Of a stretch of DNA of 64,000 nucleotides, positions 1-64,000 are shown piece after piece. The stretch is taken from contig OY970327.1 of assembly GCA_963717365.1 (NCBI GenBank), positions 1,055,752 to 1,119,751 of the forward strand, read 5' to 3'. The notes under the pieces are model-generated. The model did not search any database and had not been told where the DNA came from. It was given only the letters and a program-made list of their open reading frames with translations. The DNA is from Candidatus Saccharimonadia bacterium (GTDB lineage: Bacteria > Patescibacteriota > Saccharimonadia > Saccharimonadales > 2-12-FULL-41-12). Positions within the stretch are counted from its first letter, which is position 1; each line of letters begins with the position of its first letter. The position numbers and the translations under genes are program-made.

Positions 1-111
1 GATACTTATATATTTAGCGGTTTCTCCTTCTTCAAGCTCGGGCTCAATAAACGTATTTATTTTCGCGTCTTCAAGACATTTCTCTACTAATTCAAAATCT
101 CTGTGATCCAT
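1..111 (-). CDS. 5' end of an unknown protein, running off the left edge of the window
   Basis: ATG at 109-111 (minus strand) opens a frame reading MDHRDFELVEKCLEDAKINTFIEPELEEGE... that stays open to position 1. No family recognised. Confidence 0.3.
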   Translation of the reverse strand, partial: MDHRDFELVEKCLEDAKINTFIEPELEEGETAKYISI

Positions 112-216
112 TGTTTGCCCCGTTAATACTTATGAAAGTTCTAGGAGTGTTATAACATCAATAATGTAATGAATACAAGTATCTAGTTAAATACTAATAA
201 CTCATAGTTTCTGGTT

Positions 217-1755
217 TCAATCATACCGCCACTTCCGCATATCATCTTGATAAGTCGTATATATTTTGGGACTTAACAGTGTCGATACGGTATTTTTACT
301 TATGGTTGGCTTAAAATCCGCTGGCATCTGCCGAGCTTGGTGTAAACGGTTTATAGAGACAAATGATACATCATCTGGAACATGACGCTTTGTGAATAGT
401 TGTTCTTCGTCTGGTGTGTTAATTATAAAACTCCACTCTCCAAATGAAGGTACATTCATGCCAAGCGGTACAATATCGCGATCATGCGAGCCTGCCGCAT
501 CACGCATGGTCTGCGCGATTAACTGGTGAGCATTGGGCGTAAAAAACGATGATGTGGCCTGCGTTATAAAGATGCCGTTAGGCGAAAGATGTTGGTTAAC
601 GGCTGAGTAAAAATCACTCGAATACAGTTTTGATACTTTTTCATTCGACGGATCAACCAGATCGCTGATAACTACATCGTAGTTCTGGTGACTGTCACGT
701 ACATACGTAAATGCGTCTTCGTTCATGACGTGAACTCTAGGATCATCCAGAGAGTGCTTATTTAAGTCTGCAAGTAGTCGATTACTCTTAGCAACGCCGG
801 TTACGGCAGGATCAATATCTACCAGCGTAATCTTCTCAACCTCTGTGTAACGGAGCACTTCGCGGGCGATCATACCGTCACCACCGCCCAGTATAAGTAC
901 TTGTTTGGTTTGCCCTGCGCTGGTCATGGCCGCGTGCGCAAGTGTTTCATGGTAGCGCGCTTCATCAACAGAGCTGAATTGAAGCTGGTCGTTCAGATAC
1001 AAACGGACATCATCACGGTAGTTGGTTACCGTGATCTTTTGGTAAGGAGATAACTTGTAATAAACAACTGGGTCGCGGTACTGGGCAGTTTGGATTTTAC
1101 GTTCAATAGTATTGGCGTATCCCAGACCGGCTATAAATAAAATTATTACCAAAAATGTGCTGGCCTGGATTATTGTATGACGAGGTCCTGTTTTAGCCCG
1201 GCGTAAAATAAATAGCGCGAGTAATACGTTGAGTAGGGCCATTGCAAAACCTGTTCTGATCAAGCCAAGATAGGGAAGTAGTATAAACGGAAATAAAATT
1301 GAAGCGAGTAGTGCCCCAATATAGTCCAGCGCCAATACTCGGGACAGAATATGCTCAACATTATTCTTGGCGCCTTTGGCTATTCGCACCATCAGTGGTA
1401 TTTCTAAGCCTATCAATATACCAATACTAATACTAAGCAGTATAAAAATTAACCAGTAAATCTTTGTAAATACGAACGCGGCAAATAATATGACCACCGC
1501 AAGACCACCAACAACGCTAAGTAGCAACTCGGCAAGAACAAAATTAGTCGTGGCATTCTTAAGTAATTTAGCCGAGAGTAAGGAGCCAATGCCCATGCCA
1601 AAAAGCATGGTGCCAATACTTAAACTGAAACTTGTGATAGAGTCCCCAAATAAATACGATGACGCCGTCCCAAGCAACAACTCGTAGATGAGACCGCCAA
1701 TGGCAACGAGCAAAGCGGCCGCAAAGACGGCTGGCTTGTCTATGGTTTTACGCAT
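217..1755 (-). CDS. speE: Membrane-anchored polyamine aminopropyltransferase (spermidine synthase-like)
   Basis: N-terminal multi-TM region followed by a spermidine-synthase fold with the GGGDGMIAREVLRY SAM/dcSAM-binding motif. The ORF track gives 217..1803. The internal Met (MRKTIDK, ATG at 1753-1755) removes the overlap with the upstream DUF350 gene. Confidence 0.8.
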   Translation of the reverse strand: MRKTIDKPAVFAAALLVAIGGLIYELLLGTASSYLFGDSITSFSLSIGTMLFGMGIGSLLSAKLLKNATTNFVLAELLLSVVGGLAVVILFAAFVFTKIYWLIFILLSISIGILIGLEIPLMVRIAKGAKNNVEHILSRVLALDYIGALLASILFPFILLPYLGLIRTGFAMALLNVLLALFILRRAKTGPRHTIIQASTFLVIILFIAGLGYANTIERKIQTAQYRDPVVYYKLSPYQKITVTNYRDDVRLYLNDQLQFSSVDEARYHETLAHAAMTSAGQTKQVLILGGGDGMIAREVLRYTEVEKITLVDIDPAVTGVAKSNRLLADLNKHSLDDPRVHVMNEDAFTYVRDSHQNYDVVISDLVDPSNEKVSKLYSSDFYSAVNQHLSPNGIFITQATSSFFTPNAHQLIAQTMRDAAGSHDRDIVPLGMNVPSFGEWSFIINTPDEEQLFTKRHVPDDVSFVSINRLHQARQMPADFKPTISKNTVSTLLSPKIYTTYQDDMRKWRYD

Positions 1756-1762
1756 TGGCTGC

Positions 1763-1999
1763 TTAACCGACAATGGTGCTGGCAATGATAATGCTGATTG
1801 CAATGCTCATGCAGCCAAACAAGATGCCAAAGGCAACATTATTTTCGCGAACTAATTCGCGGTGCGCATTCAAGTGAAACATTTTATTGACCAGCATTAC
1901 GGTAACTAGCATGATAAAAATACCGAGTAGTGCGTACAGCACTGTTGCTACAAAAGCCTCTACTGATAAGCCGTGTGTTGATTCTGTAATTTCGTTCAT
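1763..1999 (-). CDS. DUF350-family small membrane protein
   Basis: 78 aa with two TM helices and a central RELVRENNVAFGILFG segment typical of DUF350 (YjfL-like). Confidence 0.6.
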   Translation of the reverse strand: MNEITESTHGLSVEAFVATVLYALLGIFIMLVTVMLVNKMFHLNAHRELVRENNVAFGILFGCMSIAISIIIASTIVG

Positions 2000-2014
2000 A
2001 AATTCTCCTTATTA

Positions 2015-2869
2015 TTATTTCCCATAACCACCGCCACTCCCTCCATATACACTGCGGCTGTTGCAGGTGTTTTGAGTTGAGGATGGAGTGGTCTGAGTTT
2101 TAGTGCTGGGACTTTGTACGCCCGGACTGCTTGAACCAGGAGTCTTATTGAGCGGTATAGACTGCTGTGCCAAGTGTGAATACATACTTGCCGGGCGGTT
2201 AACTTGCAGGATAATGGAGCTGGTAGTTGTGCGCGGAGTGCATTCATTTTTAGATTCAGCAGCTTCTGAATACATACTAAAGCCAAAGAAACCAACAAAA
2301 GCCGCAACATAAACAGCTGCCTTCGCGGAAATATTTCTTGGCTCTACAACCCTGCCGAGCAAACGTTTCTGAGCCGCCCTTGTAAGTACAGTCCCTCGGT
2401 AAATATCAAATTCTTTTTCATTATAGGTTTCAATTGAAAATATACCTTGCGCGCCGCGGCATTCGGCATAAGCAACCGTGTCTTTTTCAAATACATGATG
2501 GGTTAACGTGCCCTCGCGGCGGGCAACAATACCCAGACCGACTTCTATAACAGTGGCGGTAATTTGTTCCCCGCGGTGCGTAGTAAAACTTATTTCCTGA
2601 TTTGGTTTGAGCTGAGCGGCATCTATAAATGGTTGTGGACGGAGTGGTTCGTATAACGTTATTTTTTTGGTGTAATGGTCATACTCAATCCAGCTGTCAT
2701 AATTATTAAAACCGCGCAGCTCCCATTCTTCCCAGTAATAGGTTTTGCGGTCGCTTTTATCGTACTCGGAGTAGATAACGTAGCCCTCGGCTGTGGCTGA
2801 AATTTTGTCGCCTAAGAAAGTATTACCGATCTTGATTTTAGCCTTTGGTCGCTTTTTAAATAGACGCAT
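2015..2869 (-). CDS. DUF4178 domain protein with a C-terminal TM helix and Ser/Thr/Gly-rich tail
   Basis: YYWEEWELRGFNNYDSWIEYD matches the DUF4178 W-E-W/WLE signature. A TM helix (AAVYVAAFVGFFGF) is followed by a low-complexity tail. Confidence 0.55.
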   Translation of the reverse strand: MRLFKKRPKAKIKIGNTFLGDKISATAEGYVIYSEYDKSDRKTYYWEEWELRGFNNYDSWIEYDHYTKKITLYEPLRPQPFIDAAQLKPNQEISFTTHRGEQITATVIEVGLGIVARREGTLTHHVFEKDTVAYAECRGAQGIFSIETYNEKEFDIYRGTVLTRAAQKRLLGRVVEPRNISAKAAVYVAAFVGFFGFSMYSEAAESKNECTPRTTTSSIILQVNRPASMYSHLAQQSIPLNKTPGSSSPGVQSPSTKTQTTPSSTQNTCNSRSVYGGSGGGYGK

Positions 2870-3223
2870 TTATGAAATTTCCTGTATGGCTGAAATCTTT
2901 GCCTTTAGTGCGGTTTCGATGGCGGCGGTTGCTTTGGAGGTAAAATTATCCCCCGGGCTGGAGCAAGTAGTAAGCACAATGTAACCCCGCCCATTCTCCG
3001 GCCAGGTATGAACGGCAATATGTGACTCCGACAATATGATAGTGGCGCTCAGCCCCTGTGGGCTAAATTGGTGGCAGGTGTATTCCAGAGGTGTTAGTTG
3101 GGCTGTAGCAACCAGCTTGTTGAGCAACTTATGTATGGCTGCTTCATCATTTAGCAGTTCTGCGCTGCCATCCTGAAACTCGAAACTCCGAGTGGTGATA
3201 TTCATTTGTGCATAGTATAACAA
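2870..3223 (-). CDS. speD: S-adenosylmethionine decarboxylase proenzyme (small, self-processing class)
   Basis: ILSESHIAVHTWPE contains the Glu-Ser autoprocessing site and the conserved HTWPE motif. Its stop abuts the start of the DUF4178 gene. Confidence 0.8.
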   Translation of the reverse strand: MLYYAQMNITTRSFEFQDGSAELLNDEAAIHKLLNKLVATAQLTPLEYTCHQFSPQGLSATIILSESHIAVHTWPENGRGYIVLTTCSSPGDNFTSKATAAIETALKAKISAIQEIS

Positions 3224-3250
3224 ACTGTGCGGTTTTACTTAGCAAGTTTG

Positions 3251-6200
3251 CTAAATAATTTCAGCCACAAAATTAGTGTTAAATTTTTTTATATTGTTCT
3301 CAACGATATAGCCAAATCCATATTCGTATAACATTTCGGCGAAAGGCGTGTGATCTCCCTTGTCCAGAAACGTATCAATATTTTTATCAACGATATATGC
3401 TCCGCCTGAAGTAATTAGGGCTTGGGCGACAGTCTCCGGCTTAACCTTTTTAGTAATTGATTTAATATCACGGGCTACAGTATCCTCCCGAAAGCCATCC
3501 ATCAGTCGTCTGACTAAGGCTATAAAATCAACAGATCCGGGCTCTAGTTTATCAATTATCTTCATGATCATCTCATCGTCGCCCTGTTTAATAAGCGCAT
3601 CGGCAAGTCGTTTGTGGTTCAGCGCGCCATCTTCGAATTTATCGAAATGAGTTACGACTACATGGGCTTTACCCTTTTTTATTAAATTTTCGGCAAGCGC
3701 CCTATGGTCAACAGATCCGGGCCCTAGTTTATTTAGCATTCTCGCAACCGATTCTTCGTTGCCTTTTGCCAATAACTCCATAGCTAAACTCTTACTGTCA
3801 ACCACGCCTTCGGCCAACTGCTCCAGCTTTGATAAGGCTAGGCGAGTTTTACCATTGCGTATTAGGTCGAGTATTATTATTTCCTGCTGGCTGGTGTCCA
3901 GGGTAGTTATATCAATCGTAGAAGCTAGAACCGCGCCCCTGGCTGATTGAATAAGGCTCTTAGCGAGGGCCTCCTCATCAATAGACCCATCTTCAAATTT
4001 ACTGAAGTGCGTAGCTACTACGGTGCCATTGCCAGATTTAATTAACATATCCGCGAGCAAGCCATTATCAATATGGGTTAAAAATTTGCCTATATTTTTT
4101 GATACAAGATTTACGTCGCCCTCTTCCAATAACTGACCAGCGAGAGCCTCGCAGTCCACGCTTCCCGCGTCAAACTTTTGAAGGTTATTCGCGACCATAT
4201 CCCGGTGGCCTGCTTTGATTAGTAATGCTATTAATTTACTGTGTTCAATGTTGGATAGAACTACTCTGAACTTCCTAGAAATAAAGTGAACTTCTCCTCT
4301 TTCTATTAATTTTAATGTTATGTCGGAAGCGTCCATTGTTTTCAGGTCAAACTTACTGTAATTTTTTATTACTAGATCGCCTCGTCCTGATTCAATCATA
4401 GCCGTGGCCAGAAGATCATGGTTTAGTGAGCCTCTCCGGAATCGAAACGAATATCTGTTTAATACGTCTGCGTTGCCCGATTCTAGCAGCATTGCGGCCA
4501 AACGTTCGTCGCCAATTGCTTTGGTTATTGCGGTAAAGCTGCCAGAAAACAAGGCTGTGGCCTGGTCTGAGACAATAATTTCTTGGGTTAAGGTCAATAT
4601 GTCATAGGCATCAGGCTTAAACGATTTTAAGTTTTCACAGAGTACTTTTGCCTGGCGGCACATAATTAACCTGTTAATTAAAAGCTTATGATCGACGGTG
4701 CCTTCTCCAAAACTCTTTAGGTTAGCGGCAAGTGGGGACGGATCGGCCGAATTTAGCAGATCCTCTGCAATTAATTTTTTATCATCAAGGCTCAACTCAA
4801 AGGCTAAAAGATTATTTGCCACAAAAGCTGCCGCTCCGTTTTCGCGGAGAGCATGAGCAAAACGTCTTCCGTCGATCTTATCTAGAAATTTATCCAAGTT
4901 TCTGCCCAGCACATTCATGTTTAACCGTAAAGCAAGGGGTACTAATTCGACAGAACCGGCATCAAACAGGTCAAGTTTATCAGCGACTAATTCATAGTGT
5001 GCTCTTGATAACAGTGTCTCGACTACTTTTTTATGGGGAAGTTTTTGTAAGAATGTATCGAGGCTATCTTTTAAAAGGTAGGGGGAGCTAGTGCATATAG
5101 TATCAAATAGTGTTTCGTGATTCACGCACGCGGGGTCAAACTTATCAAGATTATCAACTATAGCTCCAACATTATTCGCTGCAATTAACCGCTTCATTAA
5201 GTTAGCGTGGTTTACTACTCCAGGACTAAATTTATCTAAATACTGGGCAATTAAACTAGTGTTAGAATTCTGGGTTGGCGGCGCTAAGATTTTTATCAGG
5301 GCGTACTGGTTTACCGAACCGCTTTCAAATTTATCTAAGTTTGCTAATATTAATTCTGCTTTTTCCGCTTTCAAAAGTGTTTCAGCAAAGGCCTTGTGCC
5401 CATACGTTCTGAGCATGAGATCAAAGTCACTTTGAGGGTCTCTATCTTGGATCAATTGTTTAATTCTAGGGTCTTGCCGGTAATAGCCAAAGCTTCGGAT
5501 AGTACGGGTGTACTGGCGAAGAAAAAATACGTCATGCGGATCTATTGGCAAACCAGCTGTATGCCGCTTATCAATCTCCGTTAAGCGCTGCATATCTTTG
5601 GCAGTTTCAAGGTAGCTTTCTCCTCCAGGCAGTTTCGACAGTTTAGCTAGCGCAATATCCGTTACGGCCGTTTCCATATGCTGTCCCGGTTCAACACCGC
5701 GTATTTCAGCTACTTTTCCATACTGTGTGCTAATCGCAATGCGGGGAATGGTGTCTCTGCCATCTTTATCACGGCTGTAGTAAACATAAAAGTCGCCTTT
5801 AGATAAGTAACTCTTGGCAGTACTCTCACCGGCTACGCACCAGGTGGTACCATGTCCAAGCAACGTAGCAGTGAGTTCTTTAACGGTATTCATATCTTCA
5901 TCTTCTATTTTAGGATACTTTTTCCAGCTGCCTTCAGTAGTGCCGCCTTCTTCTTTGCGCTTTGAAGCAAATTCTTTATAAGCATATGCGTAGATTTTAC
6001 CGAAGTTACCATTTTGGGCTAAGTCGAGAAAGGCTTTGTCATACAGTGCCTCGGCTTGTTCCGAGTTATCTTCGCTAATGTGAGTCTTGTGCAGTACATC
6101 ATACACATATGCCAAGGCTTCCTGACTTAGGTCTGGAAAGTTGGCAGCTGTACCATTACTGCGCCGCCTGAATTGTTCCTTGGCTGGATCATATTCAGTG

Positions 6201-6679
6201 AGCTTAGCGACAGAGTTAAACGCGTAATGTTTAAACCAATCCGGATAATTTGTCTCCTCGCCGCTTAAATATTCTGCCCACATTGTTAAGGTTGCCCGCT
6301 GATCTTCCCGGACTACTTCGCCCAGTTGTCTCCGTTGTTCCTGAGTAATTACAATATCGCCAAGTCCCAGCTCTTCTCGTGCAATTCTCCTTTGTAAATC
6401 AAAGTAGCTTTCCGATACATCATCCGTGCCCACAATCAAATGTTCTACTTGACGGCCAATACTTTCTGGATTGCCAGTTAAGATTCCATAGTCTACATAG
6501 TTTTTGCTGGCTAAAAAACCAAGCTCAGCAACAATTTTATCCTCTGGCTGGTTGGGTATATGTTCGCCATACTGGCGAAGGTAACTATATACCCTCTCAA
6601 CTTCGGGGGAGTGATGATAGTTTGAGTCGCGTTTATGTAAAAATTCGCCTACAGCATTGGACATATTGAAACAAATCAT
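3251..6679 (-). CDS. Large (1142 aa) protein: unknown N-terminal globular domain plus about 19 tandem ~37-aa helical repeats
   Basis: The C-terminal ~700 aa repeat the pattern L(I/L)xxGxxxxVxxNLxKFxxGSVDxxxLAxxL. The N-terminal part contains GHGTTWCVAGESTAKSYLSKGDFYVYYSRDKDG...PRIAI. No enzyme motif recognised. Confidence 0.7.
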   Translation of the reverse strand: MICFNMSNAVGEFLHKRDSNYHHSPEVERVYSYLRQYGEHIPNQPEDKIVAELGFLASKNYVDYGILTGNPESIGRQVEHLIVGTDDVSESYFDLQRRIAREELGLGDIVITQEQRRQLGEVVREDQRATLTMWAEYLSGEETNYPDWFKHYAFNSVAKLTEYDPAKEQFRRRSNGTAANFPDLSQEALAYVYDVLHKTHISEDNSEQAEALYDKAFLDLAQNGNFGKIYAYAYKEFASKRKEEGGTTEGSWKKYPKIEDEDMNTVKELTATLLGHGTTWCVAGESTAKSYLSKGDFYVYYSRDKDGRDTIPRIAISTQYGKVAEIRGVEPGQHMETAVTDIALAKLSKLPGGESYLETAKDMQRLTEIDKRHTAGLPIDPHDVFFLRQYTRTIRSFGYYRQDPRIKQLIQDRDPQSDFDLMLRTYGHKAFAETLLKAEKAELILANLDKFESGSVNQYALIKILAPPTQNSNTSLIAQYLDKFSPGVVNHANLMKRLIAANNVGAIVDNLDKFDPACVNHETLFDTICTSSPYLLKDSLDTFLQKLPHKKVVETLLSRAHYELVADKLDLFDAGSVELVPLALRLNMNVLGRNLDKFLDKIDGRRFAHALRENGAAAFVANNLLAFELSLDDKKLIAEDLLNSADPSPLAANLKSFGEGTVDHKLLINRLIMCRQAKVLCENLKSFKPDAYDILTLTQEIIVSDQATALFSGSFTAITKAIGDERLAAMLLESGNADVLNRYSFRFRRGSLNHDLLATAMIESGRGDLVIKNYSKFDLKTMDASDITLKLIERGEVHFISRKFRVVLSNIEHSKLIALLIKAGHRDMVANNLQKFDAGSVDCEALAGQLLEEGDVNLVSKNIGKFLTHIDNGLLADMLIKSGNGTVVATHFSKFEDGSIDEEALAKSLIQSARGAVLASTIDITTLDTSQQEIIILDLIRNGKTRLALSKLEQLAEGVVDSKSLAMELLAKGNEESVARMLNKLGPGSVDHRALAENLIKKGKAHVVVTHFDKFEDGALNHKRLADALIKQGDDEMIMKIIDKLEPGSVDFIALVRRLMDGFREDTVARDIKSITKKVKPETVAQALITSGGAYIVDKNIDTFLDKGDHTPFAEMLYEYGFGYIVENNIKKFNTNFVAEII

Positions 6680-6788
6680 ACCATTTTAACGGTATTTTGT
6701 CTATTATATAGAAGAGACTAACATGGCTTATTCTGACAATTCCTATCTACTAAATGTACGCCAAGCGAAGTATTGTAATGGTTCCGAG

Positions 6789-7430
6789 TTAGTATGTAGG
6801 TGATGCATTATTGATATTGTAAACTACGTCACCTTGCACGGGTGAGTACAGCTCTTTACTTGCATGTACATTGTTTTTCTCTACCCCAATATGAGAGAAG
6901 TAAACCTTAATACCTTTAGCATTGGGCTTTGCTTTTGCCTTGTGGAATACAGTGTGTACTTCGGAATCTTGCAAGTGATAATGGATATGCGGTTCAGATG
7001 AGTTACCCGTATTGCCACATTCTCCCAGTTTTTGGCCAAGCTTTACCTTGTCTCCGGCTTTAACCAAGGTACTGCCAAGACGTAAATGCGCTATAAATGA
7101 GTATTCTTTTGCCGTGTGCTTAAGTAAGATATAGTTCCCGCCAGAGACAAATGGATTTGTTTGATTAGGTAAGTTATCGCGAATCCCCGTCACCGCCTCA
7201 ATAATTATTCCATCGGCTGGAGCTAAGATGGGTTGGCCAAACACATAGTAATCTTCGTTTTTTAGCCCTTTATTCTTATATGATTTACCGTTTTCATCGG
7301 TGCCTACTAAGTCAAACGCATAACGTTGGACCGGGATGCTATGGTGGATATTATGTTTTTCGGTATCACCGCCCCAGGTTACAAGCCATTTTCCGTCGGC
7401 AGGTAAGTTGAGTCGAGTGAGGTGTTTCAT
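6789..7430 (-). CDS. Peptidase M23 family (LytM-like) protein
   Basis: GECGNTGNSSEPHIHYHLQ (HxH zinc motif) and an upstream PILAPADG segment. Confidence 0.8.
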   Translation of the reverse strand: MKHLTRLNLPADGKWLVTWGGDTEKHNIHHSIPVQRYAFDLVGTDENGKSYKNKGLKNEDYYVFGQPILAPADGIIIEAVTGIRDNLPNQTNPFVSGGNYILLKHTAKEYSFIAHLRLGSTLVKAGDKVKLGQKLGECGNTGNSSEPHIHYHLQDSEVHTVFHKAKAKPNAKGIKVYFSHIGVEKNNVHASKELYSPVQGDVVYNINNASPTY

Positions 7431-7528
7431 TTGTATATCATAGCAAAGAGAAATTAACTACAGTTCGTATAATATATTTGCAAAATCCGTTTATTCATTT
7501 TATTCTATAGATAGAATGGAATACACTT

Positions 7529-8346
7529 TTGAAATGGCCTAATACCATAACAGTTGTAAGACATGGGCAGTCAGCCTATAACGAACTGAAAGAACTAAAG
7601 AATGCCGACCCGCTATACTGTGACTTTAAAAAGGCGCATAACCGCAGACATAAAGATCCTGAAATTGCTCGGAAAATCGCGCAGCAGTTAATCAAAGATG
7701 GCAAATTTATTCTGGGCACCGGAGATCATGACACAAAGTTAACTGAGCGGGGCGGACACCAGGCAGAAATCACTGGGTCGCGGCTTAGCGAAATCATTGA
7801 TGTACCGGACGTTATATTTGTATCTCCCTATATACGGACCGGTCAAACATTGGCGCGTATGGCTTTGGGATGGCCGGAACTAGCTGCTGTAAAAACCGTT
7901 GAAGAGGAGAGAATGCGGGAACAAGAGCACGGCCTTACGTTGCTTTACAATGATTGGCGTATCTTCAACGTAATACATCCTGAACAAGAGATGCTCCGGG
8001 ATCTTCAGGGTCCGTACTGGTATCGCTACCCTCAGGGAGAAAATGTGCCGGACTTAAGAGAACGACACCGTTCTTTAACTGGTACGTTCACCCGTGATTA
8101 TCAGAACCAAAATGTTCTTAATGATTGGTCATCATCTTTCCATTCTGTCGACTGCGAGCCAACCTTGAACGGCTCGACGCAGAAGGTTTTAGAGATCTTG
8201 ATGTTAATCATAAACCAGTAAACTGCGGCGCGACCGTATATCGTGGAAATCCAGACCTAGGACAAGACGGCCGATTAGAATTAGATATTTACAACCGACA
8301 ACTATACGATGATCGAGCAATAGATAATTTACTTAAGGAGGACTAA
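7529..8346 (+). pseudogene. Histidine phosphatase (phosphoglycerate mutase-like) family gene disrupted by frameshift(s)
   Basis: VVRHGQSAYN (RHG motif) lies in ORF 7529..8221. The family-like C-terminus (RANLERLDAEGFRDLDVNHKPVNCGATVYRG) is in ORF 8125..8346, a different frame. The expected second catalytic-His motif (MIGHHLSIL) appears only in the third frame at 8121-8150. Confidence 0.6.
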
Positions 8347-8347
8347 T

Positions 8348-8695
8348 ATGGAGTTCCCAAATGAACCCGCTAGAACAGACCCGGACAAGCTTGTTGAGGT
8401 GCAGCAAGCAGTACTCCGAGCAGTTGATATTGGCGCGCAAATTTTACCGTTATTACAGCAACTAGAGGAAGTGGTAAAACCATTACCCCCTAAGTATATT
8501 GATAGCCCATATCTAATTCCAGGCGATGACATCCATCAGAAGTGGTTTGCAGAGGTACGATCTGACGTAGCCACATTAAGACGAAATGTAGACCAGGCAT
8601 TTAACAATTTGGCGGATAGAGCCGTCAATACTACTTACCTTGGTAATATGTCTGTGCGTAACGCAAGGATTACTAGAGAACAAGAAGCCCAGTAA
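8348..8695 (+). CDS. Hypothetical protein (115 aa)
   Basis: ORF with AAGGAGG 5 nt upstream of the ATG. No family recognised. Confidence 0.5.
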   Translation: MEFPNEPARTDPDKLVEVQQAVLRAVDIGAQILPLLQQLEEVVKPLPPKYIDSPYLIPGDDIHQKWFAEVRSDVATLRRNVDQAFNNLADRAVNTTYLGNMSVRNARITREQEAQ

Positions 8696-8823
8696 CTACT
8701 AAACTTAATGCAAGTTAAAGTACAAAGGCTTTTAGCTAGGTTGCTGGGTTTTGCCAGCCCGGCTGAGCTTGTATCTGAGCAATTTGTTCATCGGTTGCGG
8801 CTGATATATCCCAGCCCATTCGC

Positions 8824-9759
8824 TCAAAGTACTGGTCCATAAAATCTTCTCTGGCAAGCGACAAATCGTCTGAGATTTCTGTTGAGCTGACTAGATAATG
8901 CTACAAATGCCACGGCACCAAAATCCGACAGAAAGTCTGCTACTCCCAAATGATCTTGCACTTCAGCCGGTAAATTGCAGAGCGTATCTAGCCCCCAGTA
9001 GCGAATGATATCAGATCGGATAGTTTGTTTGGCATTATCACGCAACGTATCCCCCATAGCTTCTACTTGCTGACGTACAAACTCGTTTTCCATTAATTCT
9101 GCGAACATCTCTGGATCTATATCTTCCTCGGTGCCAAACATAAGTTTAGATATTTTCATGACATTTCCCATAAGAGCGTCTGTGTTTATAGCCGCTACTT
9201 CGTGTAATTTTTCCGCAGCGAAACCAACGGGCGTATAGGCAGTGCGGAATATTTCAAGGTAAAGATCATCGTTGCGATAAACCTCTGCGACACTGCTGCC
9301 GTTGGTAGCAGCAACTTCTTTAGCGGCTTGAAATTTATTACTAAAGCTCTGAGCGGCCTTTTCGTCGTCAGTGGCGCTAGTATGATACAACGCATCTAGT
9401 GTACCCATTAAAAGATCTCTAATTTCGCTACCCGTTACGTCTTCACCCATATCTTCTCTAAATTTTGTTGCTAATACTTCGTAGCCAGTATCGCCAATAA
9501 TACTATCTAAAGAGCTGGTCAAACTAATCGGAGTTTCGGGGAATTCTACCTTTTGAATCATCATGGCAGTGGTTACTAGTGGTAATTTTTCGGTTATCTC
9601 AGCAGGAAATATGTCTCCTGGAATTCCTAGGTGTTCCATCTGCTCCGTTAGAGATGCTTTCACAGGACCAGCTTCTTTCAGACTACGAGCACTCATCGCT
9701 TCTGCAATTTCTAATATATCTTCAAAATCAAATGGCTTTTGAAATTCCTTGCCAGTCAT
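8824..9759 (-). CDS. Acidic hypothetical protein, paralog of 15877..16779
   Basis: Shares VAEVYRNDDLYLE / VATVYRTDDFYYE and IRYWGLDTLCNLP / VKSYGIDALADLS blocks with the 300-aa ORF. AAGGAG RBS and a TTGCAT-17-GATAAT promoter upstream. The C-terminal ~20 aa may be out of frame (see findings). Confidence 0.6.
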   Translation of the reverse strand: MTGKEFQKPFDFEDILEIAEAMSARSLKEAGPVKASLTEQMEHLGIPGDIFPAEITEKLPLVTTAMMIQKVEFPETPISLTSSLDSIIGDTGYEVLATKFREDMGEDVTGSEIRDLLMGTLDALYHTSATDDEKAAQSFSNKFQAAKEVAATNGSSVAEVYRNDDLYLEIFRTAYTPVGFAAEKLHEVAAINTDALMGNVMKISKLMFGTEEDIDPEMFAELMENEFVRQQVEAMGDTLRDNAKQTIRSDIIRYWGLDTLCNLPAEVQDHLGVADFLSDFGAVAFVALSSQLNRNLRRFVACQRRFYGPVL

Positions 9760-9788
9760 ATAGCAACTCCTTAAACTTATGGGTAATA

Positions 9789-9829
9789 ATTATCACCTCA
9801 CCCGTGACAGAATGCAAGCATGAGCAAAA
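9789..9829 (-). promoter_or_regulatory. Promoter (TTGCAT-17-GATAAT) overlapped by the conserved 17-nt element TTTTGCTCATGCTTGCA
   Basis: Minus-strand -35 at 9812-9817 and -10 at 9789-9794. The 17-nt element at 9813-9829 is identical to 17681-17697 and sits in the same register. Confidence 0.55.
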
Positions 9830-9834
9830 AGAAA

Positions 9835-10275
9835 TTAGCGGACTATTATTTGGCCACTTTTTTGTGGACTATCTGGCGACCAGAAATTGTAGGTACCTGT
9901 TTTGCTAAAAACATGGTTTTTAAGGGATTGGGCTTGTTGGCCGGACTCATCGTTTGTGTCATCAGTTTCTAACATTATCATCTTTTCGCTGCCTCCAGCT
10001 TCTTCCCAGGTAACATTTGTTCCCGTGTTAATGCCTAATACTTGCGGGCTAAAATTGCCCTCTGCTTCGGCGGTTATCAATATGGTTTCGCCGGTAAATG
10101 TTTCAGGAACAGCATGACTATGCGTATGGTCATTTCTTTGACTGTTCGCAAAATTATTAACGCTCAGGCCAATGATCCCTATTAACACGGCTAAGCCAAG
10201 TACAGGGATTGTCGCAATATGACGTTTACGGTAGTGCTGTTTGTGCTGATCTGGTTTGTGGCCAAGTGTATCCAT
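9835..10275 (-). CDS. Membrane-anchored protein with a cupredoxin-like beta domain and no obvious Cu ligands
   Basis: N-terminal TM helix. The C-terminal FSPQVLGINTGTNVTWEE...GTYNFWSPDSPQKSGQIIVR resembles a plastocyanin-like fold, but the His/Cys ligands are absent. Confidence 0.4.
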   Translation of the reverse strand: MDTLGHKPDQHKQHYRKRHIATIPVLGLAVLIGIIGLSVNNFANSQRNDHTHSHAVPETFTGETILITAEAEGNFSPQVLGINTGTNVTWEEAGGSEKMIMLETDDTNDESGQQAQSLKNHVFSKTGTYNFWSPDSPQKSGQIIVR

Positions 10276-10276
10276 T

Positions 10277-12868
10277 TTAATTCGTTTGTCCTTTGCCCTT
10301 AGTTGACGGCACAGTAACGGTTATAGGGTTTGATGCCTTACTTTTATTATTTGCGTTATCAACGGCAATAACGTAATAACTATATATTTTATCAGGTGCC
10401 ACCGTACCATCACCAAAGCTGGTGCTAGTTGTTTCACTAACGAATATTCCATCTCGGTAGACTTCGTATCGTGCAACAGCTACATTGTCCGTCGAGCCAC
10501 TCCAGCGTAAATTAACCAGGTTGGATTTAGCATTTCTAACATCCAGGCTTTGTGGCTGGGTCGGCGGAGAAGTATCAGTGCCAACAGGTACAAGCACGCT
10601 AACCGCACGGCTTTGATTTGAATAATTACCGGCTGCGTCAAAAGCCTGAACCGTGTAACTATACTTTGTATTAGATATTACAGTAGTATCGGTGAAAGAA
10701 TTAGTTAAAGCATTAAAATTCTTGCCGTCACTGCGATTAACCCGAAAACCCTTAACGCCAACATTGTCGGTGGAATTACTCCAGTTCAAGCTAACCGAAT
10801 CGGGTTTAAGATTACTAGTCGTCAGATTTTGCGGAGTACTAGGGGCAATTTTATCTGCAGGTGTTTCGCCACCGCCACCGCCTCCTCCTCCGCCGCCGCC
10901 ACTAGGACCTGCATCGGTGGCAGTAATTGTATTGGAGACGCCACTTTGATTATTAGCCGTATCAATAGCTACCACGTAGTAGCTATACCGTTGCCCGGGC
11001 GTAACGGTTTGGTCGACAAAACTAACACCGCTTTTTTGGAAGTATATAAGTTGACCATCTCGGAATACATTGTAGCCTTTAATGCCATTGGTATCACTGG
11101 ACGCGTTCCACCAAAGGGTAATATAGCCGGCAATAACTATACTGCCCTGATACAGATTGGTTGGTGCGGACGGCGGCGTGGTGTCAGCTACACCAGTAGT
11201 TTTAACGATAACTGGCGTTGATTGGCTGGTATTAAGCTTGGCATCAAAAGCTGTAATCGTAACGCTATAACTCTGACCCGGGTTAAGAATGTCAGCGCAG
11301 CAAATATCGGCTTTGGTGAGACTATCAAAGTAATTTTTCACTATACATTCACCATCCAGGCAGACACGGTAGTATCGCACTCCAACATTGTCGGTAGACT
11401 TATCCCAGGCAATAGTGAAAGCGTTATCACCGATATTGGTGACTTGGACATTGGTTGGTGCGGACGGCGGCGTAGTATCTAGTTGTGGCGTATCAACAGT
11501 TACAATATTGGATGATGGGCTGATATTACCGGCTTCATCGATGGCACGAACGTAATAGTTGTAACGAGTTAAGCCAGAAACCGTCTTGTCAACAAAGGCG
11601 GGCTTGAGCGAACGGTTTATCAATTTGCCGTCCCGAAATATCTCATAACTAACCTCTGAATTATCAGTTGAGCCACTCCAGGTTAGTGTTACTGATTCGG
11701 CGTTGACTTGCGTCATTTCCAGCGCTGTTGGCTGGGTGGGCGCAGTTGAGTCAGACGGTCTCTGCGACATCAAGAATCTACTATCGGCGGTATTCCAGTG
11801 GGTTTCCAGATAGTTCCCCGCAGCTGGACGAGTGTTGAAGTAGTCATTACCGTTACAGTCCAGTAAGGTGCTGTTACTGATATCACAAATATACTTTAAC
11901 GTAGTTGATGAAGAATCCTGATAGCACATCACATCATGTTCATCGACACAGTGGCCAACTCCACTGGTATTTGGCGCTGTATTTTGAACAGCCCCAAGAT
12001 TGTGGAACAGTTCATGTAGCACTACAACTCCATCTTGAGAGCAGCCCGAATCCACACGTGAATACGCCGGTAAATCCCATCGGTTACTAAAATTACTGAG
12101 CAGAGGACTGTCGTCACGATATGACTCGGCAATACCGCAGTAGGTGAAGAGGTCAGTGAATATCATATATTTACGGTCGTTTTGGTTATAACCCATATCA
12201 ACCAGGGTCTCAATTGAACGGTTGAAGCCATTAACGGTACTGACGTCATAAATATTTACAACTTGCATATCAACCTGGCAATCAGGGGTGGTTACCCAAC
12301 GAATGTGGGCTTCATCGCCATATTTTTGGGCGCTATTGTTAATGTAGGTATTAGATTTATTAATGCCTTCTAGAGTGAGAGTTTTAATAAAGTTAACGTA
12401 ACTTTGGTCATTATGTCTCTCTGTTATAATTATTAATGGCTGGACACGTGGGCCATTATTACCCGTACCGTAACAAATTGGTTGACTAGCAGCTGCCGCT
12501 GTCTGAGTACTTGTGGTAGGAGCTTCGGGAGTAGCTGGTTTAGGATCCGGGCCATGGGTGCAATACGAATCTTTTATTTTACCGGCCTTGGAATTGGCCG
12601 GCATATCAATTTTTAACAAACCTTTACAAGACTTGACGGGTTGAGTATTTTCTAAAGTCAGACCATCAAAAACTAAGCCCTTTTTAGGATTATTCTCCGG
12701 AAGTTTATCCAGCGTCCTAATATCATAATCAATCTTGCCGTCGGATTTTTCCTGACCAGAAAGACTGTTAATAAAGAAAATACTAGACCCAAGTAAGAGC
12801 GAGACACTAATAATTAGCAAAAAATCTTTGAAAACCCAATGATGATGCATTGTCCACATTTTTTTCAT
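10277..12868 (-). CDS. Secreted/anchored zinc-metalloprotease-like protein with five fibronectin type III repeats and a poly-Gly linker
   Basis: N-terminal TM/signal segment. HExxH in VVVLHELFHNLGAV followed by HCVDEHDVMCY. Five ~95-aa repeats each begin with (T)PPSAPTN or similar and carry W..S.DN.GV..Y.V.R FN3 signatures. An 11-Gly run is encoded at 10868-10900. Confidence 0.75.
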   Translation of the reverse strand: MKKMWTMHHHWVFKDFLLIISVSLLLGSSIFFINSLSGQEKSDGKIDYDIRTLDKLPENNPKKGLVFDGLTLENTQPVKSCKGLLKIDMPANSKAGKIKDSYCTHGPDPKPATPEAPTTSTQTAAAASQPICYGTGNNGPRVQPLIIITERHNDQSYVNFIKTLTLEGINKSNTYINNSAQKYGDEAHIRWVTTPDCQVDMQVVNIYDVSTVNGFNRSIETLVDMGYNQNDRKYMIFTDLFTYCGIAESYRDDSPLLSNFSNRWDLPAYSRVDSGCSQDGVVVLHELFHNLGAVQNTAPNTSGVGHCVDEHDVMCYQDSSSTTLKYICDISNSTLLDCNGNDYFNTRPAAGNYLETHWNTADSRFLMSQRPSDSTAPTQPTALEMTQVNAESVTLTWSGSTDNSEVSYEIFRDGKLINRSLKPAFVDKTVSGLTRYNYYVRAIDEAGNISPSSNIVTVDTPQLDTTPPSAPTNVQVTNIGDNAFTIAWDKSTDNVGVRYYRVCLDGECIVKNYFDSLTKADICCADILNPGQSYSVTITAFDAKLNTSQSTPVIVKTTGVADTTPPSAPTNLYQGSIVIAGYITLWWNASSDTNGIKGYNVFRDGQLIYFQKSGVSFVDQTVTPGQRYSYYVVAIDTANNQSGVSNTITATDAGPSGGGGGGGGGGGETPADKIAPSTPQNLTTSNLKPDSVSLNWSNSTDNVGVKGFRVNRSDGKNFNALTNSFTDTTVISNTKYSYTVQAFDAAGNYSNQSRAVSVLVPVGTDTSPPTQPQSLDVRNAKSNLVNLRWSGSTDNVAVARYEVYRDGIFVSETTSTSFGDGTVAPDKIYSYYVIAVDNANNKSKASNPITVTVPSTKGKGQTN

Positions 12869-12983
12869 TTTTTGTCCGTACTACTTAAGCAGTACAGTAG
12901 CATAACCAATAACAATAGCCAATATTTTTAAACCATCAGTTAACTAAAGTAGTAAAACCAGTAGGTCTTAACGGCACCTTCCA

Positions 12984-13415
12984 TTACAAGAACACAAGAT
13001 AAAACAATATTATGGCCAACGGTATTTCTAAAAATATACCCCACGGTCTTTCAAACCTTTGTATGCGGGCATGAAATTTTGTGAACCAATGATTATTTCG
13101 ACTGAGATTAAATGACTTTTTACGAAGTACGCGCGTAACCCATATAAAGTCAGGAGTAAGTGCAACCAGACCACCCAGAAATATGCCGTAATTATGATAA
13201 GAAATTTGGACAGCGGCAAGGCTAAACGCGATTAAAAAATCTACTGCAAAGATTATCTTCCAAGTTTTTGAACGGTTTCTTGTGCGATGAGGGATACCGT
13301 AATGAGGCAAGGCATCAAGAACAAAATGGGAAGCAAAGGCAAGTGGCAACGCGAGAGGAAGTGGCAGGTACATAGCAATTAAGCCGCCTGCTAATGCGCG
13401 GTTTGTGCCGGTCAT
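12984..13415 (-). CDS. Integral membrane protein, possibly a DUF457/YdjM-like metal-dependent hydrolase
   Basis: Four predicted TM helices. The SHFVLDALPHYG motif resembles YdjM family His/Asp motifs. Confidence 0.4.
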   Translation of the reverse strand: MTGTNRALAGGLIAMYLPLPLALPLAFASHFVLDALPHYGIPHRTRNRSKTWKIIFAVDFLIAFSLAAVQISYHNYGIFLGGLVALTPDFIWVTRVLRKKSFNLSRNNHWFTKFHARIQRFERPWGIFLEIPLAIILFYLVFL

Positions 13416-13478
13416 TACAGATCCTTATTTAATTAAGCATAAGTATGAACTATGGCAGACCAAAGCGAAAGCAGCTAC

Positions 13479-13895
13479 TTAACTTATTGTATGTAAAGCA
13501 GGATCGTATATTTTTAGAAAGGCTTCTATATTTGGGAATTTATCTATTTTTATTGCTTCCGCGACGTTGAAATAGCGGACTTCTTGGCACTCTTCAGAAG
13601 AGGTAAAGTTTAAAGATTTAAATTTTACTTCATAGATTATATTAGCGGTGTAGGTTGACTGTCCTAATCTAGGCGAAGTAATAAAGTATTTAGGCGTCGG
13701 TAATATATTTGTAATTTTTAGCCCAGTTTCTTCTTGAACTTCCCTTCGCAGTCCTTCTATTGGATCCTCGCCGTGGTCTAGCCCGCCACCCGGTAACTCC
13801 CACATGCCATTATCTTCACGTATGAGCAAAAATTTGCCGTCATCATTAATTGATAAACCCTTAACGCTGACTCGGTAAAAACAAGAATCATTCAT
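13479..13895 (-). CDS. NUDIX hydrolase
   Basis: Nudix box GGGLDHGEDPIEGLRREVQEETGL. Confidence 0.85.
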   Translation of the reverse strand: MNDSCFYRVSVKGLSINDDGKFLLIREDNGMWELPGGGLDHGEDPIEGLRREVQEETGLKITNILPTPKYFITSPRLGQSTYTANIIYEVKFKSLNFTSSEECQEVRYFNVAEAIKIDKFPNIEAFLKIYDPALHTIS

Positions 13896-13911
13896 GTATG
13901 TATAGTATCAT

Positions 13912-14583
13912 TTGATCATGCGTATTGTTTCACTTGAAGCCCAGGAATGGAGTACTGCTCAGGGAAATGGCCTGAGCCAGACTGAGTGCGAACATGTGGT
14001 TGCTAAAGCCGCCAAAAAGGCCACAGAATTTCTGCCTACTTTGTCGCCACATCTCAATATATTAATTCGGGCTCATGCGGAAAATGCTGTGCCAGATATT
14101 GCAGTAGGTGGAAGAACCTATGACAGTGAACTAATACTTCTGTCATTCGATCAATCCCTGCCGTTTGGCAAAGACTCCCTGTTAGGACAACTAACGTCTA
14201 CAACGTATCATGAAGCTAATCATGCCGCCCGGTTTGCCTGGATTGCTAAAGCTAAGCTATTTGAAAAAAGCCTGCTTGACTGGGCTATCTGGGAAGGACT
14301 TGCCACGGTCTGCGAAAGAGACTACGGAAAAACAATACCCCTATGGTCAGAGTATGGTGATGATAAAACAATGCACCAATGGCTGGCAGATCTAAAAAAT
14401 GCTGACAAGAAAGATGATGCGTGGGGAACCTGGGCTTTTAAGCGTGAAGACGGTCGCAATTGGCTGGCCTATAAAGTTGGAACCTGGATAGTTGATAGAG
14501 CGATTACGAATTCTAAACAAACAGTCGGGGAGCTTACAACCATTCCAGCCCAAAAAATTCTTAAACTCGCAGATATAAAATGA
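13912..14583 (+). CDS. Putative zinc-dependent protease-like protein (HExxH; DUF2268-like)
   Basis: TYHEANHAARF contains HEANH. The overall size and context resemble DUF2268, but this was not verified. Confidence 0.4.
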   Translation: MIMRIVSLEAQEWSTAQGNGLSQTECEHVVAKAAKKATEFLPTLSPHLNILIRAHAENAVPDIAVGGRTYDSELILLSFDQSLPFGKDSLLGQLTSTTYHEANHAARFAWIAKAKLFEKSLLDWAIWEGLATVCERDYGKTIPLWSEYGDDKTMHQWLADLKNADKKDDAWGTWAFKREDGRNWLAYKVGTWIVDRAITNSKQTVGELTTIPAQKILKLADIK

Positions 14584-14642
14584 TGAACCTTGATGTATAA
14601 CCGTGTATACTTCAAGCAATTAACCGTAAGCACAGAGATGTA

Positions 14643-15353
14643 ATGAAGTTTAATCAAAATGGTTTTACGTTAGTCGAGGGTCTACTAATTATTATCGCAC
14701 TGAGTCTTATAGTGGGTGTAAGTTATTTTGTTTATAGTGTTCAAAAAGATAACAACAAAAATGATACTTCCAATTCCAAAGTAAAACAGGATACACCTGA
14801 TTCAGCAACAACTCCATCCACGATACCAGATGGTTGGACCGAATATAAAAACCAAGAACTAGGCTTTAGTTTTGCTCATCCTAAGGATTGGGGGACTGTC
14901 ACTGTCTCGCCAACAACATTTGAACACACCGGTAAGGGCTATAGCGTGTCATTTTCGGGCACTGATATAAAGGGCATGGTGGCATCAGAGGATTATGGCT
15001 ACACCGGTCCTGGCAGGGGTGGTATCTATTGGGAGGTAAACGGTTCGTATTCGGAAATGTCTAAGGGTGTAATAAGCTCTGCAGAGCAGGCAAAAACCAG
15101 CAGTAACTACTCTACGCAACTACTTAGTAATGATGAAAAGCACGTTGTCAGTGCCTATATAAACTGCATGGATGGCGGGCTCGTTACCCAATTATTAACA
15201 AACGTTGGCTCAACCCAAATCTCGGTATTCTCACTGGCGAAAATACAAGAGGGCGTTCCAGAAGGATGCCCAGAAAAAATTCCAGCCAATACAATTGATC
15301 AAAAACTTGGCAATGACCTAAAGCAGTTAGCTGGCACAGTAAAAGTGTTATAA
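14643..15353 (+). CDS. Type IV pilin-like (prepilin N-terminal methylation motif) protein
   Basis: N-terminus MKFNQNGFTLVEGLLIIIALSLIVGV has the G/FTLVE class III signal and a hydrophobic helix. Confidence 0.65.
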   Translation: MKFNQNGFTLVEGLLIIIALSLIVGVSYFVYSVQKDNNKNDTSNSKVKQDTPDSATTPSTIPDGWTEYKNQELGFSFAHPKDWGTVTVSPTTFEHTGKGYSVSFSGTDIKGMVASEDYGYTGPGRGGIYWEVNGSYSEMSKGVISSAEQAKTSSNYSTQLLSNDEKHVVSAYINCMDGGLVTQLLTNVGSTQISVFSLAKIQEGVPEGCPEKIPANTIDQKLGNDLKQLAGTVKVL

Positions 15354-15405
15354 GGCCGTGCTGAACTTTGCGGGTGGTTCCAGGGTATTTAACCACTACG
15401 CTATA

Positions 15406-15434
15406 TTGACTTTACATGAATAATGGTGTATAAT
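15406..15434 (+). promoter_or_regulatory. Consensus sigma70-type promoter TTGACT-17-TATAAT, probably giving a leaderless mRNA
   Basis: -35 at 15406-15411 and -10 at 15429-15434. The ATG of the downstream ORF is at 15441, 6 nt after the -10, with no room for an RBS. Confidence 0.55.
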
Positions 15435-15440
15435 TAGTAT

Positions 15441-15848
15441 ATGCAAAAGCTTGAACAAACTCCTCTAGCGCTTGATAGCGTTCGGCTTCAAGAAAGACAG
15501 AATGAATTTCCTCATCAGCTTGACGTAAGTATGCTATACCAAGCGCTACTTGCTTATAGATATCACCCGTTAGTAGGTGAACAGCAAGTGGAAACAGCCG
15601 TAGATACGTATATTCCTGATCTTAATGCTTCAGCCGCGGCGGCCGAAGATTGCCATGATGTAAATCTTGACCTCGGCCCAGACGGGGTACGGCTAGCTCA
15701 CGCGGCCATTACTTCATTTATCGAGATGGTTGGTCAACAGCAAAAGGTTGAACAAATGGAAGCATTTAGACGTGCCCTTGAAGAAACGGTTGGTCCAGAT
15801 TTACGTGATGAATTACGCGGTTCGTATGGAAGTGGCGCTAGACCTTGA
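15441..15848 (+). CDS. Hypothetical protein (135 aa)
   Basis: ORF directly behind the consensus promoter. No family recognised. Confidence 0.5.
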   Translation: MQKLEQTPLALDSVRLQERQNEFPHQLDVSMLYQALLAYRYHPLVGEQQVETAVDTYIPDLNASAAAAEDCHDVNLDLGPDGVRLAHAAITSFIEMVGQQQKVEQMEAFRRALEETVGPDLRDELRGSYGSGARP

Positions 15849-15876
15849 TAGATTAAATAGAAAAGAGGAGTTAAGG

Positions 15877-16779
15877 CTAGAAAGCTACAAGCTCACGGAC
15901 CTCTTTTGCTAAAGGCATTTTTGGAAGAATAGACTCTCTTTGCTCTGGGGAGAGATCGGCTAGAGCATCAATACCGTAACTCTTTACTATATTATATAGG
16001 GCAGCTTGTCTGACTACCTCTTGCATAATCCCTGATTGCATCTCTAGCATAGCTTGCATCTCTGGATCAGCCTTAAGTTCTTGTTTAAATTCTGCCTTCT
16101 CATCCTCGCTTATTAAGCTTGCCATTCCGGCTGGGAGCATTTTATCGATCATTGTAAGAACAATTTGTTCAAATAGATCTGCAGAAGCATTGCCGACAAG
16201 TTCTTTATAGGAATTAACTGCTTCATGTATAGGAAAAGCTTTGGCGGCCGCTTCATAATAAAAATCATCTGTTCTATAGACAGTTGCGACATCGGTGTCA
16301 TGTATTTCTGCAGTTTTTCGGCAAGCTTCCAATTGTCTTGCAAACCTTTTTGTTATCTGACTATCGCTTAATAAGTCTGAATCTCCTTGGAGACCGCTAA
16401 TTATTGAAGAGAGCACTTCCTTGTAGTCATCTGCGTCGATAGCTATGTCTATTGCTGCATCATCATCTACCTCCACACCGTACTTGCTCAGTGCCGCTGC
16501 CTCGTGTTCGTAGCCGCCGTTAGACAATCCGGAATCTAGAAGATCTTTCAGCGCCAGAGGGCGTGATGGGTCTTCGACCTGAAGCATTAGAAGGACGGTT
16601 CTTCCTAAATGAGCGCCTCTTTTTATTTCAAGTGGTGTCTCAATATATGGTTCACCCTGCAGTTCTGCAATTATTTTCTCGCTAAATTGTTCAAAAATTG
16701 CGCTTCTATCCGCTATGGCCCCTGCTATTTGTAGTGTTTCTTCGGGTAATATTTCTCTAAATGACTCTGGTTCTGACAC
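15877..16779 (-). CDS. Acidic hypothetical protein, paralog of 8824..9759
   Basis: Sequence blocks shared with the 311-aa ORF. GTG start preceded by AAGAGGAG. Confidence 0.6.
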   Translation of the reverse strand: MSEPESFREILPEETLQIAGAIADRSAIFEQFSEKIIAELQGEPYIETPLEIKRGAHLGRTVLLMLQVEDPSRPLALKDLLDSGLSNGGYEHEAAALSKYGVEVDDDAAIDIAIDADDYKEVLSSIISGLQGDSDLLSDSQITKRFARQLEACRKTAEIHDTDVATVYRTDDFYYEAAAKAFPIHEAVNSYKELVGNASADLFEQIVLTMIDKMLPAGMASLISEDEKAEFKQELKADPEMQAMLEMQSGIMQEVVRQAALYNIVKSYGIDALADLSPEQRESILPKMPLAKEVRELVAF

Positions 16780-17025
16780 AACTAAATCTCCTCTTAACGT
16801 ATTGAAGCCTAACTTTATTCAAATAATACAAGTAATTACATTAAATAGCAAATATGATTTATAGAATAGCAAATAACCACAGTTAACTATTACACGGCGG
16901 AGCGCCAGATATGCCTTAAAATGGTGTTTCTACGCCTTGCGTTTACGCAATGTATAGCCATAGTTTCTCCTAGTTATTTGCTATAACTTATGACCTTGCG
17001 AGCGCTTTTCAGTATTAGTTAAGAA

Positions 17026-17631
17026 TCAAGATTTAGCTGGTACAACCAGAAAGGCATGAGCTTGCCGTATGGCTCGCAGTGCGTCAAAGGCATACGGGTC
17101 AGTAGTGTCTCGCATATTAAAACGATGTCGACGAGACTTCCCATCATTAATATCCGCAGTAATGCCGTCCTCGGCGCCACGTACGTCAAGAACAATCTCG
17201 GGACCCTCATAGATACTTTCATCCATGGCATCGGCTTGGATAATACGAAGTCTCTTTTCGATATGTATGATGGGCTGAGGCGCAAAGTGGGTCCCAGGAC
17301 GTATGTGCAGGCGCGTATCTAACTGCTCCACTTTGAATGAAGTTTGATAGGTAGCTATTGTCCCATACCAAGGGGTGAATACACGATGAGTATCATCTGA
17401 TTCACGTGGATAACGCCACCGGCCAAGATCATCTCCTTCAGTTACAGCATACTGAATAATATCTTGAAGCTGCCCAGATAACTCTTCGGGGGTAGGAGGA
17501 GTGTGTTCAATAGATAGACCTCCCAGAGATTTCAGATGTTGAAAGATCACTGGAGTGGTATCCCTAAACAACTTCTCGTCTCTAAAGGGCTTGTGATCAA
17601 TTACTTCTGCTGGGGCTATTGTCTGGTACAT
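17026..17631 (-). CDS. Hypothetical protein (201 aa)
   Basis: ORF with GGAGAGAG upstream. Its promoter carries the same 17-nt element as the 8824..9759 gene. Confidence 0.55.
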   Translation of the reverse strand: MYQTIAPAEVIDHKPFRDEKLFRDTTPVIFQHLKSLGGLSIEHTPPTPEELSGQLQDIIQYAVTEGDDLGRWRYPRESDDTHRVFTPWYGTIATYQTSFKVEQLDTRLHIRPGTHFAPQPIIHIEKRLRIIQADAMDESIYEGPEIVLDVRGAEDGITADINDGKSRRHRFNMRDTTDPYAFDALRAIRQAHAFLVVPAKS

Positions 17632-17656
17632 ACTCTCTCCATATTTATAATTAATG

Positions 17657-17697
17657 GTTATACATCCCCTCGATATTTATTGCAAGCATGAGCAAAA
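17657..17697 (-). promoter_or_regulatory. Promoter (TTGCAA-17-TATAAC) overlapped by the conserved 17-nt element TTTTGCTCATGCTTGCA
   Basis: Minus-strand -35 at 17680-17685 and -10 at 17657-17662. The element is at 17681-17697. A 1-mismatch inverted copy (TTGCTTATGCTTGCA) is at 17742-17756. Confidence 0.55.
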
Positions 17698-17835
17698 TAG
17701 ATAAATTTGATATGTTGAACCAAGCTATCTTTTTATTTAGGTTGCTTATGCTTGCAGAGCTAAGTCGTTAGATGCAGTTATCTTGAGAGATTATGAGTAG
17801 CGAGTTACTCTACCACAGTAGATTTGAAACCAAGA

Positions 17836-18330
17836 CTACTTATCTTCCAAGATATCTTGTTCAATATATTGGGCAATATACTCTCGAAAATCGTCATTTA
17901 CCCAGCTGCCTAGAATATAGGGCTGGACATGTCCATATGGGATCCGAGGACTATTTTTAAGTGTTTTGTAGGCCGCTATTCTCAATAGTGGTTCATGTGC
18001 CACAATCACTAATGGCCCACTTCCTCTTTCAGTATTTGCTTCTTCAAGTGCTCTCATTATCCAGTCATCCAAACTCTTGATAGCTAGTGCTTCGTTACCG
18101 CCAGCTTTAATTCTTTTACTTGGGACAACTTCAACGCCTAGTCCAGCAGCGATTACTCCAGCAGTATCTAAAGCTCTGGGCGCATTTGAACTAAGTACCA
18201 ACGTTGTTTTACCTAAACCATGAGCCACTAACTCACCTAAGGCAGCTTCTGAATGAGCTATGCCATCTTGGTTTAATCTGCCTGTGCGACTCTCGTAATC
18301 GCCGTGTCGTACTAAATATGTTTCAAGCAT
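17836..18330 (-). CDS. Histidine phosphatase family protein (SixA-like size)
   Basis: YLVRHGDYE (RHG motif) and LVIVAHEPL (second His motif). Confidence 0.7.
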   Translation of the reverse strand: MLETYLVRHGDYESRTGRLNQDGIAHSEAALGELVAHGLGKTTLVLSSNAPRALDTAGVIAAGLGVEVVPSKRIKAGGNEALAIKSLDDWIMRALEEANTERGSGPLVIVAHEPLLRIAAYKTLKNSPRIPYGHVQPYILGSWVNDDFREYIAQYIEQDILEDK

Positions 18331-18347
18331 TATCTATTCTCCAGAAT

Positions 18348-18578
18348 TTAAAATTCAGGTAGGGAATCGAAGTTCCGTTTAAATTCTTCGTACCAAGCTT
18401 GTTGGTCTTCTTTGCTGAGCATCATCATATCCTCCATAGCTGCTTTATGATCTTCGTCCCCAGACTTTATCATTTTCATAATATGTTGTTTACTGTTTTC
18501 GCCCATTTCTTCGGGAGTATTACCTAAAATAACAGCATCACAAGCCCCTCGTAGATTTCTGCACGTTGTTTTCTTCAT
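18348..18578 (-). CDS. DUF1059-family small protein
   Basis: MKKTTCRNLRGACDAVILGNTPEEMGENSKQHI matches the C..G..Cd...g.t.eE....H pattern of DUF1059. Confidence 0.6.
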   Translation of the reverse strand: MKKTTCRNLRGACDAVILGNTPEEMGENSKQHIMKMIKSGDEDHKAAMEDMMMLSKEDQQAWYEEFKRNFDSLPEF

Positions 18579-18788
18579 ATTTAGTACTCCTTATATGGCA
18601 ATTGTATCAAAATATAGAAAAGACGGTTCTAATTCGTCTTGCTTTGGTTCACTTGGTAGCTCAGAGAGCAGTCAAATCGGAACCTAACCAGTACAGCGTT
18701 AGTTCGCTGGGTACAGCTAAACAGGGAAGTTTCACTAGTTACTTGCCCTACCACAGCAGACTAGAACCTAGCTTTAAGATAAATTAAA

Positions 18789-18812
18789 AGAGACACCTAT
18801 TGGTGTCTCTTT
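18789..18812. terminator. Bidirectional hairpin terminator candidate
   Basis: 9-bp stem AGAGACACC / GGTGTCTCT with loop TATT, flanked by an A-run upstream and a T-run downstream. Confidence 0.5.
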
Positions 18813-19025
18813 ATAATCTGGGAAGACTTGCACCCGCAGCTGTGACCTACTAACTAACAAACTTGTTTTAGCTAAACTTACTAACTTGACGGGTCACATT
18901 TTAACGATCTAGTGCTACTTCACTTGGTCTTCCGTAAAATAATTTATCAAACCAAAAATATTACGTCAAGACTTTTTTAAAGTTAAAATATGATATTCAG
19001 GAGAATCGTCAGAACTATATCTGAT

Positions 19026-19412
19026 CTAGGTATTGTTTATGGTTGTTACGTTAAGTTTATTACCAGGTTCTGGTGTAGAATTATTCTTCTTAACAATAGA
19101 ATAATTTGATTCTGTTAATACAACTTCCTCAATTGCTTCGACCTGATGCTTGAGCTTAATAATGAAAGAATCTCTATCCTTATGTAACTTCTAATAAAAG
19201 CTTAATTTTATTGGAATTCTAGAACTGCAATTTACGTCCGAACACTCGCATTTGAATTGTAAATCTAGGTCGGAGTCTCTGATGAGATGTGGGTTGCCGT
19301 CTTCAGCATGAAAGGAGTCAAGTTCATCCAAGTCGTCACCAACCTTTTCGTTGGCTCGTCTAAATATCATTTCATTTTCAATTTGTCGTCGTTCACTAAT
19401 CGGTATATCCAC
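19026..19412 (-). pseudogene. Small Cys-containing protein gene interrupted by a single in-frame TAG (73 + 54 codons)
   Basis: ORF 19191..19412 ends ...CECSDVNCSSRIPIKLSFY-TAG. The same frame continues KLHKDRDSFIIKLKHQVEAIEEVVLTESNYSIVKK... to a TAG at 19026-19028. Confidence 0.45.
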
Positions 19413-19543
19413 ACAGTAGTATAAGCATTTTAGTTGTATTAAGTTTGTAAGATACTGTAAGTATCAACTATAGACCAGTGACCATACCTTGATAACAGAT
19501 GAGAGAATAAATCTGCCGCAGCCGACTAGTACCAGGTATTAAT

Positions 19544-20485
19544 CTATTGATACCCATCAGGGGATAGGTCATAGCCTTTGCCCCAGTCACCTCCCGGTAA
19601 CCAGGTGTTGAGGTTTCGGCTTGCCCGTTTAAATTTACGGTGCGTAGTGTTTTTGGCTACCACTGCTTTAGAGTAGTCGGCAAGTTCTTTCATGATGGCC
19701 CAAAGCTTAATAGCTTCAATATCTAATTGAATGCCTGATAGACGTTGGTATTCTTGCGCACCGGCTAGCGCGACCTTTTCGCTGATACGATAGAGTTGCC
19801 GCAATTCCTGCTCTGGCGTGCCAACGGTTGTATCACCAAAGTCCAAAATACCCACAAGGTGATTATCTTCAAACATCATATTCTCAGTGTGTAAGTCGTC
19901 ATGCACGACTACCGTTGGAGCGGTATTGCATAATGTAAGCCATTCACCGTAGCATTTTTTAGCCAGGTTATCTTGTATAGTAGTTGGAAAGGTGCTGTCA
20001 TTAATGACTCTTTTATAGTAAATAGGGTATGGCTCATTGTCAGCCAGCTCATCCAGGCCAAGTTCTTGCCGCAATGGTAGCTCCTTGTTTAATGCGAGTG
20101 TTGCGTGCATAGTATGCGCAAACTGGGCTACTAATTTACTGAACTCTAGCTGCTGCTCCTCTGAAAATGTCCGAATGTGTGCTGAGCTAATATGATGTCC
20201 CGGCAGATGGCTCGTGACTGTGTAGGGTGGGTTAGCATGTTCGTCTAGAGTTTGAGGCAATGCAATAGTTCCAAGGTCTTCTAACTGCTTTAGAATATGT
20301 TTTTCGTAAACACCTCGCAAGTATGCACTTTCATTACGAGGGAAACGTACTGCATAACTGGTGCCAATAAGTGCAACAATGTTGTCGGCGCTATGTTCAA
20401 TCATATGGATGCTTTCATTGGGGTAGAGGTCGTGAGCAATCTCTCTGGCTGCTTTAACGTCAGCAAATTTCTGAGGTAGGTTCAT
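19544..20485 (-). CDS. Aminoglycoside/choline-kinase-type phosphotransferase (APH family)
   Basis: VVVHDDLHTENMMFEDNHLVGILDFGDTTVG holds the HxDxxxxN catalytic loop and DFG. The start was moved to the ATG at 20483-20485 because the longer ORF (to 20608) reads through a tRNA gene. Confidence 0.8.
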   Translation of the reverse strand: MNLPQKFADVKAAREIAHDLYPNESIHMIEHSADNIVALIGTSYAVRFPRNESAYLRGVYEKHILKQLEDLGTIALPQTLDEHANPPYTVTSHLPGHHISSAHIRTFSEEQQLEFSKLVAQFAHTMHATLALNKELPLRQELGLDELADNEPYPIYYKRVINDSTFPTTIQDNLAKKCYGEWLTLCNTAPTVVVHDDLHTENMMFEDNHLVGILDFGDTTVGTPEQELRQLYRISEKVALAGAQEYQRLSGIQLDIEAIKLWAIMKELADYSKAVVAKNTTHRKFKRASRNLNTWLPGGDWGKGYDLSPDGYQ

Positions 20486-20547
20486 AGTTTCATCATACCA
20501 AACCAAAGAAAAAACCTCAGATATTCTGAGGTTATAATGCTTAAACT

Positions 20548-20622
20548 TGGTAGCGGGGGCAGGACTCGAACCTGCGACCTTGTGGTTATGAGCCACACGA
20601 GCTGCCACTGCTCTACCCCGCG
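20548..20622 (-). tRNA. tRNA-Met (anticodon CAT), initiator-like
   Basis: Cloverleaf CGCGGGG-TA-GAGC..GCTC-G-TGTGG-CTCATAA-CCACA-AGGTC-GCAGG-TTCGAGT-CCTGC-CCCCGCT-A-CCA. It has a 1:72 mismatch (C x U) and strong overall similarity to bacterial tRNA-fMet. Confidence 0.8.
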
Positions 20623-20693
20623 TTAATACTTTCTTGAATAAAGCAGTTTATACCATAGCAGACAGAGGTCAAATTGTCAAAAGGTGGGAAGGG

Positions 20694-21329
20694 TTAGGCG
20701 GCTTGTTCCGTAGCTGGTTTATCCTTGCCGGGTAAACAGTGGGCGTCAACTTTCTTTAGCTGCCGGTGGCGCAATGATTTGCGGGATTCCTGGCCAGCAG
20801 TTTTGGGTGCGTCGGCTGATTCGTGGACGCGGGCCCACTTGGGAAAGTTATCACGGATGGCGCAGGTTAGCGCGCAGTGGCCACAGGCTAATGTTAACTC
20901 TCCGGCAGCCAGTAAGCGTGCCTTTTTAGCGTTTTTTCGAAGTTCGTCTTTATCATACCCTTCTAATAAACCAAGTTGTACGCGGTTAGCAGCTGATTCG
21001 CGGGTATTAGCAGCACTCAGGCGCTCATCTACTTTAACCAGGTGCCTGTTGCGCTCACTATAATTGCTAATTTCCACGCGCTGGTCACGGGTAGTCTGCG
21101 GGGTAATGGGTACCGGGCGGTCAGGGTGGTCAACACGCGCAGGGGCAGCAGCGCTAAATATATCAATCTGATCGGGATTGGCAGGAGGTTTTGGGGTTTC
21201 GTAGCTGTGCTGCGTTAGAATGTCGCCTTCCGCCAGGGCACTATTAGATGGTCCATCATGAAAATGAAGGTGGACATGGATTGGTGGTATCTCGCGAGTA
21301 TGGATAGCCATATCTATATTATAGCACAA
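20694..21329 (-). CDS. Hypothetical protein (alternative start ATG at 21309-21311)
   Basis: Long ORF with a His-rich N-terminus (HVHLHFH) and a CGHCALTC segment. No family recognised. Confidence 0.45.
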   Translation of the reverse strand: MCYNIDMAIHTREIPPIHVHLHFHDGPSNSALAEGDILTQHSYETPKPPANPDQIDIFSAAAPARVDHPDRPVPITPQTTRDQRVEISNYSERNRHLVKVDERLSAANTRESAANRVQLGLLEGYDKDELRKNAKKARLLAAGELTLACGHCALTCAIRDNFPKWARVHESADAPKTAGQESRKSLRHRQLKKVDAHCLPGKDKPATEQAA

Positions 21330-21357
21330 GCGTCAACAAAAGTAAATAGTCGGTACG

Positions 21358-22236
21358 CTAGTAGCCGAGTGTCGTAAGAACTGCTTCGGCCATAGCTTGC
21401 TGGCCTTTAATGTTCGGATGAAATGGAGCAGGTTCACCTGGTATGCCTCCAGGTCGCTGGATCCATGGATCGGCTGAACAGATATCATGTCCTGTAAAAT
21501 CAATCGGAGCAAACTTAGCAAAGCTAAAGTTTTCAGTAGCCGATTTGATAGCGGCATTAAAGAGTGCGGTTTGTTCTTGCAGCCAGTCGATCTCGCTTAA
21601 TGTTAAGCCGCTGATAGCTACGCAATTATCTGACATAGGCTGATAGTATCCGGTGACGGCAACTTGCGGTGCTGCGCCATGGCTGCGAAATTGTATATCA
21701 AGCAGGGCGGCCTGCATCTTGGCCTTCATCGCTGCGGTTAAGGCGGCTGCGGCAGCAGTATTGGCTTCGGTATCACAAGTTGTCACAAAACAGGCACCTA
21801 TGAACGTTGCCCATTGAATATCATTAGCTCCCATTGTCATGCTCATATAGCGGGGGGTACCATCGGCAAAGGCGGCATCAAGCTGAGGTCCAACGATTAT
21901 GGTACCAACAGTTTGAGGGAGTACCAGATTATTAACAGCCGCTCCCTGGCAAGATACATTCTTAGGAAGGGGGTTACCATCTAATTTAGAAGCCACAATA
22001 GTAACATATGCCTGGTCTGAGCGGCCGCAAGCTACATCCTCAGCCGTCGCGTTAGGGACAAGTGGCAAACCAAGCCCGGCCGCAACCGAATCACCCACGG
22101 CTACGTAGCTTTTAACACGCTTCTTAGTAGAAGTTTTAGAGGTAAGGTCAAGTGCGGCAGTTGAAGTCGGCATTATCACTAAACTGCAAGCTACCAATCC
22201 CATAATTAAATTTTTTAACGTTCGTATTTTTTGCAT
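21358..22236 (-). CDS. Secreted SGNH/GDSL hydrolase family protein
   Basis: Signal peptide followed by the YVAVGDSVAAGLG GDS block. Confidence 0.8.
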   Translation of the reverse strand: MQKIRTLKNLIMGLVACSLVIMPTSTAALDLTSKTSTKKRVKSYVAVGDSVAAGLGLPLVPNATAEDVACGRSDQAYVTIVASKLDGNPLPKNVSCQGAAVNNLVLPQTVGTIIVGPQLDAAFADGTPRYMSMTMGANDIQWATFIGACFVTTCDTEANTAAAAALTAAMKAKMQAALLDIQFRSHGAAPQVAVTGYYQPMSDNCVAISGLTLSEIDWLQEQTALFNAAIKSATENFSFAKFAPIDFTGHDICSADPWIQRPGGIPGEPAPFHPNIKGQQAMAEAVLTTLGY

Positions 22237-22370
22237 AATGCCCCCGTGAAGTTAATTTCCACATAATAGCATAAGCCTAATATTGGGTCTGTGAAACAAC
22301 GCATATCTCTGTTACAGGGCTCGCAGAATATCTTGGGGTAGTTTTTGCATTATACAGGTAGTACAACAAT

Positions 22371-22396
22371 AAAAAAGACCCCTGTTACCAGGAGCC
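22371..22396 (-). terminator. Rho-independent terminator downstream of the RRM gene
   Basis: The minus strand reads GGCTCCTGGTAACAGGGGTC followed by TTTTTT. Confidence 0.5.
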
Positions 22397-22415
22397 TTAG
22401 TTGTAGTTGGTAATA

Positions 22416-22730
22416 TTACCAGCTGCGTTTTTGGACGGGACCTTTGTTGCCGTCGAAGTTGCGTCGGGGAAACCCGTCGCGCTTTTCGATTGGGCGTGCC
22501 TCGTTGACGCGGATAGTGCGCCCGCCAAGGTCAGTCTCGTTCATAGCGGCTTCAGCTGCTTTACCTTCGTCGTCATTTTCGAATTCGACGAAGCCAAAGC
22601 CTTTGCTGCGGCCTGTTTCGCGGTCCATGATAACCTTAGCGCTTGCTACGGTACCATGTGCAGCAAATGCTGCTGCCAACTCTTCATCAGTAGTTGTGAA
22701 GGGAAGGCCACCTACGTATAATTTGTACAT
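22416..22730 (-). CDS. RNA-binding protein with an RRM domain
   Basis: RNP-2 KLYVGGL and RNP-1 KGFGFVEF. The start was chosen at the ATG 22728-22730, which has AAAGGAAAC upstream. The ORF track start at 22763 is less likely. Confidence 0.85.
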   Translation of the reverse strand: MYKLYVGGLPFTTTDEELAAAFAAHGTVASAKVIMDRETGRSKGFGFVEFENDDEGKAAEAAMNETDLGGRTIRVNEARPIEKRDGFPRRNFDGNKGPVQKRSW

Positions 22731-22925
22731 ATTGTGTATAGTTTCCTTTGTATTAGTAAACAATCGACCAGGAACTCTTTTATTCTGACCAGGTTCATTT
22801 TAGTGAGCCTTACTTATCTAACGAAAGAAAACTATACTTACACGAACCAAGAACAATTAAGATCTTGCACTGACAGTTAAACACATATATACTAGTGTAG
22901 TCAAATGCTAACACTATAGAAACTA

Positions 22926-22953
22926 TTGACAAATCGGCATATTTGTGTATAAT
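22926..22953 (+). promoter_or_regulatory. Near-consensus promoter TTGACA-16-TATAAT
   Basis: TTGACA at 22926-22931 and TATAAT at 22948-22953. Confidence 0.5.
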
Positions 22954-23018
22954 AGTAATTGTTAGTCGACTAAAACAAACACATCAAAAAACAAAATATA
23001 ACAAGGAGCACTATCACT

Positions 23019-23102
23019 ATGGGTTCAGCCGGTATAGGCTATGAATTTCTTGAAACTAAAAATGCGGTTATCCTCAAAATTGATAAAATTTTGGGCAACT
23101 AA
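23019..23102 (+). CDS. Candidate 27-aa small ORF (MGSAGIGYEFLETKNAVILKIDKILGN)
   Basis: AAGGAG lies 8 nt upstream of the ATG. The ORF sits between the strong promoter and the strong terminator. It is below the ORF-track size cutoff. Confidence 0.3.
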   Translation: MGSAGIGYEFLETKNAVILKIDKILGN

Positions 23103-23164
23103 TACGTACAGCTAAAGAATATACGTTGCTAAAACGTACAGCAAAAACAAAAAACAAAAATAAA

Positions 23165-23191
23165 ACACCCGGAGCGCTCCGGGTGTTTTTG
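23165..23191 (+). terminator. Rho-independent terminator
   Basis: ACACCCGGAG-CG-CTCCGGGTGT perfect 10-bp GC-rich stem followed by TTTTT. Confidence 0.7.
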
Positions 23192-23284
23192 CATAGGTTG
23201 GTAGTTGTCTTTCCACCGAACCGATAGCAATATACTTGAGATTGTCAAGTATTGACTTAATCAAGTATAATATAGTGACATACT

Positions 23285-23695
23285 ATGAAGCATTCAACTG
23301 AGATGTACCGAAAATTACTATTGCTGATGATGCACTCTAAGCGTCACATGCACGCCGTAATTGAAAAATGGCAGATGACACCGGTGCAAGGCATGATGCT
23401 TATGGTGCTTCAAGAAGGCCAAAGTAAGCCCATGCAAGAACTGTCGATAATAATGGGTTGCGACGCTTCAAATGTTACCGGACTAGTTGATCGGCTGGAG
23501 AGCCAGGGCCTGATTGAGCGTACAACGGATCCCCAGGATCGCCGTGTTAAGATGATAAAACTCAGTTCTAAGGGCTGCGAGTGCCGGTCCGCCATTTTAG
23601 AAGGCTTGCGATCGGCCGAAGCCGCCGACTTACAAAAACTTACAGAGGAAGAAACGGTTACCTTAGCGCGGATCATTGATAAGATGCTTAACTAG
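23285..23695 (+). CDS. MarR family transcriptional regulator
   Basis: The winged-helix segment VTGLVDRLESQGLIERTTDPQDRRVKMIKLSSKG is typical of MarR. Confidence 0.85.
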   Translation: MKHSTEMYRKLLLLMMHSKRHMHAVIEKWQMTPVQGMMLMVLQEGQSKPMQELSIIMGCDASNVTGLVDRLESQGLIERTTDPQDRRVKMIKLSSKGCECRSAILEGLRSAEAADLQKLTEEETVTLARIIDKMLN

Positions 23696-23713
23696 ATTTA
23701 TCATAAATCTAAC

Positions 23714-24244
23714 ATGGCTCACATTCACACCAAACCCGGACAGCACGACCACACCGCTAGCGCTTTTATTGTTCGAACTGACTTCTCGGAACCAAAATTA
23801 ATGCTACATATGCATAAGAAGATACATAGTTACCTTCAATTTGGCGGCCATATTGAGCTGCACGAGACACCGTGGCAAGCCATTACCCATGAAATACGGG
23901 AAGAGTCAGGCTATGTTATAGATAAATTGAAGCTGCTGCAACCAAAACGTCGTCTGCAGTCTTTAACAAACGTTGTACTGCATCCGATGCCCATTTATCA
24001 CAACACCCATAACTTTAGCGAAACCCATTTTCATACTGATGTGGCCTATGCCTTTGTGGCTGATCAAAAGCCTAGTGTCAAGTTAGATGCTTCCGAGTCA
24101 AGCGAGATGTTGCTGGTTTCCCGTCAAGAGTTAGTTGACCTGTCTTCTGACCATATCTTTGAGAGTGTCCGCGAAGCCGGCTTATTTGTATTTGACCATT
24201 GTTTGCCGCATTGGGAAGTGGTTGATCAATCTAATTTTGCGTAA
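23714..24244 (+). CDS. NUDIX hydrolase
   Basis: Nudix box GGHIELHETPWQAITHEIREESGY. Confidence 0.75.
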   Translation: MAHIHTKPGQHDHTASAFIVRTDFSEPKLMLHMHKKIHSYLQFGGHIELHETPWQAITHEIREESGYVIDKLKLLQPKRRLQSLTNVVLHPMPIYHNTHNFSETHFHTDVAYAFVADQKPSVKLDASESSEMLLVSRQELVDLSSDHIFESVREAGLFVFDHCLPHWEVVDQSNFA

Positions 24245-24275
24245 ACCAACCTTCCTCTATAATAGGTGCATATAG

Positions 24276-25616
24276 ATGATTGAACTTCTTCTTATAGCGA
24301 TCGCATTGTTGCTGGTAGTAGCCTGCGGACTGTTTGTAGCTGCCGAGTTTGCATTTGTGACGGTTGACCGTTCAAGGATTGAGCGGCTAGCAAAAGATGG
24401 AGACACTGGTGCTGCCGGTGTTCTTACGGCGCTAAGGACTCTATCTACCCAGTTGTCGGGTGCCCAGGTGGGCATTACGATTACTAACCTAGCGATTGGT
24501 TTTTTGGCTGAACCAGCCGTAGCTGATCTGCTACGCGGCCCGCTGGAATCTATGGGCTTAAACGGAACGGCTATTTCTACGGTGGCGATTACGCTGGCCA
24601 TTACCGTGGCAACCATTGTCACTATGTTGTTTGGCGAACTAGTGCCGAAGAACTTGGCAATTGCCCGTCCAATTGGAACCGCCAAAGCCGTACAGCGGCC
24701 GCAGCGGGCTTTTAGTAAACTAATGCATTACCCGATAGCGTTTATGAATGGCACAGCCAACCGAATTTTGCGCTGGCTGGATATTGAACCGCGCGAAGAG
24801 CTGGCTTCGGCTCGATCGGTTGAAGAGTTATTATCGGTGGTTCGTCATTCAGCCAAGCGCGGTACGCTTGCCAAGGACACTGCTATATTGGTTGAGCGGT
24901 CATTAGAATTTAGCGAACGGCACGCATCTGATGTTATGACTCCACGTGTCAGATTAGAAACAGTTGACCAATCACAACCGTTGACTGAAGTCGTAGAAGC
25001 CGTCAAACAGTTCGGTTTTTCACGCTACCCGGTGGTTGACGGCGAGATAGATAACATTGTTGGCGTAATTAGTATCAAGCATGCTGTTGCAGTGCCGCAC
25101 AGTAAACGCAAAGACGTAACAATCGGCAGCATCATGAAAAAAGTCCTGTTTGTGCCGTCTAGTATGGAATTGGATGATTTAATTGAGAAAATGCGCGATG
25201 AAGCCATGGAAATGGTAGTAGCGATTGATGAATTTGGCGGCGTTGACGGTATTGTTACATTAGAAGATTTGATCGAGGAGCTGGTAGGCGAAGTTACCGA
25301 CGAACACGACGAAAGCGGTATGGCTATTCGTCGGCTCAAGCGTAATGTATGGTCTGTTTCGTGCTTACTGCGGCCGGATGAAGTTAGTCACGTCACAGGC
25401 TTACTATTACCGGAGGATGAAGAGTTTGAGACAATCGGCGGACTAGTGCTCGACCAACTGGACGAAGTACCTTCCATTGGTGATTCAGTTGTAGTTCCAG
25501 TGCTGACGCATGATGGCCAACGAAAGCACGTGCAACTGCGGGTTAAAAAAATGGATGGACGGCGGATTGACCGGGTTGAATTATCGATTGTTAAGTCACC
25601 GGAGATCCAGTCATGA
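24276..25616 (+). CDS. CNNM/hemolysin-family transporter-associated protein (DUF21, CBS pair, CorC_HlyC)
   Basis: N-terminal DUF21 TM domain (FVAAEFAFV, FGELVPK), tandem CBS region, and a C-terminal CorC-like domain. Confidence 0.85.
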   Translation: MIELLLIAIALLLVVACGLFVAAEFAFVTVDRSRIERLAKDGDTGAAGVLTALRTLSTQLSGAQVGITITNLAIGFLAEPAVADLLRGPLESMGLNGTAISTVAITLAITVATIVTMLFGELVPKNLAIARPIGTAKAVQRPQRAFSKLMHYPIAFMNGTANRILRWLDIEPREELASARSVEELLSVVRHSAKRGTLAKDTAILVERSLEFSERHASDVMTPRVRLETVDQSQPLTEVVEAVKQFGFSRYPVVDGEIDNIVGVISIKHAVAVPHSKRKDVTIGSIMKKVLFVPSSMELDDLIEKMRDEAMEMVVAIDEFGGVDGIVTLEDLIEELVGEVTDEHDESGMAIRRLKRNVWSVSCLLRPDEVSHVTGLLLPEDEEFETIGGLVLDQLDEVPSIGDSVVVPVLTHDGQRKHVQLRVKKMDGRRIDRVELSIVKSPEIQS

Positions 25617-26635
25617 GTGTTGAACTTGGCTTGCTGATTGCACTATTGCTGCTACTAGGTAATGCCTTTTTTGTCGGTGCCGAGTTTAGTCTAGTGTCGG
25701 TTCGACGCAGCGCCATCGAACCCTTGGCCGCCGCCGGATCCAAGAAGGCGTTAATGACTTTGCGGGCGCTTGAAAACGTCTCAATGTTAATGGCAGGCGC
25801 TCAACTAGGTATTACCTTATGTACGCTTGGACTTGGTGCTGTTGCCGAACCGGCCATTGCCCATCTAATAGAGAACCCTCTGCATACACTGCATGTTTCA
25901 GATCACTTATTGCATCCTATCGCCTTTATAATTACATTGCTGATCACTGTATTTCTTCACGTTGTGATTGGCGAAATGGTACCAAAGAATATCGCGCTGG
26001 CCCGGCCAGAACAATCTGCCTTATTGCTGACACCGCGGTTGGTTTTTGTAGTTAAGATTTTAAAACCAGTTATTACCGTCCTTAATGCAATGTCTAACGG
26101 CGTTCTGCGTCTGATTGGCATAAATCCTAAAAACGAAGTTGCCAGCACCTATACACGGGACGAAATGGCCGACCTTGTCAAAGAGTCCCGCAAAGAAGGT
26201 TACTTAAGTGAAGATAACGAACAACTGCTGAGCGGCGCCCTAACGTTTGATGCCCAAACCGTCCGCGATATCGCCATACCGTTCGAGTCGGTCGTGGTAG
26301 TTGATTCAAGTGCGACCTATGGTGACATAGAAGAGCTGTCGGCCAGCACTGGCTTTTCACGCTTTCCGGTAATTGGTAAAAAAGACAGATTGGTTGGCTA
26401 TGTCCATATTAAGGATATTATTCAAAATGATAATCAGCTGCGTCGCACTCAACTGAGCAAAAACGATATTCGCCCATTAATACCTATCTCGGCTAATCAA
26501 TCGATCCGTATGACGCTTAAAGTTATGCAGCGCAGTGGCGCACACGTGGCCATGGTGGCACACGGCAAAACGCTCATTGGCTTGGTAACACTAGAAGACG
26601 TCTTAGAAGAGCTGGTTGGAGAGATGAGAATTTAG
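25613..26635 (+). CDS. DUF21-CBS domain protein (CNNM family, lacks the CorC C-terminal domain)
   Basis: FVGAEFSLVS and IGEMVPKN motifs plus CBS pairs. Its start overlaps the upstream paralog's stop (ATGA). Confidence 0.8.
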   Translation: MSVELGLLIALLLLLGNAFFVGAEFSLVSVRRSAIEPLAAAGSKKALMTLRALENVSMLMAGAQLGITLCTLGLGAVAEPAIAHLIENPLHTLHVSDHLLHPIAFIITLLITVFLHVVIGEMVPKNIALARPEQSALLLTPRLVFVVKILKPVITVLNAMSNGVLRLIGINPKNEVASTYTRDEMADLVKESRKEGYLSEDNEQLLSGALTFDAQTVRDIAIPFESVVVVDSSATYGDIEELSASTGFSRFPVIGKKDRLVGYVHIKDIIQNDNQLRRTQLSKNDIRPLIPISANQSIRMTLKVMQRSGAHVAMVAHGKTLIGLVTLEDVLEELVGEMRI

Positions 26636-26656
26636 TAGACAGGGTCTAGCCATAAA

Positions 26657-27358
26657 TTAGTCGCGCAGCAAGCAGACATGCGGACGATTTTTACTGTCAC
26701 AGCTAAGTCTAATCAAAGGTCGATTTTTCTTATTCGAACTAGAGGGCTTAGGATCATTCGTGAGTAGTGGTTGCCTGCCAATGGCGGTGATCTCCGCTAT
26801 TGGTTCGGTAAGCACACGCTCTTCTTTAAGCACACGCTCTGTTTCTTGGCTGTCATGATAGGTAACCTTGTATATAAGTTGTTTCTCGCCGTCTTTGCCC
26901 GGCTGAACAATCCTGGTTTGATTAACAGGTAACAATGGGTCGTCCTGTTGCTGCTTGGCGTAGGCGATCAGTTCAATAACCTGGATATCTTCTGTTTTAA
27001 TTGGTTCTTGGTCGGTATTTTGAGATTGTTTCAAAGGAGTTATGGTAGTTTGATCCGGCTTAGTGTTGTCAGATACAAAAGTTTGGTTGGCAGGCTGGGT
27101 AGCGAAAAAAATAGTTCCACTAAGCAAACTGATAAAAACGCTACCCGCCACAATGTATTTTCGTTCACTAAATTCTTGAAACATTTTTTTAAAAGCCAGC
27201 GGCTTAATAATGCCAATAATGAGAATTAGTAAGACAACACCAAGCACAATAACACTGCCTTGGTGCACCAATTCTTGGGTACTGTCTATCATGTTTGAGT
27301 TCATTTGCGAGATTATAATCCTTTGAGTCTCCTGGCGAAAGTTGGTGGGCCAGTCCAA
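26657..27358 (-). CDS. Membrane-anchored G5 domain protein
   Basis: TM helices, then QTRIVQPGKDGEKQLIYKVTYHDSQETERVLKEERVLTEPIAEITAIG (G5-like). The start codon is uncertain. Confidence 0.5.
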   Translation of the reverse strand: MDWPTNFRQETQRIIISQMNSNMIDSTQELVHQGSVIVLGVVLLILIIGIIKPLAFKKMFQEFSERKYIVAGSVFISLLSGTIFFATQPANQTFVSDNTKPDQTTITPLKQSQNTDQEPIKTEDIQVIELIAYAKQQQDDPLLPVNQTRIVQPGKDGEKQLIYKVTYHDSQETERVLKEERVLTEPIAEITAIGRQPLLTNDPKPSSSNKKNRPLIRLSCDSKNRPHVCLLRD

Positions 27359-27485
27359 ACTACGAAGTCTCTATTTAAGCAGAATTACGCATCATCTGGC
27401 AAATCGTAAGCGGTTATATTGTTCATTATTTTATGGTTCCATGTGAGATGACCGCAGCATAAGGTGACAGAAGTACTGGAATTAT

Positions 27486-27917
27486 TTGCCAAGCAGGCTA
27501 ATAATAGAGTATATGTCAGAAATAGAACCTCGTTGGGAGACTGAATACCAGTATGACTATGAGAACTTTTGCGCCGGACAGGAGTTGCTGAATTCGATGC
27601 GGCACATGGCACAAGAGCTTAAGGCAGGCAAACAAGTCTCGCTATTATTTACCTTATGGAAGAGACAAGCCGAGGTATTTGTAGTCAATACTGATTATGA
27701 GGCAACACTGTTAGGGCTTGAGGATACTGAGACGCCACACCTGATTGTGGGCGACGTATACAATTTTTTAATAGTTAATCCTGAAGAATCCAAAGAAACC
27801 GCCGAAGATATCCCGCTCGGGCATCATGACATTATGAGAATACTACTAAGTGATTTTACTAGCATGCATTACATTGTTCACAAGCCAAAAGATAAAGACC
27901 AAAAATATTATTGGTAG
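27486..27917 (+). CDS. Hypothetical protein
   Basis: ORF only. The start may be the ATG at 27513 (MSEIEPRW). Confidence 0.45.
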   Translation: MPSRLIIEYMSEIEPRWETEYQYDYENFCAGQELLNSMRHMAQELKAGKQVSLLFTLWKRQAEVFVVNTDYEATLLGLEDTETPHLIVGDVYNFLIVNPEESKETAEDIPLGHHDIMRILLSDFTSMHYIVHKPKDKDQKYYW

Positions 27918-28017
27918 CTATTACTGGGCAGATTCAGGTTGCTTTGTTTCAGTTAAGGTCGCGTCAACTTGCTCGGCCTGTTGCCGGTAAGCTTGTGTAT
28001 CAAGAGAGAAGTCAATA

Positions 28018-28094
28018 TGGTAGCAGCGACTGGGTTTGAACCAGTGACCTCAGGCTTATGAGTCCTGCGCTCTAACCAACTGAGCTACGCTGCC
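28018..28094 (-). tRNA. tRNA with anticodon CAT (elongator Met or Ile2/lysidine type)
   Basis: GGCAGCG-TA-GCTC-AGTTGGTT-AGAGC-G-CAGGA-CTCATAA-GCCTG-AGGTC-ACTGG-TTCAAAC-CCAGT-CGCTGCT-A-CCA. Confidence 0.85.
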
Positions 28095-28189
28095 ACGGCT
28101 GTAAAAATGAGTAGAAAATTCACGTTTAACAGATGATAATATATCATAAATTTCACTATAAATAAACTCATGCTACAATTAAAATCTAG

Positions 28190-28978
28190 ATGAGTATAAA
28201 TCTAGAAACACGAGCAGAACCATTAGAAGTAGATAGACGAAGGACAACCAGTTCTTCGTTTTTTATTGACGGGGAACAGCAGGCAGAGCCTGGTTTGGCC
28301 GCAAAGGGAACAGCACAGCAAACATTATATGAACGCACCCAAACCATCCATGCCTGGCAACCGGAAATAGGCTATCCCGCCTTTTTTATTAATGACCAAA
28401 AAGGCAAGACCAAGGCTATGGTTTCGACTGGTCTTGATCTTGACCAAGAAACGGCAGTTTGGCAAATTAATGTCTACGGCCAGGGCACCATACTGCATGG
28501 GCAAACCACTCAAACAGGAGACCGTTGGCAGTCAATTACCCGGGACCGGCAGGGAAGGCTGTGGCAGGAAGCGACGCTGTGGGATAAAAACTCACCCGGC
28601 TTGCTATCTTCTTTTGTGATAAGCGCGATTAGCAAGGTGAATAACTTGGATGTTATTGCGGAAACTATAATTCAAAACAGGGCGGCCAACAAAATAGAGT
28701 ACGATCATTACCGCGCATGGCTTCAGAAAAAAGACAAGTTTGGCTACGGCGATAAAAGACAAAAAGATTTGCTACGAGCATACTTCAATGCAAAATTTGA
28801 ATCCCATGACGCGATTTCTTTACAGCATATGGTTGAACCAAATAAAGATGACTATTGCCGCTGGCAAAACATCGGAAGCTTGCCTGCCATGGTTAGGGAG
28901 TTGCTTGCCAGTACTGATTACCAAGTCGTTGTTCAAGCTCCGGATTATACTGAAAAATCAGCTACAGAAACCGAATAA
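28190..28978 (+). CDS. Hypothetical protein (262 aa)
   Basis: ORF only. No family recognised. Confidence 0.5.
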   Translation: MSINLETRAEPLEVDRRRTTSSSFFIDGEQQAEPGLAAKGTAQQTLYERTQTIHAWQPEIGYPAFFINDQKGKTKAMVSTGLDLDQETAVWQINVYGQGTILHGQTTQTGDRWQSITRDRQGRLWQEATLWDKNSPGLLSSFVISAISKVNNLDVIAETIIQNRAANKIEYDHYRAWLQKKDKFGYGDKRQKDLLRAYFNAKFESHDAISLQHMVEPNKDDYCRWQNIGSLPAMVRELLASTDYQVVVQAPDYTEKSATETE

Positions 28979-29504
28979 ATTCAGCGTTTTGATAGCGGAT
29001 ATCACGTTCTGTTATGGGCAGGCCCTTAACGGCGCGGTACAAGGCGCGTCCAAAAGAGCCGTGGGCCACTACCAGTACGGTATCGTGGCCAAGCTCATGC
29101 AAGTAGGCCAGCGCCCGGTTGGCCCGTCGCTGCAACTGCTGGAGTGTTTCTACTTCTGGCAGGTGGTCAATGGCGCTTTCGTCAGCAAAGTAATCAACAC
29201 CAATTTTATCCGCTGGCTTTCCCTCAATTGATCCAAAGTTGCGCTCCTTGAATAGCTTGTTTACTTCGATTTTTTCCTGCGGGTAGTCAATCGCCTTCGC
29301 GACATGGGCGGCGGTATGGTGGGCACGCTGAAGCGGCGAGCTTACGATGATGTCAAACGACATGCCGCGCTCCCGGGCTTTTTTCCCGGCCAGCTTTGCT
29401 TGCTGGTGACCTTCTTCTGTAAGCGGCGTGTCAGTATGGCCCGCCATAGCATTTACTTTATTAAGTTCGCTTAATCCATGCCGAATAAAATAAAGTTGTT
29501 TCAT
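28962..29504 (-). CDS. Histidine phosphatase family protein (phosphoglycerate mutase-like)
   Basis: LYFIRHGLSELN (RHG) and VLVVAHGSFGRAL (second His). Confidence 0.85.
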   Translation of the reverse strand: MKQLYFIRHGLSELNKVNAMAGHTDTPLTEEGHQQAKLAGKKARERGMSFDIIVSSPLQRAHHTAAHVAKAIDYPQEKIEVNKLFKERNFGSIEGKPADKIGVDYFADESAIDHLPEVETLQQLQRRANRALAYLHELGHDTVLVVAHGSFGRALYRAVKGLPITERDIRYQNAEFIRFL

Positions 29505-29552
29505 ATATTTCTATTATAGCAATGAAAGGGTGTTTCGGATTACAATGGGGGT

Positions 29553-30500
29553 ATGCATGTACTCGCTGCAAGCCAGTTCAATCCCGAAGAAATGGAGGAT
29601 ATCTTTAATCAAGCTGACCAAATGCGGTTGGAGTGTCAGAGCGTCGAGGGACGCCGGGAATTAGCCAGCCGGCATATTGGCGAACAGATTTGCAGTATGT
29701 TTTACGAGTCTTCTACTCGTACTAAAGCAAGCTTTGAACTTGCCGCTTTAAAATTAGGAATGGGAATTTTTGAAACAGAAAATGCTGGTGAATTCTCATC
29801 AATCTCTAAAGGTGAAACAATCCAAGATACGGTTCGCGTACTTGGCAGTTACGGTATTTCGGCGATAATATTACGAACTAAAAAAGAAGGGGAAGCTGCT
29901 CTTGCGGCTACCGCTAGTCCGGTGCCAATTATTAACGCTGGCGATGGTACGGGTGAGCATCCGACGCAATCATTACTCGATGCTTATACTATTAAGCGTG
30001 AAGTTGGACGGCTTGACGGCTTGCATATAGTCATGGGGGGCGACCTAAAGCATGGCCGTACGGTTCGCTCACTGAGCCAGGTACTCGCGAAGTATCCGAA
30101 TAATCACATCACGTACGTTTCGATGCCGGAACTGCAAATTGGTGATGATATCAAAACGCTACTGCTTGCCCATGGAACAGGCTGTTCTGAGACGCCTGAT
30201 ATGTCTGAGGCACTCCATGACGCAGACGTTGTGTATTGGACAAGGCTACAAAAGGAACGCTTGCAAAATCCAGATGCAATTCCAAATGGGGGCTTCGTAA
30301 TTGATAAAGTGGCGCTAGAGACAATGTCAGACAGTGCAATTATTATGCATCCGTTACCTCGAATTGACGAGATTACTCTTGATGTAGATAATGACCCGCG
30401 CGCCAAGTATTTCGAGCAGGCTGAGAATGGCTTATATATTCGTATGGCCCTGCTTGATCGCGTAGTTTCTGTTACCAGCCGGCAGCACTTGCTACTATAA
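29553..30500 (+). CDS. pyrB: Aspartate carbamoyltransferase catalytic subunit
   Basis: STRTKASFE, HPTQSLLD, TRLQKERL and HPLPRIDEI motifs. Confidence 0.85.
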   Translation: MHVLAASQFNPEEMEDIFNQADQMRLECQSVEGRRELASRHIGEQICSMFYESSTRTKASFELAALKLGMGIFETENAGEFSSISKGETIQDTVRVLGSYGISAIILRTKKEGEAALAATASPVPIINAGDGTGEHPTQSLLDAYTIKREVGRLDGLHIVMGGDLKHGRTVRSLSQVLAKYPNNHITYVSMPELQIGDDIKTLLLAHGTGCSETPDMSEALHDADVVYWTRLQKERLQNPDAIPNGGFVIDKVALETMSDSAIIMHPLPRIDEITLDVDNDPRAKYFEQAENGLYIRMALLDRVVSVTSRQHLLL

Positions 30501-31372
30501 TGAGCACGTCTTTAGAACCAGGAAGATATGTGGTTGCCGTTTCTGGCGGCGTTGACTCGGTGGTATTGCTGCACACGCTGTATACGGAGCCGGCACTGAC
30601 GTTGGTAGTGGCGCATTTTGACCATGGTATCCGGACTGATTCGGGAGATGACGCAGCCTTTGTAGCTGGCTTAGCGGAACAGTATGGATTGGAGTTTGTT
30701 GGCGGCATTGTTAAGCTTGGCCCGGATGCCAGTGAGGATACTGCCCGCAAGCACCGCTATGAATTTTTGCATGACGTCCGCGTGCAGACTGGTGCCGGTG
30801 CTGTGGTAACTGCGCATCACCAGGACGATGTGATTGAAACGGCGCTGATGAACGTGATGCGTGGCACCAAGCGGCGGGGCTTTGTGTCGTTGCGCTCAAC
30901 AGAAACGATTAAGCGCCCGTTGCTTGGCATGACCAAGCAAGCTATTCGCGAGTACGCCACTGAACATTGTCTAGAGTGGGTTGAAGACAGTACTAATCGA
31001 GAAATGAAATTCACGCGCAACCGAATTCGCGCCCAGTTATATCGCCGTCTGACCAGCTTGAAACGCAATCAAATTTTGGTACAGCTTGAAACAATTAACT
31101 CATGCAATACATATATCGATGTACTACTTGATGAAATATTGATGAAAATTAAAAACAACTTAAGCAAAGAAATGATTTCTAAAACAGATAAATTAGTTGC
31201 GGCGGAGATCATTGCCAGCTGGCTGCGGCGCAACCAGGCGAGTTTTGATAAAAAGACTATAGAGCGTGTTCTTGAGGGTGCCAAAGAACTGCAAAATGGC
31301 TCTAAAATAGATATAGATAAGCAGTATTATTGTCTGCTTACAAAAAACGAAATTATCCTAACTCCTAGATAA
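30500..31372 (+). CDS. tilS: tRNA(Ile)-lysidine synthase (short form)
   Basis: PP-loop VAVSGGVDSVVLL, followed by HFDHGIR and TAHHQDD. Confidence 0.85.
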   Translation: MSTSLEPGRYVVAVSGGVDSVVLLHTLYTEPALTLVVAHFDHGIRTDSGDDAAFVAGLAEQYGLEFVGGIVKLGPDASEDTARKHRYEFLHDVRVQTGAGAVVTAHHQDDVIETALMNVMRGTKRRGFVSLRSTETIKRPLLGMTKQAIREYATEHCLEWVEDSTNREMKFTRNRIRAQLYRRLTSLKRNQILVQLETINSCNTYIDVLLDEILMKIKNNLSKEMISKTDKLVAAEIIASWLRRNQASFDKKTIERVLEGAKELQNGSKIDIDKQYYCLLTKNEIILTPR

Positions 31373-31387
31373 TCTGTATAATATCCT

Positions 31388-33277
31388 GTGTCTATGGATA
31401 AAAAACCGTTTAAGATCAATCAATCTGGTCCTGGTAATAAAGGGAATAAAAGAAAGAATAGTTTCAAAAGCGCTGGCTTTATCGCGCTGCTGGTACTGTT
31501 CGGATTAATTATTTTTTCTGCTACCAACCAACCAAGCAAACTCGCCGATTCTAGCTTTTCTGATGTAATCAGGCGTGCTAATAACGGCGAAATCAAGAAA
31601 ATTGAAATTGCTGGAGAAGAACTGAGCATTACTAAGAAGGATGAAAATCAGCCCAGTGAAAAGTCCCGCAAAGAAGCCGGCTCTAGTATTTATGAGCAAG
31701 GCTTAAAAACAGATGCACCGGTAGCCGTTGATGTTAAGCCAAAGTCAAACAGCAGCGCAATCTGGACCAATATTGGGATTAGCTTGCTACCAATTCTTAT
31801 CATATGTATTATTTTGTTTTACATGCTCAGAAGCGCCCAGGGACAAGGCAACCAGGCTATGAGTTTTGGCAAAAGCCGTGCTCGTTTATATGGCAACGAA
31901 AAAGAAAAGGTAACATTTGCTCAGATTGCGGGCAGCGATGAAGCCAAACAAGATCTTGAAGAGGTGGTTGAATTTCTAAAATTCCCAAAGAAATTTGACG
32001 CTGTTGGTGCCCGTATTCCAAAAGGCGTGCTACTAGTGGGCCCGCCGGGTACTGGTAAGACTATGTTGGCACGAGCCGTAGCCGGCGAAGCCGATACTCC
32101 ATTCTTTAGTATTAGCGGTTCCGAGTTTGTCGAAATGTTTGTCGGCGTTGGTGCATCCCGTGTCCGAGACTTGTTTGCCAAAGCTAAAAAGAACGCACCA
32201 TGTATTATCTTCGTTGATGAAATTGATGCCGTAGGTCGCAAACGCGGTTCCGGTATGGGCGGCGGACACGATGAGCGCGAACAAACTCTCAACCAGATTT
32301 TGGTTGAAATGGACGGCTTTGAACAAGGTCAAACTGTAATTGTTCTAGCTGCTACCAACCGCTCTGACGTGCTTGATCCCGCCTTACTTCGTCCCGGTCG
32401 CTTTGACCGCCGCGTGAACATCGGTCTTCCCGACCGCCGCGACCGTGAGGCTATTCTCAAAGTGCACCTTAAAAAGAAACCGGTTGCTAAGTCGGTTGAT
32501 ATTTCTGCCTTAGCAGCTAAAACTGCCGGAAGTTCTGGTGCTGACCTCGCTAATATTACGAACGAAGCCGCTATCTTAGCTGCCCGTAGAAACAGCAAAG
32601 AAATTACCAACGAAATTATCACTAGCGCCTTTGAAAAAGTTGCCATCGGTCCAGAGCGCAAGAGCAAGATAATGAGCGACCACGAAAAAGAGCTCACCGC
32701 CTACCATGAAGCTGGTCATGCTATTGTTGGCCATGTTTTGCCTGATAGCGACCTGGTTCACAAAGTAACTATTATCCCGCGTGGTGGCACCGGGGGCGTA
32801 ACGTGGTTTATCCCACCTGAAGACAAAAGTTATCACAGCATCCGTGAATATAAAGACGTCCTGGCTCGCATGATGGGTGGACGTATCGCCGAGGAGGTTG
32901 TCTATGGCAAAGACCGGGTTACTACCGGTGCTGGATCCGATTTGCAAAAAGCCGCCGAACTAGCCCGAGACATGGTTATTAGTCAAGGTATGGGCGATGG
33001 ACTGCGCGATCAAGTTTTTCACGTTGAATCTGGCATGATGTTTGAACGTATGACCCACGAAAAACAATACTCAGAAGATACCGCTAAATTAATTGATGAC
33101 GAAATTGAGACTTTGATTACCGAGGCTGCTGTCCGTGCCCGCGAAGTAATTAAGGCGAATAAGACTTCGCTTGAAGCACTCAAAGAAGCCCTGCTTGAAA
33201 AAGAAACACTTGAAGCTGAAGAAGTCATCAAGATTCTAAAAGATTCTCATTTGCCAAAAGCCGCCGCTTTATACTAG
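31388..33277 (+). CDS. ftsH: ATP-dependent zinc metalloprotease FtsH
   Basis: Walker A GPPGTGKT, Walker [12 protein letters not shown] region, and zinc motif HEAGHA. Confidence 0.95.
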
Positions 33278-33313
33278 GCAAGTCTCTTAAAGTTTGCAAC
33301 ATAGGGTTCTGCT

Positions 33314-33358
33314 GCTATACCTACGTTTCATTAAATTTTAATGAAACGTAGGTATAGC
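33314..33358. repeat. Perfect 22+22-bp palindrome, member of a repeated palindromic element family
   Basis: GCTATACCTACGTTTCATTAAA-T-TTTAATGAAACGTAGGTATAGC. A related copy is at 39570-39614. Confidence 0.75.
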
Positions 33359-33450
33359 ACTTTGCCCGCATGGTGTACATCTAAATACTTGTAAATGCCA
33401 ATTAGCTGGCAAGTGTAAAATTGTGCTAAACAGCTTATAATAGGGCACTA

Positions 33451-35046
33451 GTGAATCGTCGTACTCGTCTAGTGTCGCGCGCCAATAAGCGAATCAGTCT
33501 CGGTAATGCCGCGGCTTTGCTGATATTTGCCTCTATGTTTGGGCTAATACTAGGCTTTTTGCGTACCAAATTGGTTAACGCTAACTTTAGCGCACTCGGG
33601 CCAGAAAGTACTGATGCCTACTTTGCTGCTTTCAAAATCCCTGACTTATTTTTTTTCACCGTAGCTGCCGGCGCGCTAGGTGTTGCTTTTATGCCGTTCC
33701 TGGCAGATAAGCTGGCAAAAAATGACCGCAAATCTATCTGGGAATTAAGTAACAGCTTGCTTAACTTGCTAGCAATCATTATGTTTTTTGTTGGCATCGT
33801 TATCTTTGTTTTTGCCGAGCCATTGATCCGCTATGTGGTTGCCCCAACCATGACCGAAGACCAGGTTCATAACGCGGTCACCATAATGCGCTATATTGCG
33901 TTCAACCCATTCCTGTTTACTATTTCCGGTATTCTAACCAGTGTTCAGCAAACCTTTGGGCGTTTCTTTTTCTTTGCCATCGCACCGCTGTTTTATAACG
34001 GCTCAATTATTCTGAGCATCTATGTCTTCGAAGACAGTCTGGGTTTAATTGGCCTTGGCGTCGGGGCCTTGCTGGGCGCCATTCTGCAGCTGCTCGTATC
34101 GCTGGCTGGTTTTATTGGTCTGCACTACCGTTACAAAATGCAGATAAAATGGAAGAATCCTGACTTCCGACTAATCTTGCAGCAGCTGCCATCGCGTTCG
34201 CTGGACCAGGGGATTGATTCGGTAAACAGTATCGTGGAAACAAATCTGGCTCGACGCCTAGGAGAGGGTAAGCTGAGCTATTATGAGAATGCTTTTATTT
34301 TGCATACGGCACCGACGTTATTAATTGGTACCACTATCTCTACTGCCGCATTTCCGCGTCTGAATGACCGTTTATCGCAGAACCGGCCGGACTTGTTCCG
34401 AAAAGATTTTTTGCAGATTTTAAGGGTAATTATTTGGCTGACGTTGCCAATAGCCGTGATTGCTTATTTTGCTCGAGGCTATCTGGCCCGTTTGATTTTT
34501 ACTAATGACGCGCCCCAAATCGCACTCATTCTCGGTTTCTTTACCGGAGCAATTCTGTTTCGAACTATTTACGCTCTAGTCTCACGCTGGTTTTATGCCC
34601 AAAAAGACTCGCGTACGCCGTTGTATGTTTCCTTGTTCGCAATCGCCCTAAACATTGTGCTAGCCTATGTACTCTCGCGGCCTGATGCATATGACGTTGC
34701 CGGTTTAGCAATGGCGCAATCCATTGTTGCTGCCGCCGAGGTAGCCATCCTTGGTGTCGTTATGGTAATCCGCGACCGTAAGCTACTTGATAAAGAATTT
34801 TGGAGCGCCATCTACCGCATCCTTTCCGTAACCGGTTTCACGGTAATTACTGCCTTTATAATGCTCACCTTCTTGCCGCTCAACACCACGGACCGCGGTT
34901 TCATTACGCTCGGCGCAAAGCTCGGCGCAATTTCCGCGGTCACCCTGCTGGTGCACTTTGGTATGTCGGCGCTGTTCGGTTTGGAAGAAGTTCGTCCGGT
35001 TATCCGTAAGATCCGTAAACTCATTATGGTTCCGGTAAAAATGTAA
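33451..35046 (+). CDS. murJ: Lipid II flippase MurJ (MviN family)
   Basis: About 14 TM helices. The N-terminal ILGFLRTKLVNANF...DAYFAAFKIPDLFF matches the MurJ signature. Confidence 0.8.
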   Translation: MNRRTRLVSRANKRISLGNAAALLIFASMFGLILGFLRTKLVNANFSALGPESTDAYFAAFKIPDLFFFTVAAGALGVAFMPFLADKLAKNDRKSIWELSNSLLNLLAIIMFFVGIVIFVFAEPLIRYVVAPTMTEDQVHNAVTIMRYIAFNPFLFTISGILTSVQQTFGRFFFFAIAPLFYNGSIILSIYVFEDSLGLIGLGVGALLGAILQLLVSLAGFIGLHYRYKMQIKWKNPDFRLILQQLPSRSLDQGIDSVNSIVETNLARRLGEGKLSYYENAFILHTAPTLLIGTTISTAAFPRLNDRLSQNRPDLFRKDFLQILRVIIWLTLPIAVIAYFARGYLARLIFTNDAPQIALILGFFTGAILFRTIYALVSRWFYAQKDSRTPLYVSLFAIALNIVLAYVLSRPDAYDVAGLAMAQSIVAAAEVAILGVVMVIRDRKLLDKEFWSAIYRILSVTGFTVITAFIMLTFLPLNTTDRGFITLGAKLGAISAVTLLVHFGMSALFGLEEVRPVIRKIRKLIMVPVKM

Positions 35047-35052
35047 GAACCT

Positions 35053-35799
35053 ATGGTGCGTACAGCTACATATACAAAAAATGCCCTTGATAAACTCATG
35101 CTCCTAGAAGATAAACTGGGTAGTGATGTAGCCTTTTTCGTGGAACCAAATATGATCCTGACGCTTTCAGGCGTTAGAGGCTTTGCTGATCATATAACGT
35201 ATTACAAACTGGCGTCGGACAGAGACAAAATACTGGCTGTTTTTTCGGCGGCCCAGAGCATCCAGGAGAAGTTAGATTTACAAATTTTTCCCGAAGCAAG
35301 TCAAAATGTATCCGGTAAGCCTTTGGTAGCCTGTGAAGTTATTAATTTAACTGGCTTACGGAGAACGCTAGGTATGACAAAGCTCGTATCAATGAGCGCC
35401 CCTGCCGCCATATCTACATATGAAGACTACATGGCTTGGTATGCGGAATACCTGAAGAAAGTAGCCCAAAACCATCCTGGAACGAGCTACGCTGCCCAGC
35501 AAGATATTGCCTTTGGCATCGTCCTAGGCTATCCGGACGTTGCTATCAAGTCAATACTGGAAGAAACCGAAGAAAATGGTTCTGATTATATGGACGCAAG
35601 AATTGCCTGCGCCACGCAATACGTGTGCCCGCAACCTATCTATAGTTACCACAAAAAACTAAAAGATTATTCCGAGATTACCTACCACGAGGAATTATGG
35701 AGTGAGATATTGCAGGCTGTATACCAGTCTGAGTGGCACCAGCGTATAGCTAAAGATAAGAACTTTAATGCTGTCCGCGCTTTCATCGAAAAATATTAA
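35053..35799 (+). CDS. Hypothetical protein (248 aa)
   Basis: ORF only. Confidence 0.5.
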   Translation: MVRTATYTKNALDKLMLLEDKLGSDVAFFVEPNMILTLSGVRGFADHITYYKLASDRDKILAVFSAAQSIQEKLDLQIFPEASQNVSGKPLVACEVINLTGLRRTLGMTKLVSMSAPAAISTYEDYMAWYAEYLKKVAQNHPGTSYAAQQDIAFGIVLGYPDVAIKSILEETEENGSDYMDARIACATQYVCPQPIYSYHKKLKDYSEITYHEELWSEILQAVYQSEWHQRIAKDKNFNAVRAFIEKY

Positions 35800-35824
35800 A
35801 CTGGCATACCTCTGTTATAATTGA

Positions 35825-37612
35825 TTGGATATGGATCAGTCTCACATTCGGAATTTTTGTATTATCGCGCATATTGATCATGGCAAAAGCACGCTTGCGG
35901 ACAGGTTGCTGGAGTTAACCGGCACCGTTAAAAAACGCGACATGAAAGCACAGCTACTCGACAAAATGGATTTAGAACGCGAAAAGGGCATTACGATTAA
36001 ACTGGCGCCAGTGCGTATGAGCTACAAGGGTTATCAGCTGAATCTGATTGATACTCCTGGACACGTGGATTTCTCATATGAGGTGTCACGGAGCCTTGAG
36101 GCCTGCGAAGGCGCCATATTAGTGGTAGACGCTAGTCAGGGCATTCAAGCCCAGACACTGGCTAATGTGTACCTTGCACTGGGTGCCGACCTGACGATTA
36201 TCCCGGTTTTGAACAAAATTGATCTGCCAGCTGCCGATGTGCCCCGTGTTACCAAGGAAGTAGTCAATCTTCTGGGCTGCAAACCGGAAGAAATTTTGCA
36301 AATTAGTGCTAAAACCGGCGTTGGCGTTGATACGGTACTGGACGCGGTAATTGAGCGCATTAATCCGCCGGCTACTAATACGGCCACCACTACCCGGGCT
36401 CTTATCTTCGACAGCTACTATGATGATTACCGCGGCGTGGTGTTATATGTGCGCGCGGTTGACGGTGCTATAAAGAAAAACGACAACATCAAAATGCTGG
36501 CGACTGCGGCTGAAGGCCTGGCCTTGGAAGTTGGCTCACTGGCGCCAGTTATGACGCCGCAGACGCAGGTTGCAACCGGTGAAATTGGCTACATTGTTAC
36601 TAACTTGCGCAGTACTCGGGAAGCTAAAGTTGGTGACACTGTTACGTTAGCTCGCAACCCAGCAACCGATGCGCTGCCCGGCTATAAGGATGTAAAGCCG
36701 TTTGTGTATGCTGGCTTTTTCCCTGAGAGCAACGAACAGTACCAAGATTTGAAGGACGCCATCGAAAAACTGACGCTGAGTGATTCGGCGCTGCAGTACG
36801 AACTGGAAAATTCACCAGTACTTGGCTTTGGTGTCCGGATTGGTTTTCTGGGTTTGTTGCACATGGATATTGTCCGCGAGCGGCTGGAGCGGGAATATAA
36901 TCTCGACCTAATTATTACCAACCCCAGCACAGACTATAAAGTGCGATTATTAAGCGGCGATGAAATTGACATAAAAAGCGCGGCGGCCTTGCCTGATCCG
37001 GCGAAGATCATAGAAATTGCCGAACCGTGGATTAACGGCGAGATTGTGGTGCCCAAAACGTACGTCGGTGCCGTCATCCAGTTAGTAGCAAACAAGCGCG
37101 GCGTTCATAAAAACGTCAGTTATGTTGATGACCAGTTGGCCTTGGTTGCTTTTGACGCGCCGCTAGCCAACTTACTAACAGATTTCTACGACCAGCTTAA
37201 AAGTGTGACCAGCGGCTATGGTAGTTTTAACTATGAACTGTCTGGCTACCGAGTAGAAGACTTGGTGCGAGTTGATTTTTATGTGGCTGCGGAAATTGTG
37301 AACGCCTTATCGATTATGGTTCATAAAACAGAGGCTGAAGGAATCGGCCGGGAAGTAGTGGAAAAACTAAAAGAAGTAATTCCACGCCATAACTTTTTAA
37401 TCCCATTGCAGGCGGCGATCGGTGGCCGGTTTATTGCCCGTGCCGACGTGAAAGCCTATCGCAAAGACGTTACGGCCAAACTGTATGGCGGTGATGTCAG
37501 CCGGCGTAAGAAACTACTCGAAAAACAAAAGAAGGGTAAAGCCCGTGCTAAGCGATTTGGCAATGTCGATATCCCGTCTGAAGCATTCACGGTACTGCTA
37601 AAAAGAGACTAA
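35825..37612 (+). CDS. lepA: Translation elongation factor 4 (LepA)
   Basis: IRNFCIIAHIDHGKSTLADRLL, DTPGHVDF, NKIDL, and the C-terminal LepA-specific region. Confidence 0.95.
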   Translation: MDMDQSHIRNFCIIAHIDHGKSTLADRLLELTGTVKKRDMKAQLLDKMDLEREKGITIKLAPVRMSYKGYQLNLIDTPGHVDFSYEVSRSLEACEGAILVVDASQGIQAQTLANVYLALGADLTIIPVLNKIDLPAADVPRVTKEVVNLLGCKPEEILQISAKTGVGVDTVLDAVIERINPPATNTATTTRALIFDSYYDDYRGVVLYVRAVDGAIKKNDNIKMLATAAEGLALEVGSLAPVMTPQTQVATGEIGYIVTNLRSTREAKVGDTVTLARNPATDALPGYKDVKPFVYAGFFPESNEQYQDLKDAIEKLTLSDSALQYELENSPVLGFGVRIGFLGLLHMDIVRERLEREYNLDLIITNPSTDYKVRLLSGDEIDIKSAAALPDPAKIIEIAEPWINGEIVVPKTYVGAVIQLVANKRGVHKNVSYVDDQLALVAFDAPLANLLTDFYDQLKSVTSGYGSFNYELSGYRVEDLVRVDFYVAAEIVNALSIMVHKTEAEGIGREVVEKLKEVIPRHNFLIPLQAAIGGRFIARADVKAYRKDVTAKLYGGDVSRRKKLLEKQKKGKARAKRFGNVDIPSEAFTVLLKRD

Positions 37613-37660
37613 TAATTGTTGCATAGACTCTACAAAAGTAATTTTTAAATCACACACTCC

Positions 37661-37713
37661 ATACACATTTGACTAGTTAATAGATGTGTATACTATGTGT
37701 ATTGAATGTGTAA
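37661..37713 (+). promoter_or_regulatory. Array of ATGTGTAT repeats: three direct copies at 11-bp phase plus one inverted copy
   Basis: ATACACAT at 37661-37668. ATGTGTAT at 37684 and 37695, and ATGTGTAA at 37706. TTGACT at 37669-37674 lies between them. Confidence 0.45.
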
Positions 37714-37743
37714 TTTTAAAAACCACGTAAAATAAAGAGTGTT

Positions 37744-38481
37744 TTGCAGCTATTTATTACTATGAGTCGATTATTAAACGCTGATGAAGCCCATAAGTTT
37801 GAAAAAATTCTGGCGGAATACCAACCTAATAACGAAGTTCTAGAATTGTTTCGAAACAGTAATTTTAATGTTATTGATGGTCCGGCAGGCGGCGGCAAAG
37901 ATACGCTTAGGAATAGTTTAATCAAAGAATACCCTGATATATATTTGCCTATTTTATCAACCACAACCAGACCTCCCCGGCAGGGTGAAGTAGACGGTCA
38001 AACCTACCATTTTTGGGAAATAGAACAGGTGGAGCAGGGGCTTAAGCAACGAGAATTTTTTCAAACCGCTCTGATACATCGTCAACAAATATCCAGTTTA
38101 CATGTTGAGGAAATTAAGAAACTCAGCAATAATCGAACAGGCTTAAGCATATTAATAATTTCTGTTGAAGCAGAAATGCGGGCGATAAAACCCGATATTA
38201 AAACAGTCTTTTTAATTCCGCCAGATTATCAAACATTGCTTGAGCGGATGAACACTGAACGAATGCTCGCTAAAGACGAGGTTGCAAGACGCTTGCAAGG
38301 CGCAAAATCTGAGATTGCCTTAGCGCTAGACCTGTCTCATGTCTACTGCCTGGTGAGTGACACGGTTCAGCATGTCACTGATGTCGCTCACGCCTATTTC
38401 CAAAACGATATACGCGATGATATGGAAGATGAACGGGCGCGCCTTCAAATGCGCACAATACTTAAATCACTCGATGTTTAA
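37744..38481 (+). CDS. Guanylate kinase-like protein (paralog 1)
   Basis: P-loop GPAGGGKDT and STTTRPPRQGEVDGQTYHF. The start may be the ATG at 37762. Confidence 0.65.
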   Translation: MQLFITMSRLLNADEAHKFEKILAEYQPNNEVLELFRNSNFNVIDGPAGGGKDTLRNSLIKEYPDIYLPILSTTTRPPRQGEVDGQTYHFWEIEQVEQGLKQREFFQTALIHRQQISSLHVEEIKKLSNNRTGLSILIISVEAEMRAIKPDIKTVFLIPPDYQTLLERMNTERMLAKDEVARRLQGAKSEIALALDLSHVYCLVSDTVQHVTDVAHAYFQNDIRDDMEDERARLQMRTILKSLDV

Positions 38482-38496
38482 TGATAGGATACTGCT

Positions 38497-38763
38497 ATGA
38501 AAGAAAATAAGAAGGACTACATTCCATTTACTAAACAGGAACAACGTCTGATCGCGGCAATTGAGAAAAAACGTATGTCGGCGGAATCACGATATCCGCT
38601 ACTGGTTGGGTTGTTGGCAACCTTTGGCTTTGTGTCTGTGCTATATGGTTTTGAGAAGATAATCGACAATATCGAATTCCTAGTTAATAACCCGCTGATC
38701 TTACTGCTCACCGGCTTATTAACGCTGGGACTGACAGGTGCGGCTTACAAAAAACTCAACTAG
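38497..38763 (+). CDS. Small membrane protein (88 aa, two TM helices)
   Basis: Hydrophobic segments LLVGLLATFGFVSVLYGF and LILLLTGLLTLGLTGAAY. Confidence 0.5.
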   Translation: MKENKKDYIPFTKQEQRLIAAIEKKRMSAESRYPLLVGLLATFGFVSVLYGFEKIIDNIEFLVNNPLILLLTGLLTLGLTGAAYKKLN

Positions 38764-38791
38764 TACTAGGTAGGAGTTATGTTGGTAAGCG

Positions 38792-39523
38792 GTGTATAAT
38801 ACCATTTTTATGGATACAAAACTTGCCCAACAACTCGCTGACTATAAGGTACCCGCCCATGCTGCCGAGTTAATACGTGGTACAAACATTGTATTTTTAG
38901 TCGGAATCACCGCAGCCGGCAAGGATACGGTTATCGGGGAACTGCTTAAATCCGGTGATTTCCACTACATCGTGTCTCATACTACCCGGCAACCCCGCTA
39001 CAATCACGGCATGCTAGAACAGGATGGCTTGGAATACCACTTTGTAACTCTTGAAGAAGTCAGCCGAATGCTTGCAAATCAGGAATTTATTGAAGCAAAA
39101 TTAGTCCACGGGAATGTATATGGTACAAGCGTTGCTGAAATTCAGACCGCCAAAGATAAGTCAGAAATTGCCATCAGTGAAATTGAGGTGCAAGGAATCG
39201 CCGAATATCGGGCGGTCTCTGACGAAGTACTACCAATATTTTTACTGCCGCCTAGCTTTGATATTTGGCAAGAGCGCTTAGGAAAACGCTACGGTGGCGA
39301 CATAGACCAGGAAGACCTGCAAAAACGCATGGAAACTGCCCGAGCGGAACTTGAAGAAGCGCTCGATAAAGATTATTACGAATTTGTAGTAAACAGCGAC
39401 CTTGGAAAAACAATCACCGTAGTCAACGAAATTGCCCATCGTAACTTATCTTCTGACAAAAATGAGCAGGCTAAAGAAATCGCCCGCGCACTCTTGGAAG
39501 ACGTAAAAAAAGCCCTTCAATAA
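38792..39523 (+). CDS. Guanylate kinase-like protein (paralog 2)
   Basis: P-loop GITAAGKDT and SHTTRQPRYNHGMLEQDGLEYHF. The start may be the ATG at 38810. Confidence 0.65.
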   Translation: MYNTIFMDTKLAQQLADYKVPAHAAELIRGTNIVFLVGITAAGKDTVIGELLKSGDFHYIVSHTTRQPRYNHGMLEQDGLEYHFVTLEEVSRMLANQEFIEAKLVHGNVYGTSVAEIQTAKDKSEIAISEIEVQGIAEYRAVSDEVLPIFLLPPSFDIWQERLGKRYGGDIDQEDLQKRMETARAELEEALDKDYYEFVVNSDLGKTITVVNEIAHRNLSSDKNEQAKEIARALLEDVKKALQ

Positions 39524-39569
39524 TTTGCTTTGTATCCAGAAAATTAAATTTAACCTCAGGTGTTTTACC

Positions 39570-39614
39570 ACTATACCTCTATTTCATTAATATTTAATGA
39601 AACGCAGGTATAGT
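39570..39614. repeat. Imperfect copy of the palindromic element seen at 33314-33358
   Basis: ACTATACCTCTATTTCATTAA-TAT-TTAATGAAACGCAGGTATAGT. Confidence 0.65.
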
Positions 39615-39662
39615 ACCGATAACACACACTTCGCATTTGACAAGAAATAAACGATTATTCTA

Positions 39663-39701
39663 CTAGCACTCTTGACACAGGAGTGCCAATTACAGTATAA
39701 T
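39663..39701 (+). promoter_or_regulatory. CIRCE operator overlapping the hrcA promoter
   Basis: CTAGCACTC-TTGACACAG-GAGTGCCAA at 39663-39689, against the consensus TTAGCACTC-N9-GAGTGCTAA. The 9-nt spacer contains the -35 TTGACA, and TATAAT is at 39696-39701. Confidence 0.85.
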
Positions 39702-39712
39702 CATTAGCTACT

Positions 39713-40423
39713 ATGACTGATCGTCAATCACAAGTTTTACGGGCTATCGTAGAACATTATGCCGAAGTTGCTAGCCCGGTAGGTAGCAACTTGCTGGCCA
39801 AAGCTTTTAACGTCAGCAGTGCTACCATTCGCGCCGAAATGGCAGAATTGGAACGCGACGGATTTATAACCCAGCCGCATACCAGTGCCGGTCGTATCCC
39901 CACCGATAAAGGCTATCGTTTTTATGTAAACACAGTCACTGAATCTTCGGAAACTCCAGTGGAGCGTAGGGCTGAACGTGCTTTGGCGGCTCGCGTCGAA
40001 GGTGGCGGTCTGCCTGAACGAACCATCCGTAATACGGTGGATATTTTAGTTGATTTAACCCATAACCTTGGCATTGCTACCATCGGAAATCAGCTGTACA
40101 TGTCCGGCTTAAGTAATCTTTTTGGCCAGCCAGAATTTTCTACAGGCAAGCAGGCTCGTGAGGTTGCTCGATTGCTGGACAATCTGGAGCCATGGCTACA
40201 TGAAGCTGCTCCAAACAAACCACTCAGTGTCTATATCGGTACCGAAAATCCAATCGGACGCAACAGCGGCTGCAGTTTAATTATTAGCCGATTCCGTAGC
40301 CCATATAGCGATCATAGTTATATCGGCACGCTTGGTCCAACTCGCCAAAGTTACCGTGGTACCATGGGGCTTGTTCAGCACGCTGGTCAAACACTAGAGA
40401 AAGCATTATATGGCAGACAGTAA
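39713..40423 (+). CDS. hrcA: Heat-inducible transcription repressor HrcA (short form)
   Basis: N-terminal wHTH: RQSQVLRAIVEHYAEVASPVGSNLLAKAFNVSSATIRAEMAELERDGFITQPHTSAGRIPTDKGYRFYV. Confidence 0.85.
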   Translation: MTDRQSQVLRAIVEHYAEVASPVGSNLLAKAFNVSSATIRAEMAELERDGFITQPHTSAGRIPTDKGYRFYVNTVTESSETPVERRAERALAARVEGGGLPERTIRNTVDILVDLTHNLGIATIGNQLYMSGLSNLFGQPEFSTGKQAREVARLLDNLEPWLHEAAPNKPLSVYIGTENPIGRNSGCSLIISRFRSPYSDHSYIGTLGPTRQSYRGTMGLVQHAGQTLEKALYGRQ

Positions 40424-40997
40424 ATCACACCATTCCAATAACCCGTCAGATGATACCAACGATTCCACTGAATCAAAAAGTAACGAACGTCACTCTGCGT
40501 CAACACCAAAGCACGGTATGACTGGCCGTATTAAAAATGCTATTGATGAACGCAAAAAACTTGAAACAAAAGTTAATGAACTAACCAGCGCTCTGCAGCG
40601 CGAGCGAGCAGACGTTACTAATATCCGTCGCCGCCATGAACAGCAGATGGACAGTTTGCGAGATATCGCTAAAGCCAGTGTGGTACGTGATTTACTGCCG
40701 GCAATTGATAATTTAGAGCGCGGGCTCAAACATGTTCCAAAAGATATCCAAGGTCATGATTATGTTAAGGGTATTTCAGGCGTTGTTAAACAATTCGAAA
40801 AAACACTCAAAGATATTGGTGTCGAACGTGTTAAGACAGTGGGCGAAGAATTTGATCCAAAGTATCATGAAGCAATCAGCATGGAAGAAGGCGAAGGTAC
40901 CCGGGAAGTAGTCAGCGAAGAATTACAATCTGGCTATAAACTTGGCGACGAAGTTATTCGCCACGCCATGGTTAAAGTTAAAACTGAGAAAAAGTAA
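40410..40997 (+). CDS. grpE: Nucleotide exchange factor GrpE
   Basis: Coiled-coil followed by DLLPAIDNLERGL and FDPKYHEAIS...GYKLGDEVIRHAMVKV. Confidence 0.9.
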   Translation: MADSKSHHSNNPSDDTNDSTESKSNERHSASTPKHGMTGRIKNAIDERKKLETKVNELTSALQRERADVTNIRRRHEQQMDSLRDIAKASVVRDLLPAIDNLERGLKHVPKDIQGHDYVKGISGVVKQFEKTLKDIGVERVKTVGEEFDPKYHEAISMEEGEGTREVVSEELQSGYKLGDEVIRHAMVKVKTEKK

Positions 40998-41051
40998 TAA
41001 CCAGGCAGTATTATTGACACAGTCATGCGAATATTTTAAAATTTATATTCA

Positions 41052-41762
41052 ATGGATAGATTCAAGACCGAACTTCAGGGTGGAGACAAGTTTGATCCGG
41101 CCAAATGGCTGGCCGATGAGATATTATGGGGCGTTGTGAAAGAACCATTTCCTGTTCGGTGGCAGCGATGGGTATCAGCGGAAAAGGCTATGGGGGAGCC
41201 GGCTATAATCGCGTCAAACTGGGGTAGGGCGAAGCTATATACGGAACGGACGTATGATGACAGCAAGTTAGTCCCTCAAGCGTCATGGCAGCTTGGCAAG
41301 CTAGTGGCAGGTCTTGTTTCTTATGTAGTGCAGTTTGAAACTAAACCAGAAAATTGGTTTGATGCGCCAGAAATGTTCACAAAAGACATTTTTTCAATTT
41401 CAACTAGGATAGTAGAAAACACTAAAACTGGGCTTGCCCCCCGTTTTAGAGTAACCAGCGAAGCTGATTATCGACTACTTAGCAGCGGCCTGCTAGACCT
41501 GGCTACTTCTGCAAAAGAAAACATTGGCCCATATCCATCCCATGAGAAACATGCACTCGCATTGTCAAATATGGGAAGAATTGCATCCAGCTTAGCAGCG
41601 GGCACAACTAAAGACTGGCTTAGTTTTACTAAAGAAAATGATGGAAAATTTACTATGATTCCCGGCGGAGTACCGCGCTCATCTCAGGAAGCAATGGAGG
41701 AAAAGCTTGCTGTTTTTAACTCAATTCCCCGGCCCTGGCAAGAAACTATCGCCACATCTTAA
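41052..41762 (+). CDS. Hypothetical protein inserted between grpE and dnaK
   Basis: ORF with its own TTGACA-17-TAAAAT promoter around 41013-41041. No family recognised. Confidence 0.5.
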   Translation: MDRFKTELQGGDKFDPAKWLADEILWGVVKEPFPVRWQRWVSAEKAMGEPAIIASNWGRAKLYTERTYDDSKLVPQASWQLGKLVAGLVSYVVQFETKPENWFDAPEMFTKDIFSISTRIVENTKTGLAPRFRVTSEADYRLLSSGLLDLATSAKENIGPYPSHEKHALALSNMGRIASSLAAGTTKDWLSFTKENDGKFTMIPGGVPRSSQEAMEEKLAVFNSIPRPWQETIATS

Positions 41763-41763
41763 T

Positions 41764-41801
41764 TAGCACTCTTGACATGTGAGTGCCAATTTCATATACT
41801 G
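41764..41801 (+). promoter_or_regulatory. Second CIRCE operator overlapping the dnaK promoter
   Basis: TTAGCACTC-TTGACATGT-GAGTGCCAA at 41764-41790. The -35 TTGACA lies inside the spacer, and TATACT is at 41796-41801. Confidence 0.85.
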
Positions 41802-41848
41802 GCATTATGTAGTAATGACTGCTAATTGAAATAAGAAAGGGTACACCA

Positions 41849-42103
41849 GTGGCTAAACAAGTAAAAATTGATAATACCAAGAAGGTCAGCGGTTCAGCTA
41901 AAACTGTACCCGAGCGACCTTTATTGACAACCCGCTCACCAAAAACCAACCTATTTATTGCTGCTATTCTCGGTTTGATCTATCTAACTGTATTTAACCT
42001 GAGTGTGCAACATACACTTCTTTACGCTACTGGCGCTTTTCTATTTTTTAATACCGTCGATTACTTTATTTTGTATAACCGAATCAAGAAGGAGAATAAA
42101 TAA
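41849..42103 (+). CDS. Small membrane protein (84 aa) between CIRCE and dnaK
   Basis: GTG start. Two TM helices ([29 protein letters not shown]). Confidence 0.45.
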
Positions 42104-42105
42104 CC

Positions 42106-44037
42106 ATGGGAAAAATTATTGGAATTGACCTAGGAACCACTAACTCGGCAATGGCCGTCATGCAAGGTGGCAAGCCAGAAATTATTGCCAACTCAGAAGG
42201 TAACCGCACAACACCCAGCGTAGTAGCTATTAATAAGAACGGCGAGCGTCTGGTTGGCCAGGTAGCTAACCGCCAGCGTGTCACAAATCCAACCAATACT
42301 ATTTTTGGCGTTAAGCGTCTAATGGGCCGCAAAATCACTGACAAAGAAGTCCAGCGCGACATCGAATTGATGCCGTACAAAATTGTAAAGAGCAACTCTC
42401 ACGTAAAAGTAGAGATGGCTAGCACAGGCTATAGTCCCGAAGAAGTCAGCGCTATGATTCTTTCTAAGCTGAAAGCTGACGCCGAAGCCTTTTTGGGAGA
42501 ACCGGTAACCGAAGCTGTTATTACCGTTCCTGCATACTTTGATGACTCTCAGCGACAAGCTACTAAAGACGCTGGTAAAATTGCTGGTCTGGAAGTAAAA
42601 CGCATTATTAACGAGCCAACCGCGGCTGCCTTAGCTTACGGTTTAGATAAAGGCAAAGAAGAAAAAATTGCTGTCTTTGACCTCGGTGGCGGTACTTTTG
42701 ATGTATCAATTTTGCAGCTGGGCGATGGTGTCTTTGAAGTACTTTCAACCAACGGAGATACGCACCTTGGCGGAGAAGACTTTGATATGCGCATCGTGAA
42801 CCACTTTGTTGACGAGTTCAAAAAAGTATCCGGCATTGACGTTAAAAGTGACAAAGCCGCTATGCAGCGTTTAAAAGAAGAGGCCGAGAAGTCTAAGAAA
42901 GAATTATCCACGACAGAAGTTGCCGATATTAACTTGCCGTTCTTAACTGCCGATGCTGATGGTCCCAAACACTTTGAATACAAACTGAGCCGTTCTAAGC
43001 TGATCGACCTGGTTCAAGACCTGATCGATGCTACTGCCGGCCCATGTGAAAAGGCAATCAAAGACGCTAAACTCAAGGCATCAGATATTAATGAAATTAT
43101 TCTGGTTGGTGGCATGACCCGCATGCCAGCCGTTATAGAAAAAGTGAAGTCAATTTTTGGCAAAGATCCAAAGCAAGGCGTAAACCCGGATGAAGTAGTG
43201 GCCGTTGGGGCTGCAATCCAAGGTGGTGTTCTGCAAGGCGACGTCAAAGATGTCTTGTTACTAGACGTAACTCCACTGAGTCTAGGCATTGAAACGCTCG
43301 GCGGCGTGGCAACCAAACTGATTGAACGTAATACCACTATCCCTACCAGTAAGAGCGAAACATTCTCAACCGCTGCCGATAACCAGCCGCAAGTAGAAAT
43401 TCACGTAGTCCAGGGCGAACGCGAAATGGTTAACGATAACAAGTCGCTCGGCCGCTTTGTACTCGATGGTATACCACCTGCTCCCCGTGGTGTACCGCAA
43501 GTTGAAGTGACGTTTAACCTAGATGCCAACGGTATTTTGAATGTATCCGCAAAAGACAAAGGTAGCGGCAAAGAACAAAGCATCACCATCCAAAACAGCG
43601 GCAACTTAAGTAAAGAAGATGTTGAAAAGGCTGCAAAAGAAGCTGAAGCGCACGCTGATGAGGATAAGAAAAAGCGCGAATCGGCTGAAACGCGCAACCT
43701 GTTTGACGCTGCCGTATACCAGGCCGAAAAAATGCCAACTGAATATAAAGATAAATTGTCTGACGAAGATAAGAAGGCGATTGAAGAAGCTGTAGCTGAA
43801 GCCAAGAAAGTCCAAGCCGATGAAAAAGCTGGCAAAGATGAATACGAAGAAGCTACCAAAGCGCTCAATGAAAAAATCATGCCAATTGGCGCCAAGATGT
43901 ACGAACAAGAAGCTGCCGAAGCTGCCAAGGCAGACGATGCAGAAGAGGGTACAGACGTGAAAGACGCTGTCAAAGAAGACGGCCCAGTTGAAGGAGAAGT
44001 AGTCGATAGCGAAGACAAGAAAAAGAAGAAAAAATAA
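42106..44037 (+). CDS. dnaK: Molecular chaperone DnaK (Hsp70)
   Basis: [28 protein letters not shown], and a C-terminal acidic/lysine tail. Confidence 0.97.
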
Positions 44038-44043
44038 TCACAA

Positions 44044-44397
44044 ATGCCTGAAGAACTTCCCAACCCAGAGAAGAGCCATGATCCCTACCTCAAACTGGCG
44101 CTAAGGTTCGCGACAGAAGTACCAGAATTAGAAGTGATGGATGAAAGAGAATTAGATGATCTTCTTACTACTGTCGCCATGATACTAGAGGATACCAAGA
44201 ATCAGCTTATTGGCCAGCAAGTAGGATGCCCAAATATCATGAGTAAAATATCTGTTTCAATGCCAAATGAAGATGAACGAATGATAGTTGTAGGCGGTAA
44301 GAGATTAGATGACGGGATTGAGCTACCTATTCGTTGGGTTTCTGATCCGGAAACTATTCGTAACTTAAAGAAGTATCAAAAACAGGCAAGCGAATAG
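44044..44397 (+). CDS. Hypothetical protein (117 aa)
   Basis: ORF only, located inside the chaperone cluster. Confidence 0.5.
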
Positions 44398-44407
44398 CAA
44401 ATTTTTT

Positions 44408-45028
44408 ATGCATGAATTTATAATAGTTGCGGGAGTACATTTATTGGCGGTGATGAGTCCAGGGCCTGATTTAATTATGATGCTTCGTAACAGTGTCATG
44501 TATTCGCGTAAAGCTGCTTTATTCTCTGCTATGGGATTGGGTCTGGGCATAGCGCTTCACGTTACCTATTGCTTACTTGGGCTAGCCTTAATTATTAGCC
44601 AGTCAGTTTTGTTGTTTACGGTTATTAAATACTTGGGAGCGGCATATCTGGTCTATATTGGTATTAAATCTCTGCAATCTAGAAAGGGCGATGCCATAGA
44701 AACTTTTCACGCCGAGAAAAAAGACGATATTAGTTCACTACAAGCACTCCGGCTAGGTTTTTTAACAAACGCGCTTAACCCTAAGGCCACTTTATTCTTC
44801 CTAGCCTTATTTACCCAGGTTATTAGTGCTTCGACTCCATTACTAATGAAAATGGCTTACGGCATAGAAATGATGTTGGCAACCATTGCATGGTTTAGCA
44901 TAGTGGCAATTTTTATGACGCAAAATCCAATCAGAAAAGCGTTTTTAGGAATTAAGCATTATATAGAACTATGCTTTGGCATTGTATTGATAGGGTTGGG
45001 AATTAAAGTAGCATTGGCAAGTAAATAG
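44408..45028 (+). CDS. LysE/RhtB family amino-acid exporter
   Basis: VMSPGPDLIMML N-terminal motif, six TM helices, and NPKATLFF. Confidence 0.8.
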   Translation: MHEFIIVAGVHLLAVMSPGPDLIMMLRNSVMYSRKAALFSAMGLGLGIALHVTYCLLGLALIISQSVLLFTVIKYLGAAYLVYIGIKSLQSRKGDAIETFHAEKKDDISSLQALRLGFLTNALNPKATLFFLALFTQVISASTPLLMKMAYGIEMMLATIAWFSIVAIFMTQNPIRKAFLGIKHYIELCFGIVLIGLGIKVALASK

Positions 45029-45118
45029 ATATGGCAAAAGAATATAAAGTTGTAACGGAAAAGATAGCCCTAGTGACAGACGTTTTGCAGACAAACATAG
45101 GTATGGGAGTATTAGTAC

Positions 45119-46225
45119 ATGGCTAAACGGGACTATTACGAAATATTAGGGCTAGCAAAGGACGCTTCTGACGATGAAATCAAGAAGGCGTTTCGACGCA
45201 TTGCGGTTGAACATCACCCTGATCGAGGTGGCGATGAGATCAAGTTTAAAGAAGCGAATGAAGCTTATGAGATTCTCAAAGATCCGTCCAAACGGCAACG
45301 TTATGACCAGTTTGGTCATGCCGGAGTAGGCGGAGCTTCGGCAGGTGGAAACCCTTACGCTGGTTTTGGTGGCGGCCAGGAAATGCACTTTGATTTTGGA
45401 GACCTTGGGCTTGGCGATATTTTGGGCAGCTTTTTTGGCGGCGAGCAAGCAGGACGTCAGGGCGGCCGGCGAGAAGTCCGCGGTAACGATGTTGAAACAG
45501 GTATTGAATTATCATTTGAAGAAGCCATCTTCGGTGTTGAACACGAGCTTAGATTAAGTCTCAAAGATAGCTGTAGCCATTGTAACGGCACAACCGCCGA
45601 ACCGGGCCACGAAATGAAAACCTGCGAGACATGCAAGGGTTCTGGTCAGGTGGTACGGGCTATGCGGACAGTTTTTGGCAATATACAGCAAGCCACCCCC
45701 TGTCCTACCTGTAAAGCTACCGGCAAGGTGCCGGAAAAAGCATGTACTGTCTGTAAGGGAACTGGTACTGAAAAGAAAAACCAAAGCATCGAACTTAAAA
45801 TTCCGGCAGGTATTGATGACGGTGCCACTATTCGTCTACGCGAACACGGCGAAGCAATTGCCAATGGCCCAAAAGGCGACCTGTATGTACAAGTTCGCGT
45901 TAAACCCCATAAACATTTTACGCGTGAGGGCGACTTAGTTTTGAGTGAAGAACACATAGGTATGATTGATGCCGCCCTCGGCACTGAAATTGAGGTTGCA
46001 ACGGTTGACGGGCCAATTACTATGAAAATTCCAGCTGGCACGCAGAGCGGTACGGACTTTAAATTATCAGGCCACGGCGTACCCCATATGAAAAGTAATA
46101 CCCGCGGGGCCCATATTATACGGATTACTGTTGATACACCAACTAAACTGAGCAAGCAGCAGACCGAACTACTGGAAGCACTTAAAGATACCGGTATTAC
46201 AAAAAAAGGCCGCTTTGGTTTTTAA
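45119..46225 (+). CDS. dnaJ: Molecular chaperone DnaJ
   Basis: J domain with HPD (EHHPDRGG), a G/F-rich region, and four CxxCxGxG zinc-finger repeats. Confidence 0.95.
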
Positions 46226-46274
46226 AGCCAATTACTACTCGACAGCTTTATAAGCAATAGCATAAAATAGTTTC

Positions 46275-46394
46275 ATGAAGCTTCGCCGCAATGACGAACA
46301 TGGTTTTATTACGATGATTATTATGCTAGTGCTAATTCTGGCTGCCGCTATTTTTTTCGCATACATGCGCGTTAAGACAAAACAGCAAGGATAG
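46275..46394 (+). CDS. Candidate 39-aa single-TM small protein
   Basis: MKLRRNDEHGFITMIIMLVLILAAAIFFAYMRVKTKQQG. It looks more protein-like than the antisense 61-aa ORF 46235..46420 in the track. Confidence 0.35.
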   Translation: MKLRRNDEHGFITMIIMLVLILAAAIFFAYMRVKTKQQG

Positions 46395-46480
46395 ATCAAA
46401 ATATTCAGTAAAGATTTCATTGCAAAACAATTACGATCTTGATACTATCCCGAGATGATCAGTGAGTATCTGTATAACTA

Positions 46481-47824
46481 ATGTCTGCGTTTGATGAAGC
46501 AAATGAGCGAGATATGATCCTTTTCGTAGGGTCGTATTTGACTGCCCAGCGAGATGCGCTAAAACAACTTAGTAGCTCCCTTGGTAAGAATTTGAAGGCT
46601 TTTGTTTTACTTGATACTATTCAATTCAGCGCAAAAAGTGAGCTGCTGGCTGACAATAAAACAGTGGTAGTGGAGTGTGACTTTTCATCGCCAATGGCGC
46701 TTCAGAAAGCTCTATTTCCATACAGGCATCGTTTTTTGGCGGTAACTTGTCGAGCAGAAAGAAACGTTCCATTACTTAGAAAAACCATTCCACACGTTCC
46801 GTATATCAACACGCCAACTGAACTTTCTTTGCAGTGGACAACCGATAAAATACAGATGCGCCAGCTGCTTCGCAATTATGATAAAAATATTTCCCCAAAA
46901 TTTATTGTGGTTCATGATGCACAGGAAGAAACACTCGACCGTATTGAGAAAAAAGTCGGGTTTCCGTTAATTATTAAGCCAGCGGGCCTTGCAAAAAGCT
47001 TGCTCGTGACACTGTGTTATCACCGCGAAGAACTTGAAGCCAATCTTAAGAATACCGTAAAAAAAATAGATAAGATTTATAAAAAAGAAAGTGGTCGAGG
47101 GGAACCTCAAATACTTGTTGAAGAGTTTATGGAAGGTGCGATGTACTCTATAGATTCCTATGTAAATCAACGAGGAGTTGTTTACCATACGCCACTTGTA
47201 CATATCCGTACCGGCCGGGCAGTTGGCTTTGAAGATTTTTTTGGCTATGCGCGGTTAACACCCGTAAAACTAAAGCTCCACAAAGTAGAAATGGCACGCA
47301 GAGCTGCCGAAAAAGCTATTCAAGCACTTAGCTTGCGTAGTACAACCTGTCATATTGAACTTATGAAAACAGAGGATGGCTGGAAGATTATTGAGCTAGG
47401 ACCGCGGATTGGCGGTTTCCGGGATGAGATGTACAAACTTTCTTACGGCATTGACCATAATGCCAATGACATCCTAATCAGAATGCCTAAAAAACCGGTG
47501 CTCAATAAAAAAGTTCGCGGCTACACAATGGTAATGCAGTTTTATCCTCCCAAGAAAGGGCGGTTAGCAAAGCTTGAGGGCATAAAAAAAATTCGCCACC
47601 TTGAATCTTTCTCAAGAGTAAATTTAAAAAAGAAAGTCGGTGATATGTGCGACTTTGCCCGTAATGGCGACGATCCAATATTTGACTTAGTATTATTTAA
47701 TAAAGACCGTTCCAAGCTGCTAGCAGACGTTAGGAGAGTAGAGAAAACCGTAAAAATACAGATCCGCCAACCGGCAAAACCTGCCGTACGCTTAAAGCCG
47801 TCGTTAGAAATGGCGTATAGATGA
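46481..47824 (+). CDS. ATP-grasp domain protein
   Basis: FPLIIKPAGLAKSLLV, LVEEFMEG and IELGPRIGG are typical of an ATP-grasp fold. The substrate is unknown. Confidence 0.7.
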   Translation: MSAFDEANERDMILFVGSYLTAQRDALKQLSSSLGKNLKAFVLLDTIQFSAKSELLADNKTVVVECDFSSPMALQKALFPYRHRFLAVTCRAERNVPLLRKTIPHVPYINTPTELSLQWTTDKIQMRQLLRNYDKNISPKFIVVHDAQEETLDRIEKKVGFPLIIKPAGLAKSLLVTLCYHREELEANLKNTVKKIDKIYKKESGRGEPQILVEEFMEGAMYSIDSYVNQRGVVYHTPLVHIRTGRAVGFEDFFGYARLTPVKLKLHKVEMARRAAEKAIQALSLRSTTCHIELMKTEDGWKIIELGPRIGGFRDEMYKLSYGIDHNANDILIRMPKKPVLNKKVRGYTMVMQFYPPKKGRLAKLEGIKKIRHLESFSRVNLKKKVGDMCDFARNGDDPIFDLVLFNKDRSKLLADVRRVEKTVKIQIRQPAKPAVRLKPSLEMAYR

Positions 47825-48306
47825 ATCGGTGGATAAAGTCTAAAAAATTCTGGACGGTAATGTTGATAGTCGTGACTCTAGCCGGGGCAGCGCTAATAAT
47901 GAACCTGACCGCAAAGACTTCCACTACAACTTCAACAGATCCTACGCTAGCAAATCGGTGTGACGGACTTGCCGCCGCAGGACAATGCTATGCGCTTGAG
48001 CGCGCGGTAACAAATGAAGAACACACTAAAGGTCTGTCTGGCCGTGATAACTTAGCCAGTCAAACCGGCATGCTCTTTGTTTTTAGCCAGCCGAAAGAAG
48101 TTTGTATTTGGATGAAAGACATGCGCTTTAATCTCGATATTGTTTGGTTAAATGAGTCGAAAACAATTACCAAAATTGGGAAGAATGTTAGTCCTGACAC
48201 CTATCCATCGACATTTTGCTCGGATAATACCAAATACGTCATAGAACTGAATAGCGGTGACGCCGATAAACTACAGTTGAAGTTCGGCGACTCCCTAGGA
48301 TTTTGA
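47821..48306 (+). CDS. DUF192 domain protein
   Basis: GLSGRDNLASQTGMLFVF...IWMKDMRFNLDIVWL...YVIELNSG matches DUF192. Its start overlaps the ATP-grasp gene's stop (ATGA). Confidence 0.7.
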   Translation: MNRWIKSKKFWTVMLIVVTLAGAALIMNLTAKTSTTTSTDPTLANRCDGLAAAGQCYALERAVTNEEHTKGLSGRDNLASQTGMLFVFSQPKEVCIWMKDMRFNLDIVWLNESKTITKIGKNVSPDTYPSTFCSDNTKYVIELNSGDADKLQLKFGDSLGF

Positions 48307-48343
48307 TTTCTTTGGCCTTTAGCCTTCATGCTACAGTAATCAC

Positions 48344-48823
48344 ATGAACGAACTGCTTATCCTTGTTGCAGCTACGCTATTTATTTGGTTGTTTCTGCTC
48401 TGGCTGCGCGTACCATCCAGTATTGCGTTTCTAAGCTTGCTAATTGGTCAACTTATATCTACCGAAGCCAGTGTCGATGTATACAACTTTGTAGCTTCTA
48501 TCCTTAAGATTTCTGAACCCTTCTACGTACAGGCGGCATTACTTGTATTGCCACTACTCCTAACTATCCTGCTCCTACGACACCGGGTGCCAAAATCTAA
48601 AGTAATTATAGAAGCGGTGCCAACGCTATTTGTCGTTGCCCTAACCGTACTGCTACTGGGGGCGGCAATACCTGCACTTGGTACCGTATTGGACATAGCC
48701 GCCCATGATCAACTTGACGCCTATAAGAGCATCATAATAATTGCCGCATCAGTGTCGGGCTTGCTCAGTGCGTGGCTGAGCTATCCGCGACCCTCTAAGG
48801 ATCACGGTAAAAAACATAAGTAA
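48344..48823 (+). CDS. Integral membrane protein (159 aa)
   Basis: Four or five hydrophobic helices. No family recognised. Confidence 0.5.
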   Translation: MNELLILVAATLFIWLFLLWLRVPSSIAFLSLLIGQLISTEASVDVYNFVASILKISEPFYVQAALLVLPLLLTILLLRHRVPKSKVIIEAVPTLFVVALTVLLLGAAIPALGTVLDIAAHDQLDAYKSIIIIAASVSGLLSAWLSYPRPSKDHGKKHK

Positions 48824-48827
48824 GTCG

Positions 48828-49307
48828 TTAAAGACTAGGACTCTGTGGTGGAGTTGTTTGTTCGTCTGAGTCTTCTTCACTGGTAGTGTTCTCAGTTGCC
48901 GACTCAGCAACAGGAGTCTCCGGAACCACTGGAGTCTCTGAAGCTTCAGTTGACTCAGGCTGACTTACTACAGGCTCTGCCATAAACGGAGGTTCAACTA
49001 CGGAATCGACTGGCGCTCCAGCAATTGTTGGCTGCACAGGCTCCGAGATTACTGGTTCGACAGTAGGAAAAACGGGTTGCTCGGATACAGATGGAGCGGA
49101 TACATCTGGCGTTACTGGACCAACTGCCGTTTGAACAGTCTGTGGCTCTGTGTTAGCTGGTTCTGCCGGTGAAGGTATTGAAACAACAGGATCCACAGGG
49201 GTAACTGGAATTTCATCTACTGGTGGTGTACTTGGGTTAATCGTAGATGCAGCTGCCTGCCCTTCGTCTTTATTACGTTTAAAAAATTTGCTGAAGAGCA
49301 TAATCAA
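48828..49307 (-). CDS. Pro/Val/Thr/Glu-rich low-complexity protein
   Basis: 159-aa ORF dominated by PVxP/EPV-type repeats. Confidence 0.4.
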   Translation of the reverse strand: MIMLFSKFFKRNKDEGQAAASTINPSTPPVDEIPVTPVDPVVSIPSPAEPANTEPQTVQTAVGPVTPDVSAPSVSEQPVFPTVEPVISEPVQPTIAGAPVDSVVEPPFMAEPVVSQPESTEASETPVVPETPVAESATENTTSEEDSDEQTTPPQSPSL

Positions 49308-49440
49308 CTATCCTTTATCTTTACAATGATCTTAGATTAAGCGTAACGGTTTTAGCTAGTCAACGCAAGGACAAGCGATTGACTTTTTATGATAAATAAG
49401 CATAATATAAGAAGTTAATCGCCGAATTTCCCATAGAAAA

Positions 49441-49460
49441 TGGGCCCATAGCTCAGCCGG
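49441..49460 (+). repeat. Duplicated 5' fragment of tRNA-Lys (20 nt)
   Basis: TGGGCCCATAGCTCAGCCGG at 49441-49460 is identical to 49559-49578. The upstream CCGAATTTCCCATAG and CCGGATTTCCTACCATCG are also related. A TTGACT-16-CATAAT promoter lies at 49379-49406. Confidence 0.7.
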
Positions 49461-49559
49461 AGCAGCTTGCTGCAAATTCAATTAATAGCACTATGTGCTC
49501 TAATCGGCTGACGAAGAACGGTTATTACAAATTAACGACCGGATTTCCTACCATCGTGT

Positions 49560-49636
49560 GGGCCCATAGCTCAGCCGGTTAGAGCACCTGCCTTTTAAGC
49601 AGGGTGTCCTGGGTTCGAGTCCCAGTGGGCCCTCCA
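49560..49636 (+). tRNA. tRNA-Lys (anticodon TTT)
   Basis: GGGCCCA-TA-GCTC-AGCCGGTT-AGAGC-A-CCTGC-CTTTTAA-GCAGG-GTGTC-CTGGG-TTCGAGT-CCCAG-TGGGCCC-T-CCA. Confidence 0.9.
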
Positions 49637-51271
49637 AGTTTGCAAAATAGGCACTAAAGCCCTTTCTAACTCCTTAGATTGGGCTTTTTTGTTAGTTACA
49701 ACCCAGAGGTAGCGTTTTTCTAGATCTGAATAGCCGTCAGCAATAGGGGCGAGCCACTCATTTGGTTCAATTAACAGTTTGTTGTCTTTCAGTGTTAGCT
49801 GTTGTCCAAGCGTTAAGAGAATATCTCGCTTAGTTACAACGTCACCATTCTCAAAACGCTTTTGAGCATTTACTGCGAAGTTAAAAGCTCGTTCGTGCAT
49901 TTCGGTATTCTGCTCCGTGCGCTGTTCCGTGTTTCTGAGCTTTTCATCTATCAGTGCTAAGTCTGACTTTTTAGTTTCTTTATGGCGTTTGTATTCATCT
50001 TCATCTATAAGTTTGCTGTGTAAATCGTCCAGAAGCCTATCTATGTCTGATTGAAGCTGGTTCCTTTTGTTTTGTAGCTGTTCATAGATTTTCTTACGGT
50101 CTTTTACCTCTACCTTATGATTTCTCTTAAGAATTTTTAAAGCCAAATCTCTGAACTCTGGAATAATTGTGTACTTTTCTAATTCTGCTAGAATGTCTTT
50201 TTCAATAGTTTCAGCGTGAGTATATTTGGTTTGTGTGCAAGGGCGATCCATGCTTTTACGAGAGCAGTAATAGTACACGTAAGTAGCATACTTGTTTTGG
50301 CTCTTGATGAATTTTGTGTTGTGCCTAACCTGTATTGTGCAGTTACACTCCCCGCACTTTATCATTCCTGCAAACGGATAGTCATACCCACCTAGTCGTT
50401 TGTTACCCTTAGCACCAAGTATGTCCTGCGCCAGCCTATATTCTGATTCTGTAATCATAGGGTCATAGTTACCAGTGTATTTTTCGCCCAAGTGGTAGTA
50501 ATTTCCAATATAGAAATTGCTTTGAAGAATTCTATAAACCATTGCCTTGGTCATCGGCTTGCCGCCCATGGGTGCACCGTCTTTTCTGCGCTTATACATG
50601 GGAGTTTTGTAGTCAGTTTCCTCAACGACCTTGTGCCAGATCTGTGAAGGGTTTAGGCGTTCATATAAAAACCATTTCCACATATTCTTAATGATGTCAT
50701 AGCGTTCAGGATCGTTTACGGTTTCAGTAATAATTTTTTTGTCTCTCATGACTGCATTGCCGAACTCATCAAGTATGGGTGCTTTTTTATAGCCTGGCAT
50801 AACACGTCCTGGCTTTTCGCCAGTACCAGCTTTAGTTTTTAAGCCACGAGATACATCAACACCTTGTTTTGCCGACTGATACTGTCCCTGATTCATGACA
50901 ATCTGCAACATCATGATTCCTTCGGGATTATTATCAAAGTTGTACGAACAGAATTGCAGGTCTTTTAAGTAGCTTCTAAGGGCATAAGTAATTTGTGCAC
51001 TATCTACCTCATTTCTTGAAAGTCTGTTCGGGTGCCATGCAACAATGCCGTCAGCTTCACCGTTCTGCAGCATTTCCATCATTTCGTTAAAAATTGGACG
51101 ACCAGGAGTAAATGCGCTACGGCTTTCTGCGTCCATCCATTTTACAATATTCAAATGTTTAAACTTTTCTTTGATGTTTTCGATTTGGCTTATATGCGAA
51201 AGCTCTTGTTTCTCTTTATCTTCCGATGATTTTCGGACGTAAGCTATGTATCTTAATTTGTTCTTTTTCAT
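49595..51271 (-). CDS. Large serine recombinase (integrase)
   Basis: N-terminal resolvase domain YIAYVRKSSEDKEKQELSHISQ and WHPNRLSRN. Recombinase domain, zinc ribbon CGECNC...YYYCSRK, and a long coiled-coil. The last 14 codons are encoded antisense to the tRNA-Lys 3' half. Confidence 0.85.
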   Translation of the reverse strand: MKKNKLRYIAYVRKSSEDKEKQELSHISQIENIKEKFKHLNIVKWMDAESRSAFTPGRPIFNEMMEMLQNGEADGIVAWHPNRLSRNEVDSAQITYALRSYLKDLQFCSYNFDNNPEGIMMLQIVMNQGQYQSAKQGVDVSRGLKTKAGTGEKPGRVMPGYKKAPILDEFGNAVMRDKKIITETVNDPERYDIIKNMWKWFLYERLNPSQIWHKVVEETDYKTPMYKRRKDGAPMGGKPMTKAMVYRILQSNFYIGNYYHLGEKYTGNYDPMITESEYRLAQDILGAKGNKRLGGYDYPFAGMIKCGECNCTIQVRHNTKFIKSQNKYATYVYYYCSRKSMDRPCTQTKYTHAETIEKDILAELEKYTIIPEFRDLALKILKRNHKVEVKDRKKIYEQLQNKRNQLQSDIDRLLDDLHSKLIDEDEYKRHKETKKSDLALIDEKLRNTEQRTEQNTEMHERAFNFAVNAQKRFENGDVVTKRDILLTLGQQLTLKDNKLLIEPNEWLAPIADGYSDLEKRYLWVVTNKKAQSKELERALVPILQTWRAHWDSNPGHPA

Positions 51272-51328
51272 TGAGTTCCTACTGCTTAATTATATGATTC
51301 CTCTCGGGTATAGGTCTATGCATGAAAA

Positions 51329-51763
51329 TTAAAATGGAATTATACTGTGCTCTGGTTCTTCGTCTGAATCTTCTACTTGAAATTCACCTTCTTCAGCAAA
51401 TGTATACCGATACCACAATGTATTCTTAAAGTCTTCACGATCAATCATGTCTACTGGTATTACTTTTATCCCATATTTTTCAAAACCAACTATAAGATAA
51501 AGTGCCTGTGCATAGTCTCGTGAAATTACATCCTGATCGGTAACCAGCATAGTTTTTACATTTTCGTTTATGCAATAGTCAAAAATATTCACAAGGTGGC
51601 TATATCCATTGCCAGTATGCTCAAAGTCTTTTACGACTGTTATGCCATGCTCTTTAGCGTATCTTTCAATCTTTAATGCCTGATTTTCCAGATCAACCGA
51701 CCTCTTTCCTCTAGTACTTTTTGCTGTCCGTAGATAGGCTACAGCCTTCAAATTGTTATTCAT
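51329..51763 (-). CDS. Resolvase N-terminal-domain-like protein without an HTH, with Ala at the expected catalytic Ser position
   Basis: AVAYLRTAKSTRG...LENQALKIERYAKEHGITVVKDF...MLVTDQDVISRD follows the Y-x-R-x-S...Q...DRxSR layout of serine recombinases but reads R-T-A. Confidence 0.45.
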   Translation of the reverse strand: MNNNLKAVAYLRTAKSTRGKRSVDLENQALKIERYAKEHGITVVKDFEHTGNGYSHLVNIFDYCINENVKTMLVTDQDVISRDYAQALYLIVGFEKYGIKVIPVDMIDREDFKNTLWYRYTFAEEGEFQVEDSDEEPEHSIIPF

Positions 51764-51860
51764 GTTATCCTTTTATATTTATCTAAATTAGTAAGTATCT
51801 AAGTATTAAGAATCTTAGTAATAAGGATCTAAAAGTTTATATAAAACTAATTAGTCGCAA

Positions 51861-52136
51861 TTACAGACTCTCCTCAACGGCTTCAATAGCTGCCATTTCT
51901 ATTACTTGCCATAGTGGGCTTTTCCTTGAAAGCTCAAATGGTGTTTTCCATTCTTCGTGTATATTGAGTATCTTCGGCTGGTAAACCCTGAACTTTCCAA
52001 CATCAGCGTGTAATGTAATGACTCTGATACTGTTCACATGCAAGCCTACATAGGGAAAAAATACTTTTACGTAATGTGTACCGTTTACATTGGTGCTAGT
52101 AACTTCCGCTCGGTAGTCGCTAAAGTCTATAAGCAT
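51861..52136 (-). CDS. Hypothetical protein (91 aa), faint SpoVG-like pattern
   Basis: ORF in the leftward operon. Family resemblance is weak. Confidence 0.35.
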   Translation of the reverse strand: MLIDFSDYRAEVTSTNVNGTHYVKVFFPYVGLHVNSIRVITLHADVGKFRVYQPKILNIHEEWKTPFELSRKSPLWQVIEMAAIEAVEESL

Positions 52137-52378
52137 TTCTCCACCTCGTTAATCTCGTGCCAAAGCAAGTGCAGTTTGCTAGCCCAATCATCTTCATGGG
52201 AACACTTACCGCAGTAAGCTCTGTCTAGTTGAGCTTCTCTGAGTTCATCGTTAATACGCTTAGATCTACGCTGATTTGTTACAAATCGCTTTCTCAGCCA
52301 CGTTGGCACAGAATGCCCGTACTGCTTAAACAGCCATTTGGTTTCATTGTGCGTCACGCTGTCCATTTCAATTATCAT
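52127..52378 (-). CDS. Hypothetical protein (83 aa)
   Basis: ORF in the leftward operon that overlaps the next gene by 10 nt. Confidence 0.4.
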   Translation of the reverse strand: MIIEMDSVTHNETKWLFKQYGHSVPTWLRKRFVTNQRRSKRINDELREAQLDRAYCGKCSHEDDWASKLHLLWHEINEVEKCL

Positions 52379-52455
52379 TTTTGATCCGAACTTTAAGGAA
52401 TGAAGCTCTTTCCGAAATCACTGTTCGGGCAGCAACTTGATATTGCATATCTTTT

Positions 52456-52659
52456 TTATTTTTCTGTGCTTTTTTGTTTGGACTTGCTTGATGTAACTTT
52501 TCCATAAAGCTCCTCTTTTATTGTTGGCGGTTTGTAAGTTAATTCAACTTGCCGTACGAGCAAAGACAATTTCAACCTTGCTGTATCGTTGTCCAGCTTT
52601 ACGCCGAACATGTCGCTATACAGCTTCTTGATTTCTTTGATGTCGCTCTGATTTAACAT
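52456..52659 (-). CDS. Hypothetical protein (67 aa)
   Basis: ORF only. Confidence 0.35.
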   Translation of the reverse strand: MLNQSDIKEIKKLYSDMFGVKLDNDTARLKLSLLVRQVELTYKPPTIKEELYGKVTSSKSKQKSTEK

Positions 52660-52850
52660 TCATTGCTTCCTTGTTTATAAGAAAGAAAGGGTGTCCAACG
52701 ATGCAAAGACTTACTACACAAGTCTTTTAGGGTACGCACGTCAGACACCCCTAACGGTAATAGTAATGTGCCAGAAGCAGCAGCGTGTTCACTAACGAAA
52801 GGAGTAGCCTTTTTATTTTTGTTGGTTGCTGTTGCTTCTGTCATCATCAC
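52653..52850 (-). CDS. Hypothetical protein (65 aa), doubtful
   Basis: ORF only, with odd composition. Confidence 0.2.
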   Translation of the reverse strand: MMMTEATATNKNKKATPFVSEHAAASGTLLLPLGVSDVRTLKDLCSKSLHRWTPFLSYKQGSNEC

Positions 52851-52916
52851 ACTCTAATTTTAGTGCAATGCAACATTTTGCACCTGATGACAAGTTCTGC
52901 AACTTTTTGTCCCCAC

Positions 52917-53651
52917 CTACATAGGTTTTTTGTAACGAGCTACAATCTTTTTCACTTTGTCCCGTGCGTAATCGGTATTATCATCTAGGTCTTTGCCGTA
53001 TTCGTATGGGAAGTATTTTTTGGCTAAGTCGCCATAGGTCATACCCTTTTGCCTATCAAGGTAAATCTTGTTTTTAAGTATATCGGCATATATTGGCGCA
53101 GTGCTGGGCTTATTCAAAAACCACTTTAGTTTGTTCCATGCCTTCCTGTAATCCTCTGCGCTTAGACCTCTATCCAGCCGAAGCACTATGGAGTTTCTGT
53201 CTTCACTTACACCAACTGCTTCTATTTTAAATGTGTGAACTGGCTTTATGGTTTTGGGTTCTTTGCCTAAAGCTATAAATGCTTCTGTAAATGCGTACCA
53301 GCCATAATGTAGATTTGCTTCCTCGTTTGCCTTAGTGACAATTTCATAAATCTTGTGGTCGTATTCACGGTATTTAGCTTCTGATATTGTTCTAAACCCA
53401 ATCTTTTGACCTGCTAACTTACCCATAAGCCAAAGGCTTATCTTGCCTTCATCTTCTGTATCAGAATAGAAATCGGTAAGCCCTAACTCTTTACGGGCAC
53501 TCTTTATCGCATTGAGGAAAGACTTCTCTTTAACAACGTGCTTAGTATCTGTGTGTTGTATCTGTTTGTCAGAGTCTAAAACGCTACTTAACATTAAGTT
53601 CATGCGTCTAACGTCAGGGTCATAATCTTTTTTACTGCTCGTCTTTACCAT
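52917..53651 (-). CDS. Hypothetical protein (244 aa), element-encoded
   Basis: ORF only. No family recognised. Confidence 0.5.
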   Translation of the reverse strand: MVKTSSKKDYDPDVRRMNLMLSSVLDSDKQIQHTDTKHVVKEKSFLNAIKSARKELGLTDFYSDTEDEGKISLWLMGKLAGQKIGFRTISEAKYREYDHKIYEIVTKANEEANLHYGWYAFTEAFIALGKEPKTIKPVHTFKIEAVGVSEDRNSIVLRLDRGLSAEDYRKAWNKLKWFLNKPSTAPIYADILKNKIYLDRQKGMTYGDLAKKYFPYEYGKDLDDNTDYARDKVKKIVARYKKPM

Positions 53652-53728
53652 AGATATGTCTATTGTAGAGCCGTTGCACTAAAAAGCGCCAATCCTCTAT
53701 GTTATTTCACTGTTATTAACGGTTTTTG

Positions 53729-53899
53729 TTATAAACTTTTTTGCTGCTTCTGGGAGTGATCTGCGTCTGTACTTGCTGCTGCATGTAAGTTTCTAATCAT
53801 CATCTTGACCGAGTGTTCAGTTGGCGGTTTAGTGCCAGACCAGTCAATGGGCGGTCTTTTCTTTAACTCTTGCCGTACTCTTTTGCGTAATTCTTCCAC
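53729..53899 (-). CDS. Candidate 56-aa basic protein at the head of the leftward operon
   Basis: GTG start at 53897-53899 reading VEELRKRVRQELKKRPPIDWSGTKPP... It is below the ORF-track cutoff and is speculative. Confidence 0.2.
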   Translation of the reverse strand: MEELRKRVRQELKKRPPIDWSGTKPPTEHSVKMMIRNLHAAASTDADHSQKQQKSL

Positions 53900-54071
53900 A
53901 CTTATAGTTTATGACGGGTCACATATGGCTGTATAGGGCTAGTACAGGCTATGTAAGCTGTTGCAAGTTTGTTTGCCTACATTATCATTAGATAACAGAG
54001 ATTGTAAGGTGTATTATGAGATAAACGTTTTGGCGTGTTTTTATTACAGAAATATATGAATATGAGAAAAA

Positions 54072-55757
54072 ATGACTAATCCTAAAAACCAAGCTGCACT
54101 TATATGGAATATTGCAGATATTTTACGTGGTGGTTGGAAGCAGCACGAATATCAAGATGTGATCTTACCTCTAGTTGTATTAAAGCGCCTTGACTCAGTT
54201 TTAGCAGACAGTAAGCGCAAAGTACTCCAGACCAGTAATCAAATGGCGGGCACTATTTCTGACGAGTCGCTTGCCAAGTTTTTAGAAAAAGAGTCGGGTT
54301 ATAAGTTCTATAACACTAGTCCTTACGACTTCCAGAAGCTTTTAGAGGATAGCGAGGGTATTTACGCTAATTTTGTTAATTATATAGACGGCTTCAGCCC
54401 CAATGTACGTGATATTATCGAGAAATTTGATTTCCAAAAGCAGCTTAATAAGCTAAAAGGTGGCAAGATACTTCACCTTGTAATTAAGGAGCTCGACAAA
54501 GTAGACCTTAGCCCCAAGCACGTTTCTAATCATGACATGGGATATATATTCGAGGAGCTAATTAGGAAGTTTAACGAGCAGTCTAACGAAACAGCAGGTG
54601 AACACTACACGCCTCGCGAGGTAATTGCACTCATGGTAAGGCTATTACTTGAACCAGATAAATCACACATTACTGGCGAGCAGAAGATTATCGAAATATA
54701 TGATCCGTGCTGTGGCACAGGCGGTATGTTAACAATTGGAAAAGACTACATACTTGAGCATATTAATCCTAACGCTCAGGTTTATCTTTATGGGCAGGAA
54801 CTTAACTCGCAAACTTACGCCATAGCAAAATCAGACTTACTTATTAAAGGTGAAGATGCAGACCGAATAAAAGGCGGAAGCGGCGAACATAGTGAAGACA
54901 GCACTCTAAGCAACGATCAATTTTATGAAAAGAATTTTGACTATGTTATAGCTAATCCACCTTACGGGGTAGATTGGAAAAAGGATAAGGACGCGGTTGA
55001 AGCAGAAGCTGCACGCGGCGACGCAGGACGTTTCCCAGCAGGCACACCTGCCGTAAGTGACGCTCAGTTACTGTTCCTGCAACACATGGTTAGTAAAATG
55101 CGCACCGTGCACGAGGGCGGTGGACGTGTTGCCGTTGTACATAATGGATCCCCATTGTTTACTGGCGCCGCAGGCAGTGGCCCAAGTAATATTAGAAAGT
55201 ATTTGCTAGAGAACGACTTACTCGAAGCCATTATCGCACTACCGACCAACATGTTCTACAACACCGGCATCGCCACTTATATATGGGTGCTAACCAACCG
55301 CAAGCACGAAGCTCGTAAGGGCAAAGTCCAGCTTGTAGATGCCAGCAATATCTTTCACAAACTTCGCAAAAACCTGGGTGACAAAAACAAAGAAATGACA
55401 GTTGAAGACATAAACGAAGTCTACGATCTGTACGAAAAGTTCAACCAAACCAAGCGCAGCAAGATTTTTAATACTTCCGACTTTGGATACACACAGGTAA
55501 CGGTGTTGAACGACAAAGAAAAAGACACTGAAAACGTACCCCTTGACGAAGATATTGAAGAATACTTCAAGCGCGAAGTACTGCCACACCTGCCAAATGC
55601 CAAACTTGACCGCAAAAAAGACAAAATTGGTTATGAAATACCATTCAACCGTTACTTTTACGAATACAAACCACCGCGCGATCTAGACGAAATAGATGAC
55701 GATCTACAAGCTGTGACTAAAGACATTTTGAAGCTACTTAACGAGGTGACAGACTGA
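54072..55757 (+). CDS. hsdM: Type I restriction-modification system, DNA methyltransferase subunit
   Basis: N-terminal HsdM domain (LIWNIADILRG), SAM motif DPCCGTGGML, and catalytic IANPPYG. Confidence 0.95.
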   Translation: MTNPKNQAALIWNIADILRGGWKQHEYQDVILPLVVLKRLDSVLADSKRKVLQTSNQMAGTISDESLAKFLEKESGYKFYNTSPYDFQKLLEDSEGIYANFVNYIDGFSPNVRDIIEKFDFQKQLNKLKGGKILHLVIKELDKVDLSPKHVSNHDMGYIFEELIRKFNEQSNETAGEHYTPREVIALMVRLLLEPDKSHITGEQKIIEIYDPCCGTGGMLTIGKDYILEHINPNAQVYLYGQELNSQTYAIAKSDLLIKGEDADRIKGGSGEHSEDSTLSNDQFYEKNFDYVIANPPYGVDWKKDKDAVEAEAARGDAGRFPAGTPAVSDAQLLFLQHMVSKMRTVHEGGGRVAVVHNGSPLFTGAAGSGPSNIRKYLLENDLLEAIIALPTNMFYNTGIATYIWVLTNRKHEARKGKVQLVDASNIFHKLRKNLGDKNKEMTVEDINEVYDLYEKFNQTKRSKIFNTSDFGYTQVTVLNDKEKDTENVPLDEDIEEYFKREVLPHLPNAKLDRKKDKIGYEIPFNRYFYEYKPPRDLDEIDDDLQAVTKDILKLLNEVTD

Positions 55758-57037
55758 TGCAGACTTACCAGAGCCTGAAAGATTCTGGAGTTGCATGGCT
55801 GGGTGATATTCCTTTTGAATGGAAACAGAAGCAAGCTAGATACATCTTTAAACAAGTTAAGGATTCAGTTGGTGAGGATCCGAGCAGGTTCGAGCTGTTA
55901 TCACTTACTTTGCGAGGCATCATTCCGAGAAGTCAGGTAGATGGTGGTAAAAATCCAGAGAACTACAATACATATCAGATAGTTCACGACAATGATTTGG
56001 TCATGTGTTTATTCGACTATGATGTAACACCTAGGACTGTGGGACGTGCCACTATGACTGGAATGGTTACCGGAGCATATACAAACCTTAGACCACGCAA
56101 AAACATCTCAACACGCTACTACAACTACTTTTTCCTAGCACTAGATACAACAAAAGAGCTACTGCACTTATGTACTGGCTTACGCAATGGGATTTCGAAA
56201 CCAACATTCTTTAGTCTTATCTTGCCGGTCCCAAGTTATGAAACTCAAGAGCGTATTGCGGATTATCTTGATGGGGAAACCGCAAAAATAGATGAGTTGA
56301 TAACTAAACAAGAGCGGCTACTCGAACTTCTAGAAGAAAAACGTCGCGCCACAATTACACACGCAATTTCTCTAGGCATTAATTCGAGAGCAAAACAAAA
56401 AGATACGAATATTTCTTGGATTGGCAAAATCCCTGAGCATTGGGAGGTAAAAAGAGTTAAGGATATCTCTAATGTTGTGCTAGGAAAGATGGTACAAAGT
56501 GAACAAAAAAGACTAGATGAAGTGCAAAAACCTTACCTAAAATCTAGAAATATACAGTGGGATGGTATTGACCTCTCAAATGTAGACGAAATGTGGTTTA
56601 AGCCAAATGAGCTCCAGTCCTATGCGCTTAAAGATCGGGATATTGTTGTATCTGAAGGTGGTGAGGTTGGGAAATGCGTAATGTGGTCTCAGCAATTTGG
56701 TGAAATGTATTTCCAAAACTCAGTTAATCGAGTGCGCGTGACTTCAGGCGTAAACCCAAAATTTGTTTACTATTCTTTCCAGCATCTAGCCTTAAACCAA
56801 GTCTTCTCTAACACAGTTAATAAAGTGAGTATTGCGCATTTAACGAAAGATAAAATTGTAACTTATAAAATAGCTATGCCTCCCCAACATGAGCAAGATC
56901 AGATAGCTAAATTTCTAGACGACGAGAATGTAAAATTTCTAGAACTAAGAAAAAAAATTAATAAGCAAATATCACTGCTCAAAGTACGTCGCGCTTCCCT
57001 CATATCCCACGCCGTAACTGGGAAGATAAAAGTATGA
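55757..57037 (+). CDS. hsdS: Type I restriction-modification system, specificity subunit
   Basis: Two target-recognition domains separated by conserved helices (ETQERIADYLDGETAKIDELI and EQDQIAKFLDDENVKFLEL). The start overlaps the hsdM stop (TGATG). Confidence 0.9.
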   Translation: MQTYQSLKDSGVAWLGDIPFEWKQKQARYIFKQVKDSVGEDPSRFELLSLTLRGIIPRSQVDGGKNPENYNTYQIVHDNDLVMCLFDYDVTPRTVGRATMTGMVTGAYTNLRPRKNISTRYYNYFFLALDTTKELLHLCTGLRNGISKPTFFSLILPVPSYETQERIADYLDGETAKIDELITKQERLLELLEEKRRATITHAISLGINSRAKQKDTNISWIGKIPEHWEVKRVKDISNVVLGKMVQSEQKRLDEVQKPYLKSRNIQWDGIDLSNVDEMWFKPNELQSYALKDRDIVVSEGGEVGKCVMWSQQFGEMYFQNSVNRVRVTSGVNPKFVYYSFQHLALNQVFSNTVNKVSIAHLTKDKIVTYKIAMPPQHEQDQIAKFLDDENVKFLELRKKINKQISLLKVRRASLISHAVTGKIKV

Positions 57038-57759
57038 TAGACCAATATGAAGTGGCTAAACGGGTTGTTGGCGCCGGATTTGGCAAAGGTTCTATAGGTA
57101 TTTATAAGTCCGAGGTCGTAAAGATAATTCAAGAGCGCGTTGGCGGCTTGTGCGCAGATCACAGAACCTTTGTGTATGTACGAGCGAACAGGCTGCACAC
57201 AGGTCAAGAGCTGGGTGGGGGCAATATAACATCAGCCCTAGCTGCTTTCAGCGCGCTAAGCTTGCTAACAAAAATCTGTTACTTCATAGACAAGCCACAA
57301 AGGTTCACGCCACATGATTCCGTATACTTCACCGTGAACGAGACCGATGCATTTAGGCACTTTGTAAAACGACTCTCAGAAAACGGTATAGAACTAGGCA
57401 TAGATAAGGATGACTCAGACGGGCAGAAATTAATTTGGAATGGCTTTAGGGACTATCTAGCTCACCTCGGGACAGTTGAACATGGTAAGCAAGTAGTATC
57501 ATTTGAGTTTAAGCAACCCAGGCGTGGTCAGTCCGCACCTACATTGGACGCTAGAATTGAGAAAATGTCTGAGTGGCAAGTGTTTGAACACGACGGTGGA
57601 AATCGCAATTGGCGTGTATACATTGATGTGCTATTTGCAAAGCTAGAGAAAATTATTCTGCCATTTGTAGTTACGAAAGTTATTGAATATGCAGTTGCTG
57701 AAGATGAAGCAGCAAGAAATCTATACAAGTTAGTGTCTGGGGAGAAAGACTTATTATGA
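57034..57759 (+). CDS. Unknown 241-aa protein embedded between hsdS and hsdR, with an RxxxxH (HEPN-like) motif
   Basis: ATGA overlaps at both ends show translational coupling. NGFRDYLAHLG (R139-H144, nt 57448-57465) fits the HEPN Rx4-6H pattern. No other family recognised. Confidence 0.6.
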   Translation: MIDQYEVAKRVVGAGFGKGSIGIYKSEVVKIIQERVGGLCADHRTFVYVRANRLHTGQELGGGNITSALAAFSALSLLTKICYFIDKPQRFTPHDSVYFTVNETDAFRHFVKRLSENGIELGIDKDDSDGQKLIWNGFRDYLAHLGTVEHGKQVVSFEFKQPRRGQSAPTLDARIEKMSEWQVFEHDGGNRNWRVYIDVLFAKLEKIILPFVVTKVIEYAVAEDEAARNLYKLVSGEKDLL

Positions 57760-60740
57760 TAGACCTTAAGGAAACAAACTTCGAAAAGTTCATAACTGAT
57801 TTTTTGGTCAAGACCAATACATACGCACTTCGCGGTGCCGATGAAAAAGGTGTTCCAGTTAAAGATAAACACTATGACCGCGAGTTAGCGCTAGACTTAG
57901 AAACACTGAAAAACTTTATCGAAGCAAGCCAACCAAAAGAGTGGAAACGATTACAGGAAATCTATGGTGATGAAGCGATACAAGGCTTTGCAAAACGTCT
58001 AGACCAAGAACTTACACAGATAGGTGTGCTAGAAGTAATACGAAATGGTGTGTCAGACCGCGGTGTACACATTGACCTTATGTACAAGCGCCCGAATACT
58101 GGATTTAATCCTGAAAGTGAACGCCTTTACGGGCTAAATCAGTTTAGCGTAATGCGTCAAGTGTATTTTAGCCCTAAAGACCAACGATCAGTTGATATTG
58201 TGCTGCTACTTAATGGCATTCCCGTTGTAACGATGGAATTAAAGAATCAACTCACTGGACAAAATGTACAGCACGCCATACACCAGTACAAAGTTGATCG
58301 CATGCCTAGCGACAAACTGTTCGCATTTAAGCGCTGTCTAGTGCATTTTGCAGTAGATAATAATCAAGTGTTTATGACTACAAAAATTGAGGGACTCGCT
58401 ACGTACTTCCTGCCGTTTAATAAGGGTGCTGATAACGGTGCAGGAAATCCTCAAGTAGACGGCAAATTCGCATCTTATTACCTTTGGGAAGACGTACTTA
58501 CTAAGGATAGCTTATTAGAAATTATCAGCCGCTTTATGCACGTACAGGTTGAGAAAAAGAAAGACCCCAAGACAGGCAGAATTATTAAAAAAGAATTGCT
58601 CCTTTTCCCACGCTACCATCAACGTGATGTTGTGCGAAAATTGATTGAAGACGCGCGTGAAAATGGTGCTGGTAAGAATTACTTGATTCAGCACAGCGCA
58701 GGATCAGGCAAATCTAATTCTATAGCATGGACTGCGCACAACTTAAGTGATCTACATAACTCTATAGACAAGAAAGTTTTCGATAAGATTATCATAATCA
58801 CTGATAGGCGAGTACTTGATAAGCAACTTCGCGACACGGTAAGTCAGTTTGAGCAACAAGTAAACGTTGTTAAAGGGGTTACTAAATCGAGCGAACTGCG
58901 TGATGCATTGCAGGATAAAACGAAAATTATCGTATCAACGCTACAAAAGTTTCCTGTGATTGTAGAAGATATGGAACGTATACAAGGTAAGACTTTTGCA
59001 ATAATTGTTGACGAGGCTCATTCAAGCCAAAGTGGCGAAAGCACTAAGGCACTAAAACAGACTCTGAACAAGCTTGAAGATGCAGAGAATGAAGATGAGC
59101 AGAACAAACAAGAATATGACCCAGAAGTTCAGTTTGCACTAGATGTACAGTCTGCAAGGGGAAAGTTGCCGCACGTTAGTTTTTTTGCGTTTACGGCCAC
59201 GCCAAAAGAAAAAACACTCGAACTGTTTGGCGAAAAAGGTACAGACGGTAAGTTTTATCCATTTAGCTTATACAGCATGAAACAGGCAATCCAAGAGGGC
59301 TTTATCTTAGATGTTCTTCAGAACTACACAACTCATAAGATGTACTTTGAGTTGATTAAAAAAGCTGCTAATTACGACCCTGAATTTGAAAAGAAGAAAG
59401 CTTATAGGCTTGCTATTAGTTACGCTGACTTGCACGAGCACGGCATTGAGAAAAAAGCCGAACTTATGGTGGAGCACTTCCACAGTCAGATAGAGCGACT
59501 TATTAAAGGACAAGCAAAGGCAATGATTGTTACTAAGTCACGCTTACACGCTGTACGGTACTTCTTAGCTGTAAGGGACTACCTAACTAAACAAAGCTTC
59601 CCTTTTCAAGCTGTTGTGGCATTCTCGGGTACTGTCGTGGATGCCAGCCGCGGCGGAATTGAGTATACGGAAGCAGGGCTAAATGGCTTCTCAGAGCTGC
59701 AGACAGTTGAGAAGTTTGACGAGGATGCGTTTAAGATACTGATCGTTGCGAATAAGTTTCAAACAGGTTTTGACCAACCAAAATTGGCAGCTATGTACGT
59801 TGATAAAAAATTGGGCGGAGTCGCAACTGTACAAACACTGAGTCGTTTAAACCGAACGATGGGCAAGATTAAAGACAATGTATTTGTACTTGATTTTGTT
59901 AATGACCCAGCAAATATACAAAAGGATTTCCAACCGTACTACACAAGCACAATATTGTCGGAATCTACTGACCCAAACATTTTGTACGACCTAAAGAGGG
60001 ATATTCTCGGTGCTGGTTTATTTGGCGAAGAACAGGTAGCTCAACACTACACACTGCTGGTATCTGATAACCAAGAAAATCAGGCTGTAGTTGCGGGATT
60101 GCTTGACGAGGCAGTACAAAACTTTGATGCACTTGATGAAGACGACCAAGAAGAATTCCGAGGCAAATTAATAGACTTTGTGCGCAAATATGCCTTTATT
60201 GCGCAGTTGTTTGACTTTGGCGATGGCAAGTTGGAACAGTTCTACGAGTACACACGTAACTTGAATAAAAAGCTTCCTAGAAAAAAAGAGAAAATGCCGA
60301 TAGAGTTGCTAGACCAAATTGATCTAAGTAGTATCGCCGTATCTAAGGGCACTAAAAATACAATCGGTCTTGTTGATACTGAAACAGAGTTAGAGCCAAT
60401 GAGCAGTAACTCACGTGGTGGTAGACCGCTCGATGAGATGGAACGCCTTTCACTAATAGTAAAAAGTATCAATGAACAGTTCGGACTGCCTGAGGGCATG
60501 GAAGAAGACGGAATGTTACTTGTTTCACGTATAAAAGATCGTGATGACGTTAAGAAAGCAATTGCCAATAACCCCAAAGGAGCCGCAAAGACTCGTTTTA
60601 GTGAGGTAATGCAGGAAGAACTAATGAAAATGTTTGCTGAAAGAGCAGAGTTCTACAAGACACTAGACGGTGATGCAGCCTTGAAAGAAACTATTTCTGA
60701 AAAAATATTTGACGAGCTATATAAGCAGGTGAAGTCATGA
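57756..60740 (+). CDS. hsdR: Type I restriction enzyme, restriction (helicase-nuclease) subunit
   Basis: Walker A QHSAGSGKS, DEAH box IVDEAHSSQSG, helicase C-terminal motifs (QTGFDQP, TLSRLNR), and an N-terminal nuclease region (DIVLLLNGIPVVTMELK). Confidence 0.95.
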   Translation: MIDLKETNFEKFITDFLVKTNTYALRGADEKGVPVKDKHYDRELALDLETLKNFIEASQPKEWKRLQEIYGDEAIQGFAKRLDQELTQIGVLEVIRNGVSDRGVHIDLMYKRPNTGFNPESERLYGLNQFSVMRQVYFSPKDQRSVDIVLLLNGIPVVTMELKNQLTGQNVQHAIHQYKVDRMPSDKLFAFKRCLVHFAVDNNQVFMTTKIEGLATYFLPFNKGADNGAGNPQVDGKFASYYLWEDVLTKDSLLEIISRFMHVQVEKKKDPKTGRIIKKELLLFPRYHQRDVVRKLIEDARENGAGKNYLIQHSAGSGKSNSIAWTAHNLSDLHNSIDKKVFDKIIIITDRRVLDKQLRDTVSQFEQQVNVVKGVTKSSELRDALQDKTKIIVSTLQKFPVIVEDMERIQGKTFAIIVDEAHSSQSGESTKALKQTLNKLEDAENEDEQNKQEYDPEVQFALDVQSARGKLPHVSFFAFTATPKEKTLELFGEKGTDGKFYPFSLYSMKQAIQEGFILDVLQNYTTHKMYFELIKKAANYDPEFEKKKAYRLAISYADLHEHGIEKKAELMVEHFHSQIERLIKGQAKAMIVTKSRLHAVRYFLAVRDYLTKQSFPFQAVVAFSGTVVDASRGGIEYTEAGLNGFSELQTVEKFDEDAFKILIVANKFQTGFDQPKLAAMYVDKKLGGVATVQTLSRLNRTMGKIKDNVFVLDFVNDPANIQKDFQPYYTSTILSESTDPNILYDLKRDILGAGLFGEEQVAQHYTLLVSDNQENQAVVAGLLDEAVQNFDALDEDDQEEFRGKLIDFVRKYAFIAQLFDFGDGKLEQFYEYTRNLNKKLPRKKEKMPIELLDQIDLSSIAVSKGTKNTIGLVDTETELEPMSSNSRGGRPLDEMERLSLIVKSINEQFGLPEGMEEDGMLLVSRIKDRDDVKKAIANNPKGAAKTRFSEVMQEELMKMFAERAEFYKTLDGDAALKETISEKIFDELYKQVKS

Positions 60741-61294
60741 GATCCAAGACTATCCAGATATTTCTAAAAGACTACGAACAAGACAGTATAAAAATTGCGG
60801 AGCTATCGAATAGCATGGCAAAAGTTTTTGTAATCCCCCGGGATGAACTTGACTGGGCTAAATCTCGAAAAGAATTACAGCAACCAGCACTTTATATGCT
60901 TTTCGACGATGAGAGAACCACTGTTTATATAGGTGAATGTGAGAACTTCAACAATAGAGTAAAAGACCACGCTATCAAGAAACCATTTTGGCAGTCGGCG
61001 GTTATTTGTGTGAGTAGTAGTGATGGTATCAATAAAGCGGATGTTAAGTTCCTTGAGTCGTATTCGATTCAGAAAGCTATTGAAATAGGTCGCTTCAATA
61101 TCCAAAACATGAATTCGCCAACACCCATTACGATGAGAGAATTCGATAAAGCTACAATTCTGGATTACTTTACTGATGTTGAGCTTTTGCTGACAACTTT
61201 GGGATATAACCTGTACGAACCACTCAAAGATGAATCAAATGCCGAGGTAATTACAGCACCACCGACTTCAGTAAAGGATGAGAAGGCTATATGA
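60737..61294 (+). CDS. GIY-YIG-like protein resembling the N-terminal module of DUF4357-family R-M-associated proteins
   Basis: KTIQIFLKD...PALYMLFDDERTTVYIGECENFNNRVKDHAIKKPFWQSAV...KFLES. The ATGA overlaps the hsdR stop. Confidence 0.55.
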   Translation: MRSKTIQIFLKDYEQDSIKIAELSNSMAKVFVIPRDELDWAKSRKELQQPALYMLFDDERTTVYIGECENFNNRVKDHAIKKPFWQSAVICVSSSDGINKADVKFLESYSIQKAIEIGRFNIQNMNSPTPITMREFDKATILDYFTDVELLLTTLGYNLYEPLKDESNAEVITAPPTSVKDEKAI

Positions 61295-61673
61295 TACTAT
61301 TGTCGCACCTTGCTCTGGCAATGGATTTCAAGAAGCATTTGTAAATAAAAGCGCATGGTGGGCTGTTAGAGTAGGTCAAACCTCACTACCAAAGCTAAAA
61401 TATATAGCTCTGTATGAGTCTGCACCAACAAGTGCCATACGTGCATATGCAAAGATTGACAGGATTGAACCATATCAAAACAACCCCGGGAAATACATTA
61501 TTCACCACGACAGCAACATCGTTTACTTTGAAAATCCGATTGAGCTCGGTAAGTATTCAAATCTAGCTTTGCAAGGCTCAAGATATTACAAACTATCAGA
61601 CATGGAAGCATCAAAAGATATGGCTGAATTAACTGACAGGACATACGGGACTTCCTTATCAATCCATGAGTAA
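61278..61673 (+). CDS. Unknown 131-aa protein coupled to the GIY-YIG-like gene
   Basis: 17-nt overlap with the upstream gene. WWAVRVGQTSLPKLKYIALYESAPTSAIRAYAKIDRIEPY... No family assigned. Confidence 0.5.
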   Translation: MRRLYDTIVAPCSGNGFQEAFVNKSAWWAVRVGQTSLPKLKYIALYESAPTSAIRAYAKIDRIEPYQNNPGKYIIHHDSNIVYFENPIELGKYSNLALQGSRYYKLSDMEASKDMAELTDRTYGTSLSIHE

Positions 61674-61908
61674 CGAGTTAACTTTAACTATTGAGGAAGC
61701 TCGAAAAATCCTAGGAAAAGATTCTGATGGCATGACTGATCTTGAAATCGAAGAAGTAATCTCAACACTAGACTTAATGGCCAAGGATGCAATAAAGGTT
61801 AGTAAGGAGAAGTTGCTGATGAATCGTGATGCCAAAAGAATGGCAGAGCTTATTTACGATATTTATCAGGATAAAAAAATGAGGCAATCTCGCAAAGATG
61901 CCCCATAG
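61666..61908 (+). CDS. Unknown 80-aa protein, last gene of the R-M operon
   Basis: 8-nt overlap (ATGAGTAA) with the upstream gene. Confidence 0.45.
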   Translation: MSNELTLTIEEARKILGKDSDGMTDLEIEEVISTLDLMAKDAIKVSKEKLLMNRDAKRMAELIYDIYQDKKMRQSRKDAP

Positions 61909-61926
61909 TTTTAGGTTTGCCCAGCT

Positions 61927-62142
61927 CTAGCTTGTATGACACGCAGTGGAGCAGTAATAGCAGCCATTTATTCTTGCGTTCGGCCACTTGTGCTTCGCAG
62001 CCGTTACAGCTTCCCAGCAGTCGTTGAAGTTACCTAAGCCTATACGATTTTCTTCGTCAGGAGCATGACCGCACCCAGTCGTATGAACTTCGTGGTCACC
62101 ATTTTCTTGGGCGTTCTTGTTGATGTAGTAGTACGACATCAT
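61927..62142 (-). CDS. Small Cys/His-rich protein (71 aa)
   Basis: HEVHTTGCGHAP...NDCWEAV...INGCYYCSTACH suggests metal binding. Confidence 0.5.
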   Translation of the reverse strand: MMSYYYINKNAQENGDHEVHTTGCGHAPDEENRIGLGNFNDCWEAVTAAKHKWPNARINGCYYCSTACHTS

Positions 62143-62375
62143 TAACCCTTTGGCGGGAAGTTATCTTTTTTAGGCGGTACGGTATCAGCAGCTCTGAACT
62201 TGTTGTCCGTTCCCTGAATCCTCAACTCACCCCCGCCGTTGCTACGCATACTGTTGCGAGTCTGCGAAATTACATCGGCTTGTCGTGGACCAGTAAAACC
62301 TGCCCGTTGCGCACCTTGAGCGACGGCGCGGTATCCGTCTTTTCTATTACCGCTTACATAGTAATTTTTAGCCAT
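62142..62375 (-). CDS. DUF2188-family protein
   Basis: YRAVAQGAQRAGFTGPRQADVISQTR...GGELRIQGTDNKFR...PPKG matches the DUF2188 pattern. AAGGAG RBS. Confidence 0.55.
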   Translation of the reverse strand: MAKNYYVSGNRKDGYRAVAQGAQRAGFTGPRQADVISQTRNSMRSNGGGELRIQGTDNKFRAADTVPPKKDNFPPKG

Positions 62376-62451
62376 TGTTTTGGCTCCTTATAGTTAGTTG
62401 GTGTTGTGCTAAAATAAGGAGCGTACAAACGTGTCAAAACTAAGTACACCC

Positions 62452-62480
62452 GACACCAGTTAGCGCTGGTGTCTTTTCTT
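62452..62480 (+). terminator. Rho-independent terminator (plus strand)
   Basis: GACACCAG-TTAGCG-CTGGTGTC followed by TTTTCTT. Confidence 0.55.
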
Positions 62481-62626
62481 ATTCTAGCTATTTTGTTAAG
62501 GATCGGCAGAGACGACCCTGCCAACGCTTGCGAGATCCCAAAACTTTATTTTAGAAAACTCACCTCTATACTAACAGTTCAGATATAGTTAATCAACTAT
62601 TTCGTAACCAAAAACCGTAAGTTGGT

Positions 62627-62655
62627 TTGACAGGGACAATTGCTACCCCTATAAT
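62627..62655 (+). promoter_or_regulatory. Perfect consensus promoter TTGACA-17-TATAAT upstream of the repressor gene
   Basis: TTGACA at 62627-62632 and TATAAT at 62650-62655. Confidence 0.65.
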
Positions 62656-62693
62656 AGGGGTAATGCACGAAGTACAACGAGAGGCTACTTGCG

Positions 62694-63299
62694 TTGGCGG
62701 ACACAGAAGACTTGGGCGGGAGTAGCTATTATGCGCTTGCGAGGAAGTTGGGTGTAGCCAATCATGGCAGCGTTAAATTCCATTTAGACCAGCTTTTAGA
62801 TAAAGGTTTAGTGTTCCGCAACCAGAAAACTGGTGAAATCACCAAAGTCAGCAATGGCGAGAAGTTTCTGGGTCTATTAAGCATACCCATTATGGGTGAG
62901 GCAAACTGTGGCGCAGCCACCAGCGTTGCCGATGACAGGGTAAAAGAATTCTTAAGACTATCACCGTCTTTGCTACCGAAAGTAAAACTTGATATGCTTT
63001 ACGCACTAAAAGCCGTCGGTAATTCTATGAATGCAGCGAACATTGCTGGTAAGGCTATTGGAAACGGTGATTATGTATTGGTAGAGAAAACTGACAACGT
63101 GACGAGTGGCGATTATGTTGTTTCTATATTTGATGAAGTTGCCAACATTAAGAAATTGGTTTTTGACCCAGCTAATTCTAGAGTTCTACTACTTTCAGAG
63201 TCTACTGACCCTATGCCGCCAATCGTTGTGTCCGAAGAAGACAGTGGCGCATACTCAATCGCTGGCAAGGTGGTTGATGTTGTTCCATCTGCTTATTAG
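62694..63299 (+). CDS. LexA/CI-like repressor (wHTH plus S24 peptidase domain)
   Basis: YYALARKLGVANHGSVKFHLDQLLDKGLV (wHTH). AVGNSMNAANI (catalytic Ser) and ANIKKL (Lys) form the S24 dyad. TTG start from the ORF track. The frame is open from 62664 (see findings). Confidence 0.75.
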   Translation: MADTEDLGGSSYYALARKLGVANHGSVKFHLDQLLDKGLVFRNQKTGEITKVSNGEKFLGLLSIPIMGEANCGAATSVADDRVKEFLRLSPSLLPKVKLDMLYALKAVGNSMNAANIAGKAIGNGDYVLVEKTDNVTSGDYVVSIFDEVANIKKLVFDPANSRVLLLSESTDPMPPIVVSEEDSGAYSIAGKVVDVVPSAY

Positions 63300-63368
63300 G
63301 TTGATAATTCAGCGATATAAAGTTGGGGCTTGTCCGCTAGTTTAGTTGCAATAGTTTGCAACATGCTC

Positions 63369-63427
63369 CTCCAAAAGAAAAACACATCGACATTTCGCTA
63401 CCTCGTCGATGTGTTTTTCTTTTGGAG
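63369..63427. repeat. Perfect 23-bp inverted repeat (hairpin) near the right end of the element
   Basis: CTCCAAAAGAAAAACACATCGAC (63369-63391), a 13-nt loop, then GTCGATGTGTTTTTCTTTTGGAG (63405-63427). Confidence 0.75.
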
Positions 63428-63545
63428 CAGCTAATGAGTCGAGAACCCAGATCTTTTGCGTTAGCAAAAGTGGGTTCGGCGAAGAGAAGCCACGCACAGG
63501 TGTTTGCACCGAGCATGGCTGAACGAAAGAAGGGCGAAGCCCGCT

Positions 63546-63562
63546 GTCCCAGTGGGCCCTCC
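63546..63562 (+). repeat. Right copy of the 17-bp direct repeat (putative attR core, displaced tRNA-Lys 3' fragment)
   Basis: GTCCCAGTGGGCCCTCC is identical to 49619-49635. Confidence 0.65.
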
Positions 63563-63641
63563 GCAGCTTACCAAGCAGCTGATACTTGCAAAAATTGCAT
63601 AATAAACCGCGCTTAACGATTCTAATTGTTATACTAAGCCA

Positions 63642-63971
63642 ATGGCATTATTCAATTTTTTAAGAAACAATGCTGTTGACAACAACAACGATCATAATGT
63701 AGATGATTTGCCAGCCTTTTTCTACTTTTATTGCAAGGCTGATGAGAAAGATAAGGCAGAAAAATTAGGAAATGAGCTTGAAAAAGCAGGTTATACAAAA
63801 GACGTACATTTTCTTAAAGGCAAAAAAGGAGAGTTTGATGACGCTTGGTCTGTTACGGTTTCCAAAAAAGCAAGTGAACTTGAAAAAGAGCTAGATGTAA
63901 TTGAAAAAGGGTTCAGAGAATTAGCACGCAAATATAAAGCCGAATACGATGGACACGACATACCCCTATAA
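63642..63971 (+). CDS. Hypothetical protein (109 aa), weak RraB-like resemblance
   Basis: ORF only. The C-terminal YKAEYDGHD is reminiscent of RraB-type domains but is unverified. Confidence 0.35.
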   Translation: MALFNFLRNNAVDNNNDHNVDDLPAFFYFYCKADEKDKAEKLGNELEKAGYTKDVHFLKGKKGEFDDAWSVTVSKKASELEKELDVIEKGFRELARKYKAEYDGHDIPL

Positions 63972-64000
63972 GCTTTAGGGAAACTTATAGGGGTTGATTT

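Follow-up and report, generated by a model that had tools for sequence, protein, structure and literature searches.

What mobilises the defence-gene island that stands beside a tRNA-Lys gene in the DNA analysed here, and where exactly does this island begin and end? The window, i.e., the whole stretch of 64,000 nucleotides under study, comes from a Saccharibacteria genome, and the initial annotation had drawn the element from one copy of a 17-bp repeat to the other. We find a mobile defence island of 13.7 kb at the extreme end of the tRNA-Lys gene of a tiny genome (Saccharimonadales, a CPR chromosome). In the reading that we favour, with a probability of about 0.82, positions 49638-63367 are an integrative island of a Saccharibacteria-wide family, whose divergent large serine recombinase (LSR) recombines an attB at the tRNA-Lys 3' terminus with an attP in the 3' end of the gene encoding it and has its C-terminal tail swapped in the process; the island would combine a core with swappable defence cargo, and the 17-mer would be a separate matter.

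Borders of the island and the 17-bp repeat

The sites at and around the two junctions are as follows.

49560-49636, plus strand: tRNA-Lys(UUU), intact (ARAGORN; Rfam 72.4 bits), B arm of attL
49631-49637, plus strand: attL core CCTCCA(A), i.e., the last two acceptor bases, the discriminator, CCA and one A
49638-49695, plus strand: P' arm (AGTTTGCAAAATAGG...) and hairpin (49658-49693) with a T-run, inside the LSR coding sequence of the opposite strand
63316-63367, plus strand: P arm of attR, whose minus strand holds the excised-form LSR tail codons
63368-63374, plus strand: attR core CCTCCA(A), about 180 bp inside the right border of the initial annotation
63365-63431, plus strand: host terminator hairpin, the original tRNA terminator (B' arm), outside the island
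49441-49559, plus strand: upstream module X on the host side, outside the island, separating the tRNA from its promoter (49379-49406)
63432-63563, plus strand: downstream module Y, host side, outside the island

The true span of the island is 49638-63367 (13,730 bp), flanked by the 6-7 bp repeat CCTCCA(A). The CCTCCA of the tRNA passes into the island P' arm without a gap in all 21 junctions compared, and the stem of the P' hairpin is kept by compensatory changes between islands (GCCC/GGGC vs GCCAG/CTGGC). On the right, a conserved GTTGCAATAG (63345-63354) lies 13 nt ahead of the attR core. The same layout, a GTTGCAATAG-like stretch, 13 nt, CCTCCA and then host sequence, is common to the window and to the islands L024 (11.5 kb), L029 (6.1 kb) and L034 (10.9 kb), and in the window, L024 and L034 the host sequence that follows is the terminator hairpin. 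When four islands with both ends seen and two natural attP sites are compared, CCTCCA(A) is the sole sequence common to attL, attR, attP and attB; a core of 6-7 bp is usual for serine recombinases. The predicted attB of the window reads ...GTCCCAGTGGGC-CCTCCAA-AAGAAAAACACATCGAC and the predicted attP ...GTTGCAATAGTTTGCAACATGCT-CCTCCAA-GTTTGCAAAATAGGCAC. Both att arms are intact and agree with the family consensus.

Relatives that lack the segment give the same picture. In L001, the nearest relative free of the island, whose flanking genes have 80% amino acid identity and the same synteny, the tRNA is followed directly by the hairpin and module Y, and none of the island genes is found at the tRNA-Lys site; a hairpin equivalent to 63365-63431 stands directly 3' of tRNA-Lys in island-free relatives. 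The GC content of the island is 40.8% in comparison to 44.1% for the host, and below the lowest host window of equal size (42.2%), while its tetranucleotide distance of 0.0151 exceeds the host maximum of 0.0094. With closest relatives free of the island and a composition outside the host range, the initial annotation was right to see here an LSR-associated island of defence genes integrated at tRNA-Lys in a CPR chromosome.

Its choice of the 17-mer as attL and attR is another matter. The 17-mer GTCCCAGTGGGCCCTCC is indeed exact and beyond chance: it has exactly two copies, at 49619-49635 and 63546-63562, where 0.01 matches are expected, and two copies arose in none of 100 shuffles. The first copy, in the T-arm and acceptor of the tRNA, reaches from the final two bases of the T-loop through the 3' strands of T-stem and acceptor to the discriminator and CC; the second is module Y's sense copy of tRNA positions 60-76. 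However, L001 has a version of the repeat of its own, likewise in two copies, which are spaced by 168 nt, and since this pair exists without an island, the repeat predates the island and is independent of it. Comparable repeats, 121-176 nt from the tRNA and with no island between the copies, occur in L001, L005, L010, L012 and L018. The junctions are instead the CCTCCA(A) copies at 49631-49637 and 63368-63374.

Both modules mimic the tRNA. Module X repeats tRNA positions 1-19/20 in sense (49441-49460) and positions 28-12 in antisense (approximately 49495-49511), a layout also seen in L018, L024, L027 and L049. In module Y the 5' T-arm region is copied twice, in antisense and then in sense, with an apical hairpin between the two; a structured insert of about 65 nt and the sense copy of positions 60-76 come next. 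Its size and architecture are conserved across genera, and positions 63424-63545 are 88% identical to the module in L001. Covariation in the insert is strand-specific (94% of cells paired, double changes in 15 of 27 pairs, none of 500 shuffles reaching this level, and one G.U pair invariant), and three consecutive compensatory pairs distinguish the window from L001. We conclude that the 17-mer repeat is part of a separate, conserved, host-side, RNA-like module downstream of tRNA-Lys.

Module Y might instead be a scar, or a miniature non-autonomous derivative, of another integrative element with a T-loop-type att site, and no functional RNA at all. We consider this doubtful, but it is a serious alternative: the repeat boundary falls in the T-loop (tRNA positions 56-60), the copy is degraded in L007, L010 and L013, gene order diverges directly after the repeat, and module X mirrors the layout at the D-loop. 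However, no long integrase-bearing version was found within 10 kb at the 12 loci checked, and antisense tRNA copies are unexpected in an att scar; the conserved size and architecture, the strong, strand-specific covariation and the compensatory pairs also speak against a scar.

The recombinase gene, its attP site and the core operon

The leftward genes of the island are the following.

49595-51271, minus strand: LSR, integrated form, 558 aa, with Pfam Resolvase, Recombinase and Zn_ribbon_recom domains
51329-51763, minus strand: 144-aa protein with a resolvase catalytic domain alone, its R-x-S nucleophile motif out of register (R-T-A-K-S)
51861-53651, minus strand: leftward core operon o91, o83, o67, o65, o244

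The LSR matches PF00239 (E=2.5e-17), PF07508 (1.2e-5) and PF13408 (1.8e-10). R13 and S15 of the R-x-S nucleophile motif are invariant among 34 sequences, as are cysteines C306, C309, C311, C336 and C345 in or near the zinc-ribbon stretch, and residues from approximately 380 to 470 contain much charged, heptad-like sequence. The ORF is full length with all invariant residues. Judged by its sequence, with a catalytic domain, a recombinase domain and zinc ribbon, and a short att core, the protein is a large serine recombinase. No annotated phage or plasmid LSR is more than 25.5% identical to it, and the sequence match in the PDB, 3g13, is weak.

The LSR reading frame runs across the crossover site. 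As attP lies within the frame of the recombinase itself, integration rewrites the LSR C-terminus: the last 11 codons and the stop (49595-49597) of the integrated gene are tRNA antisense, whereas in the excised form (570 aa) the ORF extends 22-23 codons beyond WR to a stop in six of six attP configurations. A tRNA-Lys (UUU or CUU) lies antiparallel at the LSR 3' end in 21 loci, and among 120 clusters of LSR homologues 113 have a tRNA-antisense tail and two an attP-type tail. These comparisons establish where the island ends, which site it targets, how attP is built and that the tail is swapped.

In the mechanism that we propose, the LSR would recombine two sites, an attP within the 3' end of the gene that encodes it and an attB centred on the tRNA-Lys 3' terminus, and the crossover would fall inside CCTCCA(A). 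The tRNA would stay intact after integration, with the island hairpin (49658-49693) as its replacement terminator and the original one displaced by 13.7 kb. At the same time, the 22-23-residue C-terminal tail of the 570-aa LSR would give way to 11 residues from the tRNA antisense strand, yielding the 558-aa form. One may speculate, although we think it unlikely, that attP inside the LSR frame acts as a built-in state sensor, i.e., that the tail swap alters activity, stability or partner binding and so helps to set the direction of recombination, with or without a separate directionality factor. If true, a serine recombinase would itself be the object of an "integration-dependent" switch. The conservation of the excised-form tail could also reflect, in part, a DNA-level constraint on the P arm and not protein function.

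The leftward operon ending in the LSR is the conserved core of the island family. The block of genes reported by the initial annotation is present, but their description as orphans does not hold throughout, since o67 (52456-52659) is conserved in approximately 27 related LSR loci. A fold search with o67 gave no match. As a candidate for a directionality factor or regulator, o67 ranks first; the directionality factor may be o67 or a neighbouring small protein.

Cargo and mobility of the island family

The remaining part of the island is occupied by the cargo.

54072-60740, plus strand: type I R-M operon hsdM-hsdS-o241-hsdR (Pfam; PADLOC REase_I)
57034-57759, plus strand: o241, 241 aa, between hsdS and hsdR, with an invariant Rx4H motif
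60737-61294 and 61278-61673, plus strand: PDC-S14 candidate defence gene in two ORFs (E=7.5e-52)
61666-62375: o80 (plus strand), a Cys-rich 71-aa protein (minus strand) and DUF2188 (minus strand, 62142-62375)
62627-62655, plus strand: sigma-70 promoter of perfect consensus, ahead of the S24 repressor gene
62694-63299, plus strand: LexA/CI-like S24 repressor gene (Peptidase_S24, PF00717 1.3e-14)

Pfam agrees with the initial annotation on the LSR, the type I R-M operon, DUF2188 and the S24 repressor between the 17-mer copies. HsdM (N6_Mtase and HsdM_N), HsdS (two Methylase_S target-recognition stretches) and HsdR (HSDR_N, SWI2_SNF2/ResIII and T1R_D3) are all present and full length. In having an extra gene between hsdS and hsdR, overlapping stop and start codons and a HEPN-type Rx4H motif, o241 recalls the prr locus of E. 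coli, which has the order hsdM-hsdS-prrC-hsdR. The product of prrC cleaves the anticodon of tRNA-Lys and combines an ABC-type NTPase domain with a C-terminal HEPN nuclease domain. Position and motif would fit such a nuclease; however, o241, at 241 aa and without the ATPase domain, gave no family match, no NTPase domain and no significant fold match, and we do not regard it as a member of the PrrC family. Both PDC-S14 parts have relatives in L036, and DUF2188 matches the candidate defence family PDC-S16. The putative S24 repressor scores 65 bits against TIGR00498 (lexA), under the 111-bit cutoff; its sequence shows a serine motif, GNSM, and a possible cleavage site at Cys-Gly, and Pfam detected no DNA-binding domain in it. 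It may tie expression to DNA damage. The cargo is made up of swappable defence genes. Here these are a type I R-M system, in which an Rx4H protein is embedded, PDC-S14 and PDC-S16; the LexA/CI-like repressor comes in addition.

The predicted P-core-P' junction is present in L061 and L062, both without a tRNA. L062 (one contig from one assembly) has a terminal overlap of 30 nt and probably represents a circle of about 8,030 bp, which points, on sequence grounds, to a family member in circular form. An identical attP-type LSR, again without a tRNA, is encoded by L063 and L064, which come from other samples. In L023 the LSR is 94% and o244 91% identical, but the tRNA-Lys sequence differs and the cargo is of MmeI type. 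An LSR so similar in another host with other cargo implies that the core moved recently; the core appears to move while the cargo is swapped between islands.

We infer that the window copy still excises. It is rather unlikely that, within the revised borders, it has become fixed, domesticated or decayed and no longer does so, as could be suggested by its integrated state at the same site in both available assemblies of the lineage (the second being L065), by the split PDC-S14 and by the non-native tail of the integrated LSR. The complete LSR ORF and the intact att arms argue against this, as does the 94%-identical LSR in a different host with different cargo. Furthermore, in independent Logan contigs the host-side one begins at 63368, the first base of the attR core, and the island-side one ends at approximately 63396, with an overlap of about 30 nt, which fits an alternative junction in the reads. 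We take this break as suggestive, because the same assembly also breaks within the island, at 55248, 52699 and 50486.

It is very unlikely that the element is a prophage, phage satellite or integrated plasmid. A LexA/CI-like repressor behind a strong promoter, a recombinase at one end, as in temperate phages, and the DnaD_N/HTH_36-type protein of the circular-looking 8 kb relative would suit such an origin; the DnaD_N-like protein, however, was found in the relatives L026 and L062 only. Scans with Pfam, PHROGs and NCBIfam revealed no capsid, terminase, portal, tail, packaging, lysis, relaxase or type IV secretion domain, and we rejected a prophage. In the window island no conjugation gene and no transfer or replication function was recognised. 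Moreover, there is no relative in IMG/VR, the nearest phage or plasmid LSR is as distant as noted above, and islands of 6-14 kb are below tailed-phage size.

Finally, that the element is 49619-63562, with the 17-bp repeat as the core of attL and attR after integration into the tRNA T-arm and acceptor, is highly improbable: the exact repeat does run from the T-loop toward the 3' end, as in the classical T-loop-type tRNA att sites of tyrosine-integrase islands, but it is paired without an island in five relatives, positions 63424-63545 are 88% identical to the L001 module, the border lies at CCTCCA beside a conserved P arm both in the other islands and at the two natural attP junctions, and Pfam finds no tyrosine integrase. 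A classical tyrosine-type tRNA island was likewise rejected, as no island ORF has a Phage_integrase domain, the 17-mer pair exists without any island in L001 and other relatives, and the ends are 6-7 bp repeats.

Comparison with known systems

The window LSR resembles phiC31, Bxb1, TP901-1, A118/LI and SPbeta SprA in domain order (resolvase catalytic, recombinase, zinc ribbon) and in the catalytic Arg and Ser. As with known serine integrases, attP and attB share a short identity (6-9 bp), the P and B sites have asymmetric arms that are unlike each other, and the recombinase gene lies beside attP. Unlike in those systems, attB here coincides with the 3' end of a tRNA gene and attP is inside the recombinase frame.

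P4-like and comparable tRNA islands with tyrosine integrases, whose att sites fall into T-loop, anticodon-loop and 3'-end classes, share with the window island the tRNA 3' target, the reconstituted tRNA, the integrase gene beside the tRNA and variable cargo. However, their repeat is 15-50 bp long, whereas here a serine recombinase acts at a 6-7 bp repeat at the acceptor/CCA end; they bring a stretch of tRNA body, while the window island brings a terminator.

SCC elements (SCCmec), mobilised by the Ccr LSRs at the 3' end of rlmH/orfX, are likewise LSR-mobilised, neither phage nor conjugative, and placed at the 3' end of a housekeeping gene. They also have in common with the island family swappable cargo, often with R-M genes, and a circular intermediate, here indicated for one relative. 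They differ in the CcrAB pair as opposed to a single LSR, in the protein-gene target as opposed to a tRNA and in phylum, and in the window system the recombinase gene spans attP.

An attP in coding sequence, with C-termini that differ between the integrated and excised states, is also known from the immunity of the mycobacteriophages BPs and Brujita and from the SSV1-type integrase partition. BPs, Brujita and SSV1 use tyrosine integrases; the altered gene of BPs is the repressor, and the SSV1 integrase gene is split in two. The window system, in contrast to BPs and SSV1, exchanges just the last 22-23 residues of a serine recombinase.

Borders and attachment sites of the island

The initial annotation took a perfect 17-bp direct repeat, GTCCCAGTGGGCCCTCC, as the attachment site and border of an integrative element. 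The repeat itself is real, as the window holds exactly two copies, at 49619-49635 (inside tRNA-Lys(UUU), 49560-49636) and at 63546-63562, where 0.01 matches would be expected by chance. All of the genes named between the copies were also confirmed by Pfam (a large serine recombinase, LSR; a restriction-modification, R-M, operon; a DUF2188 gene; an S24 repressor). However, the repeat does not mark the att sites: in the closest relative, locus L001 (80% amino acid identity in the flank), both copies lie 168 nt apart and nothing island-like stands between them. There, a terminator hairpin whose 5' arm starts with the tRNA's own CTCCA is located directly 3' of the tRNA, followed by a stretch of about 130 nt with 88% identity to window 63424-63545, and then by the 17-mer again, in the L001 version, which has C for the window's T in both copies. 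L005, L010, L012 and L018 are arranged alike, with the copies spaced by 121-176 nt, and L007 and L013 have degraded versions of this arrangement; the repeat in each genome matches the tRNA of that genome. Because L001, L005, L010, L012 and L018 are free of the island and have the repeat pair too, the pair predates the island. The borders had been misassigned, the right end by about 180 bp, and even where a perfect direct repeat taken from a tRNA brackets an island, it need not be the att site, tempting as that reading is.

Comparison with relatives lacking the segment and the shift in GC content both spoke for an inserted element. Island proteins were present in 0 of 22 syntenic loci, while tRNA-Lys was found in the same neighbourhood in 12 of the 15 loci, syntenic for the flanking ATP-grasp gene, that were covered by a tRNA scan. 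GC content of the island is 40.8%, lower than in all host windows of the same size (44.1% for the rest of the window), and its tetranucleotide distance to the host reaches 1.6 times the host maximum. The chromosomal hrcA-grpE-dnaK-dnaJ cluster forms the left flank, the source contig has 1.19 Mb, and the closest genomes to the window are Saccharimonadales MAGs.

In comparison to L001, the insertion lies between the tRNA CCA and the displaced hairpin. The attL junction reads gggc-CCTCCAA-gtttgcaaaatagg and the attR junction tttgcaacatgct-CCTCCAA-aagaaaaacac; the core repeat is located at 49631-49637 and 63368-63374, with 13,730 bp between the copies.

Attachment sites of the island
attL, integrated junction, window copy: ...CCAGTGGGCCCTCCAAGTTTGCAAAATAGG
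attR, integrated junction, window copy: ...TTTGCAACATGCTCCTCCAAAAGAAAAACAC
attB, empty tRNA-Lys site, predicted: ...CCAGTGGGCCCTCCAAAAGAAAAACAC
attP, junction of the island circle, predicted: ...TTTGCAACATGCTCCTCCAAGTTTGCAAAATAGG

Other LSR loci were then searched for the border signature on their island side, and three have it, 11.5 kb (L024), 6.1 kb (L029) and 10.9 kb (L034) away from the tRNA. In each of them, a P arm like GTTGCAATAG is followed by a spacer of exactly 13 nt, CCTCCA and then host sequence, which in L024 and L034 opens with a terminator hairpin. The reconstructed attP (P arm-core-P' arm) was found as natural sequence on L061 and L062, contigs without tRNA which carry two LSR homologues devoid of the usual C-terminus (P0014 and P0074). 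The LSR 3' ends of these contigs lead into ...GTTGCAATAGttttgcacactgc-CCTCCA-agattcaaatatagg... and ...GCTGCTACAGcatctacgatggc-CCTCCA-ggaatcatatatttg.... Since the attP of L029 and L034 departs from attB at position -1, the crossover must fall within CCTCCA(A). Symmetric half-sites were also considered for locating the crossover dinucleotide, and this approach was rejected, as the TTGCAA palindromes of the window are not conserved in other islands.

L062 is an 8,060-nt Logan contig whose ends overlap by 30 nt; it is probably a complete circle of about 8,030 bp, which speaks for a circular form in the family. An island of this family may be present here in a replicating form or just after excision, and the LSR of L062 (P0074) occurs also on L063 and L064, which come from other samples and both lack a tRNA. 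L062 encodes, besides the LSR with attP, a DnaD_N/HTH_36-type protein, DUF5659, an HTH_3 regulator and several uncharacterised proteins.

We conclude that insertion is site-specific, at the terminus of tRNA-Lys, with a core of 6-7 bp, that attP lies within the LSR gene, and that the tRNA is preserved and obtains its terminator from the island. The P' arm contains a hairpin with a T-run (49658-49693) which would terminate the tRNA transcript, the original terminator being 13.7 kb away. This hairpin is kept by compensatory changes between islands despite its position within the LSR coding sequence.

The recombinase family and its exchangeable tail

The LSR (558 aa, 49595-51271, minus strand) contains Resolvase, Recombinase and Zn_ribbon_recom domains (Pfam) and has 641 detectable homologues. 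In all 21 distinct loci in which the 3' end of the LSR gene and enough flank are present (the window included), tRNA-Lys is antiparallel to the LSR and overlaps its ORF, the anticodon being UUU in 6 loci and CUU in 15. Among the 120 best homologue clusters, 100 have the tail W-R-A-x-x-(D/G)-(S/L)-N-P-(R/G)-H-x-A and 13 the tail WRA(Q/I), both of which are the translated antisense strand of the tRNA, while two have an attP-type tail and five are truncated or otherwise odd. The integrated configuration is thereby seen in at least 113 homologue clusters of the 90%-identity protein collection. The homologue P0110, on a 2,767-nt contig, has an odd tail, ...SWYPELDSNQRP, resembling the antisense of another tRNA 3' end, which ends GGGTACCA; one branch of the family may thus have changed its tRNA target, with the junction still at CCA.

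The closest annotated phage or plasmid LSR shows at most 25.5% identity, and the only PDB sequence match, 3g13, is weak. Scanning of IMG/VR with the LSR alignment revealed no relative; a scan of metagenome contigs gave no match with the single LSR protein and 34 loci with the alignment. Neither this family nor any serine recombinase with tRNA-Lys as its target was described in the literature searched. No integrase adjoins either tRNA-Met of the window.

The integrated LSR ORF passes through the P' arm, the core and the antisense strand of the tRNA up to the stop codon TAA at 49595-49597, and yields a 558-aa product with the C-terminus ...QTWRAHWDSNPGHPA. As this TAA is the complement of anticodon bases 2-3 and A37, the stop falls at the same tRNA position in every integrated member of the family, whether the anticodon is UUU or CUU. 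The ORF joined through attP encodes 570 aa, with the C-terminus ...QTWRSMLQTIATKLADKPQLYIAELST. The frame remains open for 22-23 codons past WR in each of the six attP configurations, of which two are natural and four reconstructed, and a motif like (I/V)-x-(S/T)-I-A-T-K-L is common to most of the attP-form tails. Tail codons beyond the usual reach of an att arm differ synonymously (e.g., GAT/GAC, CCA/CCC), which argues for real coding, with constraint on P-arm DNA contributing as well. The LSR tail is exchanged upon integration, and this swap offers a testable regulatory idea.

We propose that the excised circle would express the 570-aa LSR, which would integrate at attB, and that excision would require a small directionality factor. 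The best candidate for the latter, by conservation and position, is the 67-aa island protein o67, whose AlphaFold model, a helical hairpin carrying a basic tail, has no significant PDB match (Foldseek). The S24 repressor could couple expression to DNA damage, and transfer between cells would probably use a route encoded outside the island.

Core operon, cargo and tRNA-derived modules

The family has a conserved core, the leftward operon whose last gene is the LSR, and exchanges cargo around it. Relatives of o67 occur in about 27 LSR loci, and those of o83 and o91 in several. The island of L023 shares o244 (91% identity) and the LSR (94%) with that of the window; its tRNA-Lys is clearly a different one, and an MmeI-type enzyme takes the place of the type I R-M system.

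Features of the island
51329-51763, minus strand: 144-aa protein with a resolvase catalytic domain only, just upstream of the LSR
54072-60740, plus strand: hsdM, hsdS, a 241-aa gene (o241) and hsdR (Pfam for the hsd genes)
57034-57759, plus strand: o241, between hsdS and hsdR, with 4-nt overlaps
60737-61673, plus strand: PDC-S14 candidate defence gene (PADLOC), which looks split into two overlapping ORFs
DUF2188 protein: PDC-S16 (PADLOC)
62694-63299: S24 peptidase repressor (Pfam)

The nucleophile motif of the 144-aa protein is out of register (R-T-A-K-S); this protein, with relatives in L023 and L042, might regulate the LSR or act as its partner. Since hsdS contains no inverted repeats, the R-M system is not phase-variable. 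The o241 protein has an invariant R139-x4-H144 motif of the HEPN type and a confident AlphaFold model (pLDDT 81.7), yet no significant match to a family or PDB fold was obtained (Foldseek). The two PDC-S14 ORFs have 185 and 131 aa, compared to a profile of about 300 aa, and both have relatives in L036. The S24 protein is LexA-like (65 bits, under the equivalog cutoff), and a perfect TTGACA-17-TATAAT promoter stands in front of its gene; no operator motif common to the S24 and leftward-operon promoter regions was found by eye.

Other islands carry Dcm, an NgoFVII-type endonuclease, Z1, Vsr, a Y-family polymerase and SRAP (L024) or a type III R-M system (L026). The family shows shuffling of defence cargo (type I, II, IIG and III R-M; PDC candidates) among reduced genomes. 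A Y-family polymerase gene (IMS domain) adjoins a SRAP (YedK-like) gene at 5360-7587 of L024 and at 4934-7157 of L023. Together with the LexA-like repressor of the window, these pairs suggest that SOS-type modules travel on islands in repair-reduced genomes.

The second copy of the 17-mer belongs to one of two host-side modules next to tRNA-Lys.

Modules derived from tRNA-Lys
63432-63563: module Y, a conserved structured module downstream of tRNA-Lys, containing the second 17-mer
13079-13205 of L001: module Y, also present in L005, L007, L010, L012, L013, L018 and L022
49441-49559: module X, between the tRNA promoter and the tRNA, also present in L018, L024, L027 and L049

Module Y is composed of antisense tRNA about 60-45, an apical hairpin, sense about 43-58, a structured insert of ~65 nt and sense 60-76. 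Across loci the insert has 65-90 nt and is supported by covariation, and the terminal copy of tRNA 60-77 matches each genome's own tRNA. Module X mirrors this upstream, with an exact sense copy of tRNA 1-19/20 followed by antisense 28-12. Between the Y modules of the window and L001 there are three consecutive double compensatory pairs and three wobble-type changes that hold for the tRNA strand only. A second type of insert, distinct in sequence (type B), was found in L005, L007, L012 and L022, and also in L027, there upstream of the tRNA. It forms four helices, including an invariant G.U pair, with 94% of cells paired and 15 of 27 pairs changed on both sides; none of 500 shuffles was as good, and slid controls gave 29-48%. 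In L027, module X is a near-full tRNA-Lys pseudogene with a structured insert of this type. No Rfam family matched module Y or X at permissive thresholds, a covariance model of the type-B insert (R1) detected nothing beyond the five sequences it was trained on and missed the Y module of the window, and RNAalifold on a MAFFT alignment of the divergent Y copies was uninformative. Such flanking repeats accompany 11 of 34 tRNA-Lys genes and 0 of 14 non-Lys tRNAs among the loci examined, which is a small sample. The modules could represent a tRNA-mimic small RNA or a processing element; alternatively, they could be a miniature integrative element, the scar of one, or a decoy attB. This covariation-supported tRNA-mimic RNA module deserves a separate study.

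Probable activity of the window copy and comparison with known systems

By its sequence, the window copy is likely to be active, since an intact LSR ORF with all its catalytic residues is accompanied by two intact arms. The Logan assembly of ERR12037361 has a host-side contig that begins at window 63368 and an island-side contig that ends at ~63396; they overlap by k-1, starting at the first base of the attR core, which is the pattern that a graph branch between attR and attB would give. However, this assembly breaks within the island too, and the island is integrated in a second assembly, L065. The latter (13,265 bp) was considered as an excised circle and rejected, as it turned out to be the island of a variant strain in its integrated form.

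Every membership test for an LSR that was feasible here came out positive, while the tests for a tRNA island of the classical tyrosine-integrase kind and for a prophage were negative; scans with Pfam, PHROG and NCBIfam revealed no phage structural, conjugation or recognisable replication genes in the island. As a serine-integrase island, it works similarly to SCC. New features are the target, i.e., the CCA terminus of tRNA-Lys across the whole clade, the attP inside the recombinase ORF, which leads to tail exchange upon integration, and the setting in Saccharibacteria, a phylum with scarce mobile elements and genetic tools. A large, previously uncharacterised serine integrase clade, dedicated to the tRNA-Lys CCA end in these bacteria, is hereby defined with sequence-level att sites, and the sites and the enzyme are candidates for an integration tool in hard-to-engineer Saccharibacteria. 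Among the cargo, the position of o241 has its counterpart in the E. coli prr locus, where prrC, encoding a tRNA-Lys anticodon nuclease, is likewise wedged between hsdS and hsdR.
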